DNA of 64,000 nucleotides from Candidatus Sulfotelmatobacter sp. (GCA_049584475.1 JBAUXX010000004.1:5218-69217); one strand, 5' to 3'. Positions 1 to 64,000 are shown, counted from the stretch's first letter. The notes: a model not told the origin generated them from the sequence alone. A program made the numbers and translations.

Positions 1-460
1 GAATGCGGTCTCCAACAATAACTTCGAAAGCGCCCGGCTTGAAACGCCGACCTTGCGTAATCACGATGCTGTCGCGCACGGCAAAAGCCCGCTCAGTTAC
101 GCCGCGAATCCCAACATTTGCCGGCCCGCCATCGCTCAGCCGTGTCATGCTGCTCACGGCGACTACTTCGCCCGACGCCAAAGGGTTACCGGAGTTGTCG
201 CGGGCGATACGCTCATCGACCACGATCGTGTTTGCCTGTTCGCGAGGGATCCACGAAACCAGTTCCGAGATAGCACCGCTTTGGGTGACGATGAAATTCT
301 CCGCCCGGCCGTTCAGCTTCAAGGCAGATCGAAACCCCGCCGCCATTGACAGCAGTGACACCATCACGGTCACGGTGAGCGCGATTCCGAGCGTCGCGAG
401 CAGGCTGCGTTGCCATCTTTTCACCAGGTTGCGAATTACGTAGCGCACTGGGAGGGCCAT
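1..460 (-). CDS. ABC transporter permease, FtsX/MacB-type (N-terminal part; 3' end runs off the window)
   Basis: Absent from the ORF track because it has no in-window stop. The reverse-strand ATG at 460..458 abuts the stop (463..461) of the upstream permease gene. Hand translation MALPVRYVIRNLVKRWQRSLLATLGIALTVTVMVSLLSMAAGFRSALKLNGRAENFIVTQSG... stays open to position 2. It shows the basic N-terminus, TM1 and start of the periplasmic domain typical of MacB/LolC-like permeases. The listed 3..443(+) ORF is its antisense shadow. Confidence 0.75.
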   Translation of the reverse strand, partial: MALPVRYVIRNLVKRWQRSLLATLGIALTVTVMVSLLSMAAGFRSALKLNGRAENFIVTQSGAISELVSWIPREQANTIVVDERIARDNSGNPLASGEVVAVSSMTRLSDGGPANVGIRGVTERAFAVRDSIVITQGRRFKPGAFEVIVGDRI

Positions 461-1621
461 CTATACCTCCCTCAGCGATCTGATGATTGGACTTCGATAA
501 GCTAACAAAGCGGGCGCCAGGCCGGCGAAAAGTGTGACTAGAAGGGCGACAGCAAATCCCGTGCCCGCCACCTCCAAACTGAGACCCGGAGATCGTGAGG
601 ACATGATCAAGTCACCGATGAGCGGGAACTGAGGCAAGGCCCCCACCAGTTCGTGACTGAGAAACACTCCAATGAGGCCGGCGCTGACTCCGATCAGCAA
701 AGCTTCGCCAAGAATGAGCACCATCACCGACCCGTTAGAAAAACCCAGCGTTTTCAGGATGGCAATCTCACCTCGTCGCTCGCGCACGGCCATACTCATA
801 GTATTAGCTATGATCAGGAGCACGGCAAAAGTGCCGGCCAGTGTGATGGCCTGCAGGAGAAAACTCAGATTGCCAGCCAGGGAAATGAAGCTTGCCCGGA
901 AAGCTGCTTCTGTTTCCGTGTGGGTTTGGGTTCCACTATTTTCGAATCGGCTGTCAATGTCCTTGCTGATGGCGCCGGCTTGCGACGCATCGGCGATCTC
1001 GATCGCATAAGTGGTAGGTCCCAGCTTCTCCCCGGTATTCTCATAAAAATAGGAGAAGTGAAAGAGCATTAGCTGGTCACTTCCGGTCTCCGTGTCAAAA
1101 ATGCCTCGCACCACGAATGCAAAAGGCGTTTTTGTACGGAACGGGGCGATGAAACTCTGAAGCTGGAAGGTGTCGCCCACCTGCCATCCGAACGTCTGCG
1201 CCAAGCTGCGGCTAACGATGCAACTGCGGCGGTCATCGAGGAACGCCTTTTTCGACTCCTCCGAAAGGCGGTATCTCGGATGCATCGCCAGGTAGGGTTC
1301 GGCATCGACGGCCAGGTTCGGAAAGAATCCCTTCAAGTCTTTGTAAACGCCGCCGAACCAGGTAACGCTGGAGACTCGAACTACTCCTGGGACGGCCTGA
1401 ATCTTCGCCTTGCATGCCATCGGCAAGTTGAAGATCCAACCCATCGCGTTGCGTGTGACCAGCCGGGAATCGGTTGCGTTGTGCAGACCTTGGTCGACGC
1501 TTTGCAGTACGGTGCGCATGGTGCAGAACAAGAAAACGCATGATGCCAGAGCCAGAACCGTACTAACCGTGCGAATCCGATTCCGGCGTAGATGTTTGGC
1601 GATAAGGAGTAAGAATTTCAT
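461..1621 (-). CDS. ABC transporter permease, FtsX/MacB-type
   Basis: 386 aa. N-terminus MKFLLLIAKHLRRNRIRTVSTVLALASCVFLF (TM1), then a large periplasmic domain and a C-terminal 3-TM FtsX-like block (ILKTLGFSNGSVMVLILGEALLIG...). Sits 3 nt after the ATPase gene in the same operon. Confidence 0.85.
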   Translation of the reverse strand: MKFLLLIAKHLRRNRIRTVSTVLALASCVFLFCTMRTVLQSVDQGLHNATDSRLVTRNAMGWIFNLPMACKAKIQAVPGVVRVSSVTWFGGVYKDLKGFFPNLAVDAEPYLAMHPRYRLSEESKKAFLDDRRSCIVSRSLAQTFGWQVGDTFQLQSFIAPFRTKTPFAFVVRGIFDTETGSDQLMLFHFSYFYENTGEKLGPTTYAIEIADASQAGAISKDIDSRFENSGTQTHTETEAAFRASFISLAGNLSFLLQAITLAGTFAVLLIIANTMSMAVRERRGEIAILKTLGFSNGSVMVLILGEALLIGVSAGLIGVFLSHELVGALPQFPLIGDLIMSSRSPGLSLEVAGTGFAVALLVTLFAGLAPALLAYRSPIIRSLREV

Positions 1622-1624
1622 GGA

Positions 1625-2362
1625 TCAGTCCGTAAAGACACCTTTCTCCAGGTGCCGCTGGCTGCGCGCCCGATCGGCGGCGCGCAGATCGTGCGTGACC
1701 ATAATCACGGTTTTGTGAAAATCCTGGTTAAGCGTGCAGATCAAATTGAGGATCTCATCCGCACTCTTGCCGTCAAGGTCTCCGGTTGGTTCGTCCGCTA
1801 CAATGATTTCGGGATCGGTAATAATGGCCCGCGCGATGGCGACTCGCTGTTCTTGTCCGCCGGAGAGCTGGCTGGGATAGTGACCGGCCCGATCGGCCAA
1901 TCCCACTAACTCCAATGCGGCCAGCGTGCGCTCGCGACGCTGCTTGCGGGACAAGGGTCTCAGGAGGAGGGGTAGTTCGATGTTTTCGAAAGCGGTCAGC
2001 ACCGGAATGAGGTGGTACATCTGAAAGACAAATCCGATGGTATGGCTCCGCCATTTTGCCAATTCCTCTGGTGACAAGCTCGCCAGATCCGTGCCGGCGG
2101 TAATGATCGTCCCGGAGATTGGCTGATCGAGACCCGCGATGAGGTTGAGCAAAGTAGTCTTGCCGGAACCAGAGGGTCCAACCAGCGCCAGAAATGCACC
2201 CTCCTGGATCTCGAGATCAATTCGGTCCAGTACCGGAACGGTCTGCCTGCCGCGCCGATAGGACATGGAAACCTGCTGTACCTGGACTTCACTCCCAATC
2301 AATGGTTGAGCTGCAACAGCCATGATGGCGTGTTCCTCTGCAATAGTTCCGACGGCTTTCAT
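1625..2362 (-). CDS. ABC transporter ATP-binding protein (MacB/LolD-like)
   Basis: Walker [10 protein letters not shown], signature [14 protein letters not shown], Walker [14 protein letters not shown]-loop VTHD. Its start overlaps the MFP stop (ATGA at 2362..2359). Confidence 0.9.
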
Positions 2363-3675
2363 TGAGCACCTCGAACTGAGAGTACGTGGGCGGCGTCACC
2401 GTCCCGTAGCGACAGCGGCGGCGACAGCACCAGGAGTTCTTGACCGGCCAGGCCTTGAAGTATCACCACTTGATCACCACGCTTTTCGCCGGCGGTGATT
2501 ACGCGCTCATGGGCAATTCCTTGCAAAACTTCGAACAGCACCGTGTTGCGACCGCGTGGCGCCAGGGCCTGCAGCGGCACGGTAATTACCGGTCGCGATG
2601 ATTGTGCCGCGCGCCCAACAGGTATTCCCTGCAGAAAAGTTACCTGTGCGGTCATCTCGGGCTTCAGCAGTAAGTCTGCATCAAGGATCGCAACCTTGGC
2701 CTGCACGGTACCTTTGGTGCGATCAGCGGTAGGAACAAGCTGGCGCAACAATCCGTGATACTTGTGGTCCGGAAAGGCCTGTACCATGATCTCGGCGGGA
2801 ATTCCTGCCCTGAGCTTTTCGATACTCGACTCGCCTACGTCCACCTCGACTTCCAGATGGCCGATGTCAGCAATGGCGACAATCGCACCGGATGAAGTGG
2901 AAATGTTGACTCCGGGTGGGATGGGAGCAACACTTTCTCCTACCTCGGCCATTTTCTTTACTACCATCCCGCTGAATGGCGCTCGTATGACTGTGTCTTC
3001 CTTCAAGACTTCTTGTGTGGCCAGATCCGCCTGAGCCAAAGCCAGGGCCGCTTCGGAAGCATTTACCCGGCTGACGGCGGCGTCCCTCTGGTCTCGCGAG
3101 GAAACCTTTGCATTTGCCAGCTCGTCAGCAATCTCCATCTGCCGCCGATTCTCGTTTAGAGCGGCTTGCGCCACCTGAATTGCGGCTTTTGAACCCGCTA
3201 TCCGGGAATCGAACTCGGCGCTTTGTAAGCGGGCAATGATTTGGCCCTGGACTACGCTGCTTCCGACATCGACATCCATCTCGGTCAAGAGTCCTTGAAT
3301 CTTCGCGGAAATCACGGCTTCTCGGCGCGCTACAACGTATCCGGAGGCGGTTAATATTGGCGTCCCCTGGCCCTCGATTCCGGCCCCCGTGAACGAAGGC
3401 CGCGCGCAGTTTACATCCACGGCATTGCTTAGCCCCCACATGCCCACGGCCGCTCGAATCGAGTGGCCAGAGGCCAAATAGGCGCCGAGCAAAAGAACTA
3501 AGGCAGGCAAGATTATTAGTGGAGCCATCCACCTCGCTGCTTTGCGGCGAGGAGCAGCCTTATCGATCTGCAGAGCACTCAGTCTTAGCCGGGTTGTCTC
3601 CCGGTCAAGGTGCACTTGGCCAGGTTCCTGATCTACTTCCTTTCGCGGCTGGGTGGCAGGTTGGATCACTCGCAT
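2359..3675 (-). CDS. Efflux transporter periplasmic adaptor (HlyD/MFP family)
   Basis: 438 aa. One N-terminal TM (WMAPLIILPALVLLLGAYLA), a lipoyl/hairpin region (GYVVARREAVISAKIQGLLTEMDVDVGSSVVQGQIIARL...coiled coil...VIRAPFSGMVV) and a beta-barrel C-terminus. First gene of the exporter operon. Confidence 0.85.
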   Translation of the reverse strand: MRVIQPATQPRKEVDQEPGQVHLDRETTRLRLSALQIDKAAPRRKAARWMAPLIILPALVLLLGAYLASGHSIRAAVGMWGLSNAVDVNCARPSFTGAGIEGQGTPILTASGYVVARREAVISAKIQGLLTEMDVDVGSSVVQGQIIARLQSAEFDSRIAGSKAAIQVAQAALNENRRQMEIADELANAKVSSRDQRDAAVSRVNASEAALALAQADLATQEVLKEDTVIRAPFSGMVVKKMAEVGESVAPIPPGVNISTSSGAIVAIADIGHLEVEVDVGESSIEKLRAGIPAEIMVQAFPDHKYHGLLRQLVPTADRTKGTVQAKVAILDADLLLKPEMTAQVTFLQGIPVGRAAQSSRPVITVPLQALAPRGRNTVLFEVLQGIAHERVITAGEKRGDQVVILQGLAGQELLVLSPPLSLRDGDAAHVLSVRGAQ

Positions 3676-4040
3676 TCCTTCTTACGCACAGTCTTAGTCC
3701 AGTTACCTGGTTCTCGCAACCGCTGAAGCGGCGAGAACAATCCCCGACCCTGAGGCGAGTCTAAATTTCGTGCAGCTTGGAAAACTCGGGCTACTCATTT
3801 GGGCAGAGCGAGAAATCGTGATCTCGGGTAGATGGAGACACGAGTCGTTTCCAAACAGATTGCGCCGGGCTCGCCGCGGAGAACAGATCGACCTCGCCAA
3901 GTCGGGGAGTCGTGGCCCAACACCGGGCCGGTTGCCCTGCCGGCGGCAGAGATTACAATCGGCGTTGGGCAGGTTGGTAATTTCACCTGACGGCGGTCCT
4001 TCCTTTCCCGCGATCCAGATCCGCCGACGCTACGTTCATC

Positions 4041-6398
4041 ATGAAAATCACTCTGATTCATCCGCCGCTGGACGATCCCACCATTCCCTACCATTCCACC
4101 GCATATTTAGCCGGGCACCTCAAGCACAACGGATTCACCGATGTCTCAATGCGCGACCTCAACATTGAGTTCGTCAACTATTGCCTGGAGCCGAACACCG
4201 TCAACGCTTTTTACGAAGAGGGAGATCGCAGGTTGCGCGCGTACAGTCGGGCCGCCAACCTGGGCTTTCAGGATCAGGAGCAGTATTATGCGCTAGGCGT
4301 CGCGCCTCGGGTTGACGACAGCGAGCTCCACTTGGCAGCCGGAGCGTTAAGAAAGCAAGATACTTTTCTGGATTATTCGACTTATGTAGCAAATGTAAAT
4401 CGACTTACCACTTACTTTGGGTTTCTGGGAGCTTTATCTTACCCTGCGGATATCGATTCCTTCACGTTCAAAACGCGCGGCCGACTGTCCTTTTACAACC
4501 TCTCGGATTTGTTCAACGCGGATCTGGGCGCACGCGTCTGTGCTCCGCTGGTTCGCTACTTTGACGAGCGCTTGTCTCACGACCTGGACCTGGCGACCAC
4601 AGGGTTGTTCGGTATCAGCGTTGTCTATGATCATCAGGTTTTTTATGCACTGCACCTGGCGAGGCTGCTCAAGCAGCGGTGGCCGGAAACCCCGCTGGTA
4701 TTCGGCGGTACAGCCATCAGCCAGATGTATAAATATCTGAAAGACAAGTCGCAGATGAAGAGATTCTTTCAAATCTGTGACGCAGTCGTGATCGGAGAAG
4801 GAGAAACCGCGATTTCCCAGATTGCGGCGTGCCCGGAAACGCTCTCGAGCGGACCGAAATTCATGAACAGCATCACCTACAACCGCAGCACCGAGCAGCT
4901 TACACTCCCGCTCGCTACCTATGAGGATGTCTCGAAGCTTGGCGCTCCCACTTACCGGCACCCATGGGACCTGTATCTCTCCCCGGAACGTGGCATCAAC
5001 TACTCTCCCACCCGAGGCTGCTACTGGAACCGGTGCACGTTCTGCGACTACGGGCTGAACAGCGATCGACCGACGTCGCCGTGGAGGGAGCGAAGGATCG
5101 ATCAGGTCATTGCCGATCTGAAGAGTGCGCAGATTGAGCACGGCGTCAAATACGTCTATCTCGCGGTTGATGTCATGGCACCCGGCTATCTGGAGCGTTT
5201 CTCGGATGCCCTGATCGATACGGGGTTGGACATCCGCTGGGGCGCTGAAATTCGCATGGAAAAGATCTTCACACCGGAGCGCTGCGTAAAATTGGCCCGC
5301 AGCGGATGCGTTGCCATGTCTTTTGGCATGGAGTCCGGGAACCAGCGGATTCTCGATCTTATTGACAAGGGCACTAAGGTCGCCTTCATGGCCGAAACCA
5401 TGAAAAACTTTTCCGCGGCGGGTATCGCGGTTCAGATCATGGCGTTTACCGATTTTCCCACCGAGACCGCGGAGGAGAAGGCGGCCACTTATAAGTTCGT
5501 CGAAGATAACGCCGCTTATTGCGCCGCTGGCGGCATGGGTCAATTCCTGCTGACCGGTACATCGATGGTGGCGAAAAACCCGGCCAAATTCGGGATCACA
5601 CTTGTAGACACTATCGATGCGGACGTTGCCCGCGCCATTGCCTACAATGTCGACGAGGCGGACGAGGGGAACGAGGGAAAGGACCGCAAACTCAATCTCA
5701 CCGAGGATATCGACGGTTCCTTCCGCGATTCAGGGAGCATTTTCCCCGTTTCGCTGGACCGCCCTTGGGCCGGAGGGACCGACAGCCTGCATTCGCTAAT
5801 TTACTATGCGACCTACGGAAGGTTTTTCTTCAGAGAACATACTCCGGATGAGTTTGCCCCGTTTGAGAATACACGAGAATCACTGTTGCAATGTAAGGTC
5901 GTGACGCGCGGTTTTCTCGGTGAATCTGCCTTCGATCTGTCGCGGATATTCAAGAATAGCGATCAATTTGCCGCTTACCTCACGAAGCGCCTGGCAATGC
6001 CCGCTGAACCAACCTACGACAGGTTCTGCGAATGGACAGGCGACGTAGCCAATCTAGCCTCGAGCGGCGAGGATAAGACTCACTGGCTGGTCACACCGCG
6101 AGAGGCAGTCAAGTTAAGCAGATCCGTTTATCAGATCCTGTCACTCGGTCTGGGACAGGAACTCACCCTCGCGCAGTTGTTCCAAGGGTCAAGTCGAGAA
6201 CTCACGAATGCACTCCTTGACTACTTTATCGAGTTGCAAAAAAAAGGATTGCTGGCCTTCGTTGTTCCAGGCAAGTCGCGCTGGGACCGTTTCGCGCTGG
6301 CGGACGATCGGATCGTCTCCCGGCCACGGAATCCGAAAGTGACTATGCCGCCAGGCACGCCAGAGCCTGTCCATACTATCGCTGGGCCTGGACAGTGA
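4041..6398 (+). CDS. B12-binding-domain-type radical SAM protein with long C-terminal extension
   Basis: 785 aa. N-terminal Rossmann-like region typical of class-B rSAM enzymes (MKITLIHPP..., GISVVYDHQ..., PLVFGGTA). Cys triad RGCYWNRCTFCDY (C327, C332, C335; nt 5019-5045). GMESGNQRIL motif. About 280 aa follow the core barrel. Confidence 0.85.
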   Translation: MKITLIHPPLDDPTIPYHSTAYLAGHLKHNGFTDVSMRDLNIEFVNYCLEPNTVNAFYEEGDRRLRAYSRAANLGFQDQEQYYALGVAPRVDDSELHLAAGALRKQDTFLDYSTYVANVNRLTTYFGFLGALSYPADIDSFTFKTRGRLSFYNLSDLFNADLGARVCAPLVRYFDERLSHDLDLATTGLFGISVVYDHQVFYALHLARLLKQRWPETPLVFGGTAISQMYKYLKDKSQMKRFFQICDAVVIGEGETAISQIAACPETLSSGPKFMNSITYNRSTEQLTLPLATYEDVSKLGAPTYRHPWDLYLSPERGINYSPTRGCYWNRCTFCDYGLNSDRPTSPWRERRIDQVIADLKSAQIEHGVKYVYLAVDVMAPGYLERFSDALIDTGLDIRWGAEIRMEKIFTPERCVKLARSGCVAMSFGMESGNQRILDLIDKGTKVAFMAETMKNFSAAGIAVQIMAFTDFPTETAEEKAATYKFVEDNAAYCAAGGMGQFLLTGTSMVAKNPAKFGITLVDTIDADVARAIAYNVDEADEGNEGKDRKLNLTEDIDGSFRDSGSIFPVSLDRPWAGGTDSLHSLIYYATYGRFFFREHTPDEFAPFENTRESLLQCKVVTRGFLGESAFDLSRIFKNSDQFAAYLTKRLAMPAEPTYDRFCEWTGDVANLASSGEDKTHWLVTPREAVKLSRSVYQILSLGLGQELTLAQLFQGSSRELTNALLDYFIELQKKGLLAFVVPGKSRWDRFALADDRIVSRPRNPKVTMPPGTPEPVHTIAGPGQ

Positions 6399-6507
6399 AG
6401 GCAAAATAGACGAAGGCCTAAAACACAACAGCGCGCATTCCCGGCCTCGTGGCGACAGTTCCCATTGCCGTTTCGAACGAATGTGTTGAGCCTCCATGAG
6501 TACTGCC

Positions 6508-9500
6508 TTAGTCGCTAGCCAGCCCGGGGTTGGTCTCGCTCCACTGGTACAGAACACGATGACGCTCAGAGGAGCCAAGCATGGGCAGGCGGTCGAAGGG
6601 CTGAGCATCGTCGGCGACCATGCCTTCCAGCAAGGTGCGGAAGTATCCCAGGTAGCGTTCGACCGTAGCTCGCTCAAATAAGGCGGTGGCGTACTCGATC
6701 CCGCCCGTGATGCTCTGGCCGGTTTCCTGTAAGAAGAGAGTGAGATCGAACTTTGCCACTCTGTGGGGTGCCGACAGGAGTGGGCGCAGTGTCAGTCCCG
6801 GAAGTTGCAGTGAGCCTTCGCTCTCGTTCTGCCATGCAAACATCACCTGAAAAACCGGACTGTGAGCCAGACTGCGCACCGGATGAGTCAGCTCAACCAC
6901 CTGTTCAAAGGGAATGTCCTGGTGCTGCTGCGCAGCCAGAGCCTGCGTTTTGGTTCGCTCCAGCAGTTCGCCTACGGTGGGCGATCCGGACAGGTCCAGA
7001 CGTATCGCCAGCGTGTTGACGAAGAAACCAATGAGGTTCTCGATCTCGGCACGTCCGCGGTTGGCGGTTGGGGATCCGATGACCAGATCGAGTTGACCGG
7101 ACAGTCTGGCAAGCAACACCGCCCAGCCAGCCAGCAAGGTCATGTACAACGTGGTGCCGTGGCGCAGACCGAGCTGCCTCAGGCCGGCGGTTAGTTGTTC
7201 ACCGAGCAGCAGTTCCGCAAAACTGCCGGCATAGTCCTGCCGGGGCGGATGAGGATGGTCTCCGGGCACCTCCAGCAGCGCCGAAGCTTCAGCCAGATTG
7301 GTCTTCCAGTAGGCTGCTTGTCTTTGCAGAATTTCGCCTTCGATCCACTTTCTCTGCCAGACGGCGTAGTCGGCATACTGAATTTCCAACTCCGGCAGCG
7401 GATCGTCTTTCCCCTGTAGATAAGCGCCATACAACGCGCTTAATTCGTTGACCAGCAGGCCCATCGACCAGGCATCGGAGACGATGTGATGCACGGTGAT
7501 CAATAGAGCGTGCTCGTCCTCGGCAAGACGAATGAGCTGGCCGCGGATCAGCGGCCCTGTTTCGAGATCAAAGCAGGTTACGCCCTCGATCCCGGTGATG
7601 CGGTCCAGTTCCGCCTGGCGCTCCCTGTGCTGGCGCAGATCGTGCTCGATTAATGGGAAACGGCTCTTCCCGCCGTCAGCGATCTGTTGCACGGGCTCTC
7701 CATCGATGAAGGGAAACGAAGTGCGCAACGCTTCATGCCGGACCACGATGCGATCCAGGGCGTGGCACAGTGCCCAGTGATTGAGTTCTCCGCGCAAATG
7801 CAAGCCGGTCGAGATGTGGTAGGCGTAGCTGACTCCCTCCATTTGAGCCAGGAACCACAACCGCTGCTGCGCAAATGACAGCGGTAACTTCTTACCTCGT
7901 TCGCAGTACGTGATGAGAGGCAGTACGGAGTGTGCGGCGGTCTCGAGACTGCGGGCCAGATCGGCGAGCACCGGATGCGCGAAGAGGTCGCGCATCGCCA
8001 CTTCCACGCGCAGTGCCTGCTGTAGGCGGGTGACCACCCGCACTGCCAACAGGGAGTGTCCACCGAGTTCGAAAAAGTTATCGTATCTGCCGATCTTGTC
8101 CAGCTTCAGCAAGTCGGCCCAGATCTGCGCCAGCCGGGTTTCGATCTCGCCCTGCGGCGCCTCGTAGGCACGCACGGCGTAGGCATCCCCGTCCGGAGCT
8201 GGCAACGCCTTGCGGTCCAGCTTGCCGTTGGGCGTTAGAGGTAAAAACTCCAACCGCACGTAGGCCGCCGGCACCATATACTCAGGCAGCTTCTCCGATA
8301 AGTGAGCTCGCAGCGATTCCACAGTAAGTTTGTGTTGTTCGGAATCGCCGGCGCTCGAAGCGCTGTAGTAAGCGACCAGACGCTGGTCCCCAGGAGTATC
8401 TTCGCGGGCGATCACCACCGCTTCGTGCACCGCCGGATGTTCGGCCAGCCGGGCCTCGATCTCGCCCAACTCAATTCGGAATCCGCGGATCTTTACCTGA
8501 AAGTCGTTCCGCCCCAAAAACTCAAGGTTGCCGTCCGCCAGCCAACGGGCCAGATCGCCTGTACGATACATGCGTGCCCTCGCGTCGGCAGCGAAAAGAT
8601 CTTTGAGGAAGCGCTCGGCCGTCAACTCCGGACGGTTCAGATACCCCCGCGCTACCCCAACCCCTCCGATATACAACTCCCCGGCTACTCCTACAGGTAC
8701 TGGTTCCCCATGAGCATCCAGTACGTACACCCGTGTGTTCGCGATCGGTCGGCCAATGGAGCTAACATCCTGAATCTGGGTAATGTCCTTTATGACAGAC
8801 CAAATTGTTGTCTCGGTGGGACCGTACATATTCCAGGTAGATGAACTGCGTTCGGTCAAGCTTCGAGCTAAGCTAACGCTCAGGGCTTCTCCACCGCAAA
8901 GGACTTTGAGGTCGTTGGTTCCTTTCCATCCCGCTTCCAGAAGCATTCGCCAGCTTGTGGGCGTAGCCTGCATTAGCGTCACGCCACGCTGTAGTTGTCT
9001 CATCAGAAGAGCGCCATCGGCGCCGGCATCCCGGCTCGCCACGATGATCCGCGCTCCCTTTGTCAGCGGAAGATAAATCTCCAGCGCCGCGATATCGAAA
9101 GCAAATGTCGTAACCGCGAGTAAAGTGTCGTTAGCGCTAATACCGGGGCTTTGGTGCATGGAGCAAATCAAATTCGTCAGGCTGCCATGTTCAATCGCAA
9201 CGCCCTTGGGGTTGCCGGTGGAACCGGAAGTGTAGATGACATAGGCCAGATGGCTGGTGGTGAGTCCGATGCTGTCCCGATTGGGGTTGCTCTCGGGCAG
9301 ACGGCTCCACTCAATTGCACTATCGCTCAGATCAATCACGGGCAGGGTCTCGCTGATTCCCGCGAAGAGTTCCAGTAAATGCCCTTGTGTGAGTAACGCC
9401 ACCGGCCCACAGTCTTCCAGCATGTAGCGCAGTCGTTCCACCGGATAGCCCGGATCCAGCGGCACGTAGGCTCCGCCGGCCTTGAGCACTCCCAGCAGAC

Positions 9501-11196
9501 CCACGATCATCTCAAGCCCGCGCTCCACGCAAATGGCCACCCGCGCGTCCGGCTTCACCCCCCGTAGTCTGAAGTAGTGTGCCAGCCGGTTGGCTCTGGA
9601 GTTCAGCTCCGCGTAGCTCAGCGAATCGTCATCGAAAACCACGGCGACCGCATCGGGACTTCTGGCCGCCTGCTCTTCAAACAACTCATGCACGCATTTC
9701 CCACTTGGATATTCCGACTTGGTGTCGTTCCACTCGTAAACCACTCGATGGCGCTCGGCAGCACTGAGTATAGGCAGACGGTCGACTACCTCGGCGTCGT
9801 TGGCTACCATCGCTTCCAGCAGCGTGCGAAAGTATCCCAGATAGCGTTCGACCGTCGATCGCTCAAACAGCGACGTGGCGTACTCCAACCCGCCAACAAT
9901 CTCTCCAGCTTCCTCCTGTAAGTAAAGCGTCAGGTCAAACATCGCAGTGGTGTGGGGCAATCCCCGAAAGTGGTCTTGTGTCAACCCGGGTGCAAGTGTC
10001 GACGCGGTGCTCCTCGGATAGTTCAACCATGAGAACATCACCTGGAAGAGTGGACTGGAAGCCAGACTGCGCACCGGCTGCATTCTTTCCACGACCTGCT
10101 CGAAGGGGATGTCCTGATTCCGCTGCGCGGCCAACACTTGCGCCTTCACTCGCCCGAGCAAGTCGCCGACCGTGGGCGAGCCCGAAAGATCCAGACGCAG
10201 CACAAGGGTGTTGACGAAACATCCAATCAGTCCCTCGATCTCGGTGTATCCGCGATTGGCCACTGGCGTACCTGTGATCACATCCTGCCCGCCCGACAAT
10301 CGCCCCAGCAGAGCGACCCAGCCCGCCAGCAAGGTCATAAAGAGGGTGGTGCGATGGCGTCTACTCAGCTCTTTCAGCCCGGCCGTCAGCTCCGCATCAA
10401 AGATCAGTTCGTGAAATGCGCCGTCAAAGTTCTGCTGAGCCTGACGAGCATGATCCTTGGGAAGCTCGAGCAACCCCGGGGCTCCGGTCAGGGTGTTTAT
10501 CCAATAATCGGCCTGTCGCCGTAGAATATCGCCCTGTATCCACTTTCTCTGCCACTCGGCATAGTCGGCGTATTGCAGGCCCAGCTTCGGCGGGGGGTCG
10601 GGTTCGTTTCGCAAGCACGCCCCGTAGAACACGGTGAGTTCTTTCTGTAATATCCCCGCTGACCATCCGTCGGAAACGATGTGGTGCATCGTGATCAGGA
10701 GTAGGTGTTCATCTTCCGACCACCGGATGAGCCGGCCACGGATGAGCGGACCAAATTTGAGATCGAAAGATGTGCTGGCCTCCTCCGCAACGAGACGATC
10801 GAGTTCGACCTGCGCATTCCCATGTTGGCGTAAATCATACTCAGCCAAATGAAAACATCTGTCTCCGACAGAAGCAATCTGCGGAACAGCTTCCCCGTCG
10901 ATCTGCGTGAACGTCGTCCGCAGCGCTTCATGCCGTTCTATCACCCGATCCAGTGCTCGGCGAAGAGTTATGCGGTTGAGATCGCCCCGCAGGCGGAGGT
11001 AGAGCGGGATGTGATGAGCCCTGCTGCCGCCTTCTATCTGCGCCAGAAACCACAGGCGCTGCTGGGCAAAGGACAGAACAAGCCGCCCATTTCGTTCCCC
11101 GCGCGCAGGTGGCGGAAGTTCAGTGGGAACCACATTCGCAACGCCCCGTTGGGAATCGACTGACACCTCGGGCAGGATGCGATTCATCATGATCAC
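6508..11196 (-). CDS. Non-ribosomal peptide synthetase, single module, domain order C-A-T-C
   Basis: 1562 aa. C1 approx res 38-480 (nt 9757-11085; HHIVSDGWS). A approx res 500-1000 (nt 8197-9699; [55 protein letters not shown]). T approx res 1012-1085 (nt 7942-8163; FFELGGHSL). C2 approx res 1103-1545 (nt 6562-7890; HHIVSDAWS). No TE or R domain. Confidence 0.95.
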   Translation of the reverse strand: [1562 protein letters not shown]

Positions 11197-11281
11197 AGAA
11201 ACTCATTGCACGCCGTCGGGGTTGAGTATACACTCCGCCTCAGCCGAGAGATAGAACTGGAAGCTCGGGCCAGGATCTATC

Positions 11282-12931
11282 TTGGGCCACACTCCTCTAA
11301 GAATCGCGGTCCTTTCCAATTTCGTAGCACTCGAGATCAGAGATGCTTTCGATGTGTGGTTCAAGACTTTGGAAATAGATCCCGTTGTTACCTTCAGCCC
11401 CTGCGACTTAGTAATTCAGCAGCTTCTCGATCCTAATGACGATTGCACTCATTGCGATCTTGCCGTCATTTTGCTTCAGATCGAACGTTGGTGCACGCGG
11501 TCAAAAAGTGCGCCTCACGAACTTGCTCTCAAAAACATTGAAAGCTTTGTAAGTGCCGCCAGACACGCGGCCCTGAATTACCCAGCTCGCATGCTACTGG
11601 TTATATGTTGCCCCATCTCGACTAAGAACCATGCGAACCCGAATGCACTTCTGTTAGAGGATCAATTGCGGGATAGCTTCCGGGATATCGCTAACCTCGA
11701 TTTTATGGGGACTAGTGACCGTGACTCATATTATCCCGCGGCGGATAACAGCGCGTATTTCCTGGAGGGTGCTTTCGCGGATGACGATCCCCTTTCGGAG
11801 ACTTTGCCCTACAGCCAGCTATGTTTCGCGACTTTAGGGACGATGGTTGCTCGTTGTATTCACAAACGATTCAAAGAGTCTCGCAAAGTTATCGTCGTGG
11901 ATTGCGATAACACTCTATGGTCGGGAATTTGTGGAGAGGCAGACAGTGAAACGCTGAACATTGGCGGAGGTAACCTTATGTTGCAGGAAATCCTGGTTCG
12001 CCAATCGAAGCGCGGGCAACTGGTGTGCCTGTGCAGCAAGAACGACGAATCCGATGTCTTTGCCGCGTTTGACCGGCAACCGGGCATGGTGCTCAAACGC
12101 GAGAACCTTACCTCGCACAGAATCAATTGGCAGCCTAAGACGGACAATCTCCGGTCTTTGTCGGAAGAACTGCGGCTGGGATTGGATGACTTCATTTTCA
12201 TTGACGACGACCGCTTTGAATGTGAATCGGTTCGAGCCTTATGTCCAACCGTTCGTACCATTCAAGTACCTCACGATCAGGATGAATTCTCCCGGCTCCT
12301 TTTGCAGATTTGGGATTTCGATAAAGCCCCAGTCACCGAAGAAGACACAAAGCGAGCCCTGTACTATCGTCAAAATGCTGAGCGCGATCGCGCGTTGGGG
12401 ATGTCGCCGACGCTCGTCGATTTCCTCGCAAGCTTGGACCTGAAGGTTGAGATTCTTCCACTCACTGTCGCGGATGCAGCGCGCGTCTCGCAACTTTTGC
12501 GCCGAGTGAACCAATTCAACCTGAACGGAATTCAACGGTCCGTAAGCGAACTTATCGGCCTGATCGGGGAAACGCCCTGCTACACCATACGCGCCGCGGA
12601 TCGTTTCGGCGACTATGGCCTGGTGGGAGTTGTCGTCTATCGCAGATGGGACCACGCTTTGCATGTAGAAACATTGGCTCTTAGCTGTCGATCCCTCGGT
12701 CGTGGAGTGGAAGGCCATTTGAAGGCTCACTTCGCGGAGACCGCCCGTTCCTTGAAAAGCACAGGCCTTTCGTTCGAGATGCGAACTACGACGAAAAATG
12801 GACCCCTACGCACGTTCCTCACCCAATTGGGGTGTGAGGATAATGGGCAAGGTCAGTACGTAGTCACCGCTGACACACTGGCCTTGCCAGGGAACCACAG
12901 CAACTGGCCTCAGGAGCAGGCGCTGGCGTGA
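11282..12931 (+). CDS. FkbH-like HAD-IIIC family protein (glyceryl-carrier-protein loading enzyme type)
   Basis: 549 aa. N-terminal LRIAVLSNFVALEI...DLVIQQLLDPN region. HAD motifs VIVVDCDNTLWSG (DxDxT), LCSKND and FIFIDDD. C-terminal GNAT-like half with LSCRSLGRGVE (conserved Cys). The track uses a TTG start. Confidence 0.8.
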   Translation: MGHTPLRIAVLSNFVALEIRDAFDVWFKTLEIDPVVTFSPCDLVIQQLLDPNDDCTHCDLAVILLQIERWCTRSKSAPHELALKNIESFVSAARHAALNYPARMLLVICCPISTKNHANPNALLLEDQLRDSFRDIANLDFMGTSDRDSYYPAADNSAYFLEGAFADDDPLSETLPYSQLCFATLGTMVARCIHKRFKESRKVIVVDCDNTLWSGICGEADSETLNIGGGNLMLQEILVRQSKRGQLVCLCSKNDESDVFAAFDRQPGMVLKRENLTSHRINWQPKTDNLRSLSEELRLGLDDFIFIDDDRFECESVRALCPTVRTIQVPHDQDEFSRLLLQIWDFDKAPVTEEDTKRALYYRQNAERDRALGMSPTLVDFLASLDLKVEILPLTVADAARVSQLLRRVNQFNLNGIQRSVSELIGLIGETPCYTIRAADRFGDYGLVGVVVYRRWDHALHVETLALSCRSLGRGVEGHLKAHFAETARSLKSTGLSFEMRTTTKNGPLRTFLTQLGCEDNGQGQYVVTADTLALPGNHSNWPQEQALA

Positions 12932-12992
12932 GATTAGACGCCATTGCACCTGCGACAGACTCTGAAATGACGAACAGATAGGAGAGTATCGA

Positions 12993-13322
12993 ATGGACAC
13001 GTTCTCCGACAGTCCTGCTCAGGTTCTATCTAGAATTCGCTCTGAACGAAAACCCCGACCTGAGATCGGAGAGTACACAGCTCCCGCGGATGAATTGGAA
13101 TACGCCGTGTCCGAGATCTGGTCCGAGGTCTTGAGAATCGATCCCATTGGACGCGAAGATAACATTTTCGACTTCGGTGGGGATTCTCTCCATATGGCTC
13201 AAATCGCAGCCCGAATTTGGACGCGTTTCCACGTCCGGATTTCAATCGATACCTTCTTCGAAAATCTGACCATGGCGTCGATAGCTGGTGTTGTGCGAAA
13301 TTCCAGCCAGATCGAATCCTGA
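12993..13322 (+). CDS. Free-standing peptidyl carrier protein
   Basis: 109 aa. Phosphopantetheine attachment motif IFDFGGDSLHMAQI in a roughly 80-aa four-helix-sized frame. Lies directly downstream of the FkbH-like gene. Confidence 0.8.
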   Translation: MDTFSDSPAQVLSRIRSERKPRPEIGEYTAPADELEYAVSEIWSEVLRIDPIGREDNIFDFGGDSLHMAQIAARIWTRFHVRISIDTFFENLTMASIAGVVRNSSQIES

Positions 13323-13395
13323 CTGGGCCAGCGTTGCATCGGAAACAAGTTCTGCGGCGTGCCTGAGCATTATATGCAGTGCCTGGTGACTCTCA

Positions 13396-14925
13396 GTGCA
13401 GAGACTTCGAAGTAAAGACGCCGCTCAGTCATCGGTGACTTCGATCGTCATCCCAACCTGCGACCGGCCGGCGGCTCTCCGCCGCTGTGTGTCCACGCTG
13501 CTTTCCAATCTGGCACGCTATGGCCGTAGCCCGAGAATACTGATTGCCGATGGGTCTGTCACCCGCGATTCTCCAGTTGACAATCAGGATGTGGCTGCGA
13601 GTTTCAAGGGGAAATACTCAGCCAGTGTTGCGTTGATCGGCCACGAGGAGAGAGGGCATCTTATTAGTGAGTTAGTATCGGCCGGTCTGGAAGAGGGCGT
13701 GGTGCAGTTTGCCCTGGGTGGGGTACCGGATCTGAGCATTGGCTGCTTCGGGGCGAATCGCAACTTTCTTCTCCTCATGACCTCCGGGGAGGAATTTGTG
13801 AGTGTGGATGACGACACGGAGCCGTCGTTCGCATCAGCCAGTGAGTTCCAGCGTAGTTCGGCGGCCGAAGACAGTGTGAAACATGTGGACTTGGGTCCAT
13901 TCATGCAGGTACGGGCTTATCGCGACCGTGAGTTTCTTCAAGAGTCTGTGAAATTCGGTCAACTGGATTTCATAGGAGCTTACGAGTCTATCCTGGGCGC
14001 CAGAGTTTCCGAATTCTGTCCTCCCTTTGGCGAACGCGCTATCGTGGCCGGTACTGCGGACTCGCCGGCTGAGTCCGGCCGAGTCGTACTCACCCTTAGC
14101 GGCCTCGCGGGCGACTGCGGTTGGGGCACCCCCTCGCAATATCTATTTCTGAGCAAAGAATCATTAGAAGAACTAACCAGCTCAAATGAAGTGTACCTGG
14201 AAAGTATAACTTCGCGGGACTTAGTGCAACTCGCCACCACCGTAACTCTCTCTCAACGGACGGATTACCTGATGGCCACCGCCTTCGCAGCAGATAACCG
14301 AACCATGCTGCCGCCATTCATTCCTGTGGGAAGGGGAGAAGATAGTGTGTTCGGACGTGTAGTGCAAAATACGCAGCAAGACGTCTGGTTCGGGCATCTG
14401 CCACATGCGATTTTCCACGGGCCGGTTGGCCGACGTCGCTTTGCGCGCGGAGAGATCATTCGCAGCGCGGCTACAACCGACCTGTCATCTTTGATGTGCG
14501 CCATGGTGGAACAGTTCCCAGCACGGGGACGCGATGTGGCTGCTTCTCTCCGGGAATTAGGAAGGTCGCTAAGTGCTTTCGGTGGCATGTCAATTAAAGC
14601 ATTCCAGGAGTGCATCCGAGCATGCCGGACAAGACTAAGTCAATCTCGCCTGGCGTTTTTGGAAGCTCGATTGGGATCGGCAGGGGGACTGGCGCCATCG
14701 TATGTCGCCGATCTCACGACTTATATCGGGCGACTTCGGGAGGGTGATAAGCGTGAGGAAGCTGGAATCCCCATGGAGATCCTGTATGGTCGTGAGATAG
14801 ACGATGCACTTTACTGGACCCGCAAGGTGATTGCAACGTATGGAGAACTGCTCTCCGTTTGGCCCGACATCGTCGACCTGGCGCAAGCCTACTCAACCAG
14901 GCTGTTGGAAGACTCGCGCGTGTAA
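13396..14925 (+). CDS. GT-A-fold glycosyltransferase-like protein, family unassigned
   Basis: 509 aa, GTG start. N-terminus VTSIVIPTCDRPAALRRCVSTLL (GT2-like beta1), GANRNFLLL, DXD-type VSVDDDTE, downstream PVGRGEDSVFG and HLPHAIFH. The C-terminal roughly 200 aa show no motif I recognise. Confidence 0.45.
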   Translation: MQRLRSKDAAQSSVTSIVIPTCDRPAALRRCVSTLLSNLARYGRSPRILIADGSVTRDSPVDNQDVAASFKGKYSASVALIGHEERGHLISELVSAGLEEGVVQFALGGVPDLSIGCFGANRNFLLLMTSGEEFVSVDDDTEPSFASASEFQRSSAAEDSVKHVDLGPFMQVRAYRDREFLQESVKFGQLDFIGAYESILGARVSEFCPPFGERAIVAGTADSPAESGRVVLTLSGLAGDCGWGTPSQYLFLSKESLEELTSSNEVYLESITSRDLVQLATTVTLSQRTDYLMATAFAADNRTMLPPFIPVGRGEDSVFGRVVQNTQQDVWFGHLPHAIFHGPVGRRRFARGEIIRSAATTDLSSLMCAMVEQFPARGRDVAASLRELGRSLSAFGGMSIKAFQECIRACRTRLSQSRLAFLEARLGSAGGLAPSYVADLTTYIGRLREGDKREEAGIPMEILYGREIDDALYWTRKVIATYGELLSVWPDIVDLAQAYSTRLLEDSRV

Positions 14926-14971
14926 CGGTAGGTATCCTGACTCAGATGAGGATGAACGGTAGAGTTCCGCG

Positions 14972-15970
14972 GTGTTCAAGGAATTCCTGATGATAAGCGT
15001 CATCGTTAGCACATTCGACCAGCCGGATGCTCTGGCCGCCCTGATGGCAGGCCTGTCCTGCCAGACTACCTCGGAACCGTTCGAGGTAATCGTCTGTGAC
15101 GACGGCTCCAAATCCGACACAGCGGAAGTTGTACGGCACTGGGCGGCAAAGGGGCGGCTCGATGTCAGGCTGGTCTGGCAACCGGATATTGGCTGCCGTG
15201 TCAGTCGCTCAAGGAATAATGGAATTCGTATGGCCCGGGGAGACCTATTGGTGTTTCTCGATGGGGACCTTCTTGTGAGGCCCGACTTGCTTGCCAGTCA
15301 TATTGACCAACATACGCTTGGACAGCACAGGGTGGTGTGCGGCTCGCGGCGTTCCGGTGAATTCCGATCTCCGGATCGCCTGAGCGAAATCCTGAACTCA
15401 CAGGAGAAGCCACAAGTTGTTCTCCACCGACTTTGGGAAGAATGCCATGTCTTGGATCTGCCCACCGACACCGAGGTTCGCAGGGGCTGGCTCAAGACGT
15501 CATCCAAGTGGATGGCAATGGTGAGCTGCAACTTTAGCGTGCCCAAAACCTCGGAGATATGGTTTGACGAGTGCTTCGTTGGCTGGGGCTACGAAGACAC
15601 CGAGCTAGCCTTTCGCCTAATCTGCATTCATGGGTATGAAGTCATCTATGCGCCCATGACTGAATCCCTCCATCTGTTCATCGGCGGCGCGATACCCTCG
15701 GCCAATCCGCTCTTTATAAACGCGAGGCAGAATGTCTCGCCGGTGATTCGCAACCTGATGTATTTTCTCTCGCTGTATCCGGATTACGATCTTCGCCCCG
15801 CGTTGTTCTTTTTCAACCGATGCGAACTCGACCGTGCTACCGATGAGTGGTACACGCTGACGGAGCCGCGCGGCGTGCTCGTCGAAGAGGCCCTCGCCGC
15901 CGCGCGGGGATGGCAGCAACGCCACTCTCAACGGGAGCAGACCTCGGAAGTTTTACAGGCGAAGATATGA
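14972..15970 (+). CDS. Family 2 glycosyltransferase
   Basis: 332 aa. ISVIVSTFDQPDALAALMAGLSCQT, EVIVCDDGS, RNNGIRMARGDLLVFLDGDLLV (DXD) and VGWGYEDTELAFRL (GWGxED motif of the galactosyltransferase-like C-terminal region). GTG at 14972, or ATG at 14990. Confidence 0.75.
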   Translation: MFKEFLMISVIVSTFDQPDALAALMAGLSCQTTSEPFEVIVCDDGSKSDTAEVVRHWAAKGRLDVRLVWQPDIGCRVSRSRNNGIRMARGDLLVFLDGDLLVRPDLLASHIDQHTLGQHRVVCGSRRSGEFRSPDRLSEILNSQEKPQVVLHRLWEECHVLDLPTDTEVRRGWLKTSSKWMAMVSCNFSVPKTSEIWFDECFVGWGYEDTELAFRLICIHGYEVIYAPMTESLHLFIGGAIPSANPLFINARQNVSPVIRNLMYFLSLYPDYDLRPALFFFNRCELDRATDEWYTLTEPRGVLVEEALAAARGWQQRHSQREQTSEVLQAKI

Positions 15971-16149
15971 CTGAGTAGTGAGCGTTTCTCGCATTGCGAC
16001 GACAGGGCGATGGACAGCGCTACTTCACTCAGCAACCGTGACTCGACCGCAACCCCTCCCCTTTGCCAACTTCGCGGAATCCGCTTCTGCATCCTTTGTC
16101 GGGGGTTCGTCCGAGGCTGCGACGTATCGATACTTGGAGTCAGCATCAT

Positions 16150-16608
16150 TCAGCGCAAACCCGTTTTCATTTCGCTAGTCGGCTTGAGTGTGCCAAGGCG
16201 ACGGCGCAGCAAGTAGTAACCGGTCCAGCACACAATCGCCAGCACGGCAAAGGATCCGAACTGAGCTGGAAAATCACGCATCAGGAAATGGAAACTCTTG
16301 ATGCGACCGCCTTGGAAGGAAATTTCGCTAGTGAGTGCGATGGCGGTGAAGGTGATCCCCAAGCCGAAGAGCCACTTCTGCCAGCCGATCAGCGCGCGCG
16401 TGCGACGAAGCGATCGTAATTCAAGATCGGGGGGAAGCGCGGAGGGCGTGATTTTTCCAAGGTTGTCCGCCCACTGCACGCGTATGCGCTGCGCCAACTC
16501 AGGATCCTGCTCCATGTATTCTTCGACAAGCGCACGCGTGGCCGGGCTGGCCTCGCCCGCAAGATAGAGCGGCAGGACATCGAGGATCACTTCCCGCGTA
16601 ACGTTCAT
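16150..16608 (-). CDS. Putative membrane anti-sigma factor (ZAS-like fold without zinc ligands)
   Basis: 152 aa, 38 nt downstream of the ECF sigma gene. The N-terminus EVILDVLPLYLAGEASPATRALVEEYMEQDPELAQRI matches the anti-sigma N-terminal helix pattern. Where the HxxxCxxC motif is expected it reads Y...D..L. Two predicted TM segments. Confidence 0.55.
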   Translation of the reverse strand: MNVTREVILDVLPLYLAGEASPATRALVEEYMEQDPELAQRIRVQWADNLGKITPSALPPDLELRSLRRTRALIGWQKWLFGLGITFTAIALTSEISFQGGRIKSFHFLMRDFPAQFGSFAVLAIVCWTGYYLLRRRLGTLKPTSEMKTGLR

Positions 16609-16646
16609 TTCCCACCTCCTTCAATCACATTCATAAATCTCTCCGG

Positions 16647-17120
16647 CTAAGCATTTCGTATCCCAGCCAGCGCGAGACGAGCCCGGTGGATTTTCACTTT
16701 CACCGCCGCGAGAGAAATGTCCAGTACCCGGGCAATCTCCTCGTACGGCATTCCGTCCACCGCGTGCATGAGCAGCGCAACTCGGCTGGCTTCCGGCATT
16801 CTTTGGAGTTCGTCAAGCACGGAATCTAATTTTTCATTCTGCGCGGCTCGCACGTAGGGGCTGGCCTGCCGATCGCACAGGTCATCGTCGAGCGGAACCT
16901 GGCGCGACTTTTTCCGCAGTCCTTGCAGAAACAGGTTTCGCGCAATGGTAAAGAGGTAGCCCTTAACCGTCGCCATCTCGATCGGCTCGGGCGAAGTCCA
17001 TGCGCGCACGAAGGTCTCGGAGGTTATGTCTTCGGCTTCTCCGCGGTTGTTGGACAAGTACAGCGCGAATCGGTACACATCCGGCGCATACTTTCTGTAG
17101 AGCGAGCTGAAGTCGGTCAT
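16647..17120 (-). CDS. ECF-type RNA polymerase sigma-70 family factor
   Basis: 157 aa. Region 2 (DITSETFVRAWT, YLFTIARNLFLQGLRK) and region 4 HTH (MPYEEIARVLDISLAAVKVKIHRAR). Confidence 0.9.
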   Translation of the reverse strand: MTDFSSLYRKYAPDVYRFALYLSNNRGEAEDITSETFVRAWTSPEPIEMATVKGYLFTIARNLFLQGLRKKSRQVPLDDDLCDRQASPYVRAAQNEKLDSVLDELQRMPEASRVALLMHAVDGMPYEEIARVLDISLAAVKVKIHRARLALAGIRNA

Positions 17121-17191
17121 TCGGCCGTCTCACCGGAACTACCCATATCGCCCAGACTGTTATATCAGTGGGGCCGCATACTAAAGCGTCG

Positions 17192-17914
17192 TTAAATTCC
17201 AAAGATTCCGCTGAGAATGTCCCCCCCGGCATGTGCCATGATGCCGGGACGCAGGCTCCCGCGCCAAATTGCGACTAAGCCATACAGAATGCCAAAGCAC
17301 GCGATCTTCATGCACGCTTCGATTCCCTGGTAACCGTGCGCGATGCCGAACAGCACCGCCTGCAGGAACAACGCAATCCAACGACTCTGGGTAAAGGCTT
17401 CGAATTGTTTCTGAAAGTAACCGCGAAAGACCAGCTCTTCGCAGAATCCGGCGCTGATGGAAACGCCAACCCATAGTCCAATTTCCAATCCTCGCTGTGG
17501 TAAGAAAGTCTGGATTGAAGCAGCATGGCCGATCCCGAACGCGCGATTCCACGCCTGCTCGGCCAGAGTCCAAGCTGCCCATAAACCCAGCGCCAGGCCA
17601 CAGTCCACGAGGATGTCCTTCGCGCTGGCCCACTTGCCTCCAACCAGGTCGCGAAGCTTTGTTCCGGATGTGCGAAGGCCGCCTCTCCATACCCAGACGA
17701 AGAGCCCCCACTCCATTGCTATGAGCGAGACGTAGAGCGGCACGACCTCTGGGTGCTGCCGCAACATCTCTGGCTCCGAGCGAGCGTGTCGCTGAAAAAA
17801 AGCACCGCCTACCGAAAGCCCCAGGAATAATGCGACCAGCAATGTTGTATGCCACCACGGCGCGATAAGCTTCGCGTTTGAACATTCGATTCTTGGAGCA
17901 GCAATCGTTGCCAT
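17192..17914 (-). CDS. CPBP family intramembrane glutamic endopeptidase (CAAX protease-like)
   Basis: 240 aa, polytopic. Motif 1 GFCEELVFRGYFQ (EExxxR), motif 2 FGIAHGYQG (FxxxH) and a late HAGGD. The overlapping 17181..17927 ORF is the wrong frame. Confidence 0.85.
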   Translation of the reverse strand: MATIAAPRIECSNAKLIAPWWHTTLLVALFLGLSVGGAFFQRHARSEPEMLRQHPEVVPLYVSLIAMEWGLFVWVWRGGLRTSGTKLRDLVGGKWASAKDILVDCGLALGLWAAWTLAEQAWNRAFGIGHAASIQTFLPQRGLEIGLWVGVSISAGFCEELVFRGYFQKQFEAFTQSRWIALFLQAVLFGIAHGYQGIEACMKIACFGILYGLVAIWRGSLRPGIMAHAGGDILSGIFGI

Positions 17915-18106
17915 AATGACTCCTCAAACAGCCCGCACGGATCCGGACCGGGATCAGAAATGCCCGATTCCTCCTGGAAACACAGGCTCTGGGAATAGGT
18001 ATCCACGAACGGGAGGAAAGTTACGTGAATCGACAGACATCACTGCCGGCACCCCCCCGGCGGTGCGCAATGGTACGCCCCCCTGGGACCGCCTGCGCAC
18101 TCACGT

Positions 18107-18511
18107 TTATGCCTGCAGCAGTTCGACGAGTAAATCTACCTCTGTCATAAGCCAGGCGATCTTCCGCATCTCAAACGCAACCGCCGGGACAGGACCGCTT
18201 AGCAGGAGAGACCCTTGCGCGCTCAGGTGAGCGATTGCGATATTTATGTCCGGTACCTCATAGCAAATGTGGTAAGGCCCCCCACCCTTCTTAAGGGCTC
18301 GATCAATTGGAGAATTTGGCCCAAGAGGAGCCACCAGCTCAAGGACCGTATCTCCCTTTCCGCGGCTCAGGAAACAGATGGATACGTTTTGAATGAGATC
18401 GTCGAAAGGTCCCGATGTCACTTCGTACTCAAATAGCTTCTTGTAAATTGGAATTGTTGTTGATAAGTCTCGGACCGCGATTCCAAGATGGTGAAAAGCA
18501 AAGTTCTTCAT
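18107..18511 (-). CDS. VOC family protein (methylmalonyl-CoA epimerase/glyoxalase-like)
   Basis: FHHLGIAVRDLSTTIPIYKKLF, VLELVAPLGPNSPI, GGGPYHICYEVPDI and LLVELLQ. I trimmed the start to the internal ATG (MKNFAFHHLG); the track ORF runs to 18637. Confidence 0.75.
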   Translation of the reverse strand: MKNFAFHHLGIAVRDLSTTIPIYKKLFEYEVTSGPFDDLIQNVSICFLSRGKGDTVLELVAPLGPNSPIDRALKKGGGPYHICYEVPDINIAIAHLSAQGSLLLSGPVPAVAFEMRKIAWLMTEVDLLVELLQA

Positions 18512-19173
18512 CGGCGATCTCTTCTCCCCAGCCATACGATCAACAAGCGGCGAGAGGGATGTCAATTTCAGATTGGCAACTGCGTCAAAGATGTTCCTCC
18601 CGATATGCGACTCGTGGTGTATGCCGGGAGCTTCCAATCGCCACCACTAGCACCCTGTTTCAACAAAGCTTGGCTCATCGGAACTCATCAGTGACCGGTG
18701 TGTAGCTGGTTCTGGTCATCGTCCGATGTTGACCCCACGTCTAGCGGCTGTAGATAAGACAGGCAAGCACTGCGAAACCACTCGGTCGCACAGGATAACA
18801 CTGAGGAAGCGAGCCAGGAGTTCCTCACTGGAGTTGAACAGTTGATCGACGAGAGATCTATTGAAATTCTGCAACCGACTTGCCGGCCTCAAGGCTGCGC
18901 CTACAAATTGTATCCAGTGGTCGAATTGGGAGTTCGTCTCGGTTTCGTGCAAGCGATCGACGGTCACATCATCTCTCGGATGCTGCGGCACCATACCCAC
19001 ATTGCTAGCGGAACTGCGCGAAAGGCAGCCGAGTATTAGACAGGACGCCATCCTGGCCGCGCCAGTGTCCACGGTTGCTCGATCACTGGTGCTCCCTGAT
19101 AGAGTTTATTGAAGCAGGCGTCGATCTGTGGGGAGAACGAATTCCTGAAAAACGCACCATTCCCTAAAGCGTC

Positions 19174-19229
19174 GAAAAGAATGGCGGGGACGACGGGACT
19201 CGAACCCGCGGCCTCTGCCGTGACAGGGC
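19174..19229. repeat. Left copy of a perfect 56-bp direct repeat (tRNA-Asp 3' 48 nt plus 8 nt of 3' flank); att-like site
   Basis: gaaaagaatggcggggacgacgggactcgaacccgcggcctctgccgtgacagggc is identical at 19174-19229 and 49484-49539. The flanking bases on both sides differ. Same orientation as the intact tRNA. Confidence 0.9.
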
Positions 19230-19704
19230 CTCGGGCTCATGTAACTGATTGATATCAAACGGTGTCGGCGGACATCTCTTGATACCATAAAGTATCGTAT
19301 GTCACTTCTTATCGTCCCCTTAACGTCCCCAGATTTGATAGCGGGAGCGTGTTCCTCGTACCCCAAAACCAGTTTCACCGTAGCTTACAAGAGCCATTAG
19401 CAAGGCCGGTTTACCAACCGGATCAAGTGCGCGAGAGCCCGACCTAGAGGAAACGATTCAACTGTCCAGAGTTCTTGGCATCGACAGTTGAGATACATTT
19501 CTGTTTGCCGACCAACCGAGAACTGGTAGCGATATGCGCGTTTACGAGGACCTATTTTTGCACTCTCAGAGCAAGCCGCTCGTAATCAGTCAGTAAGGGG
19601 AAAGGTTGTTTCGTACAATCAGGGGCTCTAAAGAGCTTATCGGACCCATAATCCGAACAGCCTCGACTGGTCGCCCTCGTGATCAGTATGGGTGGGAGCC
19701 GGGT

Positions 19705-22567
<2,863 letters not shown>

Positions 22568-22601
22568 AGGAAGCGATGTCTTTGTCTGCGGAAGCAATAA
22601 T

Positions 22602-24140
22602 TTAACGGCATTCAAAGTTGGCTGCATCTTCCGTGTCTCCTTTCCCTTTGTATTGGGCGTGCTTCGGATCGGGACACAGCGGCCGGCTGCGCCCAGGAAA
22701 GGCTTTGCCGGTCGCGATCACCGACGTAGGCGTCGTGCCTTTCTCGACCCAGTTGACCATCGCGCCCAGTAAATCAAACTGGTCCAGCGACTGCCCTCCG
22801 CCGCAGTGGCTCATCCCTGGCACAAAATAAAACTGGCTCCACTTCGACGCGGCGTCGAGACCGCCATTTGCAGCCGCCATGTTCTTGTAGTAGTCGAACG
22901 TATCGAGCGGCGAAAACCACGGGTCGCTATCACCGTGGTAGAAGATCAGTTTCCCCCCGTGCGCGGAGAAGGTGGTCAAATTCGTGGACATTGAATCGAC
23001 AAGCGGCTGGGCAGCTGCCAGAGCTTCCTTGGCAACGTCCATTGTCATGTCCGTCGTCGCAGGCCCGAAAATGCCGGGTCCCGGCGAGAGTACTCCTCGA
23101 AATGGCGGGCCGTTCGTGATGCCCGTGTCGTAAAGGAAACCCGCATAGACTTGGGTTCCGCTCGACGTCTTCGGCCCTCCCATGGCCTTCTTGATAGCCG
23201 CGGCTTTTTCCGGAGCCAGGCAGGAGTTATTCGTTTCACCCTTGCACGCCAACATCTCAGGATCGAAGTCGCACCCGAGAGGATCGGAGATTAAGCCGTC
23301 GGCGACGCCATCTTTAGCGTCGCACTGTTTGATGAGAGCATCTCTGATCAGCTTGCGATCATTCTCGGTAATCGACTGCTCGAGGGTTGGTTTTCCATTA
23401 GCATCTTTCGGAGCAATTTGATTGAAGGCAATGGGAATCCATCGCCCAATTGCGAGATTGGAAAGCCCAGTGCGCATCGCTGGGTCGCCCGAGATGATGC
23501 CGTTGAAAACCGCGGGAGAGCGCTGCGAAAGGATCATGCCTTCGCGGCCGCCGGTGGAGCACCCGGAAAAATACGAAAAGGCTGCCGGCTTGCCGTAGTG
23601 TTGCGCGATGAGTTGTTTTGCCAGTGCAGCGACCTCAACATTCGCGAGGTAAGCGAAGTCCAGATAGGCCTGCTGATCGCGCATGAAGCCGAAATCAAAT
23701 CCCGGATTGCGGCTCTTATGGCCTGTGTCCGTACTTACGACAGCGAAGCCGCGTATCAGTCCAGGGGTGTCTCCAGCCGCGTTCAATCCAAGAGGCGCGC
23801 CTACGACGCCGTTGCTACCAGCTCCGCCTTGCATCAGAAAGTCACCATTCCAGTGGTCGGGCATGGCCAGTACGAAGGTGATCCCAAACTGTTCGCCATC
23901 CATTCCGGTGCGCCGGTTCATTGTCCCTTCGACTCGGCAATACGCAGGCAAAGGTGCGGTGCGAGTCTGGTTCCAGGGAATGGCCTCGGTGGTCCCGGCA
24001 GTGATGGCCGCTGCTTTGGTGATTTCAACATTCTCGGCTCTGAAGCTTGCGAGCTCGGCGCAGGAGTTAGATTCCTGCGCCAAGGCATAACCAATGGAAA
24101 CCAAGACCAGAAGCATGGATCTAAAAAACTTAGTGTGCAT
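22602..24140 (-). CDS. Tannase/feruloyl esterase family alpha/beta hydrolase
   Basis: 512 aa with a signal peptide. Family-typical FSGCSTGGREG nucleophile motif and conserved Cys pairs. Confidence 0.85.
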   Translation of the reverse strand: MHTKFFRSMLLVLVSIGYALAQESNSCAELASFRAENVEITKAAAITAGTTEAIPWNQTRTAPLPAYCRVEGTMNRRTGMDGEQFGITFVLAMPDHWNGDFLMQGGAGSNGVVGAPLGLNAAGDTPGLIRGFAVVSTDTGHKSRNPGFDFGFMRDQQAYLDFAYLANVEVAALAKQLIAQHYGKPAAFSYFSGCSTGGREGMILSQRSPAVFNGIISGDPAMRTGLSNLAIGRWIPIAFNQIAPKDANGKPTLEQSITENDRKLIRDALIKQCDAKDGVADGLISDPLGCDFDPEMLACKGETNNSCLAPEKAAAIKKAMGGPKTSSGTQVYAGFLYDTGITNGPPFRGVLSPGPGIFGPATTDMTMDVAKEALAAAQPLVDSMSTNLTTFSAHGGKLIFYHGDSDPWFSPLDTFDYYKNMAAANGGLDAASKWSQFYFVPGMSHCGGGQSLDQFDLLGAMVNWVEKGTTPTSVIATGKAFPGRSRPLCPDPKHAQYKGKGDTEDAANFECR

Positions 24141-24162
24141 ATCGCCTCAAAGCTCTCAAGAG

Positions 24163-26796
24163 TTATTCCGGCAGAACGAGTTGTCCCTTGACCTCGAAAT
24201 TACCGCTCACTGAGGAAACTCCTGTTCCGGGTTGACCGCTCCCGATCGAGACCGTGTACTTGCCTTGCGCCACCTTGATGTCTCCTTGATCGGTGACCAT
24301 ACTGAGATCGCGAGACTTCAACTGGAACTCTACCTTCTGGCTTGCTCCGGGCTCCAGATGGACACGCTGAAATCCGCGGAGGGCGCGCCGCGGCGCACCG
24401 GACACTTCCGGAAACTGCAGGTACAGCTCGACCACTTCATCACCGGCCACTTTCCCAGTGTTCGCGACCGTGACGGAGGCGTGGAGTGGATCACCGGCGT
24501 TGACTGGTGTATCGGGTAGCTTGAGATTGCTGTAAGTGAACGCTGTGTAGCTGAGGCCGTATCCAAACGGCCAGAGCGGTTCCCCCTCGAAGTAGCGGTA
24601 GGTTCGCCCCTTCATTGAATAATCTTCGAAATTCGGAAGCTGGTGAACATCCTTGTAGAAAGTGACAGGAAGACGTCCAGATGGGTTGTTTTTTCCGCTG
24701 AGTGTTTCCGCGACCGCGGCTCCTCCTTCTTCGCCGGAGTACCAGGATTCGAGGATGGCGTTGGCGCGCTCCTTCGCCCAGCTCACGCCGAGCGCACTCC
24801 CGTTCATCAGCACGATGACGAGAGGCTTGCCATTTCCTGCAAGAGCCTCGATCAGATCTTCTTCGGGTTTGGGTAAATCGAGGCTGGTGCGGTCGCCGCC
24901 GGAAAAGCCGGGCTGGCTCACAGGCATCTCTTCCCCCTCGAGACGGCTGGTGATGCCAACTACGGCGACGATGACATCGGCATTCTTCGCAGCCGCCACG
25001 GCCGCTGGATCGGGCGCGTTATTCACGGGAGTCCACAGGAGCTGCGCTTCCGGCTTACCCTCCCCGTTGCGTCCGTAGAGGACCTCGATTTTTACAGGGT
25101 GACCTTTTTCGAGGTGAACCGGGCTTAGATTTATGTTCTTGCCCCAGAGCGTCGTAACCTCTCTTCCATCCACTGAGAGGCGGCCGAAGCCGTCGACGCT
25201 GAGTCCCAGTAAATAGTCGCCGGTTGCAGTTGGGTTGAGCCAGCCAGTCCATTGCACCGACAGGCCCGAAATTCCCTTCGCCTGTTCAGGGACATTGCTC
25301 TCGTTCAGATTTACGGAGGACTCGACCCGCGAGGTGAGAGGAGTCGGCTTGGCGTCGAAGCTGGGGCGCGAACTGTATTCCGCTTTGAGGCCGGGCTTGC
25401 CATCCGGGGTGGTCAAGACGGATGCGGGCACGGGGTCTGCCTTGTTTGAAAGAAATTGAGTTCCGGGCACGTAGGTGATCTTTGCCTGTGGGAACTCGGC
25501 CTTCATTCCTTCCAGCACGGTGACCGTGTGCGAAGTGCTGCCGTTGTAGTTGCCGAGCAGCACGGCGGTCTGATCGGCGAGCGGACCGACGACGGCGATG
25601 CGCTTCGCAGACTTCAACGGGAGGACGCCATCGTTCTTGAGCAGAACCATCGATTCATTGGCGATGCGGCGGGCAAGCTCGCGGTGAGCGGGGCTGTCGA
25701 GTTGTTTCTCGTCGATGTTCATGTAGGGGACGGTCGCGGGCGGATCGAACATGCCGAGACGGATGCGAGCGGTAAAGAGACGAATGAGTGCAGTGTCGAC
25801 CGAGGTTTCCGGAAGATAGCCCTGTTGCACAGCCTCGATGTAGGGCTTGTAATCGTGATCGTCGTTTACTTTGGCGAAATCGATACATTCGTTATCCATG
25901 CCTCGGATGACGGAAATTGCCGAAGCCTGCGGCTGTGTCGGCCGGTAGTGGTGCCCGTTGAAGACGTTGCGCACAGCGTCGCAGTCGGAAACTACATAAC
26001 CTTGGAAGCCCCATGCTCCGCGAAGGGTGTGTTGCAGCAGGAATTGGCTCGCGCACGCGGGCTCGCCGTTGATTGAGTTGTAGGCACACATAACCGAACC
26101 TGCCTTGCCCTCGACGACCGCAGCGCGAAACGCGGGCAGGTACGTGTCTTCCTCGTCGTGCTTGCTAACGTCCACGTCGGTGAAGTGGCGAGTCGGCTCG
26201 GGGCCGCTGTGAACGGCATAGTGTTTAGGCGTCGAGATGGCCTGGTAATAATGTGGATCATCGCCTTGCACGCCTGTGACAAACGCGACGGCTAGACGAG
26301 CGCTCAGAAAGGGATCTTCACCATAGGTTTCCTGGCCGCGTCCCCAGCGCGGATCGCGAAAGATGTTGACGTTGGGAGCCCAGAAATCCAAGCCTTCGAA
26401 AATATTGGAGTGACCTGCGCGCTCATGCTGCGCGTGCTTGATTCGGCCCTCAACGCCGATGGCGGTTGCCATCTCGTGAATGCGGGGTACATCGAAGCTG
26501 GCGGCAAGCCCGATGGGCTCGGGAAATTCCGTCACGCCATCGGAAATGACGCCATGCAGGGCTTCGCTCCACCAATCGTACGAAGGAATGTTCAGGCGAG
26601 GGACGGCTCGTGCCTGATTCACAAGTTGCGAAGCTTTCTCTTCCAGCGTCATCCGGTGGACCAGATCGGCCGCGCGTTCTTCGGGAGAGAGCTGGGGATT
26701 CATGTAAGGCAGGCTGGAAGCATCCTGCGCCATTGAGGTGGAAGCGAGAATGGCAATGATGAATGCGGCCAGTGAGAAACTTTTGTAATGGTTCAT
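24163..26796 (-). CDS. GH3 beta-glucosidase/beta-xylosidase with PA14 insertion
   Basis: 877 aa with a signal peptide. GH3 N-terminal motifs (WSEALHGV, NIFRDPRWGRGQETYGEDP, GYVVSDCDAV). The C-terminal domain is interrupted by a PA14-like segment (VQWTGWLNPTATGDYLLGLSVDGFGRLSVDG). Fn3-like end. Confidence 0.9.
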   Translation of the reverse strand: MNHYKSFSLAAFIIAILASTSMAQDASSLPYMNPQLSPEERAADLVHRMTLEEKASQLVNQARAVPRLNIPSYDWWSEALHGVISDGVTEFPEPIGLAASFDVPRIHEMATAIGVEGRIKHAQHERAGHSNIFEGLDFWAPNVNIFRDPRWGRGQETYGEDPFLSARLAVAFVTGVQGDDPHYYQAISTPKHYAVHSGPEPTRHFTDVDVSKHDEEDTYLPAFRAAVVEGKAGSVMCAYNSINGEPACASQFLLQHTLRGAWGFQGYVVSDCDAVRNVFNGHHYRPTQPQASAISVIRGMDNECIDFAKVNDDHDYKPYIEAVQQGYLPETSVDTALIRLFTARIRLGMFDPPATVPYMNIDEKQLDSPAHRELARRIANESMVLLKNDGVLPLKSAKRIAVVGPLADQTAVLLGNYNGSTSHTVTVLEGMKAEFPQAKITYVPGTQFLSNKADPVPASVLTTPDGKPGLKAEYSSRPSFDAKPTPLTSRVESSVNLNESNVPEQAKGISGLSVQWTGWLNPTATGDYLLGLSVDGFGRLSVDGREVTTLWGKNINLSPVHLEKGHPVKIEVLYGRNGEGKPEAQLLWTPVNNAPDPAAVAAAKNADVIVAVVGITSRLEGEEMPVSQPGFSGGDRTSLDLPKPEEDLIEALAGNGKPLVIVLMNGSALGVSWAKERANAILESWYSGEEGGAAVAETLSGKNNPSGRLPVTFYKDVHQLPNFEDYSMKGRTYRYFEGEPLWPFGYGLSYTAFTYSNLKLPDTPVNAGDPLHASVTVANTGKVAGDEVVELYLQFPEVSGAPRRALRGFQRVHLEPGASQKVEFQLKSRDLSMVTDQGDIKVAQGKYTVSIGSGQPGTGVSSVSGNFEVKGQLVLPE

Positions 26797-26843
26797 TTCT
26801 GCTCCTGGACTTCCGATACGTCCTTAGCTGCTTCGCGCAGTTC

Positions 26844-29210
26844 TTACCGCTCTCGAACCGAAATTGATTCCCCGTTGTAAACAACGAGCTTGTCCGGGTT
26901 CGCGGTCGATTCAAGTCCCGTTCCGTGTCCGGCAGATACCAACACCACCTTCATCTCCATGCTGGCGGGCATTCCGGGATATTTCCCTTCTCGCTGACCA
27001 ATCGTCAAAGTTCGGTTTGACTCCGACCAGTGCATTGGGATGACAGAGTGCACACCGAGCTCATAGTCGTAACCGTCGCCGGCGTCTTGATAGAGAACGA
27101 ATTCTCCGTCGGCACCTGTATAGATCCTTAATTCGATAGGCCCTGCGGGTTTCTCATCCGCGTACTCGATTTCAGGACCCAGCGGAAGAATCGAACCGGC
27201 ACGTACGTAGAGGGGAATGCGATCGAGAGGCGCGTCAGCATCGATCTCGCGGCCTCCATTTGTCGAAGCTCCCGTCCAGAAGTCATACCAAGCCGGGGCG
27301 TCCGGCAGATACAAGGCTCTGTGAGTAGCGTCTGGCTGTAGCACAGGGTTGACGAGGAGCGCAGGTCCGAACATGAACTGATCACCGATGTCCCGAACTC
27401 TGAGATCAGTGCGCCAATCCATTACTAGCGGACGCTGGATCGTGTAGTCCTCATTCGTCACACGCCACGCCAGCGAATAAATGTAGGGCATCAGGCGGTA
27501 GCGCAGCTTATCGTAATTGATGAGAATCGGTTCGACTTTATTGAAGGCCCAAATCTCATTCTGCGGCCGGTGCCCATGCGTGCGGAAAATCGGGCAGAAG
27601 GTTCCATACTCGAACCAGCGTGCATAAAGTTCCTGAAACTTTGGGTCCTCAACCGGATTGTCGTGCGGCGGCCAATAGCCGCCGATATCGGTTGTCCAAT
27701 ACGGATATCCGGAAAGCGCAAAATTCAATCCGGCGGCCACTTGATGGCGTAGACCCCAGTAAGAGCCATAAACGTCACCCGACCAGACTGCCGCTCCAAC
27801 TCGTTGCTGCCCGAGAAAAGCGGAACGCGTGAGAAGGAAAACTCGCTTGCGAGCTGTGGTTGTTTTCCAGTGTTCCTGAACCCCTAGCGTGTGCATGAAC
27901 GGAAAAATGTTCGTGTATTCGGCGCCGTTGCCGATGGCGATCTGCTTGTTTTGAAGAATCGCGTCACCCATGTGAGGCCAATATTCTTCGGGCTCGGCGC
28001 TGTCGAGCCAGAATGCGTCCCAACCTAACGAGAAGAGCTTGCCGGCAAGATTGTTCCAATAGAAATCACGCGCTTTCGGATTCGTAGCGTCGTAAACATG
28101 GGCGCCGGGAACGTCCAAGTGTTGCTTCGTCATCTCCGCGAAGTTCCGGGATTTGGAATCAAACAGCCCCCAAACCGAAAGCATGGCATGGACGTGTTCA
28201 TCGTGGAGTTGCTTGAGTTCACCGGGGACATCAGGGAAGTTCGAATTGAAGATCGGATCGCCTTCTGCCTTCCACCAAAACCAATCCTGAACAATTGCGT
28301 CGAGCGGTATGTGCTCTTCACGATACCGATGTGCGATTCCGAGCACTTCTTCTTGCGAAATGTAAAGGTCCTTCGACTGGAAGAAACCGTAGGACCATTT
28401 CGGTAGCAGCGGGGTGTGTCCAGTAAGGTTCCGATATTCATGGATGAGTTGATCCATCTCCGGACCATAAATGAAGTAGTAGTCGACGGCATGGCCGGCA
28501 AGTGAGTCCAGATTCAGTTCCAGCGGGAAACGATTGTCGACGTGCGTCAGCGAGGCGGTGTTCCACATCAAACCATACCCTTTGCTTGACAACAGCAAAG
28601 GGATCGCTACATCCGTGTTGTTCTGCCCAAGTTCGACGGTGGCGCCCCGGTAGTTGAACATTCCGTTCTGGTGTTGCCCCAAACCGTAGAAGCCTTCGGA
28701 GAAATCCGGAGCAAATCCGTCTTCGACGTGAAATGTCTTCTCTCCATTCAGTTCAGCCGGTTCGTAGGTCCGGGGAATCGAGTTGCGTTCGCGTAAGAGA
28801 CCCTGGCCTGTAGCCGTGCTGAATTGGACGTTGCCCCATTTGAGCGAGAGTTCGATCTTCAAAGCATCGGTAGTGAGGATCGCCGCTTCGGATGTTTGTG
28901 AAATCCGGAACTTCGCGCCTGGGCACGACTGCTTTGAATCGAGCATCCATGGCTGGCTTGGGCGAATCGTATCGGGCGGCTCGGGGGAAGCGACGAAATG
29001 AATGATGGAGGAGCGGCAAACGGAAATGTGCACGCTCTCGTTTCCAATTGTGGCCGTCATACCGTCCCGAGCTTGCGCGTACTTGACTGGGGGTAGTGGG
29101 GGCACGTCCCACAGCTGGGAGGTTGCCTGTGTCGCAGTCCCGGTGAGCCCGCATAGGCCGAGAAAAAGACAAGTCCAGAAGCTCCTGGATGGAAGCAAGT
29201 TTAATCTCAT
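26844..29210 (-). CDS. GH31 glycoside hydrolase (alpha-xylosidase/alpha-glucosidase type)
   Basis: 788 aa with a signal peptide. IPLDAIVQDWFWW, GWDAFWLDSAEPE (nucleophile Asp region), WSGD and YWTTDIGGY. Confidence 0.85.
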   Translation of the reverse strand: MRLNLLPSRSFWTCLFLGLCGLTGTATQATSQLWDVPPLPPVKYAQARDGMTATIGNESVHISVCRSSIIHFVASPEPPDTIRPSQPWMLDSKQSCPGAKFRISQTSEAAILTTDALKIELSLKWGNVQFSTATGQGLLRERNSIPRTYEPAELNGEKTFHVEDGFAPDFSEGFYGLGQHQNGMFNYRGATVELGQNNTDVAIPLLLSSKGYGLMWNTASLTHVDNRFPLELNLDSLAGHAVDYYFIYGPEMDQLIHEYRNLTGHTPLLPKWSYGFFQSKDLYISQEEVLGIAHRYREEHIPLDAIVQDWFWWKAEGDPIFNSNFPDVPGELKQLHDEHVHAMLSVWGLFDSKSRNFAEMTKQHLDVPGAHVYDATNPKARDFYWNNLAGKLFSLGWDAFWLDSAEPEEYWPHMGDAILQNKQIAIGNGAEYTNIFPFMHTLGVQEHWKTTTARKRVFLLTRSAFLGQQRVGAAVWSGDVYGSYWGLRHQVAAGLNFALSGYPYWTTDIGGYWPPHDNPVEDPKFQELYARWFEYGTFCPIFRTHGHRPQNEIWAFNKVEPILINYDKLRYRLMPYIYSLAWRVTNEDYTIQRPLVMDWRTDLRVRDIGDQFMFGPALLVNPVLQPDATHRALYLPDAPAWYDFWTGASTNGGREIDADAPLDRIPLYVRAGSILPLGPEIEYADEKPAGPIELRIYTGADGEFVLYQDAGDGYDYELGVHSVIPMHWSESNRTLTIGQREGKYPGMPASMEMKVVLVSAGHGTGLESTANPDKLVVYNGESISVRER

Positions 29211-29303
29211 TCGATTAAGAGTGCGTACGACGGTACCGCTAACTGTAACGAACTCGAAATGGAAATGCCAGGCAATGATAGAGCCGTGCGCGCGAAGGGC
29301 TTT

Positions 29304-30380
29304 TTAAGACCTTTGGCTTCGCTTGACGCTTGCGTGCACTTTTTTTGAAATGTCCTTACCCGTGCGTCGGTGTGTCGATTCGCGGACAATCAACTCGGGC
29401 TGCATCACCACAGTTTCCGGCTTTGGGGGTGCTTTTGAGTTCAGAATGCGAAGCGCGATCCGCGCAGCTTCTTCTCCGATTTTCCGGCTGTGCTGGTCGA
29501 TGCTGGAGAGTGGAACGCGAAGTGAATCGTCGTAGTGGAGATTTCCGCAGCCAACGACCGCCAAATCCTGTGGAATTCGTACTCCGTGATCCAGCGCGTA
29601 ATTCATGGCACCCATTGCCAAAGGATCATTGAAGCAGAACAACCCGTCTGGTCTGGGATCGAGACTCAGGAGTTGGCCCATGGCTTCGGCACCACCCTGT
29701 TTTGTTCCTACGTCTCCCTTCTGTTGCGCGACGATGTAATCATCCATTACTTTCATCCCTGCTTGCGCGAGAGCTCGTTTATATCCTTCCATCCGGCGAA
29801 TCCCAGGACTGATCTCCGGTCCACAAATGTGAGCGATTCTTTTGCAGCCAATATCAATCAAGTGCCTGGTGGCCAGCCTCCCCACCGATTCATCGTCTAC
29901 CCCGACGAAATTCGCCGAAAGACCCGGCAAGCACCGATCGATCAATACATACGGTATGTTCTGCCTTTCGATGTGAAAGAAAACGTCTACCGTCGTCCGA
30001 CACGATGCAATGATTAATGTGTCGAGGCGGCGTGCCAGCAAGTGATTGATCTCCACCTCCTCGAGATCGGGATCTTCGTCGGAGGAGGAAACGATCAGAT
30101 AGTAGCCGCTTTGTCGCAAGACTTCGGAGAGAGACTTGGCAACTTCCGCAAAGAATGGGTGAAGCAGATCGGGAACCACCAGGCCCACAAGATAAGAGCG
30201 TCCGGTCACCAGGCTGCGAGCAGCAAAGTTGGGACGATAGTCCAGCTCTTTCACGCGCGCGAGGACCCGCTCGCGAGTCTCCGATCCGATGTCCGGATGA
30301 TTTCTCAGGACCTTGGAAATGGTGATCAGGGATACCCCAAGGTCTTTGGCGATGTCCTTCATTCGTATGTTCATAGGCAA
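29304..30380 (-). CDS. LacI family transcriptional regulator
   Basis: N-terminal HTH MKDIAKDLGVSLITISKVLRNHPDIGSETRERVLARVKELDYRPNFAARSL followed by a periplasmic-binding-protein-like sugar-binding core. Heads the minus-strand CAZyme gene string. Confidence 0.9.
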   Translation of the reverse strand: MPMNIRMKDIAKDLGVSLITISKVLRNHPDIGSETRERVLARVKELDYRPNFAARSLVTGRSYLVGLVVPDLLHPFFAEVAKSLSEVLRQSGYYLIVSSSDEDPDLEEVEINHLLARRLDTLIIASCRTTVDVFFHIERQNIPYVLIDRCLPGLSANFVGVDDESVGRLATRHLIDIGCKRIAHICGPEISPGIRRMEGYKRALAQAGMKVMDDYIVAQQKGDVGTKQGGAEAMGQLLSLDPRPDGLFCFNDPLAMGAMNYALDHGVRIPQDLAVVGCGNLHYDDSLRVPLSSIDQHSRKIGEEAARIALRILNSKAPPKPETVVMQPELIVRESTHRRTGKDISKKVHASVKRSQRS

Positions 30381-30528
30381 TTCGTCAGTTTAGAAACTCA
30401 GATCGCCCTCTTGTGCAGCAAAACCGTCGAACCTACATAGACCCTTGCCACGGAAGCCAGTTTCTGTGTCCCGAGTTTCTACGGTTGACATCGATAACTT
30501 TACCGATTATTTTCCACGGAGTACAGAG

Positions 30529-31542
30529 ATGAGAGCACTTGTGCTTCGCAAACCGGGCCAGGCCGATCTGGAGACCATCGCCGATCCGATGCTCACGGAC
30601 ATGAACGTCCTGCTCAAGGTCCGCATGGTGGGATTCTGTGGCAGCGATCTGAATTCGTTTCGTGGACTTAATCCACTAGTCACATATCCGCGCATTCTAG
30701 GACATGAAGTATCGGCGACCGTCGTTGAGGACCTCGGATCCGAGGCCGTATTGCCTGCTGGCACGAACGTAGCGGTCTCCCCATATACCAGTTGCGGCGA
30801 GTGCTCTTCTTGCCGGCGTGGCCGTCGGAACGCTTGCCAGTTCAACCAGACTCTCGGCGTGCAAAGGGATGGCGCCCTCACCGAATTCATTGTGATGCCG
30901 CGAGAAAAGCTGTATCCCGCTATGCTGACCCTGAAAGAGTTGTGCCTAGTGGAACCGCTTACCGTCGGGTTTCATGCCGTCGCACGTGGACGTGTCACTG
31001 CAGAAGATACGGTTGCGATTTGGGGTTCTGGCGGAGTGGGCCTTGGTGTCGTTGCAGCCGCAAGTTCCCGGCGTGCGCGCACGATCGGCATTGATGTGGA
31101 TGACGAAAAGCTCGCCTTGGCGCGCATGGCCGGCGCTCAGCTCACCATTAATAGCAGGCGAGAGTCGCTACACAACCGGTTGCTGGAAATGACCGAAGGT
31201 CGAGGACCGGATGTTGCCATCGAAGCGATTGGCACCGCGGCTACGTTCCGAGCCGCGGTCGAAGAGGTCGCATTCACTGGGCGCGTAGTGTACATCGGGT
31301 ATGCGAAGGAACCGGTCAGTTACGAAACCAGGCTGTTCGTTCAAAAAGAACTGGATATCGTCGGCTCCAGAAATGCTCAACCGGCGGATTTCGAGGCCGT
31401 GATCAAACTTCTGGAAGCGCAGACGTTCCCCGTTGATCAAGCTGTGAGTCTGGTTGTGCCCCTTGAGGAAGCAGCGGATGCACTGCGTTCCTGGAGCGAT
31501 AATCCGTCACGCTTCAGAAAGATTATTGTGAGGATGGACTGA
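30529..31542 (+). CDS. Zinc-dependent medium-chain dehydrogenase/reductase (sugar/polyol dehydrogenase type)
   Basis: Start trimmed to MRALVLRKPG (GGAG 7 nt upstream). GHEVSATV catalytic Zn site, CGECSSCRRGRRNAC structural Zn site and GSGGVGLG NAD(P) fold. Confidence 0.8.
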   Translation: MRALVLRKPGQADLETIADPMLTDMNVLLKVRMVGFCGSDLNSFRGLNPLVTYPRILGHEVSATVVEDLGSEAVLPAGTNVAVSPYTSCGECSSCRRGRRNACQFNQTLGVQRDGALTEFIVMPREKLYPAMLTLKELCLVEPLTVGFHAVARGRVTAEDTVAIWGSGGVGLGVVAAASSRRARTIGIDVDDEKLALARMAGAQLTINSRRESLHNRLLEMTEGRGPDVAIEAIGTAATFRAAVEEVAFTGRVVYIGYAKEPVSYETRLFVQKELDIVGSRNAQPADFEAVIKLLEAQTFPVDQAVSLVVPLEEAADALRSWSDNPSRFRKIIVRMD

Positions 31543-31637
31543 TGTTCTTTTTGTAGAGCTGCGCTGCTGCTCGACCAGGAAATTGCTGCCGAATTGAGCC
31601 GGCAGAAGTCCACGATGCGTCTGACGAAAGGGCAATA

Positions 31638-33281
31638 ATGTTTTCACGTCGTTTAGTCTCAATTCTTAAAGTTGGCGCAATTTTGTTACTGTCGTCCGCG
31701 GTTTCTATGGCGCACGCCCAGAGTGCCACGGCTCCGACTGCTACTCAGGAGCCGGCTAGCATCGATCAAATCTGGCAGAAAGCGAGCAGTAAATACGATT
31801 CAGAGCGCGCCACCTTGCTGAGAAAAGTCGACATCGTGGATCAGCAGGGTCCGTTCAGGGCGGACTGGGAATCACTTCAGAAGTATGAAGTGCCCGAATG
31901 GTACAAGGACGCGAAGTTCGGCATTTTCATCCATTGGGGAGCCTACTCAGTGCCTGCTTTCGGCAACGAATGGTATCCGCGAAATATGTACGTGCCGGGA
32001 TCGCCGGAATATAAACATCACGTGGCGACCTACGGTCCCCAGGACAAGTTCGGCTACAAAGATTTTCTCCCTATGTTTAAAGCCGAACACTTTGATCCAG
32101 CTGCGTGGGCGGAGCTTTTCAAGAAATCTGGAGCAAAGTACGTCGTTCCTGTGGCAGAGCACCACGATGGCTTTGCCATGTATGACAGCGGATTGAGCGA
32201 CTGGACCGCAGTCAAAATGGGCCCGCATCGCGACACCACCGGAGAACTGGGCAAAGCGGTCCGGGCTGTAGGACTGCACTTTGGAGTGTCGTCGCATCGA
32301 GTCGAACACAATTTCTTTCTCGGCGTGGGCCGCAGCGTTCCCTCGGATGTAAATGATCCCCAATACGCAGCATTCTACGGGCCGGCTCACAACTGGTTAT
32401 CTGCCCCCTGGGGCGTGCCTCTTAACGATGACTTCACTTACGTTTCTTCTGAATGGGCCGACGACTGGCTTGCACGCGGCGGGGAACTTGTGGAGAAATA
32501 TCATCCCGACATTGTCTACTTCGACTGGTGGATCGGACAGGCTTCGATCCGGCCGAATCTCGCCAAGTTCGCTGCCTTTTACTACAACAGTTCTCTGAAG
32601 TACGGTGATCACGTTGGAGTGATCAATTACAAAGACTATGCCATGCAAGAACACTCCGGCGTGCTCGATCTCGAGCGCGGCCAGCTTGGCGATATCCGTC
32701 CCCTCTATTGGCAGACCGACACTTCTGTTAGTAACAAATCATGGGGCTATATCAAGGATGACACGTTCAAGTCGCCGGAGTTCGTGGTCCATCAGCTCAT
32801 TGATATCGTCAGCAAAAATGGCAATTTGCTGTTGAACATCGGTCCACGATCTGATGGCACCATCCCGGAAGAAGCGCAGCAAGTGCTTCTCGATGTCGGC
32901 GCCTGGCTGAATGTGAATGGGGAGGCGATCTACGGCACTCGGCCGTGGAGGATTTATGGCGAAGGCCCAACCAAAGTAGCGGCGGGATCGTTTCACGATA
33001 CCGACACTACGCGCTATACAGCCGAGGATTTTCGTTTCACGACCAAAGGCAATGTGCTGTACGCGATCGGGCTCGACTGGCCGACCAATGGCGAGGCTGT
33101 AATTCGCTCGCTCACCTCGACCGTCGGCACCGAACATGTACAGTCCGTAACCTTGTTAGGCAGCGATGCGAAACTGCAATTCGACCAGCGAGCCGACGGT
33201 CTCCACGTGCGGATACCAGTCCAGGCTCCAGCCAAGTACGCGTACGCCCTCCGAATAATGTTCGCCCCCTCATCCCATTAA
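31638..33281 (+). CDS. Alpha-L-fucosidase, GH29
   Basis: 547 aa with a signal peptide. KFGIFIHWGAYSVPAFGNEWYPRNMY, AKYVVPVAEHHDGFAMYDS and LLLNIGPRSDGTIPE. Confidence 0.9.
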   Translation: MFSRRLVSILKVGAILLLSSAVSMAHAQSATAPTATQEPASIDQIWQKASSKYDSERATLLRKVDIVDQQGPFRADWESLQKYEVPEWYKDAKFGIFIHWGAYSVPAFGNEWYPRNMYVPGSPEYKHHVATYGPQDKFGYKDFLPMFKAEHFDPAAWAELFKKSGAKYVVPVAEHHDGFAMYDSGLSDWTAVKMGPHRDTTGELGKAVRAVGLHFGVSSHRVEHNFFLGVGRSVPSDVNDPQYAAFYGPAHNWLSAPWGVPLNDDFTYVSSEWADDWLARGGELVEKYHPDIVYFDWWIGQASIRPNLAKFAAFYYNSSLKYGDHVGVINYKDYAMQEHSGVLDLERGQLGDIRPLYWQTDTSVSNKSWGYIKDDTFKSPEFVVHQLIDIVSKNGNLLLNIGPRSDGTIPEEAQQVLLDVGAWLNVNGEAIYGTRPWRIYGEGPTKVAAGSFHDTDTTRYTAEDFRFTTKGNVLYAIGLDWPTNGEAVIRSLTSTVGTEHVQSVTLLGSDAKLQFDQRADGLHVRIPVQAPAKYAYALRIMFAPSSH

Positions 33282-33369
33282 CCTGGATCTTAGCTTCAAT
33301 TAAGCCAGCAAGAGAATCAGAAGAGGTGTATTATTCCCTAGAAATTATTCGCTAACTGTACCGATAACT

Positions 33370-34536
33370 ATGAATAAGGGACTGACCCTCCGGGAAATCG
33401 CGCGACTGGCCAAAGTGTCCACCGCCACAGTGTCGCGCGCCATTAATCGCATACCCACAGTCGACCCGGTTCTGGCCAGACGTATTCGAAAGGTGATTGA
33501 AAAGGAAGGCTACTTTCCGAACACAAACGCTCGCGCGCTGGTGCACGGACGCAGTCGTAGCCTCGGCCTCATCGTCTCCGAGATCACCAACCCCTTTTTC
33601 CCGGAGATAGTGCAAACCTTCGCGAAGCTGGGCGCTCAGCATAATTACGAAATCTTGTTGAGTTCTATCGACCACGATCCACGAATGTTGGAGATGGCGG
33701 CTCGACAAATGATTGAGCGTAGGGTGGGAGGAGTCGCGATTCTAACCTTTGGCGACGAGCTGCCGCTCATCGACGCCCTAACCACACGAAACGTGCCCGT
33801 GTTCGTCGTCGACGCGGATTCATCCGGGCCGTTGCTAAAAACCGTCCAGGTTGACTATGAGCATGGAATCCGGCAGGCTGTGCAGCATTTGGCGGCCTTG
33901 GGACATGAGCGTATCGCCTTTGTCGGCGGCCCACGAGATTTGAAAACCGCCACTATACGCAGATCCGCGGTTGAAAAATGCATGGAGGAGATCGGCTTAG
34001 AGCTTCGTCCGGAACTGTTCGTCGATGGTGATCATTCGATTGAAGCCGGCATGAAAGCGTTGTCTGCTCTCGCTGCCCTGCCGGATCGCCCTTCCGCTGT
34101 GCTCTGTTCAAACGATATGACCGCCATCGGCGTGATGCGAGCGGCATTCGACCTCCGTCTCAAGGTTCCGCGAGACTTGTCGGTCGTAGGATTCGATGAC
34201 ATCAGGTTGGCCCAATTCATGGCGCCACCACTCACCACAGTGCAGATGTCGCAGACCGAAATCGCCCAGTTGTCATTTTCAGCGTTACTCGATTTTCTGG
34301 AACCGACCCGCCATGGAAATGGGCGGCAGATGTATTCGATGAAGACTAACCTCATACTTCGACGATCGACGGCCCTCGCGCCTGGTTGCCTTGTGAACCG
34401 AGCGGCAACCGCACACTCCGAAGCAGATATGGTCCTGAAGCTTGCCGAGAAGATGCAATCGAGGAAGGATCGAACTCGTAGTCTGGAACCGCATCGAAGG
34501 GATATGTTCTCGGTTCCGCAACTTGAGTCCACATAA
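33370..34536 (+). CDS. LacI family transcriptional regulator
   Basis: HTH LTLREIARLAKVSTATVSRAINRIPTVDPVLARRIRKVIEKEGYFPNTNARAL followed by a sugar-binding core (SVVGFDDI). Carries a roughly 45-aa C-terminal tail beyond the usual length. Confidence 0.9.
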   Translation: MNKGLTLREIARLAKVSTATVSRAINRIPTVDPVLARRIRKVIEKEGYFPNTNARALVHGRSRSLGLIVSEITNPFFPEIVQTFAKLGAQHNYEILLSSIDHDPRMLEMAARQMIERRVGGVAILTFGDELPLIDALTTRNVPVFVVDADSSGPLLKTVQVDYEHGIRQAVQHLAALGHERIAFVGGPRDLKTATIRRSAVEKCMEEIGLELRPELFVDGDHSIEAGMKALSALAALPDRPSAVLCSNDMTAIGVMRAAFDLRLKVPRDLSVVGFDDIRLAQFMAPPLTTVQMSQTEIAQLSFSALLDFLEPTRHGNGRQMYSMKTNLILRRSTALAPGCLVNRAATAHSEADMVLKLAEKMQSRKDRTRSLEPHRRDMFSVPQLEST

Positions 34537-34732
34537 TCCCGCATTTTGCATTGAGCCGCGCCCGACGGGAACGATGGACCAATGCCGTCGCAAGCTCCCC
34601 TCTTACCAGCTGCGATTGCTCAGATGCCGATCTTTTTGCTACCCCACTCAAACTGACGGCGCCTGGGCGAACTCACCAGAAGTGTGGATGTCATATCATG
34701 TTGGAGCACAGGAGCAGGAATAATCCCGATCT

Positions 34733-37420
34733 ATGTTCATGCGAATCACAGCTTGTCTCCTCTTGACCGCGATCTCGGCCCCAGGCTCGTCTGGCGCCGA
34801 TTTTGCCATGAAGGTGACCGACAAGAATTATCTCGATACTCAAGGTTTCAGCGTTTTTCTTTACGACAGCACGTACCATCCGGTTTTTGTGGACCAAAAG
34901 AACACAGCCATGGAAATGATTCTCCACGGCCAGCGCATCGCCACCAACGGCGACGTGCGCCTGATGCCAACGCCGGAGCAGTGGGATTTGGTTGCAACTC
35001 TCAAAGGTCGCCATGCCGACAAAGAGAACAACCGACTCAGCGCCGACCTCGCGTTCCCGAACTTCGACTTCAGTTACACACTCGCAGTGGAAGCGGAACC
35101 GGGCGGCGTGAAGGTCAGCATCAATCTCGACAAGCCTCTACCGCAGAAACTGGCAGGGCGGGCCGGCTTCAACCTCGAGTTCCTACCCTCCATCTACCTG
35201 GGCAAGGCCTACCTGGTGGACGGAACCAAAGCCGGAATATTCCCGCGTACGCCGAACGATCCGATGACGAAGGTTTTGCCTCTGCCGGATGAACCGAAAA
35301 AAGCGTACTACCTGGAGGACTGGGATAAGGCCAAGGGATACACCCAGCCGCTGCCGTTCGCCGAGGGCAAGAGCATTACTCTCGGGGTTGACGACGCACT
35401 GGCCCGCGTGAACGTAGTGTCGGACACGGCGAACCTCATGTTGTTCGATGGACGCGACCGCGCGCAGAACGGCTGGTTCGTGCTGCGTTCGCTGATTCCT
35501 TCAGGCAAAACCACCGGCGCCATCGTCTGGCACATTAGGCCGGACGTGATTCCAAACTGGACACGGCCGCCGATGATCGCGCACAGCCAGGTCGGCTATG
35601 CGCCAGATTTCTCCAAGGTGGCGCTGCTCGAACTCGACCCGAAGTACAACGCTCCGAAGATGGCCAGAGTGTTGCGCCTGATGGAAGACGGGTCGTACAA
35701 GCAGGTGTTCGAGGGACCGATCACGCCTTCAACACCGTGGCTGCGCTACGTCTACTCGAAATTCGATTTCACTCCCGTGAAAGACCCCGGGCTCTATGTT
35801 ATCGAGTATGCAGACCAGCGCACGGCGCCCTTCCCCATCTCAAATGATGTTTACACGAACATCTGGCAGGACAGCCTCGACCATCACATTGCGGCGCAGA
35901 TGGATCACGTTTCCGTTCGCGAAGGCTACCGTATGTGGCACGGCGCCTCTCACCTCGATGATGGCCGCATGGCGCCCGTCGTTGGTGAGCAATTCGACGG
36001 CTGGAACCAAGCGACAGCAACGGACGGGAAATATAAAGGCGGCGATCACATCCGTGGGATGAACGTGGGCGGTTGGTACGATGCCGGTGACTTCGACCTC
36101 GAGGAGCCTGCGCAACTGAGCGTGATTCAGAGCCTGGCTCTGGCATATCGCGAATTCGATCTCAGGTACGACGAGCTTACGGTGGATGAAGCGGCCCGTG
36201 AGGTTGAGATGCACCGTCCCGATGGCGTGCCCGATACAGTGCAGCAAGTCAAGCACGGCGCACTGCTCATCCTGGCGCAGTTCCACAACATCGGCCACGC
36301 CATCCGCGGAACTCACGAGCCAGATCTGCGTCAGTACACACAAGTGGGCGACGGAGCGTCGAAAACTGACGGACGCATTTACGATCCGAAGCTCGGCCCG
36401 AACGAAACGAAGGGCGATTCCTCCGGCAAGCCGGACGATCGCTGGATCTTCACCACGAACAACTCGTACTTCCAGTGGAATGCCATTGCGGCGCTGGCTG
36501 CAGCAGCGGATACGCTGAAAGGCTGGGACGACGCATTAGCGAAAGACTGCCTTGAGGCCGCAATCAAAGCATGGAAGGACACGTCGGCGAATCCAACACT
36601 GTATCCGACATCCAGCGGGCCAGGCCGAGAAACTCCCGCAAACGGTGTGCTGGCGGCCTCTCAAGGTGTTGTCTCTGGCGAACAGGGCGCTGGTAAACCA
36701 AAGAGCATCTCGGGTGCTGCGACAAACTCGGCAGCACCGGCAGCTCCACCGACCGGCTTCGGCCGCGGCCGATCTTTTGTCGGCATGGACTGGGCCGCGG
36801 CTCTGGAGTTGACGATCGCCACCAATGGTGCCGAACCCTACAAGTCCAGGCTCAAGGAATTGTTTCCTCAGATGATTAGTCCGGAACAGATGGACTTCAA
36901 CGGTTGGAAAGCAGTCCGGGCGTTGTCTTATCTGGACGCGAGCGCGAAAGATCAAATGCGCGAAGCGGTAAAAACATACATGGCTGGTTTGGACAAGCGG
37001 CTGGACGAGACTCCGTTTGGCGTACCCCCGAGCCTCGGCACCTGGGGCGGCTCGGGCGCCGTGGTGGACATGGCGGTCCGAATGTATTTTCTCCACAAGA
37101 CGTTTCCGGATCTCGTGGGCCCGGAATACACACTTCGCGCGGTCAACTACATTCTCGGTACGCACCCGGTATCTAGCACTTCGTATGTAGCTGGAGTCGG
37201 CACAATCTCGAAGACGAAGACGTACAGCAACAATCGCTCCGACAATGCTTACATCCCGGGTGCCGTGATTCCGGGGTATATCATCATCAAGCCGGATTTT
37301 CCGGAGTGCATCGACGACTTCGGATTCCTCTGGTTTGAGGATGAAGCCGTTGTGGCCGGATCGGCAAGCTGGGTCGTGGCCGGCAACGCTGCGAACGCGA
37401 TCATTACGGAATCGAAGTGA
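34733..37420 (+). CDS. Divergent GH9-like glycoside hydrolase with long N-terminal extension
   Basis: 895 aa with a signal peptide. CelD_N-like Ig segment (MIAHSQVGYAPDFSKVALLELD), GH9 catalytic-base motif GGWYDAGDFDLE, SYVAGVG and a late FEDEAVVAGSASW. Confidence 0.6.
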   Translation: MFMRITACLLLTAISAPGSSGADFAMKVTDKNYLDTQGFSVFLYDSTYHPVFVDQKNTAMEMILHGQRIATNGDVRLMPTPEQWDLVATLKGRHADKENNRLSADLAFPNFDFSYTLAVEAEPGGVKVSINLDKPLPQKLAGRAGFNLEFLPSIYLGKAYLVDGTKAGIFPRTPNDPMTKVLPLPDEPKKAYYLEDWDKAKGYTQPLPFAEGKSITLGVDDALARVNVVSDTANLMLFDGRDRAQNGWFVLRSLIPSGKTTGAIVWHIRPDVIPNWTRPPMIAHSQVGYAPDFSKVALLELDPKYNAPKMARVLRLMEDGSYKQVFEGPITPSTPWLRYVYSKFDFTPVKDPGLYVIEYADQRTAPFPISNDVYTNIWQDSLDHHIAAQMDHVSVREGYRMWHGASHLDDGRMAPVVGEQFDGWNQATATDGKYKGGDHIRGMNVGGWYDAGDFDLEEPAQLSVIQSLALAYREFDLRYDELTVDEAAREVEMHRPDGVPDTVQQVKHGALLILAQFHNIGHAIRGTHEPDLRQYTQVGDGASKTDGRIYDPKLGPNETKGDSSGKPDDRWIFTTNNSYFQWNAIAALAAAADTLKGWDDALAKDCLEAAIKAWKDTSANPTLYPTSSGPGRETPANGVLAASQGVVSGEQGAGKPKSISGAATNSAAPAAPPTGFGRGRSFVGMDWAAALELTIATNGAEPYKSRLKELFPQMISPEQMDFNGWKAVRALSYLDASAKDQMREAVKTYMAGLDKRLDETPFGVPPSLGTWGGSGAVVDMAVRMYFLHKTFPDLVGPEYTLRAVNYILGTHPVSSTSYVAGVGTISKTKTYSNNRSDNAYIPGAVIPGYIIIKPDFPECIDDFGFLWFEDEAVVAGSASWVVAGNAANAIITESK

Positions 37421-37832
37421 CCAAGTGCTAAAGGCGCCCGGCGGCCTCGAGGAGCGTTGGTGGCTATCTTCTCAAGAACCGAAACCTACGGGATACTCGC
37501 TTGTGGCAGGCTTTTCCCGAGTCGAAATGCGAAAAGATTTTCGTACAATAAACGGCCGCTTCAGCACAGCCTTAAGTTCGCGCTTATGTGACCGGTAAAG
37601 CGTTCCATAAGCGCGTTTATCGTTACTGACGTAAGACCAACTTCTCACTTCGATTCTGAAGTCCGCCTAGCTAGACGTTCGCCTGCTCAGGCTGCTAATC
37701 TCAATAACGCACACCAAGGGTGCACCCCGTCCGCGGAAAGGGATCATCCCACCTTTGCACTTCTGGAACACCACAACCCACTCTCTTCTCGTCCGACGAA
37801 GCGGATCGCGGACTTTAAAGAAGGAGTGAGTC

Positions 37833-39371
37833 ATGGCTATTCGAGAACTTCCTGCGCACCCCAACCTTGAACATCTGAAGAACCAAGCCCGCACTCTGCT
37901 GCGGCAGGGCCTTGCATCTGACCCATCTGCGATCGCACGGTTTGCTGCATTTGGCATAACTACGACGACTCCAAAGCTCGCCGACGCCCTCCACATCATC
38001 GCCCGCGAGTACGGTTTCGACACCTGGCCGGCGCTCAAACTGCACGTTGATGTTGCCTCAGAAGAACCTGTCGAAGCGCTTACTGCCGCTATCAAAGCCA
38101 ACAACCCTTCACTCGTCCGAGATGTTCTGGCTCATCATCCCTCTCTCAAATTCCGCATCAATGAGCCGCTGCCGAACTACAGCTTCGATACGCCGCCCCT
38201 CATTGCTGCTGTTCAGAAGGAGAACCGCGAGATCATCGACGTGCTGCTCAATGCCGGCGCCAATGTGAACCAGCGTACCCGCTGGTGGGCTGGCAGCTTC
38301 GGCGTCCTCGATTGCGCCAGTTCTGGGCTTGCGGACTATCTCATCTCTCGCGGCGCAGTCATCGATATCCATGCGGCCGCGCGGCTTGGGAAAATCGACC
38401 GTGTCCGCGAACTCCTGGCGGCTGATCCGCAGCTTGTGCATGTACGCGGCGGTGACGGCCAACTACCACTCCATTTCGCTGCCACGGTTGAGATCGCCGC
38501 CCTGCTGCTCGACCACGGGGCCGACATCAACGCTCGCGACATCGACCATGAATCTACCGCCGCGCAGTACATGGCTTGCTCTCGGCAGTACCTGGAATGG
38601 CGAGAGCCCTATCGGCACGACGTTGCGCGCTTCCTCATCTCCCGCGGCGCCCAGACCGACATCTTGATGGCATCTGCCATCGGTGATCTCGCGCTCGTCG
38701 AGCGCATCCTCAACCACGATCCTGAGACGGTTCGCACCACTGTCAGTGAACGCTACTTCCCCAAGCGTGATCCGAAGTCCGGTGGGAGCATTTACATCTT
38801 TGGTTTCGGATGGACCAAGTCCCCGCACATGGTCGCGCACCAGTTTGAACACCCTGAAGTCTTCGCGCTCCTCATGCAGCGCAGCCCCAACTGGCTCCGC
38901 CTGATCAACGCCGCCGAAGTCGGCGATGAGTCTTACTTCCAGCACATCCTTATCGACCATCCGCAGCTATTTCAGAAGCTTTCAACCAACGCCGCCCGTC
39001 GCATCATCGGTGTGGCATTGCGCAACAACACCCGCGCTGCCCAGCAGCTTCTCTCGGCGGGCTGGCCTGCCGGCGCTGCAATGGACAACGGCCAAACCGC
39101 CCTCCACTTTGCTGCCTGGCACGGCAATCTAGAAATGGTTCGGGATCTCATCACCCACAACGCTCCCATCAACGTCTTTGAAACCGAGCATGGCGGCAGT
39201 CCACTTGCGTGGACGCTCCACGGTTCCCTCCATAGTTGGGAACGCGAAAGGGGCGATTATCCGGGCGTCACTCGGGCACTGCTCATCGCCGGAGCGGCCA
39301 TACCAAAGCCAGAGCGTCCGCTGGAGGCCGCTGAAGAGGTTTTGGCAATTATCGAGCAGCACGCCTCTTGA
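37833..39371 (+). CDS. Ankyrin repeat protein
   Basis: 512 aa. Several ANK repeats (e.g. PLIAAVQKENREIIDVLLNAGANVN; LPLHFAATVEIAALLLDHGADINARD; TALHFAAWHGNLEMVRDLITHNAPIN). No signal peptide seen. Confidence 0.85.
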   Translation: MAIRELPAHPNLEHLKNQARTLLRQGLASDPSAIARFAAFGITTTTPKLADALHIIAREYGFDTWPALKLHVDVASEEPVEALTAAIKANNPSLVRDVLAHHPSLKFRINEPLPNYSFDTPPLIAAVQKENREIIDVLLNAGANVNQRTRWWAGSFGVLDCASSGLADYLISRGAVIDIHAAARLGKIDRVRELLAADPQLVHVRGGDGQLPLHFAATVEIAALLLDHGADINARDIDHESTAAQYMACSRQYLEWREPYRHDVARFLISRGAQTDILMASAIGDLALVERILNHDPETVRTTVSERYFPKRDPKSGGSIYIFGFGWTKSPHMVAHQFEHPEVFALLMQRSPNWLRLINAAEVGDESYFQHILIDHPQLFQKLSTNAARRIIGVALRNNTRAAQQLLSAGWPAGAAMDNGQTALHFAAWHGNLEMVRDLITHNAPINVFETEHGGSPLAWTLHGSLHSWERERGDYPGVTRALLIAGAAIPKPERPLEAAEEVLAIIEQHAS

Positions 39372-39424
39372 GTTCGGACCAGTCACTACATGCGCGTTTG
39401 TGAGGACAGATCATCCCCGTGAGG

Positions 39425-40651
39425 TTATTTCGTCGCCTGATTGGCTTCCCAGATCACCTTGCCTGCACGGATCGTATATCGGATGTTGGTGAACGCCTCA
39501 GGTCGTCCCGATTGTGGATCTTCTGACAGAACCGTGAGATCGCCGCGCATTCCTGGGATCACCTTTCCCTCGTGCGCCGATAACCGAAACAATTCTGCAG
39601 GAGCCGTAGTCAGCATCGTAAGCACATCGCGGAAGCCAAACCCGGCCGCCATGAGTTGACGAAATTCCTCGCCTTGGTCGTAGTCCGTGAGGAACCCGGT
39701 GTCGGTGCCATAAACAAGCCGCCCGCCGAGCCGGTGGAAACGGGAATCGAGCTCACGAATTTCCGAGATGGCGCTGTCCTGCGAGAACAGTTTCAGCGTC
39801 GGAATGATGGTCATGTGTTGCGCGACGATGCGCCGCAGCATCGGCTCATCGATACCCTCTGTAGCCTCAGGCGTATGCGCCAGAACATCGACCCCGGCGT
39901 CGATCGCCACTTTCGTTCCCTCCAGATTCGAGGAATGCGCAAATACCAACTGCGCATGCTTATGTCCCTCGTCCACCGCCGCACGCGCGATCTCCACTCG
40001 CATTGGAGTAATGTGATTCGGGGCAATAATGGAACCAGTAAAGAGCTTTACGATGTCGGCTCCGGCGGCCCGATCCTTTTCGACCAGTGCGGCCGCGTCT
40101 GTAGTTGTCTCGGGCTGGCCCAGCTTCGCCTTGAGGTCCGCCGGCAGCTCCGCCAGGTAATACGGCAGTGCCCGCGCAGGAAACAGAGGAAGCCCCGCAG
40201 TAAAGATGCGCGGACCTGACACCTCGCCGCTCTCTACACGCCTTCGCAAGGCAACAGTGTTCTCTATGTCCGAGCCGGTATCGACCACCGTTGTAAAGCC
40301 CGAATGCGTGAGCATCTCGCTCATCTGCGACGTCAATTTCTCCGCGGGCTGATGCGCGGCATCGCTCCACTTCGGCTCCATAAAATGCACATGCGCATTC
40401 CAGAAGCCCGCAACAACAACACAGCCCTGGCAGGAGATCGTCTGGATACCTTTGGGTACTCGCAGATGCTCTCCGACCTCCGCGATGACGCCATGACGGA
40501 TCACAATTGTCACGTCGCTCCGTACTTGCGCTTCAGGTGAGGAATAAACAGAAGCTCGCGTAATCGCGAGGTCCTGCGCTACACACACGGCGGCAGCACC
40601 GAGCAGCAACAAAACAGGAACACACGCTCTCGTACGCAATTTTCTGATCAT
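39425..40651 (-). CDS. Secreted amidohydrolase family metallo-hydrolase
   Basis: 408 aa with a signal peptide. GFWNAHVHF (HxH), AHS...DAGVDVLAH and GTDTGF (Asp) fit the amidohydrolase TIM-barrel pattern. Confidence 0.8.
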   Translation of the reverse strand: MIRKLRTRACVPVLLLLGAAAVCVAQDLAITRASVYSSPEAQVRSDVTIVIRHGVIAEVGEHLRVPKGIQTISCQGCVVVAGFWNAHVHFMEPKWSDAAHQPAEKLTSQMSEMLTHSGFTTVVDTGSDIENTVALRRRVESGEVSGPRIFTAGLPLFPARALPYYLAELPADLKAKLGQPETTTDAAALVEKDRAAGADIVKLFTGSIIAPNHITPMRVEIARAAVDEGHKHAQLVFAHSSNLEGTKVAIDAGVDVLAHTPEATEGIDEPMLRRIVAQHMTIIPTLKLFSQDSAISEIRELDSRFHRLGGRLVYGTDTGFLTDYDQGEEFRQLMAAGFGFRDVLTMLTTAPAELFRLSAHEGKVIPGMRGDLTVLSEDPQSGRPEAFTNIRYTIRAGKVIWEANQATK

Positions 40652-40990
40652 TAGACCCTTTCTACGTGCCAGACATCGTAAATATCTCGAAGCTAGCCCA
40701 AGCTATCCACTCCAATCTATCGGTAATGACAAGTCGGCATGCCATCACGTTTTCTCGCAGCAACGGCGTCTCGTCGGATGAAAGGTGCCATGCGCGTTTC
40801 CCAGTGCGTATCCTGGCTTCATCGTCCAACCCACCTCAATGAGCGATTCGGCCCGTTCTCGCCATTTGAGCTTTCGCTCCCCAGAAGTTAAGCGACGACT
40901 TGTACGTTTAGGGCTTCGGATGAGTGAGGGGCCGGACCCTCGTTGGGCGTCCGCGACCTGCCTGTAAAAACTGCCCGCCGAGCGTGTTCT

Positions 40991-41434
40991 TCATATCGAC
41001 CACCGGTTTGCGCGCATGCAGCGTCTCAATACATACGAAGCAAAGACGAACGCCATGACGAGAATCGGATCAAATTTATCCCAAGTACTGCCACCGCCAT
41101 TCAGTTGTGAGTAGAACGCGAGTAAAAGAGTGATCGCGAAACCCGCATAAATCCACTCGGTCAATCGAGGCGACAGCAGTTCCGCAACGTCTTCTTCGGG
41201 CCTGAGAACCGCAACGGCGTCCGTGCTGGACAATATATCAATGCCATTGGCGCGCCGTTGTTCGAACGTTTCGTGCAGCTTTTTTTCGATGTTGCTAAGG
41301 AAGAAGGATTGCCAAACAGGGATGACATCGTGATAGCCCATACCTGGTGGTTTACGATCTTTGGTCTCGCCACACTCATGGTCATCCAAGGGGTTGTGCC
41401 TGACTTGCCTGACCAGACTCTCGTGGTCGAGCAA
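40991..41434 (-). CDS. Hypothetical membrane protein
   Basis: ORF only, with two C-terminal hydrophobic segments (WIYAGFAITLLLAFY, ILVMAFVFASYVL). No motif recognised and the start is uncertain. Confidence 0.3.
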   Translation of the reverse strand: MLDHESLVRQVRHNPLDDHECGETKDRKPPGMGYHDVIPVWQSFFLSNIEKKLHETFEQRRANGIDILSSTDAVAVLRPEEDVAELLSPRLTEWIYAGFAITLLLAFYSQLNGGGSTWDKFDPILVMAFVFASYVLRRCMRANRWSI

Positions 41435-41601
41435 ACGATGGCAACGCTTTGGGCGGGCGTTAAGGCTGTTCCGCGATTGCCGAAGAGAGCAATCACTAAG
41501 CGATCCGACCGATCGAATGCCTCAAAGCGTCACTAGCTTCTGTCTACTTTTCTGGTGTCACGGCGGGCCGGCAAAGCTGGAGACTTTGAGAGAAGGTAGG
41601 C

Positions 41602-42600
41602 TCAAGGCTGATCGTGGTCTGCTTCGGTCGATTTTGGGTCCTTCAAACCACGTCTGAGGTATTCGCCTGGATTAGCCCTGACAACTCGCTTGAACGCCTT
41701 ACTGAATGCGGCGTCGGACTCGTAACCGACCAATCGAGCGACTTCTGGGAGCTTTTTGTCACGCCGTTCAAGTAGCTGTATCGCCTTCTGCATCCGCCAC
41801 TCGGTTACGTATTCCAGCGGCGTTTGTCCGAGTAGCTCTTTGAAACGTGCTGCGAATGCGGAGCGAGACATGCCCGCCGCTTCGGCCAGGGATTCGACAG
41901 TCCAGGGCGTATTCACTCTGTCGTGAATGGCACTCAGAGCCGCGCCTATTTGAGGATCGAAAATTGCACGAAGCCATCCTTTGTTGCGTTCCGGTCCCGA
42001 CGCGATATGCGCCCGCAGTACCTGGATAAATAGAACCTCGGCCAGTCGACTCGCGACGACTTCAGATCCCGGCGCCTGTTCTGCCATCTCTGACGCGAGC
42101 GCGTGCACTGTGGTGTGAAGAGCAAGCGTTCGTGCCTGATCGGCCTTCATCAAAATGAAGTTCGGCAATAACTGAGTGATCGGCCTCAGGCTGGCGCGAT
42201 CGAAACTCAAGGATCCACAGACGATTGTCGTCGGTGCGCCACCGCCGCCACAAAGAACGACATTGCCGTTGGCCTTGGCCCCGATCTCGCGAAAGCTCCA
42301 CCTCGGACGTGTTCGCGGGCTGTCGCGCAAAACAATCGAAGTCCCCTTAGCCAGTAAAAAGCAATCACCACCGGTGAGGGGAATCGGCTCCGCAATCCCT
42401 TCCACACTCAGCCAGCAGTTGCCGCGCGAAAGCATAGCGAAGTGCGCCAAATCTGTGGGTGACATCTTTTTGTCGGAAGGCGTGACTTTTTCTTCGGTCT
42501 GGTTTTCCTGTTTTACACCCCACGGGGCTGTGGCTTCGAGCCTGTGCAGACCGAAAGCGGTTACGTGCATCGTTCTAAAGATGTCTGTTATCGAATCCAA
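41602..42600 (-). CDS. AraC family transcriptional regulator (cupin_6-type N-terminus)
   Basis: C-terminal double HTH (WTVESLAEAAGMSRSAFAARFKELLGQTPLEYVTEWRMQKA...VARLVGYESDAAFSKAFKR). N-terminal DSITDIFRTMHVTAFGLHRLEATAPWG. I moved the start to the TTG at 42600, preceded by GGAGG at 42610..42606. The track ORF (to 42792) would overlap the divergent SDR gene. Confidence 0.8.
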   Translation of the reverse strand: MDSITDIFRTMHVTAFGLHRLEATAPWGVKQENQTEEKVTPSDKKMSPTDLAHFAMLSRGNCWLSVEGIAEPIPLTGGDCFLLAKGTSIVLRDSPRTRPRWSFREIGAKANGNVVLCGGGGAPTTIVCGSLSFDRASLRPITQLLPNFILMKADQARTLALHTTVHALASEMAEQAPGSEVVASRLAEVLFIQVLRAHIASGPERNKGWLRAIFDPQIGAALSAIHDRVNTPWTVESLAEAAGMSRSAFAARFKELLGQTPLEYVTEWRMQKAIQLLERRDKKLPEVARLVGYESDAAFSKAFKRVVRANPGEYLRRGLKDPKSTEADHDQP

Positions 42601-42721
42601 CTTAGCCTCCCCTTTTGGACGAATAGACAAACTATTAGGACTCCCGGGCAGTTCTCGTCTACCGCTGAAGAACTCTACTCTAGTGTACCGAATGCAATAC
42701 ATCTGCCGAAGGGAGTAATTT

Positions 42722-43456
42722 ATGGGAAAGCTTGAAGGAAAAGTTGCGGTCATCACGGGTGGATCGAGCGGCATGGCGCTGGCGAGCGCCAAGCGCTTTG
42801 TTGAGGAAGGCGCCTACGTTTTCATCACGGGTAGGAGGCAGGAGCAGCTCGATGAGGCCGTCAAGCTGATTGGCCGAAACGTGACCGGCGTGCGCGGTGA
42901 CGCGGCCAACCTCGACGACCTCGATCGTCTGTTCGATACGGTCAAGCGCGAAAAGGGCAGGATCGACGTCCTGTTCGCGAGCGCTGGCAGGGGCGATGCC
43001 TTACCACTGGGCGAGATTACCGAGCAGCACTTCGATGCGACCTTCGGCCTGAATACGCGCGGAACGCTGTTCACGGTTCAGAAGGCATTGCCGCTGTTCA
43101 ACGATGGCGGATCGATCATCATGACCGGATCCGTTGCTTCGGTGAAGGGTTTTCCCGGTTTCGGCGTGTATGCGGCGAGTAAGGCGGCATTGCGCTCCTT
43201 TGCACGCACGTGGCTCAACGAACTGAAGGGCAGGAATATCCGGGTGAACGTGCTGGGTCCGGGGCCGATCGCCACACCGATGCAGGAAGAAGTTCTCACC
43301 AAGGAGGCGAAGGAGATGTTCGAATCCCTGATCCCCCGGGGAAAGATGGGTCAACCTGAGGAAATCGCGACGGTCGCGCTGTTTCTTGCTTCCGACGATT
43401 CGAGCTTCGTGAACGGGGTGGAGTTGAATGTCGACGGCGGCTTCTCGGCGATCTGA
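42722..43456 (+). CDS. SDR family oxidoreductase (classical)
   Basis: GKVAVITGGSSGMALASAKRF (TGxxxGxG), NDGGSIIMTGS and YAASKAAL (YxxxK). Confidence 0.9.
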   Translation: MGKLEGKVAVITGGSSGMALASAKRFVEEGAYVFITGRRQEQLDEAVKLIGRNVTGVRGDAANLDDLDRLFDTVKREKGRIDVLFASAGRGDALPLGEITEQHFDATFGLNTRGTLFTVQKALPLFNDGGSIIMTGSVASVKGFPGFGVYAASKAALRSFARTWLNELKGRNIRVNVLGPGPIATPMQEEVLTKEAKEMFESLIPRGKMGQPEEIATVALFLASDDSSFVNGVELNVDGGFSAI

Positions 43457-43642
43457 AGTCAGCGGATCGCGGTGAGTTCATGACCGCCAACGCACTCCCC
43501 GAGATCCGATAGGCAACCAAGAGTCGGCAAAGCTGGAGACAAAATCCTTGGATGCTTGCGCGTTTATCAGGAGTCATCACGACGATGGTCTTTCGCCGAC
43601 AATGAGAGCATTAGCCTGTTTTCTTCAATTGGGAACGCCTGG

Positions 43643-43963
43643 TCAGGCGGCCCATTCATCGAATCGGCGCATGATCTCCATGAGCTTGCATCCCAACAGG
43701 ATGAGAGAGCCCCACAATATGAAGGGGACGCCATAGAGTAGGAGATGCTTGCGCGAACGGGCTAACTCAAAAACCCGCACCTTCACGATGGCGTATACGT
43801 TCGCTGAGAGATAAGCAACGACCAAACAGCTCACTGCCAAGTTATGCATCCTGTTGCTCCTTCCTTTTACCGTGGGAGTTCCGCGCCAATCGTAAAGCTC
43901 GCGCCGAACACGATGTTTCCTCTTGGGCTGAGCGCGCAGTGGCGACGACCGAGCCGCCGCCAC
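43643..43963 (-). CDS. Hypothetical small membrane protein
   Basis: ORF only. It may start at the internal MHNLAVSCLVVAYLSANVYAIV. Two hydrophobic helices; no other support. Confidence 0.25.
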   Translation of the reverse strand: MAAARSSPLRAQPKRKHRVRRELYDWRGTPTVKGRSNRMHNLAVSCLVVAYLSANVYAIVKVRVFELARSRKHLLLYGVPFILWGSLILLGCKLMEIMRRFDEWAA

Positions 43964-44195
43964 TGCGTTCGCTATTGCATAAAGTGCGCAACGGTATGCG
44001 AGTCATTGAAGACCGTTCTCGATGCCAGCTTGCCCTCTCCGGACGGTGCACGCCTTAGATTTGAGACCAGCCACCAGAGGCGCAGCGCTACCCACACCTC
44101 TTCACGACCGGCGCTGAACTCCGGTCGATAATTGGGCCTGAGAACTTCCCTTGCGCCGAGGCGAAGAATTGCCCTGAGACGTCGGTTCCGAGCGC

Positions 44196-45122
44196 CTAAG
44201 TTATGAAATGGTGAATTGCCTCGTTGGCATTATCTTGAAATGAAGTATTTTTCAAATCAGTAAAAAACGTGCTCTGGTCCACCATGGCCCCTGATAACTT
44301 ACCCTCTTTACTGGCATAAAAAACGCCGCTTTGATACCGCTCATCCGAAATGGCATCTACAAAGCGTTTTGCACCTACATCCAGCGCATGCACCATTTCG
44401 CCCATCAGTGGGAATACGATAGGCATCATCACAAACTTCAACATAAACCGCATCGGCGGGGGAAGACTATCTGGCGCCTGAGTTCCTTTTGTATTTCCTG
44501 GGCTCACAACAACAAACTTGAGCTTAGGATATTTTCTTGCCATTGATAACGTCCACATGGTTTCCGCATACTTGACATATGCGTATGCTTGCAATGCGTT
44601 GAACTTCTTACCAAAATATGATCCATCAAGAACAGCAGCAAACTCATCTACAGAAGAAGTCCTCATTGAAACTGGTTTTACTCCGAGCATCTTTACGCCT
44701 GGAACAGCTTCCGCACTGACTGATAGGACTGTTTTCCTCAACTTGTCCCGTTTAATCAATTCCTCCACGAGAATGACATTGCCTAAAATATTCGTAGCAG
44801 CTAATTGATTCATGCCGGAAGGTGTAGATTTTGCAGCCGTTTCCCCAATTACTCCACCTGCATTTAAAACGATGGCATCAATGGGTTCCTTTATTTCTTC
44901 TACTGCTTTTCTTACAGAATTTGCATCCGCAACATCCCCAATAACAATTGCAAAAACCTTTTTCCCCGTTTTCTCCTCAAGGTCTTTTCTTGCTGCCTCT
45001 GCTCTCGCACGATTTCTGCAAAAAAGAATTACCTTTCTTGTTTCTTTTTTCAAGGCGAACTGTCGGGCAGTCTCTTTCCCAAGCCCAGCATTTGCTCCGG
45101 TTATCAAGATACTTTCGGTCAT
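44196..45122 (-). CDS. SDR family NAD(P)-dependent oxidoreductase (AT-rich, apparently foreign)
   Basis: 308 aa. ILITGANAGLGKETARQFA and IVLNAGG. Strong SD (AAGGAGAGAAAC-ATG). Hand counts give 23/60 GC for nt 44521-44580 and 24/60 for 44881-44940. The flanks give 38/60 (44041-44100) and 41/60 (45301-45360). Confidence 0.85.
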   Translation of the reverse strand: MTESILITGANAGLGKETARQFALKKETRKVILFCRNRARAEAARKDLEEKTGKKVFAIVIGDVADANSVRKAVEEIKEPIDAIVLNAGGVIGETAAKSTPSGMNQLAATNILGNVILVEELIKRDKLRKTVLSVSAEAVPGVKMLGVKPVSMRTSSVDEFAAVLDGSYFGKKFNALQAYAYVKYAETMWTLSMARKYPKLKFVVVSPGNTKGTQAPDSLPPPMRFMLKFVMMPIVFPLMGEMVHALDVGAKRFVDAISDERYQSGVFYASKEGKLSGAMVDQSTFFTDLKNTSFQDNANEAIHHFIT

Positions 45123-45143
45123 GTTTCTCTCCTTCTTAGGTTG

Positions 45144-45532
45144 TTAGTTACTTGGGGAATGGAGCAATCCGACAGTCAGTTGATGATGGCCGATGAGCGG
45201 GGCCTGAGCCGCCTCGATGCCCTCCGAAGTGAGCACGCGCTTCTTACCTGGGACCATCCCTGCATTGAGCAGTAAGAAACCGATCGACCGACCTCGCTTA
45301 CCCAGCTCGGCGAGCGCGGATTGAACACTGGTTGGCGAGTCCAGCTCCAGCTCCAGCGGCGTGAATATCACTGTCTTGTTCTCAGCCGCGAGTTGAGCGG
45401 CCGCTTGCTGGGCCCCGGCCAGGCTGCGCCCGGTGACGATGATCTCGTGCCAGCCCTGTACGGCAAGCATGGGGCTGCCGCATAACCGAGCCCGGAAGTG
45501 GTGCCAGTGATGAGTGCGATCGAATGTTCCAT
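45144..45532 (-). pseudogene. Frameshifted and 3'-truncated SDR paralog
   Basis: ATG at 45532 gives MEHSIALITGTTSGLGYAAA. The reading frame then breaks at the G4/C4 run 45471-45474. The +1 frame (track ORF 45144..45470) continues MLAVQGWHEIIVTGRS...FLLLNAGMVPG...LIGHHQLTVGLL. It stops after roughly 130 aa of a roughly 300-aa fold. It aligns by eye with the N-terminal half of the adjacent intact SDR. Confidence 0.65.
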
Positions 45533-45618
45533 GGGCGTCTCCTGTATATACTGTCTTGCAGCGTTACATACGCGAGAGTACGATACCAACAGATGCAGTG
45601 CAAGGAGTTTCGTACTCG

Positions 45619-46236
45619 ATGGTAACTATTATTGCGAAGCGCCCCCCAGGACGTCCAAAAGGCTTTATCCCCGACGAAGCACTCGACCGTGCCGTTGAGA
45701 TGTTTTGGGAGCATGGGTATGAAGGAGTCGACGTGGATCGGATCGCACGCGCCGTGAACGTCACCAAACCCGCGCTATACCGAGCCTTCGGAGACAAGTC
45801 CACCTTGCTGCTCAAGGCGGTCGAGCGCTATGCGCTGACGTATGGAACTCCCAAAATGGCAGCATTTCAAGCGGAGCCGGACATCCACAAGGCCGTGACC
45901 GCCTTTTGCGAGGCTACCGTCGACTCCTGTACTGGCGGGGCTCGCAGCGGCTGCATGATGGCCGCTGCTGCGCTGGGACAGTCGGAGCGGGTAACGGAGA
46001 TCCGTTCCCGGCTCAAGAGGGGCCTGACCGGATCCGCTGATATTTTCGCGAAGCGTTTCGAGCGGGAGATAAAGGCGGGGCGCCTGACTCGCACACCCTC
46101 TGCCAAGGTGCGAGGCCGTTTGCTCGTTGACTTGCTGCAGGGTTTGCAGCTTCGCGCCAAGGTTGGTATCACTCGCGAAGAATTGCTGGAAGATGCTCGA
46201 AGCTATGTGCCCCTGATTCTTGGCAAGCAAATCTAA
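45619..46236 (+). CDS. TetR/AcrR family transcriptional regulator
   Basis: Start trimmed to MVTIIAKRPPGRPKG. HTH ALDRAVEMFWEHGYEGVDVDRIARAVNVTKPALYRAFGDKSTLL. Divergent from the SDR pseudogene. Confidence 0.85.
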   Translation: MVTIIAKRPPGRPKGFIPDEALDRAVEMFWEHGYEGVDVDRIARAVNVTKPALYRAFGDKSTLLLKAVERYALTYGTPKMAAFQAEPDIHKAVTAFCEATVDSCTGGARSGCMMAAAALGQSERVTEIRSRLKRGLTGSADIFAKRFEREIKAGRLTRTPSAKVRGRLLVDLLQGLQLRAKVGITREELLEDARSYVPLILGKQI

Positions 46237-46408
46237 CGCACGTCTCGGGGGCTATGCGTCTGGAAGAGTGCCAAATCGCCGCTGCGCTCACGGATACCAG
46301 ATTAGTAATGACAAGTCGGCTTGTCGGTAGCTTTTCTAGGAGTGCAGTGGATAAAGTAATTTGGTCTCTGACGTTTTGACAAACAAATCCGGGTCCGATT
46401 CAAAGAAT

Positions 46409-46466
46409 TGGCGGGAGCGACGGGACTCGAACGCGCGGCCTCCTGCGTGACAGGCAGGCGTCCTAA
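46409..46466 (-). pseudogene. Diverged tRNA-Asp 3' fragment (about 58 nt: CCA end through anticodon arm into the D-arm)
   Basis: tggcgggagcgacgggactcgaacgcgcggcctcctgcgtgacaggcaggcgtcctaa aligns with the intact tRNA-Asp with scattered substitutions. The anticodon loop still reads GTC. No matching 5' acceptor strand follows. Confidence 0.6.
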
Positions 46467-46573
46467 TTTGAGTGAAGCAGCCCGTGCGAATATAAGAGAG
46501 GATTCGCGAGCTTCGGTGTGCTCTCTAAGGGGAAACAGCGGATAACCGAATCGCGATTGTGTGTCGGAAGACG

Positions 46574-46603
46574 GTGACAGGGCAGCGTTCTAACAGATAC
46601 GTC
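46574..46603 (-). repeat. Second tRNA-Asp scar (anticodon-loop/D-arm segment)
   Basis: gtgacagggcagcgttctaac (46574-46594) is identical to 49530-49550 of the intact gene. It is followed by aga-tacgtc, which matches the tacgtc of the 5' acceptor strand after a 9-nt deletion. Confidence 0.45.
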
Positions 46604-47339
46604 TGCCGGCCAAGCCAGTGGCGCTTCCAACCAGCGTTCCGGTCTTCTCAGATCTAGCTGATTCTCTTTGGGCCATACCGAGCAGATAAATCCCGGTTTC
46701 TCCGCGTGGCCAGAAACCGAGCCGAGACCAGTACGCCCTCAGCCTCCGCACCGCCTCTCCTTGTCCCACGCCTGGTGCTTTCAATCTGTTCAGCGCTTTC
46801 CGATCGCGGGCGAAGGCAGGACTAAATTGCAGCGGCCAGGGCTTGCACGCTACCAATCCACAGGCTGGACCGAAGATGTCGATAGTCCGGTCGACGGCGA
46901 TTGGGCCGATTCCCCTTCCTCGAAATTTCGGACTGATTTCCATGCAGTCGATGATTAACAGGTCGCATCCGGCGGCCTCATATTCATCTTCTACCTCTTC
47001 TTTCCAGCCGCCGGTATCCAAGTCGAACAGGAGTTCCCAATATTCAGCAATACTCCCGTCGATGCCATCTCCCAGCCTCTCAGTGCCAATGCCATGATCC
47101 ATGGCCTCACCGAATTGCACCAACGACGCTTTTATGTAACCGACGTCCTCTTTGTCTCCCTGATCATCAGACATAGCGGAAATCTTTCCTAGAATGGAGT
47201 GGACGAAATCTGCATCAACGTATTCTTCGTGCAACGAGGCCTGGACTGCGAACTCGATGCTCGCAACTATCTTTCGCTTGGCCTCATTCGTCGTCCCTGA
47301 ACCGGCAGTTGCTTTTTCGATCTTCATGTCGCACCTCAT
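46590..47339 (-). CDS. Hypothetical protein with a GNAT-like acetyl-CoA motif
   Basis: 249 aa. Acidic N-terminal half. LLIIDCMEISPKFRGRGIGPIAVDRTI resembles GNAT motif A (R-x-x-G-x-G). No other motif recognised. Confidence 0.4.
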   Translation of the reverse strand: MRCDMKIEKATAGSGTTNEAKRKIVASIEFAVQASLHEEYVDADFVHSILGKISAMSDDQGDKEDVGYIKASLVQFGEAMDHGIGTERLGDGIDGSIAEYWELLFDLDTGGWKEEVEDEYEAAGCDLLIIDCMEISPKFRGRGIGPIAVDRTIDIFGPACGLVACKPWPLQFSPAFARDRKALNRLKAPGVGQGEAVRRLRAYWSRLGFWPRGETGIYLLGMAQRESARSEKTGTLVGSATGLAGRRIC

Positions 47340-47824
47340 GCCGCTGTTTACCGTAGTGTTCGGAATTCGTCAAACGGGCAGGAGCTGCCCATCCCGTTTC
47401 TAGGGCGAAATGGTAGACCCTGCGTCGAGCAGTCATCGCGTTCTGGTCGATGGACTTTTCAACTGAGATCGCTACAGGTGGTGACCCAATCAGGCACACT
47501 CGAATCTTTTGTTGCCGTGCGGCCGGTATCCAGCGCAACCAGAACACTTCAAAGCGGTTACGAGCAATACACAGCGGCCGCATAAGCCTCCGCTTATTCC
47601 TCGGCGTCACACAATCACCGTGCCATCCGGTGGTCTTCGGTGCAACGCGCTAAATCATTGCGCAGCAAACGGTTACTTGGCACGCGTCACGCGACTTGTT
47701 AAATACGCGAATGCCGCCGCGTCAACCCGTTTGACCAATATCTGCTTCCAGTTTAGAACCCGATGATTGGCTGGGAGATCAACTGGACTCTAAACCCAGC
47801 GCAGCGCTATGAGGTGGTGCTCCA

Positions 47825-48073
47825 ATGCTTGAGAACGTGATTGAAACTATCGACCTCGCAACCGAGGACATTAAAGAGCGAAAACAGGTTCAGAGTCAGA
47901 GAAATTTTGAGCCCCTGCTGGACACCGTAGAAGCCGCGAGGCTTCTCAGAATGCACCCTCGAACTCTTCGCACGAAAGCACGGTGCGGTTCAATTCCCGC
48001 TGTCCAGGTTGGAAAACGTTGGCGCTTTCGAGCCTCCACGCTAGATCGTTGGCTTGGCAAACTCGCCAGCTGA
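47825..48073 (+). CDS. Excisionase-family/AlpA-like helix-turn-helix DNA-binding protein
   Basis: 82 aa. LLDTVEAARLLRMHPRTLRTKARCGSIPAVQVGKRWRFRASTLDRWL matches the excisionase/MerR-like HTH_17 pattern. SD GAGGTGG. About 100 nt upstream of the integrase. Confidence 0.75.
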   Translation: MLENVIETIDLATEDIKERKQVQSQRNFEPLLDTVEAARLLRMHPRTLRTKARCGSIPAVQVGKRWRFRASTLDRWLGKLAS

Positions 48074-48172
48074 CCGTCGTTAGGGTCGAGGAACAAAAAA
48101 CATCTCGACCGAAACGAATCGCCGATCTATTCTGACGGTGTCCGCCGACACCGTTTAAGCAAAGGAGAAACT

Positions 48173-49384
48173 TTGTTTAGACGGACACGTTACCAACACG
48201 GAAGCGTCGAACGAGAAGAGCGGAAGAAGGGACCAGCAGTCTGGGTCTACCGATGGTGGGAAGAAGACATCAACGGGAAACTGGTGCATCGCAAAGCACA
48301 GGTTGGGGATGTCAGGAAATACCCGACCGAATCTGCGGCACACTCAGCTGCAGACGCTCTTCGGCTAACCGTCAACAATCGCTGCGAACACAGGAACCTG
48401 CGGCGAACCACAATCAACACGCTCTGGGAGCACTACTCTCAAGAGGAACTGCCTCTCAAGGCACTATCCACACAGGATGCGTACATAATTTACGCAAAGA
48501 ACTGGATTGTCCCACGTTGGGGCAATCTGCCACTAGAACAAGTCAAAACTGTCGAGGTAGAGCGCTGGCTACGGGCGACCGGAGTGGCGGATGGGACCAA
48601 AGCCAAAATCAAGTGCGTCATGTCGGCTTTGTTTTCGCATGCCGTTCGGTGGGAGTTCTGTGGCTACAATCCCATTTCTTCAGGGATACCGGTGGGAACC
48701 GGGGGCAAAAGAGGCCCGAGCACCGGCGTCCGGATCAGCGCCAAACGTCAGAGATCCCCTTTGGTTTTGTCATCAGAACAAGTCAAGCTCGGTTTGGCAG
48801 AACTGGAGTTTCGGGATCAGTTGCTCGTGTTTCTAGAGGGAGCCTTGGGCATACGTCAAGGCGAACTCGGAGCGCTACGATGGCTGTCGTGCGATTTCGA
48901 CAACATGAGCATCAGCGTCCAACGCTCGTACTACTGGCGTCGAGGTGGAAACCTGAAGAGCACAAAAACGGAAGCGTCTGCAAAACTGCTGCCGATGCAT
49001 CCAAGCCTGAAGCACTCCTTGCAGGAGTGGAGATCGCAAAGTCTCTACAACAGACCGGAAGACTTCGTATTCCCTTCCGAAAGACTGCAAGGCAGCAAGC
49101 CGTTGGATCTAGCTTCGGTCCTGAAGAAGAAAATTCAGCCTGCATTCAGACGGATCGGAATCACGGGTGTGGGCTGGCACACGTTTCGACATTCGGTTGG
49201 AACCATGCTGGCGGAGATGGGCGAACATCAACTCACAATCCGCGACTACTTGCGGCACAGCAACCTTCACGTCACGAACAAGTACCTGCAGGCGACATCG
49301 AAGACCAAACGTTTGGCACAGGACAAATTGGTCGACGCTATTTTGCCGACGGGTATTTTGCCGAAGACAAACCTAATCCAATGA
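48173..49384 (+). CDS. Tyrosine-type site-specific integrase
   Basis: 403 aa. TTG start with AAGGAG 6 nt upstream. Catalytic residues in GALGIRQGELGAL (Arg), HTFRHSVGT (HxxR) and LRHSNLHVTNKYL (His, Tyr). Ends 107 nt from the tRNA-Asp 3' end. Confidence 0.9.
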   Translation: MFRRTRYQHGSVEREERKKGPAVWVYRWWEEDINGKLVHRKAQVGDVRKYPTESAAHSAADALRLTVNNRCEHRNLRRTTINTLWEHYSQEELPLKALSTQDAYIIYAKNWIVPRWGNLPLEQVKTVEVERWLRATGVADGTKAKIKCVMSALFSHAVRWEFCGYNPISSGIPVGTGGKRGPSTGVRISAKRQRSPLVLSSEQVKLGLAELEFRDQLLVFLEGALGIRQGELGALRWLSCDFDNMSISVQRSYYWRRGGNLKSTKTEASAKLLPMHPSLKHSLQEWRSQSLYNRPEDFVFPSERLQGSKPLDLASVLKKKIQPAFRRIGITGVGWHTFRHSVGTMLAEMGEHQLTIRDYLRHSNLHVTNKYLQATSKTKRLAQDKLVDAILPTGILPKTNLIQ

Positions 49385-49483
49385 GTGCTGTTTGGGAGTG
49401 TTCTCGAATGGGACCATTCTCGTTCGGCGCTTATCGTCCCCTGACATCCCCTGATTTGCCGGACGCTAGGGTTGCAAGTGCTT

Positions 49484-49539
49484 GAAAAGAATGGCGGGGA
49501 CGACGGGACTCGAACCCGCGGCCTCTGCCGTGACAGGGC
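49484..49539. repeat. Right copy of the 56-bp direct repeat (inside and just 3' of the intact tRNA-Asp)
   Basis: Identical to 19174-19229. Confidence 0.9.
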
Positions 49540-49568
49540 AGCGTTCTAACCAACTGAACTACGTCCCC
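49492..49568 (-). tRNA. tRNA-Asp (anticodon GUC), CCA encoded
   Basis: Reverse complement GGGGACGTAGTTCAGTTGGTTAGAACGCTGCCCTGTCACGGCAGAGGCCGCGGGTTCGAGTCCCGTCGTCCCCGCCA. It folds by hand into a cloverleaf: acceptor GGGGACG/CGTCCCC, D stem GTTC/GAAC, anticodon stem CTGCC/GGCAG with loop CTGTCAC, T loop TTCGAGT. 77 nt. Confidence 0.9.
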
Positions 49569-50093
49569 AGCTTGCTGTTCATACGGTTAAGGCCAAACCC
49601 GCATGTTTACTGTCTACTCTTGCTGTCAACCGTTTCGCCTGTTTCAATCCGTTCCACCAAATCTAACCAGTTTTCGGTACGAAATGGACAGTAAATGGAC
49701 GGTATGAAAAACCGCCGGAAACTGTCCGCAGGCTAGCGCGACGCGCCGAGCATCTGTCCATGCTCTGTGCTGAATTGTAACAGAGCATTGTAACAGGGCC
49801 CCAGCTGAATTTGGAGTGACGGCGCGGCAAGCAAGGAACACGCGTCGTCCGGACCTGCCTGATCGAGTCCCTCGGCGCACCCATTCTTCTCCAGGTTTTT
49901 CCTTGCAATCAAAGCCGTCGTCTCATCGGCTGGTGTTTGCCCAGAAGCTGTCATGCCATGCGCTCCAAAAGTAGACGAGTCCTTTAGTCGCGCGATTGCC
50001 TTCGATTGAAGCACGTGGGGTTTCACACGGACCCGTCGATGCCATTGGTCGCATCATCTAACGGGTTGACGATTTGGCATAAGGCTAGACGAC

Positions 50094-52049
50094 CTATTGA
50101 CAGCTTGAACACGCCGGAGTTCGCGTGGCGAAGTAGCCGAAGGTTGATTCCCCTGTTATCGATGAATCCGTTTCGATGAAAAACCCGTGGCCTGAGTCGA
50201 TGAAATAGTAAGCCACTGAGATCGTATTCGGGTCGCCCCCCGGTGTAGGGAGAAAGGTATTGTTCAACGTACCCGTGGTGCGACCGCCGGCGGGAATGCT
50301 AACAAAGGTTCCGGTCAGCATAGTGTCTGGTTGTGGAGATAGGTTCAAATCGGTGTCTACAACACCAGACAACGTGTTCGCCGATCCGTTCACCGTAATC
50401 TGCGCTGTGGCGTCGTTTTCGCTGACTCCGTTTCCCTGGGTGAACTTTAGCCCGTAGCGTCCATTGAATGAAAATGGCGGCGGCGCTTGCTGGCTGGCCT
50501 GTCCCACTCCAACCGAGCCGAGGTTGGCATCGGCGTCGAGGACAAGCGGGGGATTTCCGTTGCCGGTGAGATAGAAAATCAATTCCGGTCCCGCGCCATT
50601 GCTGGTGAAAGTGATGGAAGAATCGACGCGACCGGTTCCGGAGGGATCCAGGAGATAAGTTCCAGTGAACGAGTCGCTGATGCCCACCAGAAATCCACTC
50701 AGAAATTCGTCGTCGTATCCGGTGTTCAGGTTGCCGCTCGCGTCGGCCAAAAATTGCCCTACGGCGGCCAGAGAGGCTGGGAGACCGGTCAAGTCTTCTC
50801 CCGCAATGTTGAATACATAATTCCCCGAGAATGACTGGTTGCTGGTAAATGTGCCCGTGGCGGTTCCCTGACTGATGGCGACTCCCGCAGTGGAGCCGAA
50901 TCCCACGCCTGAGCCAGTGTTGTCGCTCTCGACTAACTTAATGTGCTGCCCGTCGACGATGTAGCCGGTGAATTGTATGGGAGCGGAAGAAAATCCTGCC
51001 GTGAGATTAAATTTCACCGAGCCGAACGCGTCCGGACTAGTGACAGTTCCGGAGAGCGTCGTGCTGAGCGACACCGCTCCGGCGTCATCCTGATCGGCGA
51101 TGCTCCCATTTCCTGAAATGGTGTTTGGCGAATCAATGTTTAACACGCCACCGATGGCCATGGGGCCAGAAGCGAGATCTGTCCCGTTGGCCGCAAAAGC
51201 GTAACCGCCAGTGGGCGTTCCTTTACTTGTTTGCAGATCCAGTGTGCCCGACGATGTTTCGATGCTGGATTGAAGGTTGGGATTGTCGAGAATCGCAATG
51301 AGCGCCTGCGTGCTGGAAAGAAACACAAGGCTGAGGTTTTCTATCCCTTGCTGGCCAATGTTTACGTCAGCGGTGTTGAGCGTAATCGATCCGCGACCGT
51401 CGGGGCCGATGTAGTACGTTCCTCCAGCGATTGGATCTGACACAGAGAGTAACGGATCGCTTTGTGTTTGCTCTCCCGCCGTGATTCCCCCGTTGCCATC
51501 CAGAGAGATTACTCCCGCCAGTTCGAAAGGACCATTCGCGTCGGTTCCTTTTGTCAGGAAAACGTAGTTGCCTTTCAGCATGGCGGCGAAGCCGGTGACA
51601 GTGATCGGAGTCGTGACATTCTTGCTGTGGTCTGCGGTTGCGAAGGCCACAATCGTGACGGTCTGACTGTTCCCGGAGATTGTGGAAGGCGGCGTATAAG
51701 TTGCCGCGCTGCCGCTTGCGGTGTGCAGCGGGCTGAGGTTGCCGCAATTGCCCGCGTTCTGGCATGAGAGAGACCAATCCACGCCGGCCTTACTAGGATC
51801 GTTGCTGACGACGGCCGTGATGGGCGAATTGGAAGCCAGGCTCAGCGATGCCGCAGGCGCCGGTTGGAACGCTATAGACACAGGTGAACCGGGAGGCGGT
51901 GGAGGATTTTGCACGTTCAATGTGCTGCCTCCGCAGGAAGCAAGAACTGCGGTTATTCCCGCAAAACTGAACGAGAGAATCCATCTACGCTTCGCCACGG
52001 CCAAGCTTCTTCGCCACACGCATGTGAGTCCAACGCCGCGAACCATCAT
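50094..52049 (-). CDS. Surface lipoprotein with Ig-like N-terminus and three copies of an uncharacterised beta-rich module
   Basis: I trimmed the track ORF (to 52439) to the ATG at 52049. That ATG forms an ATGA overlap with the upstream gene's stop. Lipobox ITAVLASCGG. Gly/Thr/Ser/Asn-rich. Internal repeats begin GNYVFLTKG..., GNYVFNIAG... and NGRYGLKFTQG.... Confidence 0.7.
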   Translation of the reverse strand: MMVRGVGLTCVWRRSLAVAKRRWILSFSFAGITAVLASCGGSTLNVQNPPPPPGSPVSIAFQPAPAASLSLASNSPITAVVSNDPSKAGVDWSLSCQNAGNCGNLSPLHTASGSAATYTPPSTISGNSQTVTIVAFATADHSKNVTTPITVTGFAAMLKGNYVFLTKGTDANGPFELAGVISLDGNGGITAGEQTQSDPLLSVSDPIAGGTYYIGPDGRGSITLNTADVNIGQQGIENLSLVFLSSTQALIAILDNPNLQSSIETSSGTLDLQTSKGTPTGGYAFAANGTDLASGPMAIGGVLNIDSPNTISGNGSIADQDDAGAVSLSTTLSGTVTSPDAFGSVKFNLTAGFSSAPIQFTGYIVDGQHIKLVESDNTGSGVGFGSTAGVAISQGTATGTFTSNQSFSGNYVFNIAGEDLTGLPASLAAVGQFLADASGNLNTGYDDEFLSGFLVGISDSFTGTYLLDPSGTGRVDSSITFTSNGAGPELIFYLTGNGNPPLVLDADANLGSVGVGQASQQAPPPFSFNGRYGLKFTQGNGVSENDATAQITVNGSANTLSGVVDTDLNLSPQPDTMLTGTFVSIPAGGRTTGTLNNTFLPTPGGDPNTISVAYYFIDSGHGFFIETDSSITGESTFGYFATRTPACSSCQ

Positions 52050-54238
52050 TGCCCTGTGCCTCGCAGGTATATGGTCTGGGTTTGTCCGACGGTGTAAGAG
52101 ATGGTTATGGTTCCCGACTGCAAACCCACGCTCTTCGGCTGAAAGTTGACGGTAAACGTGCAACTGCTTCCTGGAGCGAGGCTGCCCATGCAATTGTCGG
52201 TTTCGGCGAAGTTCCCCTGGATAAGATTCCCGGTGAGGTTCACTGGAGCCGCCTTCGGATCTTTGGGGTCGTTGAAGACCGTTATCGTCAGCGGAGCGCC
52301 AGCTTGCCCGACAATCTGGTTTGGAAAAGTCAAACCCGCGCTGGGAGTCATTCTCAGAGTGCTGGGCAGATTCGCTTTTAGTTCCACGGGAAAACGTCCG
52401 CTGTCGATTTCGCAGTTCGCGGTTGTGCTGCTGGTGCATTGCAGCGTATTCAGCTCAAGGAAATAATCGAGAGCCGGAGTCAAAGAAGTGCTGGGCTGCG
52501 GTGCGAACGCAATTTCGATGGTGCATGAGGCCAGCGGCTGAAGCAACGTTCCCGAACAATCGTCCGCGGAAATCTGGAAATTAGGCTCGTTACTGGTCAG
52601 ATCGCTGTCGCAGTTGTAATTGATAGTCGAACCATTGTGGGTGATGATTCCAGTGTCCACTTGCAGTCCCGATATTGAGCCCGGCCCGAGCGGCCGGGCA
52701 AGGGTGAGACTTCCTCCGTTGCCTGGGTTCACGCACGGGTTGTTCAGGGCAGGCAGAATCTGAACCGGAGCCACGCCCTGGTTAATAAATGACAAAAGCT
52801 GCGGCGCACTCTTTTCTCCCAAGGCCTCAGCGCCGAAATCGAGTTCGGGGGTGGAAGGCACAATCGCGCTGAAACCCGCACCCGTGATGGGCATGGCAAA
52901 CGCCGTATTGCTGTCGGCGCTGGCGGGACTGTTCACGGTAAGGCTGGCGCTCAACGGGGAGGGGCAGAGTGACGGCGCTTTTCCTCCCAGTGCGGCAGAC
53001 GGGAGCCAAGGGCAACTTTGCTGCGGCGAGAACGCGATGGTAATAGTGCAGCTTTGCTGCGGACCCAGATCGAACGTCGATCCGATGGGGCTCGCACAAG
53101 TGTCCTGCTCGGTGAAGTTCGCAATCCCGTTAAAGTCGCTGTCTCCGAAAAGACTGCTTGTTCCCGACTGCGGATTGAACGAAAGTGACAATCCCGTAAG
53201 CGGAGAGCCTGAAAGATCAGCGTTGGTCAGCGTGATGGTTTGCGTCGTGGGAGCTGAACCCACTTGTTGGGGCGGAAAACTTAGGGAAGCGGGAGACAAC
53301 ATGACTGGCTGCGAGCAACTGTTAGTGTTTCCCAGGCCCAGGCAGACGTCGCCAATGTCTCCCGCAAGAGTTCCGCCCGGGCAAGCACTTGTGCTCACAC
53401 CGTATCCATTCGCGCCTTCTAAGACCGCTCCGGCAGCGGAGCTCACGAAATTAACCGGAAAGGGATTGGAAGACCCCACGGGCGCGCCAATCTGGCCCAC
53501 GGTCAACCCGTTGCTCGCGATGATTTGCAGAATAACGGAGCTGCCGCTGATTTGGCCGTTGACGGAAGCGGTGTTCAAACAGGGGTAGCCCTGGAAGGTC
53601 AGGGTGCCGCTGACGGTTGCGTTGCTTGCTCCGATGTTTGCTCCCTGGGAGAGACTACCGGTAACCAGGAAGTCTTGATTCTTGAGCGCCGGATTCAAAA
53701 CGCTGTGGAGGTTTCCCTGAACTGTCCCCGTGAGCGGCGGCACCAGGGTTGCGCTCCATTGCAACCCGGTCTGCGCCTTTCCGCAACCTTTGCCATCGGT
53801 CGAACTATAGGTGCCGATCATGGTGGAACCGTCGGAGCTGAGACTTCCATCTAAGGTAAAGGTCTGCGCTCCGGCTGATACGGTCAGGGTTACCGTCTGG
53901 CCACTGATGGTTCCGGTGACAGGGGCAGATCCGCTGTTGCAAAGCGTCGGCGCGCCACCTGATTGAGCCGGCAAGAAGACGGAGTAAACCACGCCGCCGG
54001 TTACGGCGCCTTGATTTTGCAACAAGAAGCCGCCGCGAATGCCCCCCTGAAATGAATTATCGGAGGGACTTGTCATGGTGAACTGCCAATTGCCGGCGAT
54101 GGACCCGCTGCCCGGGGCCTGAGTGGGCGTGCCGCTATCTCCGCATGCCGACAGGGCCATAAGGCTCGCCAGCAAAAAAAACAACAGACCGTTTACTTTC
54201 CCTCCGAAACAAGTCGATGCGCGATTGGTTGTCTTCAT
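52046..54238 (-). CDS. Surface lipoprotein with choice-of-anchor-D/ASH-like Ig repeats
   Basis: 730 aa. Lipobox LMALSACGDSG. Repeated segments of the type LSFPPQQVGSAPTTQTITLTNADLS, LDFGAEALGEKSAPQLLSFINQG and LTFPNQIVGQAGAPLTITVFND...GSSCTFTVNFQPKSVG. 13 nt after the TBDR stop. Confidence 0.7.
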   Translation of the reverse strand: MKTTNRASTCFGGKVNGLLFFLLASLMALSACGDSGTPTQAPGSGSIAGNWQFTMTSPSDNSFQGGIRGGFLLQNQGAVTGGVVYSVFLPAQSGGAPTLCNSGSAPVTGTISGQTVTLTVSAGAQTFTLDGSLSSDGSTMIGTYSSTDGKGCGKAQTGLQWSATLVPPLTGTVQGNLHSVLNPALKNQDFLVTGSLSQGANIGASNATVSGTLTFQGYPCLNTASVNGQISGSSVILQIIASNGLTVGQIGAPVGSSNPFPVNFVSSAAGAVLEGANGYGVSTSACPGGTLAGDIGDVCLGLGNTNSCSQPVMLSPASLSFPPQQVGSAPTTQTITLTNADLSGSPLTGLSLSFNPQSGTSSLFGDSDFNGIANFTEQDTCASPIGSTFDLGPQQSCTITIAFSPQQSCPWLPSAALGGKAPSLCPSPLSASLTVNSPASADSNTAFAMPITGAGFSAIVPSTPELDFGAEALGEKSAPQLLSFINQGVAPVQILPALNNPCVNPGNGGSLTLARPLGPGSISGLQVDTGIITHNGSTINYNCDSDLTSNEPNFQISADDCSGTLLQPLASCTIEIAFAPQPSTSLTPALDYFLELNTLQCTSSTTANCEIDSGRFPVELKANLPSTLRMTPSAGLTFPNQIVGQAGAPLTITVFNDPKDPKAAPVNLTGNLIQGNFAETDNCMGSLAPGSSCTFTVNFQPKSVGLQSGTITISYTVGQTQTIYLRGTGQ

Positions 54239-54251
54239 GATGTCGGAGGCC

Positions 54252-57200
54252 TCAGAAGCCCCACTTCAGACCAAACTGGATGGTTCGGGGCCGATGTGCG
54301 TCGAGAGGATGCAGAAAAGATGCGCCGGTAACACAATCCGCTCCGCCACTCGCCTGGAAGCCGGCGGAATACTGTGGGCCGGCATAGCAACTGACAATGT
54401 TGTTTCCGCTGCTGCCCGGATTATCGGGATCGTAAATTCGGAACTGGGTGTGGTTGAAAATATTGAAAAACTCCGCACGAAACTCAAGATCGCTGGATTC
54501 CGTAACCTTGAAGTGTTTGAGCAGCGACATGTCGAAGTTCAGACGGCTGGGATTATTCAGAAAGTTTCGTCCGGCGTCGCCAAAGGTAAGTCCGCGAGGC
54601 GCCACAAATTCCGAGGGATTACCCAGGAGCGGACCAAAGCTTTGAAATGTATTCGTAGGTGGCCGCACTCCGCGCACTACGTCCGGGTAGGATTCGGCGA
54701 TGCCGAGGCCGCTGGATACTCCGGCATTGTCGGTCAGAGAAATTCCAGTGTTGCCGGCGCTGTTAATGACGGTGAAAGGCGTGCCCGATTGATAGAGCGT
54801 GACGCCGGAGATCTCCCAACCGCCGAAGAGTTCGTTAACGAACCGCGAACAACAGCCTGAAGTAGCCGATGGATCTTGGGGTTCCGGGGCTATCGCCGCA
54901 TTCCAAAATCCGTGTGCGAAATTCGGGATCTGATACAGGTAGCTGACATTGAGCAGGTGCCTCTCATCGAAATTCGAGCTCGCACGATTTTCGCGCAGGT
55001 TGTAGGAGTCCACCAGTACCGGATCACTACGATCGGAAGCGTCATCCAGCGAATGACTGTAAGTATAGGAAAGTCCGGCAGTGAGTGGACCTCGCGACCG
55101 GCGGAGCGTAACCTGCAATGCGTGATAGTCGGAATCGGCGACATTCTGCAGAGATAAAATCTTTCCTAGACCCGGATACGGCCGCGGCAGCGAGTTGACG
55201 TTAGGGATAAAGGGCGAAGTGCACGCCGCCTGCAAATAGGTGTACGCGGGGTTCTGCGGCGTCACGATTGTTCCACTCTGCAAGAGAAACGGAGTTGTTC
55301 CGTCGCCGGGGTGAGCGGCCCCTGCGATAGGAGAAACGTCGCAATCGGACAGAGCGAGCGGCTCGTTGGGGCCGAACGGATTTTCACTGGCCGGCAGCGG
55401 CGGCAACTGATTGAGCTGGCGCTCGATAGTCAGGTGCGTTCCCTTGCTGCCCACGTAAGCGATATTGGCGAGAATGTCGTGAGAGAGTTCCCGCTGAACG
55501 CCGAAGCTCCACTGTTGCGCATAAGGCCAGATCGCTTTCGTCGGAATCCCGGTGACATCGAGGGGATAGACCGATCCAGCGGGCGGGGCAGGATGCGATG
55601 CGTTCAACGTGCACGCGCTGTTGGATGGATCAAATGCGGCTCCGTAACCCACGTTGCCGATGCACGGATAATTGAGAGGCAGCGGCTGCGTCATGCTGAG
55701 TACGAGAGGCGAACTGGCTTCCAGAGACCCTGTGTTGGCTTCGTTGCCCGTGCCATGTTCGAAGAAGATTCCATAGCCCCCGCGAACCGAAGTCTTGCCG
55801 TCTCCGGTGGGATCCCAGGCAAAACCGACGCGAGGCGCGGGATTGAACAAGTGCCCTTTCATGCAACCGGCCGGTGTGCCGCTAACGCCGCACTGAACCA
55901 ATCCGAGGTCGCTCACGACGGAAGGGTCGATCTGAAACGTGGTGGGATTAAACGGTACAGGAGCGGAGGAATCGTTCTTATCAAGAAGCACGCCGCTGAA
56001 TGGGTCAACAGCAAAACGCGACGCGTCGAATTTTGCGGCCTCCCAGTTCCAGGCGTTTTCATACTTTTCGCGATATGTGCCGAACAAGCTGACTCGCAAA
56101 CCCAGATTTACCGTAAGTCTGGGAGTGACCTTCCAGTCGTCCTGAAAGTACGGTTCGGCGATCTGGTAAGTCTGATAGTAACGGCGCTGTGCAGAATCCT
56201 GGGTAAAGCTTTGTATGTAGCCGGATGTAACCCCGTTAAACTCATACTGAGTCAGGAAATCAGCGAAAGCATTTCCTGTACTGTGGGCCAGATTGCTGAA
56301 AGTCAACAGTCCTTGAACATCACCAGATGCAGCGCCGATCGCGTTGTTCCGTTGATTGCGCTGGGATAACACGTACTGACCGCCGAACTGTAGCGTGTGT
56401 TTGCCGATCGATTTGCCGACGTCATCGCGCAGTGCATAGGTTGGATTTGTGTGGCTCCAGGGCATGTAAGACGGATCAGCCGCAAAACCTCTGCCGCCAT
56501 AAGCCGCATTTGTCCCCAGGAAGTTGATGCCCGGCATCTTGCCGCCGAAGCCGTTGTTGAATAAATATCCCATTGCGCATTGCGGGATGCCGCTTGCCGG
56601 ATCGAGACTGAGCTGAGGATTACACTGTCCAGGAGCCGAAGGGTCGTTGACCAGCGGCTGATTCAGCGCGGGATTGCGTTGAAACCGGGCATTCCCTGGA
56701 CCGTTCTGATCCACGAGGGAAATATTCGAGTCTACGTAACTCACCGCCAACTCGTTGATTAAGGTCGGCGAAATTGTATAAGTGAGGCGTGCTACCAGGC
56801 TCGTGCCCGGCCCCGTAAACCGGTTCTGCACGGTTGGAAATGTGTCGCGGACAACGCCCCATTGCGGCGTCAGAACGGTTGTGTCCCAGGAGTCGTGAAT
56901 GTAGCGGAATGATGCCCTGATCTTTTCGGTGACCGCCTGGTCGATGTGAAACAACTCTTCGCGCCAGTAAGTGGAAGGAGAGACGGCGGCATTGTAACAA
57001 TGATTCGGATCGGTGGGATCTGGATTGGGTACGGTATAGTTGCATCCTGTAGCGGAGTTTGGGAGCGGAATAAGGTTGGCCTCAAGGATTGCCAACGCAT
57101 TCTTATCCACGCCAACGTTCGCCGGCCCAGTAGACTGTTGTTGTCCCAGCAAGTTGTAAATAGGCTGGAGCAGCGTAGGACTTCCGCTCACCGATGGACA

Positions 57201-58397
57201 ATCGGGAAATGTCTGTCGATTGAAACCAAAAGACTCGGCAGTCCCACGCAACGGGCAGACGTCGCTAAAATCGAAAACCTGTGAGACCAGCCCGTTCGCA
57301 TTCGGAGAACTCAAATTCTCGCGAATTCCCTGAGGCGTCATCACCAACCCTCGCTCTTTCAGCGAAGGTACCGCCTGGTTGTAATCCGTTGGCGTTTTTT
57401 CCAGACGAACTTCTTCCGAGAAAAAGAAAAATGTCTTATTCCTTTTTGTGTTGTAAGCATGGGGAATAAAAAGAGGGCCGCCGATGGTTCCACCGAAATC
57501 CTGCCGCCGGTAGAGCGGCGCACCCCCCACGGGATCGAAATAATTGCGCGAGTTGAATGCTTCGTTGCGAACGAAATCGTAAATATTCCCGTGCAGCTTT
57601 TCGGTTCCGGACTTCGTAGTTACCTGCACTGTGCCCGAGGCCGTGCGGCCGAATTGCGCGCCGTAGTTGGAAGTCAGCACTTTCACTTCCTGAATAGCAT
57701 CCAGGCTGGGATAGACCATCAGCGTGCTGGATGCACCGTTCAGTCCGGTGTTAAGCACGTCACTGCCGTCTACTTCAAACGTGTTGTATTCGACGCGTCC
57801 GCCGTTCACGCTGTACTTCACACTGCCGACCACTCCGACTTTGGCTTCATCCTGCCCAGTCTGGTTGCTAACGCCAGGCGCAAGCGCGATGAGTTGCGTG
57901 AAATTGCGGCCGTTGAGTCCGATATTAACGACTTCCTTTTGCGTGATCGTCCCGGAAACGCTGGCGCTTTCGGTTTCCACTTTACCGACGCCGTTCGATT
58001 CCACGTTCACTTCAGTTTTTTCGGCTGCCAGTTCCATCGAAGCGTCCAACGTTAATTCAAGGCCCGGGGTTAGTGTGATGTAGTCGAGAGTCTTAACGGC
58101 GAAGTTAGGAACCGTGACGGACACGCTGTAAGTGCCGGCGTCGACACCGGTGAAAGAGTATGCGCCCTTCTCGTTGGTCTGAGTCTTCTGTGTAACTCCC
58201 GCGGCGTTAGTCAAGACCACCACTGCGTGTGGCAAGACTGCCTGAGTGTTATCCGTAATTGTGCCGCGAATGGCGCCTTTGTCCTCCGATTTGTTCTGTT
58301 GCTCCTGACCGACCGCAACCCAGGGCAGCAGAAGCAATAGCGCAACGACACAACTATGGCGAGAAAAGTCGCTACGCGAAATGAATCTCACGAACAC
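54252..58397 (-). CDS. TonB-dependent receptor with N-terminal carboxypeptidase-regulatory-like domain
   Basis: 1381 aa, GTG start, signal peptide. CarboxypepD_reg-like GAIRGTITDNTQAVLPHAVVVLTNAAGVTQKTQTNEKGAYSFTGVDAGTYSVSV. Plug region (LNGRNFTQLIALAPGV). Long beta-barrel ending ...RTIQFGLKWGF (terminal aromatic). Confidence 0.9.
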   Translation of the reverse strand: MFVRFISRSDFSRHSCVVALLLLLPWVAVGQEQQNKSEDKGAIRGTITDNTQAVLPHAVVVLTNAAGVTQKTQTNEKGAYSFTGVDAGTYSVSVTVPNFAVKTLDYITLTPGLELTLDASMELAAEKTEVNVESNGVGKVETESASVSGTITQKEVVNIGLNGRNFTQLIALAPGVSNQTGQDEAKVGVVGSVKYSVNGGRVEYNTFEVDGSDVLNTGLNGASSTLMVYPSLDAIQEVKVLTSNYGAQFGRTASGTVQVTTKSGTEKLHGNIYDFVRNEAFNSRNYFDPVGGAPLYRRQDFGGTIGGPLFIPHAYNTKRNKTFFFFSEEVRLEKTPTDYNQAVPSLKERGLVMTPQGIRENLSSPNANGLVSQVFDFSDVCPLRGTAESFGFNRQTFPDCPSVSGSPTLLQPIYNLLGQQQSTGPANVGVDKNALAILEANLIPLPNSATGCNYTVPNPDPTDPNHCYNAAVSPSTYWREELFHIDQAVTEKIRASFRYIHDSWDTTVLTPQWGVVRDTFPTVQNRFTGPGTSLVARLTYTISPTLINELAVSYVDSNISLVDQNGPGNARFQRNPALNQPLVNDPSAPGQCNPQLSLDPASGIPQCAMGYLFNNGFGGKMPGINFLGTNAAYGGRGFAADPSYMPWSHTNPTYALRDDVGKSIGKHTLQFGGQYVLSQRNQRNNAIGAASGDVQGLLTFSNLAHSTGNAFADFLTQYEFNGVTSGYIQSFTQDSAQRRYYQTYQIAEPYFQDDWKVTPRLTVNLGLRVSLFGTYREKYENAWNWEAAKFDASRFAVDPFSGVLLDKNDSSAPVPFNPTTFQIDPSVVSDLGLVQCGVSGTPAGCMKGHLFNPAPRVGFAWDPTGDGKTSVRGGYGIFFEHGTGNEANTGSLEASSPLVLSMTQPLPLNYPCIGNVGYGAAFDPSNSACTLNASHPAPPAGSVYPLDVTGIPTKAIWPYAQQWSFGVQRELSHDILANIAYVGSKGTHLTIERQLNQLPPLPASENPFGPNEPLALSDCDVSPIAGAAHPGDGTTPFLLQSGTIVTPQNPAYTYLQAACTSPFIPNVNSLPRPYPGLGKILSLQNVADSDYHALQVTLRRSRGPLTAGLSYTYSHSLDDASDRSDPVLVDSYNLRENRASSNFDERHLLNVSYLYQIPNFAHGFWNAAIAPEPQDPSATSGCCSRFVNELFGGWEISGVTLYQSGTPFTVINSAGNTGISLTDNAGVSSGLGIAESYPDVVRGVRPPTNTFQSFGPLLGNPSEFVAPRGLTFGDAGRNFLNNPSRLNFDMSLLKHFKVTESSDLEFRAEFFNIFNHTQFRIYDPDNPGSSGNNIVSCYAGPQYSAGFQASGGADCVTGASFLHPLDAHRPRTIQFGLKWGF

Positions 58398-58783
58398 CTC
58401 GGCGGCAGTTAGTTAGTTGGTTTGGTTTGCTGGGAAAACGAAGGCGGATATTACAGGAGTAAAAGCGCGTAAATGTTAACGCCACATGAAACGTTGATGA
58501 ACAGACAGCAACTATCGCCGCGCACTTAGTTAGCGACATCAAGTCACGAACAGTTCACAAACTCTTCATCCTGCTGTAACAGGCGGGAAGGTATGCTCCG
58601 CCTGACCTCCAAACGCAAGTCGTGATGCGTTCTAGTAGCAAGCCCAGGGAGGTTTCTCGTTTGCCGTCCGCCCCTGTTGAAAGACTTTTGAAGAGTTTGA
58701 CTACAAAAACTTGAACTCCTGCGTGCGACGAACGCGTCGCATGTCCGATGAAGCGGTTTTGCCAACTTCAGAAAGGAATACCC

Positions 58784-60517
58784 ATGACGCGTATGAAATC
58801 AATCTTCGCGGCGCTATTGCTGGCTGCGATCGTGAGCGTTGTGCCTCAGGCACACGCACAAACCGCCAAGGTGATACTGGCGGGCTCTTCCGCTATGTGG
58901 CAGACAATGGCGCTTGCCGCGTACAAGAGTGGCGCTTGTGTCTCTGGTGGAACCGCTCCGTGTTTCCATTACACCGGAAGCAACTTTAACCTCACCGACG
59001 GACGTCCGACAACCAAGGGCGGTTCGACGGCAGTCGACCTCGGCAATGTCTGGATCGTATGGGATAGTGCCGCCACGCCAAATGTCTGGGCATACATCAA
59101 AGTGGATTCCGGTGTGGGCGATCGCTGCTATTTTGCTCAACCCCGCTGCAACATCAACATCAGCTCTTTCCCGGCTCCCGCGAACCTGATCACCCCGAAC
59201 ACGCTTTGGGGCGACAACTCTGCGGATTCCACTCCGCCGGCATCGGTAATCGCTTTGTTCACCAGCGGATCGTTGCTGATCAATACGGCAGCTACTGATA
59301 TCCGTCCGGAAGATGCCCTGTTCGCCACATGCCGTGCCAATTCGACGCTGGGTGGTGGCATTGATGGACTCGCCGGTCTCGGTTATGGCGCCAACACTGC
59401 GGGCGCTTGCCCCGTTTTCGGAGCTACGCTTGCGCACCTGGAAGGCAGCGATATTCTTAGCGGCTACCCAGCGAGCACCTCCACTGCCCACGTTTTGGCT
59501 TTCGCCATCAGCGGTAAAGATCCCTTTACCGGTACTGCAATTCCCGCGGCGACTACCGTCTCTGTTGGCGCCTCGCCGGTCATCTTTATTGCTCAGCGTA
59601 CGGGCGCGCTCAAGACCGTAACCAACGCCACCGACGCTGAACTTCAAGAAGTGTTTAGCGGTACAAACTGTAACGCCAGCGCTTTCGGAGTTTCCGCCGC
59701 AAACATCGACGTTTACCTTCGCGAACCTCTTTCCGGCACGATGAACACAACGGAATACAGCGTGTTCCGTTACCCGGCATTTTCCGGCATCAGCCAGGAA
59801 AAGAATGTGAATGCCGTGAATCCGCTCGCCAGCAACTGCGTGGCAGGCGGGAAACGCTTCCGCGCCATCGGAACCGGGGAAGAAGTTAAGTCCGTTCAGA
59901 ACTCGGGAACAAACAATGGTAACGACGGCATCGGCTACACCTTCTTCAGCTATGGCAATGTCTCCAGCATCGCAGACAGCGCCAGTTACGGCTATCTCAC
60001 CCTGGACGGAATCGACGGAATCTTCCATCGGTATGGAAGCACGATCGATCCCGGACAGCCCTCCATCGCCGGCGCTTTGCCGTCGAACACCACGCTTCCC
60101 ACCAGCTGCGCGGGCAACTTCCCCTGCGCGGAAAATAAAATCTGGAGCGGCAACCTGTCGTTCCCGAACCTGCGCAATGGCTCATATCGCGCATGGTCTA
60201 CCCTGCGCATCGTGAGCAACGGGACTCCGCTGGCTGCCGCCAATTTGTTGGTGACGGGCGCGCAGACCTACGTGGTTAACGTCGTTCCGGACTTTGTTCC
60301 CGCGCTGAAGGTCGCCACGACTGATCCGGGTCTTCCGCTCTTGCGTTCGCACTACACGCAAGAAGGCGTGGCCCCGGTGAACATCGCGACCACCGGCGAC
60401 CGAGGTGGTGACGCAGGTGGTTGCATCCTGACCAGCAGCGGCGCTTCTGCAACTTCGGACACCACCACCAAGCTGGCTCAGTCTGAAGCCGGCAGTTCGT
60501 GCGTTTCTGTGCCGTAA
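58784..60517 (+). CDS. Secreted PstS-like/PBP-fold substrate-binding-like protein (tentative)
   Basis: Start trimmed to MTRMKSIFAALLLAAIVSVVPQAHAQ. TAKVILAGSSAMWQTMALAAY resembles the first strand and helix of PBP_like_2 proteins. The rest carries no motif I can name. Confidence 0.4.
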   Translation: MTRMKSIFAALLLAAIVSVVPQAHAQTAKVILAGSSAMWQTMALAAYKSGACVSGGTAPCFHYTGSNFNLTDGRPTTKGGSTAVDLGNVWIVWDSAATPNVWAYIKVDSGVGDRCYFAQPRCNINISSFPAPANLITPNTLWGDNSADSTPPASVIALFTSGSLLINTAATDIRPEDALFATCRANSTLGGGIDGLAGLGYGANTAGACPVFGATLAHLEGSDILSGYPASTSTAHVLAFAISGKDPFTGTAIPAATTVSVGASPVIFIAQRTGALKTVTNATDAELQEVFSGTNCNASAFGVSAANIDVYLREPLSGTMNTTEYSVFRYPAFSGISQEKNVNAVNPLASNCVAGGKRFRAIGTGEEVKSVQNSGTNNGNDGIGYTFFSYGNVSSIADSASYGYLTLDGIDGIFHRYGSTIDPGQPSIAGALPSNTTLPTSCAGNFPCAENKIWSGNLSFPNLRNGSYRAWSTLRIVSNGTPLAAANLLVTGAQTYVVNVVPDFVPALKVATTDPGLPLLRSHYTQEGVAPVNIATTGDRGGDAGGCILTSSGASATSDTTTKLAQSEAGSSCVSVP

Positions 60518-60536
60518 TTAAAACCCAATCAACACG

Positions 60537-60565
60537 GGGGCGAGCGCGTCAAAACCGCTCGCCCC
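60537..60565 (+). terminator. Hairpin downstream of 58784-60517 (possible intrinsic terminator)
   Basis: GGGGCGAGCG (60537-60546) pairs perfectly with CGCTCGCCCC (60556-60565) across a 9-nt loop, 20 nt after the stop. Only a weak T tract follows (ttaacaaataatt). Confidence 0.4.
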
Positions 60566-60632
60566 TTAACAAATAATTAACGCCAGGCTTGTTGCCGGCA
60601 GCAGACTTCGCGGAACCTTGCGCAGCACATTC

Positions 60633-61616
60633 ATGAAAATGCCGACTCTTACAATTGCACTCCTATTCTTATCGCAACTTCTTTGCCCACAGCTTGGCGC
60701 CGCTCAATTTCTGCCCGCGTCTCCTCCCATCGCCGACCCATCCGATACCCGTTTCCGAGGCGTTACGGAGGATTGGACCACGCCCGCGCTGGGAACCAGC
60801 AACCTGAGACCAGTTCACGCGCTCATTGCCAACGTGGACGACGAACCCACCTATACCGTGGAACTCATTCAAGTACAGTGGCGCTTCGGCGATCCGCTGG
60901 ATCTTTACGTGATGAAGCCGAAAGGAGTCAGCAAGCCTCCGGTCATCCTCTATCTTTACGGCTATCCCGCCGGTACAGATCGCTTCAAGGATCCCACGTT
61001 CCAGAAAGCAGTAACCAGGGATGGCTTTGCCGCCGTGGGGTTCGTCTCCGCTCTCACCGGACACCGCTATCACGACCGTCCGATGCGCGAATGGTTTCTC
61101 AGCGAATTGCAGGAATGCCTCGCTACATCCGCACATGATGCGCAAATGGTTTTGGATTATCTCGCCACCCGCGACGATCTCGACATGCACCGCGTGGGGA
61201 TGTTCACACAAGGATCGGGATCTGATATCGCGATTCTCGCCTCGGCAGTCGATCCAAGAATCAAGGTTCTGGATACGCTGGATCCCTGGGGCGATTGGCC
61301 GGCGTGGATGGCCGATTCTTCCTTCGTGCCTGAGGATGAACGCTCGCAGTACATCAAGCCTGAGTTCTTAGAGCGAGTAGCGATCCTGGAACCCGTCGAG
61401 TGGTTCCCGAAAGTTCAGGCAAAGAGGGTTCGCCTTCAGGATGCGATCTTTGAGCCGATCACGCCAAAGGCCGCCAAAGAAAAGTTGCGCTCGGCTGTTC
61501 CTGCTCGTGCGAATGTCGTGATCTACAAGACTCCGGCAGATTTCAACGCAGTCGTAAGAGACCACAACGATCTGAAATGGATCGAGCGCGAGCTCCAGCT
61601 GTTGCCGGATAAGTAG
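60633..61616 (+). CDS. Secreted alpha/beta-hydrolase-fold-like protein (tentative)
   Basis: Signal peptide MKMPTLTIALLFLSQLLCPQLGAAQ. PPVILYLYGYPAGTD and HRVGMFTQGSGSDIAIL resemble the beta-strand/nucleophile-elbow region of dienelactone-hydrolase/AXE1-like enzymes. A clean GxSxG is not evident. Confidence 0.4.
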   Translation: MKMPTLTIALLFLSQLLCPQLGAAQFLPASPPIADPSDTRFRGVTEDWTTPALGTSNLRPVHALIANVDDEPTYTVELIQVQWRFGDPLDLYVMKPKGVSKPPVILYLYGYPAGTDRFKDPTFQKAVTRDGFAAVGFVSALTGHRYHDRPMREWFLSELQECLATSAHDAQMVLDYLATRDDLDMHRVGMFTQGSGSDIAILASAVDPRIKVLDTLDPWGDWPAWMADSSFVPEDERSQYIKPEFLERVAILEPVEWFPKVQAKRVRLQDAIFEPITPKAAKEKLRSAVPARANVVIYKTPADFNAVVRDHNDLKWIERELQLLPDK

Positions 61617-61713
61617 CATCCGAAGCCCATGTTCGCAGAGCGCTGGCGCAAGGCGGAAGCAATGTCTGCTCCGATCTGCGGGATAAGAATTCGAAAATTT
61701 GTGTGGGAGACCA

Positions 61714-62190
61714 ATGATGAATTTGTCACGTACAAAGATGATCGCGCTGGCATTGCTGTGCTTAGCGTTGCCGCTGCGATATGTGCAAGCGCAGGCGACG
61801 GCGGCCGCGATCGCAGCTTCGAGTCCGTTCAGCTACGACGTCAGCAAAGAAGTCACATTGAAGGGCACAGTGTCGAGCGTTCTGGCCACGTCCACTCGCG
61901 GAATGCTCCCAGGTTCGCACCTGCTCCTCGCGACTCCTTCCGGGCCGGTGGATGCAAGCTTAGGCACCTTCGGATTGCGCGGGAAGGGCGCGCTTTCCGT
62001 TGAGGCAGGCCAGCAGGTTGAAGTGACCGGCGTGATGAAGACTCTTAAGAACGGACCAGTTTTCCTGGCCCGAACCGTAAGAGTTGGCAAGCAGGTTTAT
62101 GCGATCAGGAACGAGCACGGAGTTCCCGTGTCACCGCAAGCGCGTGACCGCGCAAGCCGGAAGAGCACGCCGAATGGAGAGACCATATGA
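61714..62190 (+). CDS. Small secreted hypothetical protein
   Basis: ATG at 61714 after GGGAGA. Signal peptide MMNLSRTKMIALALLCLALPLRYVQAQA. The stop overlaps the next gene's ATG (ATGA at 62187-62190), implying translational coupling. Confidence 0.5.
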   Translation: MMNLSRTKMIALALLCLALPLRYVQAQATAAAIAASSPFSYDVSKEVTLKGTVSSVLATSTRGMLPGSHLLLATPSGPVDASLGTFGLRGKGALSVEAGQQVEVTGVMKTLKNGPVFLARTVRVGKQVYAIRNEHGVPVSPQARDRASRKSTPNGETI

Positions 62191-64000
62191 ACCGCAAGAT
62201 TTGGTCCTCGGTGCTTGCCATCATGTTCGTGACGGGGCTCACGAACTGCGGTTCGAGTAAACATACTCCGCCCAATGTGAATAACACTCCGCCGGTCGAG
62301 CGTGTCACGGCGACGAGTGGAACTCCGCAAAGCCACGCGATCAATGCGGCATTTGGCGCGGCGCTGGTGGCGACTGTGACCATGAACGGAGCGCCAGCCA
62401 GCGGTATCGTGGTGACGTTTGCGGCACCGGCAAGCGGGCCCAGTGCAACTTTCTCTGACACCAACTCCCAGACGGCAACCGGAACGACCGATTCCACCGG
62501 CGTGGCCACATCCCCCGCGGTGGCCGCGAATGGCACTGCGGGAAGCTATGCGGTGACGGCCTCAGTTGCGGGAGTGACAACACCAGCGACTTTCAATCTC
62601 ACCAACACAATCGGAGCGCCGGCCAGGATTACGGCTACAGGCGGAACGCCGCAAGGCGCGCCAACCAACACAGCGTTTGCAGCCCCGCTGGTAGCCACGG
62701 TCGTGGACAGTGGACAGAATCCAGTGGGCGGCGCGCTGGTCACGTTTTCGGCGCCGGCAACGGCGGCGAGCGGAATATTCGCCGACTCCGGCAGCAGCAC
62801 TACTACGGCTATGACTAATGCAAGCGGCGTGGCCACCTCTGCGATGTTCACCGCGAACGGAATTTCCGGCGCGGATACGGTGACTGCAACAGTGGCGGGA
62901 GTGTCGACGCCAGCCAACTTCTTGCTGACCAACATGGCGGGAGCGCCGGCAAGCATCACCGCGACGGGAGGAACGCCGCAAACCGCCGCTATCAACACAG
63001 CGTTTGGAGCGCCGCTCGTGGCAACGGTATTCGACGCTGCCTCGAACCCGGTGAGCGGGGTGGCAGTGACGTTCACCGCTCCAGCGGGTTCATCAGCCGC
63101 GACTGGCACGTTCACCAATGGAATGGCTACGGAAACGGATACGACCGACGCGAATGGCATGGCCACTTCAACCACATTCTCCGCGAACGGAGTGGCTGGT
63201 GGGCCTTACACCGTGACGGCCATGGTGGCGGGAGTAGCGACGCCGGCCAATTTCACTCTGACCAACCGGGTTTCCGCAAACACCTATGTGTTTTATCTGA
63301 ACGGGCAAGAAATTACGGGACCAAATTTCTATGCCCTCGCCGGATCGGTTGAAATCGATCCGAACGGCAATGTTCTTGCCGGGGAACAGGACTATAACGA
63401 CGCGCTGGGGCTCACTTCACCCGAGCCTGGCGGCGACATAATCAGCGGAGGAACGCTCACGGTTGATCCAACAACCGGCCAGGGAACGCTCACATTGATC
63501 ACGAACAACTCGAGTGTCGGCGCGGCCGGAGTGGAAACTCTGGGAGTGCAATTTGTAAACAGCAATCACGCGCTGATCGTTCAGTTTGATGGGACGGCAA
63601 GCTCCAGCGGAAGTATGGACTTGCAGACCTTGCCCGGCACGTTAAGCGGAGGCTACGCCTTTACCCTTACCGGGGTCGACATGTTCTATAGCCCTGTGGC
63701 GTATGGTGGTGTGTTCTCCACCAGTGACGGCGTCACATTGCAGAACGGTTTACTCGACACGAATGACGATGGAGTAGTGACAATCGGAGGGCCTCTCACC
63801 GGAACGCTTTCTGCGCCGGATTCCTTCGGACGCGGAACGATCACCAACAACATCAGTTACTCCGGTTCGATCGTCAACCTCAACTACTACATTGTTGGTT
63901 TGGAAGCTATCAGGATCATCGACGTGGATCCTTCCGATTCGGCCATCGGTTCGGCTTTCGGTCAGGGTGCAAACGCGACTGCTTCCGGCAACGCATCGCT
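62187..64000 (+). CDS. Surface lipoprotein: 3 tandem Big_1-like Ig repeats plus a module paralogous to 50094-52049 (3' end beyond window)
   Basis: Absent from the ORF track (no in-window stop). Hand translation MNRKIWSSVLAIMFVTGLTNCGSS (lipobox) stays open to the window end. Repeats read ITATGGTPQ..NTAF.APLVATV.D....PV.G..VTF.AP......F........T...G.ATS..F.ANG..G..TVTA.VAGV.TPANF.LTN. The minus-strand ORFs 62105-63175 are antisense shadows. Confidence 0.8.
   Translation, partial: MNRKIWSSVLAIMFVTGLTNCGSSKHTPPNVNNTPPVERVTATSGTPQSHAINAAFGAALVATVTMNGAPASGIVVTFAAPASGPSATFSDTNSQTATGTTDSTGVATSPAVAANGTAGSYAVTASVAGVTTPATFNLTNTIGAPARITATGGTPQGAPTNTAFAAPLVATVVDSGQNPVGGALVTFSAPATAASGIFADSGSSTTTAMTNASGVATSAMFTANGISGADTVTATVAGVSTPANFLLTNMAGAPASITATGGTPQTAAINTAFGAPLVATVFDAASNPVSGVAVTFTAPAGSSAATGTFTNGMATETDTTDANGMATSTTFSANGVAGGPYTVTAMVAGVATPANFTLTNRVSANTYVFYLNGQEITGPNFYALAGSVEIDPNGNVLAGEQDYNDALGLTSPEPGGDIISGGTLTVDPTTGQGTLTLITNNSSVGAAGVETLGVQFVNSNHALIVQFDGTASSSGSMDLQTLPGTLSGGYAFTLTGVDMFYSPVAYGGVFSTSDGVTLQNGLLDTNDDGVVTIGGPLTGTLSAPDSFGRGTITNNISYSGSIVNLNYYIVGLEAIRIIDVDPSDSAIGSAFGQGANATASGNAS
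62304..63266 (+). repeat. Three tandem coding repeats of about 325 bp (Big_1-like domains)
   Basis: Repeat units are approx 62304-62627, 62628-62954 and 62955-63266. Each ends ...TPA(T/N)F.LTN and restarts (V/I)TAT(S/G)GTPQ. Confidence 0.7.

Follow-up and report, generated by a model that had tools for sequence, protein, structure and literature searches.

An orphan NRPS cluster of Candidatus Sulfotelmatobacter with a candidate glycerate starter and a putative on-carrier glycosyltransferase family

The locus described here belongs to a metagenome-assembled genome (MAG) of Candidatus Sulfotelmatobacter (Acidobacteriota), an uncultured soil acidobacterium, and lies at the start of the 64,000-nucleotide stretch of DNA that was analysed as a whole, hereafter the window. 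Positions 1 to 15,970 encode a MacB-type exporter, a cobalamin-type radical SAM (rSAM) enzyme, a non-ribosomal peptide synthetase (NRPS) of C–A(Gly)–T–C organisation, an FkbH-like protein, a free-standing peptidyl carrier protein (PCP), a 509-aa GT-A-like protein which we refer to as p509, and a GT2-family glycosyltransferase. An ORF check recovered all the ORFs of an earlier, preliminary description of this block at the coordinates given there, and the enzyme assignments made in it (FkbH, PCP, Gly-specific C–A–T–C NRPS, GT2, B12-type rSAM and MacB-type exporter) proved correct. The features are as follows.

1..460, minus strand: FtsX/MacB-type permease 2, N-terminal 153 aa only (MacB_PCD match; the gene leaves the window at its left end)
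461..1621, minus strand: FtsX/MacB-type permease 1, 386 aa, ~4 TM segments by hydropathy (FtsX 58.3 bits, MacB_PCD 38.1 bits)
1625..2362, minus strand: ABC ATPase of the MacB/LolD/DevA type (ABC_tran 124.9 bits)
2359..3675, minus strand: periplasmic adaptor (membrane fusion protein, MFP) (HlyD_D23; TIGR01730 RND_mfp 152.8 bits, cut-off 94.9)
4041..6398, plus strand: cobalamin-type (class B-like) radical SAM enzyme, 785 aa (Radical_SAM PF04055 46.1 bits, cut-off 29.5)
6508..11196, minus strand: single-module NRPS, C1–A(Gly)–T–C2, 1562 aa, without TE or R (Pfam Condensation twice, AMP-binding, PP-binding)
11282..12931, plus strand: FkbH-like glyceryl-carrier-protein synthase, 549 aa, start codon uncertain (TIGR01686 269 bits, cut-off 146.65)
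12993..13322, plus strand: free-standing PCP, 109 aa, GGDSL motif (PP-binding 50.2 bits)
13396..14925, plus strand: p509, carrier-coupled GT-A-like protein and putative on-carrier O-glycosyltransferase, 509 aa (AF2 pLDDT 85.8; Foldseek GT-A matches)
14972..15970, plus strand: soluble GT2-family glycosyltransferase, 332 aa (Glycos_transf_2 PF00535 76.8 bits, cut-off 23.3)

The division of these genes into four transcription units made in the preliminary description stands as far as gene orientation, its sole basis, is concerned; a promoter and terminator scan performed no better than on shuffled sequence. The close packing of the exporter operon was confirmed, with the MFP and ATPase genes overlapping by 4 nt and the remaining junctions either abutting or separated by 3 nt. 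As previously reported, none of the main ORFs of the window (non-overlapping, >=150 aa) carries a TE, R, PKS, FAAL or PPTase domain, and the MbtH motif was found in no frame of the window; the cluster also contains no sugar-nucleotide biosynthesis gene. The block looks like a complete orphan NRPS cluster, truncated only at the end of the exporter operon, whose last part lies outside the window together with a LuxR-type regulator; in a related locus (L038) a full-length 389-aa orthologue of permease 2 is followed by a LuxR/GerE regulator. No characterised cluster with the same gene set was found in the literature searched, again in agreement with the preliminary description, and the locus is a real, uncharacterised small-molecule gene cluster.

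The NRPS has the expected motifs of its domains, namely HHIVSDGWS and HHIVSDAWS in the two C domains (the HHxxxD motif of C2 is intact), GGHSL in the T domain and the core motifs of an A domain. Its Stachelhaus code, extracted by motif anchoring, is DILQLGMIWK and specifies Gly, where we take the reference Gly code to be DILQLGLIWK/DILQLGMIWK; the same code occurs in two other loci (L014 and L024). C1 and C2 are 62% identical to each other, and the closest solved C domains to C1 are elongation domains (Txo2/Txo1 at 427/424 bits and TycC6 at 253 bits, against 100 bits for the surfactin starter C domain), so that, judged by closeness to solved structures rather than with a typed C-domain HMM set, both appear to be elongation-type and not starter-type. 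This likeness, together with the absence of an FAAL or ACP, speaks against an NRPS lipoinitiated through a starter C domain, and the lipidated product offered as an option in the preliminary description is not supported either, there being no acyl-activating gene.

The TIGR01686 match covers residues 201–521 of the FkbH-like protein and places it in the FkbH family (HAD-IIIC), from which loading of glyceryl from 1,3-bisphosphoglycerate or 3-phosphoglycerate would be expected. Conservation reaches at least 95% across 119 homologues for HAD motif I, DCDxT at 207–211 (D207-C-D209-N-T211), and for S252/K253, K286, D308 and S468-C469-R470, and the conserved Cys in the C-terminal half of the protein is presumably the residue that forms the glyceryl-S-enzyme. 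The PCP gene begins 61 bp 3' of the FkbH gene; it directly follows FkbH in L001, L002, L005 and L007–L011 as well, and in many homologues the two are fused. In L002, L005 and L007–L011 the FkbH–PCP pair is divergent to an NRPS that starts with a C domain. That of L005 starts with C and ends with T, and therefore only glycerate as the starter unit fits, while that of L002 has a C domain at both its start and its end.

NRPS loading modules that are primed by FkbH and tailored in line have precedents, among them OciA of Planktothrix. In the DysB (dysinosins) and SuoB (suomilide) systems, a short non-ribosomal peptide likewise begins with glycerate that FkbH has loaded on a carrier, and the hydroxyls of this glycerate undergo in-line methylation and sulfation by domains built into the loading module or joined to it (PMC6520454, PMC8609519). 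The place of those methyltransferase and sulfotransferase domains is taken here by the 509-aa GT-A-like enzyme, which lacks a family assignment, and the cluster in the window differs further in having free-standing components, a single Gly module and no TE.

p509 reaches the threshold of no Pfam or NCBIfam family and has no sequence match in the PDB; its GT2 match (PF00535) is sub-threshold at 21.1 bits against 23.3 and spans residues 16–67 only. Its family is nevertheless large, with 2,646 cluster representatives at E<=1e-30, and is marked by invariant D52, GANRN (119–123), DDD (138–140), GD (239–240), PPF..GR.ED (306–316) and H341, the invariance of D52 and D138-D139-D140 being that seen in 20 sequences. 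By hhalign, D52 and DDD fall in register with the DDGS and DGD of the GT2. Every Foldseek match with E<1e-3 is a GT-A glycosyltransferase, although the similarity is weak (E about 1e-4; TM 0.29–0.33 by query and 0.43–0.47 by target), and weaker matches still include the glycosyl-3-phosphoglycerate synthases MpgS and GpgS. The best matches, TarP, GlfT2 and K4CP, share with p509 a DXD motif (here DDD), a distal His and an Asp that follows beta2, and apparently also the beta-alpha-beta core at the N terminus, at an identity of only ~9–10% and a TM of ~0.3–0.45; p509 differs from them in its large C-terminal helical domain and in its physical coupling to NRPS carrier domains, which is unique to it.

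This coupling takes many forms. Fusions of the types T–p509, FkbH–T–p509, A–T–p509 and A–KR–T–p509 were seen, including the PCP–p509 fusions P0131 and P0132, along with TubC-dock–p509, GT2–p509 and p509–FkbM, and wherever an NRPS domain is present p509 is always C-terminal to a T domain. The A domains that precede T–p509 have codes for Ser (five), Thr (three), Asn, a Cys-like residue and, in two cases, a non-amino acid, and NRPS-linked members directly follow the carrier domain for glycerate, Ser, Thr or a hydroxy acid; one homologue that stands alone (L012, 44% identity) is not next to an NRPS. From this context, the DDD motif and the weak GT-A fold matches we infer that p509 is a putative on-carrier O-glycosylation enzyme. 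A role other than glycosyl transfer, whether as another hydroxyl-directed transferase with a nucleotide-activated donor (for instance phospho-, nucleotidyl- or phosphoglycosyl-transfer), in preparing a beta-elimination or as a non-catalytic scaffold, seems to us improbable. The sub-threshold GT2 match, the lack of a PDB sequence match and fold TM values of only 0.3–0.47 would leave room for it, the nucleotide-diphospho-sugar transferase fold also houses nucleotidyltransferases, and an eliminable beta-hydroxyl is common to Ser, Thr and glycerate; however, the fold matches with E<1e-3 are without exception glycosyltransferases, the invariant DDD, Asp52 and His341 align with the nucleotide-binding motif and the DXD motif of GT2, some members have a canonical GT2 fused to them or beside them, and elimination sits poorly with A–KR–T–p509 proteins, which offer an alpha-hydroxyl only, and with the one Asn module that precedes p509. 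The GT2 encoded downstream matches the chondroitin synthase K4CP at 1e-22 and is found behind p509 in the close lineage and L001 alone; it probably adds a second sugar.

Fused FkbH–T–p509 loading modules occur in at least six phyla, and the proteins are all without an upstream C domain; at 11 genome loci (Cyanobacteria, Myxococcota, Cloacimonetes, Rhodothermales and others) a C domain comes next in each, and in Byssovorax (L024) the module that follows is also specific for Gly. These arrangements bear on the order of assembly, for which glycerate could instead come last. C2 and the trans-acting FkbH/PCP would then form a split C–FkbH–T module in which glyceryl-S-PCP is the acceptor, esterified through a glycerate hydroxyl, with C1 N-acylating Gly and the resulting acyl-Gly-O-glycerate being glycosylated afterwards. 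Esterification of carrier-bound glycerate by the C domain of a C–FkbH–T module is documented in vioprolide and corramycin (PMC10099666) and in cystomanamide (PMC9581180). These pathways share with the window the introduction of glycerate by FkbH within an NRPS, but glycerate there is an acceptor, esterified by the upstream C domain after an FAAL–ACP or a peptide, in long multimodular lines with a TE, and a p509-type domain has not been reported in them. That a C domain closes the NRPS, with no module after it, and that L002 has the same two terminal C domains, would also suit the reversed order. Against it, the locus encodes neither an acyl-activating enzyme nor an ACP or TE, and the reversed order would therefore need two extras, a donor for C1 and a way off the PCP; C1 is not of the starter type, and both the orthologous L005 NRPS, with its terminal T, and the fused loading modules, with a C domain after them and none before, point the other way. 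We regard the reversed order as unlikely. Its product would be close to the lipo-conjugate of the preliminary description.

The rSAM enzyme has its three cluster cysteines, all invariant, in the arrangement C327-x4-C332-x2-C335, that is CX4CX2C as opposed to the canonical CX3CX2C. Its B12-binding match (PF02310) is sub-threshold at 28.1 bits (cut-off 32.1), it has no sequence-level PDB match, and it reaches no curated methyltransferase equivalog (TIGR03975, PhpK and others), the best being TIGR03975 at 83.2 bits against 281.85. The top Foldseek matches of its AF2 model (pLDDT 79.8) are OxsB, TsrM, CysS, TokK and MgmA, all cobalamin-type radical SAM enzymes, with E values of 3e-10 to 8e-9. With CysS, TokK, TsrM and MgmA it appears to share a Rossmann/B12-like domain at the N terminus, with a radical SAM barrel after it, and its best NCBIfam model, although far under cut-off, is that of the TIGR03975 RiPP C-methyltransferases; it is set apart from all of these by the CX4CX2C motif, by ~290 aa of extra C-terminal region and by membership of a distinct acidobacterial family. 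It is a probable C-methyltransferase.

In the tree the enzyme sits in an NRPS-linked clade within an otherwise RiPP-linked family. An NRPS adjoins every clade member with enough flanking sequence (the window type, L039, L034, L041 and L052), and outside the clade only one distant locus has an NRPS beside it; a frameshifted relative of ~59% identity (L115), which lies outside the tree, is also beside an NRPS. Most family members at <=56% identity (L035, L036, L042–L049 and others) come with precursor peptides of 58–62 aa and an HExxH membrane protein of ~440 aa, and MacB-type pumps are often nearby. This, with the restriction of the full gene set to close relatives, could suggest that the rSAM, exporter and LuxR genes derive from a RiPP system and are independent of the NRPS and FkbH, as a vestige or as a unit in their own right. 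Such independence appears decidedly unlikely to us: the window contains neither a precursor-like ORF nor a partner protease/HExxH protein, the NRPS neighbourhood holds for all clade members with enough flank, and class B rSAM enzymes that act on NRPS intermediates are known, for instance CysS, a structural neighbour of this enzyme. Clade members also accompany NRPSs that lack FkbH (L034 and L039), and therefore the substrate need not be glycerate. A parallel for the pairing of FkbH with an rSAM is corramycin, in which the radical SAM methyltransferase ComJ, likened here on the basis of the paper's description, is proposed to C-methylate FkbH-derived glycerate to give 2,3-dihydroxybutyrate (PMC10099666).

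The exporter operon shares with the MacAB, LolCDE and DevBCA type VII ABC systems an MFP, a cytoplasmic ATPase and FtsX-type permeases with the MacB periplasmic core domain, and these components (FtsX plus MacB_PCD permease, ATPase, MFP adaptor) are those of a MacB-type (type VII) pump. There are two separate permease genes, as in LolC/LolE, yet an MFP, as in MacA/DevB. The ATPase falls under the cut-offs of the LolD, MacB and DevA models, and the pump as a whole misses those of DevA, DevB, LolD and MacB; the DevBCA-type assignment made previously is not borne out (DevA TIGR02982 191.3 bits against 295.8, DevB TIGR02971 33.4 bits against 129). Going by these profile matches, the pump is a generic MacB-type (type VII ABC) exporter. 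No outer-membrane partner is encoded in the window. The envelope or surface destination that had been suggested for the product was pure inference, and the tailoring enzymes are all soluble by hydropathy.

Comparison with other genomes shows the block to be a mosaic of two cassettes, FkbH–PCP–p509 and LuxR–exporter–rSAM. The first recurs beside varied NRPSs, the trio being kept at 49–97% FkbH identity (L001, L002, L007–L011, L037 and L038); the second is also found with NRPSs that lack FkbH, and in L039 it is kept at 75% identity and adjoins a different NRPS. Conservation of all seven genes together is confined to close relatives (L008–L011, L037 and L038), at about 90–97% aa identity. Because the whole set is kept in these relatives and its sub-cassettes recur far more distantly, the arrangement, as read from sequence, does not look like a chance adjacency.

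A pathway can be proposed from these parts. FkbH would tether a D-glyceryl unit, derived from a phosphoglycerate, onto the free PCP, and p509 may then glycosylate a hydroxyl of glyceryl-S-PCP while the substrate is still tethered, with the neighbouring GT2 probably putting on the second sugar. C1 would condense the (glycosyl)glyceryl donor with Gly-S-T, where the A-domain code shows the specificity for Gly and the order of steps is conjectural, and the C-terminal C2 would off-load the chain to a nucleophile or to water. The rSAM most likely C-methylates the scaffold, for which the proposed action of ComJ on glycerate and the carrier-bound methylation by CysS are parallels, and the MFP/ABC/two-FtsX pump would export the product. 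This reading as a whole, of an FkbH/PCP/p509 glycerate starter, a Gly NRPS with release by C2, an rSAM and export, has in our estimation slightly better than an even chance of being correct. The very small scaffold of glycerate and glycine with sugars envisaged in the preliminary description remains the best reading, and the product is most likely a small, polar derivative of glycosyl-glyceryl-glycine with one or two sugars, possibly C-methylated, and not a lipopeptide.

Such a scaffold is a glycosylated glycerate amide, and one may ask whether it is a thiotemplate-made derivative of the glycosyl-glycerate compatible solutes (cf. glucosylglycerate, mannosylglycerate and mannosylglyceramide) and not a secreted bioactive compound. 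MpgS and GpgS are among the weaker fold matches of p509, and minimal lines of FkbH–T–p509 plus C–T–TE exist, one of them in Rhodothermales (L029). We consider a solute very improbable: solutes are made in bulk through cheap soluble pathways, whereas a tripartite exporter, a LuxR regulator and rSAM tailoring are typical of secreted specialised metabolites.

Within the proposed glycerate–glycine pathway, p509 is the most interesting part of the locus, as a "hypothetical" enzyme from a large undescribed family, coupled to carrier domains, that probably glycosylates building blocks still tethered to their carrier protein.

The open reading frames of the cluster lie exactly where the preliminary description had placed them, and the enzyme identities that it assigned were borne out by Pfam and NCBIfam scans.

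Features of the cluster (Pfam/NCBIfam scans) and of the block on its right
1–3675, reverse strand: exporter genes, namely two FtsX/MacB_PCD permeases (the first, 1–460, truncated where the window begins), an ABC ATPase resembling MacB/LolD, and an adaptor of the RND_mfp type (MFP)
4041–6398, forward strand: radical SAM protein (rSAM), 785 aa, with a sub-threshold B12-binding match
6508–11196, reverse strand: NRPS, 1562 aa, with the domains C-A-T-C
11282–15970, forward strand: FkbH protein (TIGR01686, 269 bits against 146.65, NCBIfam), PCP of 109 aa, p509 and a bona fide GT2
13396–14925, forward strand, within the preceding stretch: p509, a GT-A-like protein of 509 aa whose sole match is a sub-threshold GT2 at the N-terminus
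16150–18637: three-gene block of a probable anti-sigma factor (16150–16608), an ECF sigma factor (16647–17120) and an Rce1-like CPBP protease (17181–17927)

The adenylation domain code DILQLGMIWK, obtained by motif-anchored extraction, is that of glycine, as had been proposed. The absence of accessory functions was also upheld, with no TE, R, PKS, FAAL or PPTase domain in the main non-overlapping ORFs of at least 150 aa in the window, and no MbtH motif in any frame searched. Scans for promoters and terminators gave counts not above those in shuffled sequence. In the public NCBI record the FkbH protein is called a truncated 362-aa HAD-IIIC phosphatase (MGA8428305.1) and p509 a hypothetical protein (MGA8428306.1); as the two accessions are consecutive, the intervening PCP appears to have been left unannotated.

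Conservation of the gene set as a whole, put forward earlier as a check, holds among close relatives (L008–L011, L037 and L038, approximately 90–97% amino acid identity), which retain the entire MFP–rSAM–NRPS–FkbH–PCP–p509–GT2 set; beyond this lineage it splits into two separate cassettes, FkbH–PCP–p509 and LuxR–exporter–rSAM. The complete second permease (389 aa) is found in L038, where a LuxR/GerE regulator comes after it; this supplies the left boundary missing from the window. To the right of position 15970 lie the sigma factor and probable anti-sigma genes, the Rce1-like gene, a glyoxalase gene and then carbohydrate-utilisation genes. The sigma/anti-sigma/Rce1 block is present in L008 and absent in L009–L011, the far right flank of which also differs, placing the right boundary at GT2. 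A Glyoxalase_4 (bleomycin-resistance-fold) gene directly 3′ of GT2 in L009–L011 is a possible addition to the cluster and, given this position, may serve for resistance. An Rce1-like gene is also found 3′ of the rSAM gene in L039. Further along, positions 19705–37420 and 54252–58397 form a polysaccharide-utilisation neighbourhood unrelated to the cluster, with genes for an esterase, an arabinofuranosidase, a tannase/feruloyl esterase, GH3, GH31, a fucosidase and GH9, two LacI regulators and a 1381-aa CarboxypepD_reg and outer-membrane beta-barrel protein.

p509 reaches the threshold of no Pfam or NCBIfam family, and a sequence search of the PDB gave no match for it. Its AF2 model is confident (pLDDT 85.8), and all Foldseek matches in the PDB with E<1e-3 are GT-A glycosyltransferases (TarP, GlfT2), with hyaluronan synthase, K4CP and the glycosyl-3-phosphoglycerate synthases MpgS/GpgS at weaker E-values; the fold matches have low TM scores (0.3 query-normalised, 0.45 target-normalised). 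D52, GANRN (119–123), DDD (138–140), GD (239–240), PPF..GR.ED (306–316) and H341 are invariant, and hhalign places D52 and DDD in register with the DDGS and DGD motifs of the neighbouring GT2. Transmembrane segments were predicted in none of p509, GT2 and the rSAM. We infer that p509 is soluble and metal-dependent, and that it would use a nucleotide sugar to O-glycosylate a carrier-bound unit. In-line methylation and sulfation of FkbH-loaded glycerate are documented for DysB and SuoB (PMC6520454, PMC8609519). Literature searches of incomplete coverage, and hence weak as evidence, returned no paper describing a glycosyltransferase that acts in-line or depends on a carrier, or a GT domain embedded in an NRPS, and nothing relevant on a glycosylated N-terminal glycerate or on FkbH in Acidobacteria.

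The p509 family is large but unannotated: a word-indexed search recovered 27 relatives only, and an exhaustive profile search gave 4,274 cluster representatives, of which 2,646 reach E<=1e-30. Among the best 150 matches and the first set, which together made up the architecture survey, the commonest form has 600–670 aa or so and is extended at the N-terminus by an uncharacterised region of about 120 aa; others are stand-alone proteins of approximately 500 aa or fusions to NRPS domains (T-p509, FkbH-T-p509, A-T-p509, C-A-T-p509 and, in P0290, A-KR-T-p509). In every surveyed member with NRPS domains, p509 is the last domain of the protein and comes directly after a carrier domain. The survey also contained a TubC-docking-domain–p509 protein (P0356), a p509–FkbM methyltransferase (P0349) and a GT2–p509 fusion (P0350), the GT2 of which was ruled out as an orthologue of the window GT2 (E 0.78). 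Adenylation domain codes just upstream of p509 are Ser-type in five cases, Thr-type in three, Asn in one and Cys-like in one, with two lacking Asp235, one of these in a keto-acid-reducing A-KR-T module; by these codes, the unit tethered before p509 is predicted always to bear a hydroxyl or other nucleophilic side chain, as glycerate does. A stand-alone homologue (44% identity) in an Acidobacteriota MAG (L012, 9989–11524) is surrounded by AIR-synthase-like, DNA-methylase, HD-domain and MacB-type permease genes, with no FkbH, PCP or NRPS within 10 kb.

When an eight-sequence p509 alignment was used for a pattern scan across GTDB, each species being represented by one genome, 22 loci were returned. 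In half of these (11/22; hosts include Microcoleus, Oscillatoria, Halomicronema, Byssovorax, a Cloacimonetes MAG and Rhodothermales) p509 closes an FkbH-T-p509 protein at its C-terminus, and a C domain comes directly after; three loci have p509 at the end of an A-T or C-A-T module, one has it after an A-T protein, and one has PCP-p509 with FkbH nearby. The module after FkbH-T-p509 in Byssovorax (L024) is also Gly-specific. In L017 (7400–14246), L018 and L029 (Rhodothermales MAG) an ORF of about 850 aa comes after FkbH-T-p509; in L017 it is C-T-TE by Pfam, lacking an A domain, and in L018 and L029 it shows the same C...T pattern by phmmer. The three loci are minimal assembly lines, whose products should be very small glycerate conjugates. 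Elsewhere the separate FkbH–PCP–p509 trio adjoins quite different NRPSs (L001 and L002, FkbH identity 49–69%), and in L005 FkbH–PCP occurs without p509, divergent to a C-A-T-C-A-T-C-A-T NRPS.

These arrangements bear on the order of assembly. The first and last condensation domains of the window NRPS, C1 and C2, both have the HHxxxD motif and are 62% identical, a likeness that suggests intragenic duplication. C1 is closest to elongation-type domains (Txo2/Txo1, 427/424 bits; TycC6, 253 bits) and scores 100 bits against the surfactin starter C domain and 90 bits against TycB1; since an acyl-activating gene is also absent, lipoinitiation is disfavoured, and with it the lipidated product previously entertained. 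Glycerate is instead favoured as the starter unit because the L005 NRPS begins with C and ends with T, because the window shares the divergent gene arrangement of L005, and because the fused FkbH-T-p509 proteins have a C domain downstream and none upstream. On this reading C1 would produce (glycosyl)glyceryl-Gly-S-T, from which C2 would pass (glycosyl)glyceryl-Gly to an unspecified nucleophile or to water. Chain release by terminal or stand-alone C domains is known from VibH, the enacyloxin C domain, the terminal C of rhabdopeptide synthesis and CroK of crocacin synthesis. Alternatively, C2 could form a split C-FkbH-T module with FkbH and PCP, an organisation for which vioprolide, corramycin and cystomanamide provide precedents (PMC10099666, PMC9581180), but one that requires two extras, a donor for C1 and a means of releasing the chain from the PCP.

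For the rSAM of the second cassette, over 900 homologues were recovered, most of them from acidobacteria, and a metagenome scan with it gave 80 loci. Members of at most 56% identity mostly stand behind 58–62-aa peptides, which share the leader ..PEELEPRLELQVLVDP.. and have Asn/Gln-rich cores, and a HExxH membrane protein of about 440 aa; this RiPP-like context is consistent with TIGR03975 being the best NCBIfam model for the window rSAM, at a score far below its cut-off. Acidobacterial examples, which look like one RiPP-like family, are L035 (8397–12340) and L036 (8339–12349), with the same type in L042–L049, L056, L058, L061, L075, L086, L087, L092, L098, L104, L107 and L108. Here one to three peptides (leader ..L(S/L)EL.PEELEPRLELQV(L/F)VDP..; cores poly-Asn, poly-Gln, NQ-repeat or NNCRDGGNC) precede the HExxH protein and then the rSAM homologue (50–56% identity), often with MacB-type pumps near by. 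In the window, the small ORFs at 3600–4100 are unconvincing as precursors, an HMM of 37 precursor peptides found none, and phmmer gave no match to the HExxH partner.

In a neighbour-joining tree the NRPS-adjacent rSAMs, those of the window type, L039 (75%), L034 (61%), L041 (58%) and L052 (54%), form one clade; L115 (59%), NRPS-adjacent but frameshifted, was excluded. At clade level the rSAM is therefore linked to NRPS pathways, into which the clade seems to have passed from RiPP biosynthesis. L039 has the layout of the window (LuxR, FtsX, FtsX, ABC, MFP / rSAM) but a different NRPS, A(Ser)-FkbM-T, and L034 is arranged as GerE–rSAM–PPTase–NRPS. In these two partial NRPS clusters (L034, 17003–19004; L039, 1–3117), in which no TE is visible, an FkbM-type methyltransferase is inserted in the Ser-specific A domain, and the modules probably make O-methyl-serine units. 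A PDB sequence search with the window rSAM gave no match; its AF2 model (pLDDT 79.8) has OxsB, TsrM, CysS, TokK and MgmA as top structural neighbours (E 3e-10 to 8e-9), all cobalamin-dependent radical SAM enzymes and the majority methyltransferases, by which it is probably a C-methyltransferase, whose substrate need not be glycerate. A direct precedent, set beside the window enzyme by description, is ComJ of corramycin, proposed to methylate FkbH-derived glycerate (PMC10099666). The cysteine triad, invariant in 35 homologues, is CX4CX2C (C327, C332, C335), where CX3CX2C is canonical; the C-terminal 290 aa or so have no family assignment and include, in the AF2 model, a winged-helix-like element of beta-beta-alpha-alpha-alpha-beta order. 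The pump is a generic MacB-type system that missed the DevA, DevB, LolD and MacB cut-offs and so is no DevBCA, LolCDE or MacB equivalog; the proposed membership in DevBCA was dropped, and the envelope destination of the product is unsupported.

In Ktedonobacter robiniae SOSP1-30 (L025, 4127–16967), and similarly in L027, the commonest, approximately 600-aa form of p509 adjoins a bacteriocin exporter of the C39-peptidase/ABC type and several small ORFs whose leaders are of the double-glycine type and whose cores are rich in Gly/Tyr/Asn, which suggests that this form is a ribosomal-peptide-modifying branch. When extensions of this form were tested for PqqD/RRE, one of seven matched PqqD, at E 0.1.

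The best model for the window, which we hold slightly likelier to be right than wrong, is a glycerate-primed one-module NRPS. The glycerate starter loaded by FkbH would be glycosylated on the carrier by p509, GT2 would extend this glycosylation, the glycosylated starter would be condensed with Gly and possibly C-methylated by the rSAM, and the terminal C domain would release the product for export by the pump. The small glycosylated glycerate–glycine scaffold first put forward is retained; an analogy of the product to mannosylglyceramide would be speculation. More tentatively, and with somewhat less than even confidence, we propose that p509 founds a large unannotated family (at least 2,646 50%-identity clusters) of carrier-protein-dependent glycosyltransferase domains, which would be the first case of in-line NRPS glycosylation, acting on T-tethered glycerate, Ser, Thr or hydroxy acid, with a sister form bearing another N-terminal recognition domain in RiPP-like bacteriocin loci and the window as a minimal free-standing version leading to glycosyl-glyceryl-glycine.

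The cluster itself is one more orphan, as it had been called; of wider reach is the family to which p509 belongs, large, unannotated, GT-A-like and coupled to carriers. To our knowledge, sugars in nonribosomal peptide biosynthesis are added by free-standing enzymes, usually after chain release. If the proposal is true, a widespread on-carrier glycosylating domain would be a new tailoring step and a compact tool for glycosylated-peptide engineering, and would supply a predictable genome-mining rule by making thousands of "hypothetical" proteins and NRPS C-terminal regions interpretable. The simplest test bed is the window, with its one-module NRPS and four small soluble proteins (FkbH, PCP, p509 and GT2). 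To Acidobacteriota, in which very few natural products have been characterised, it adds a concrete, testable orphan pathway.
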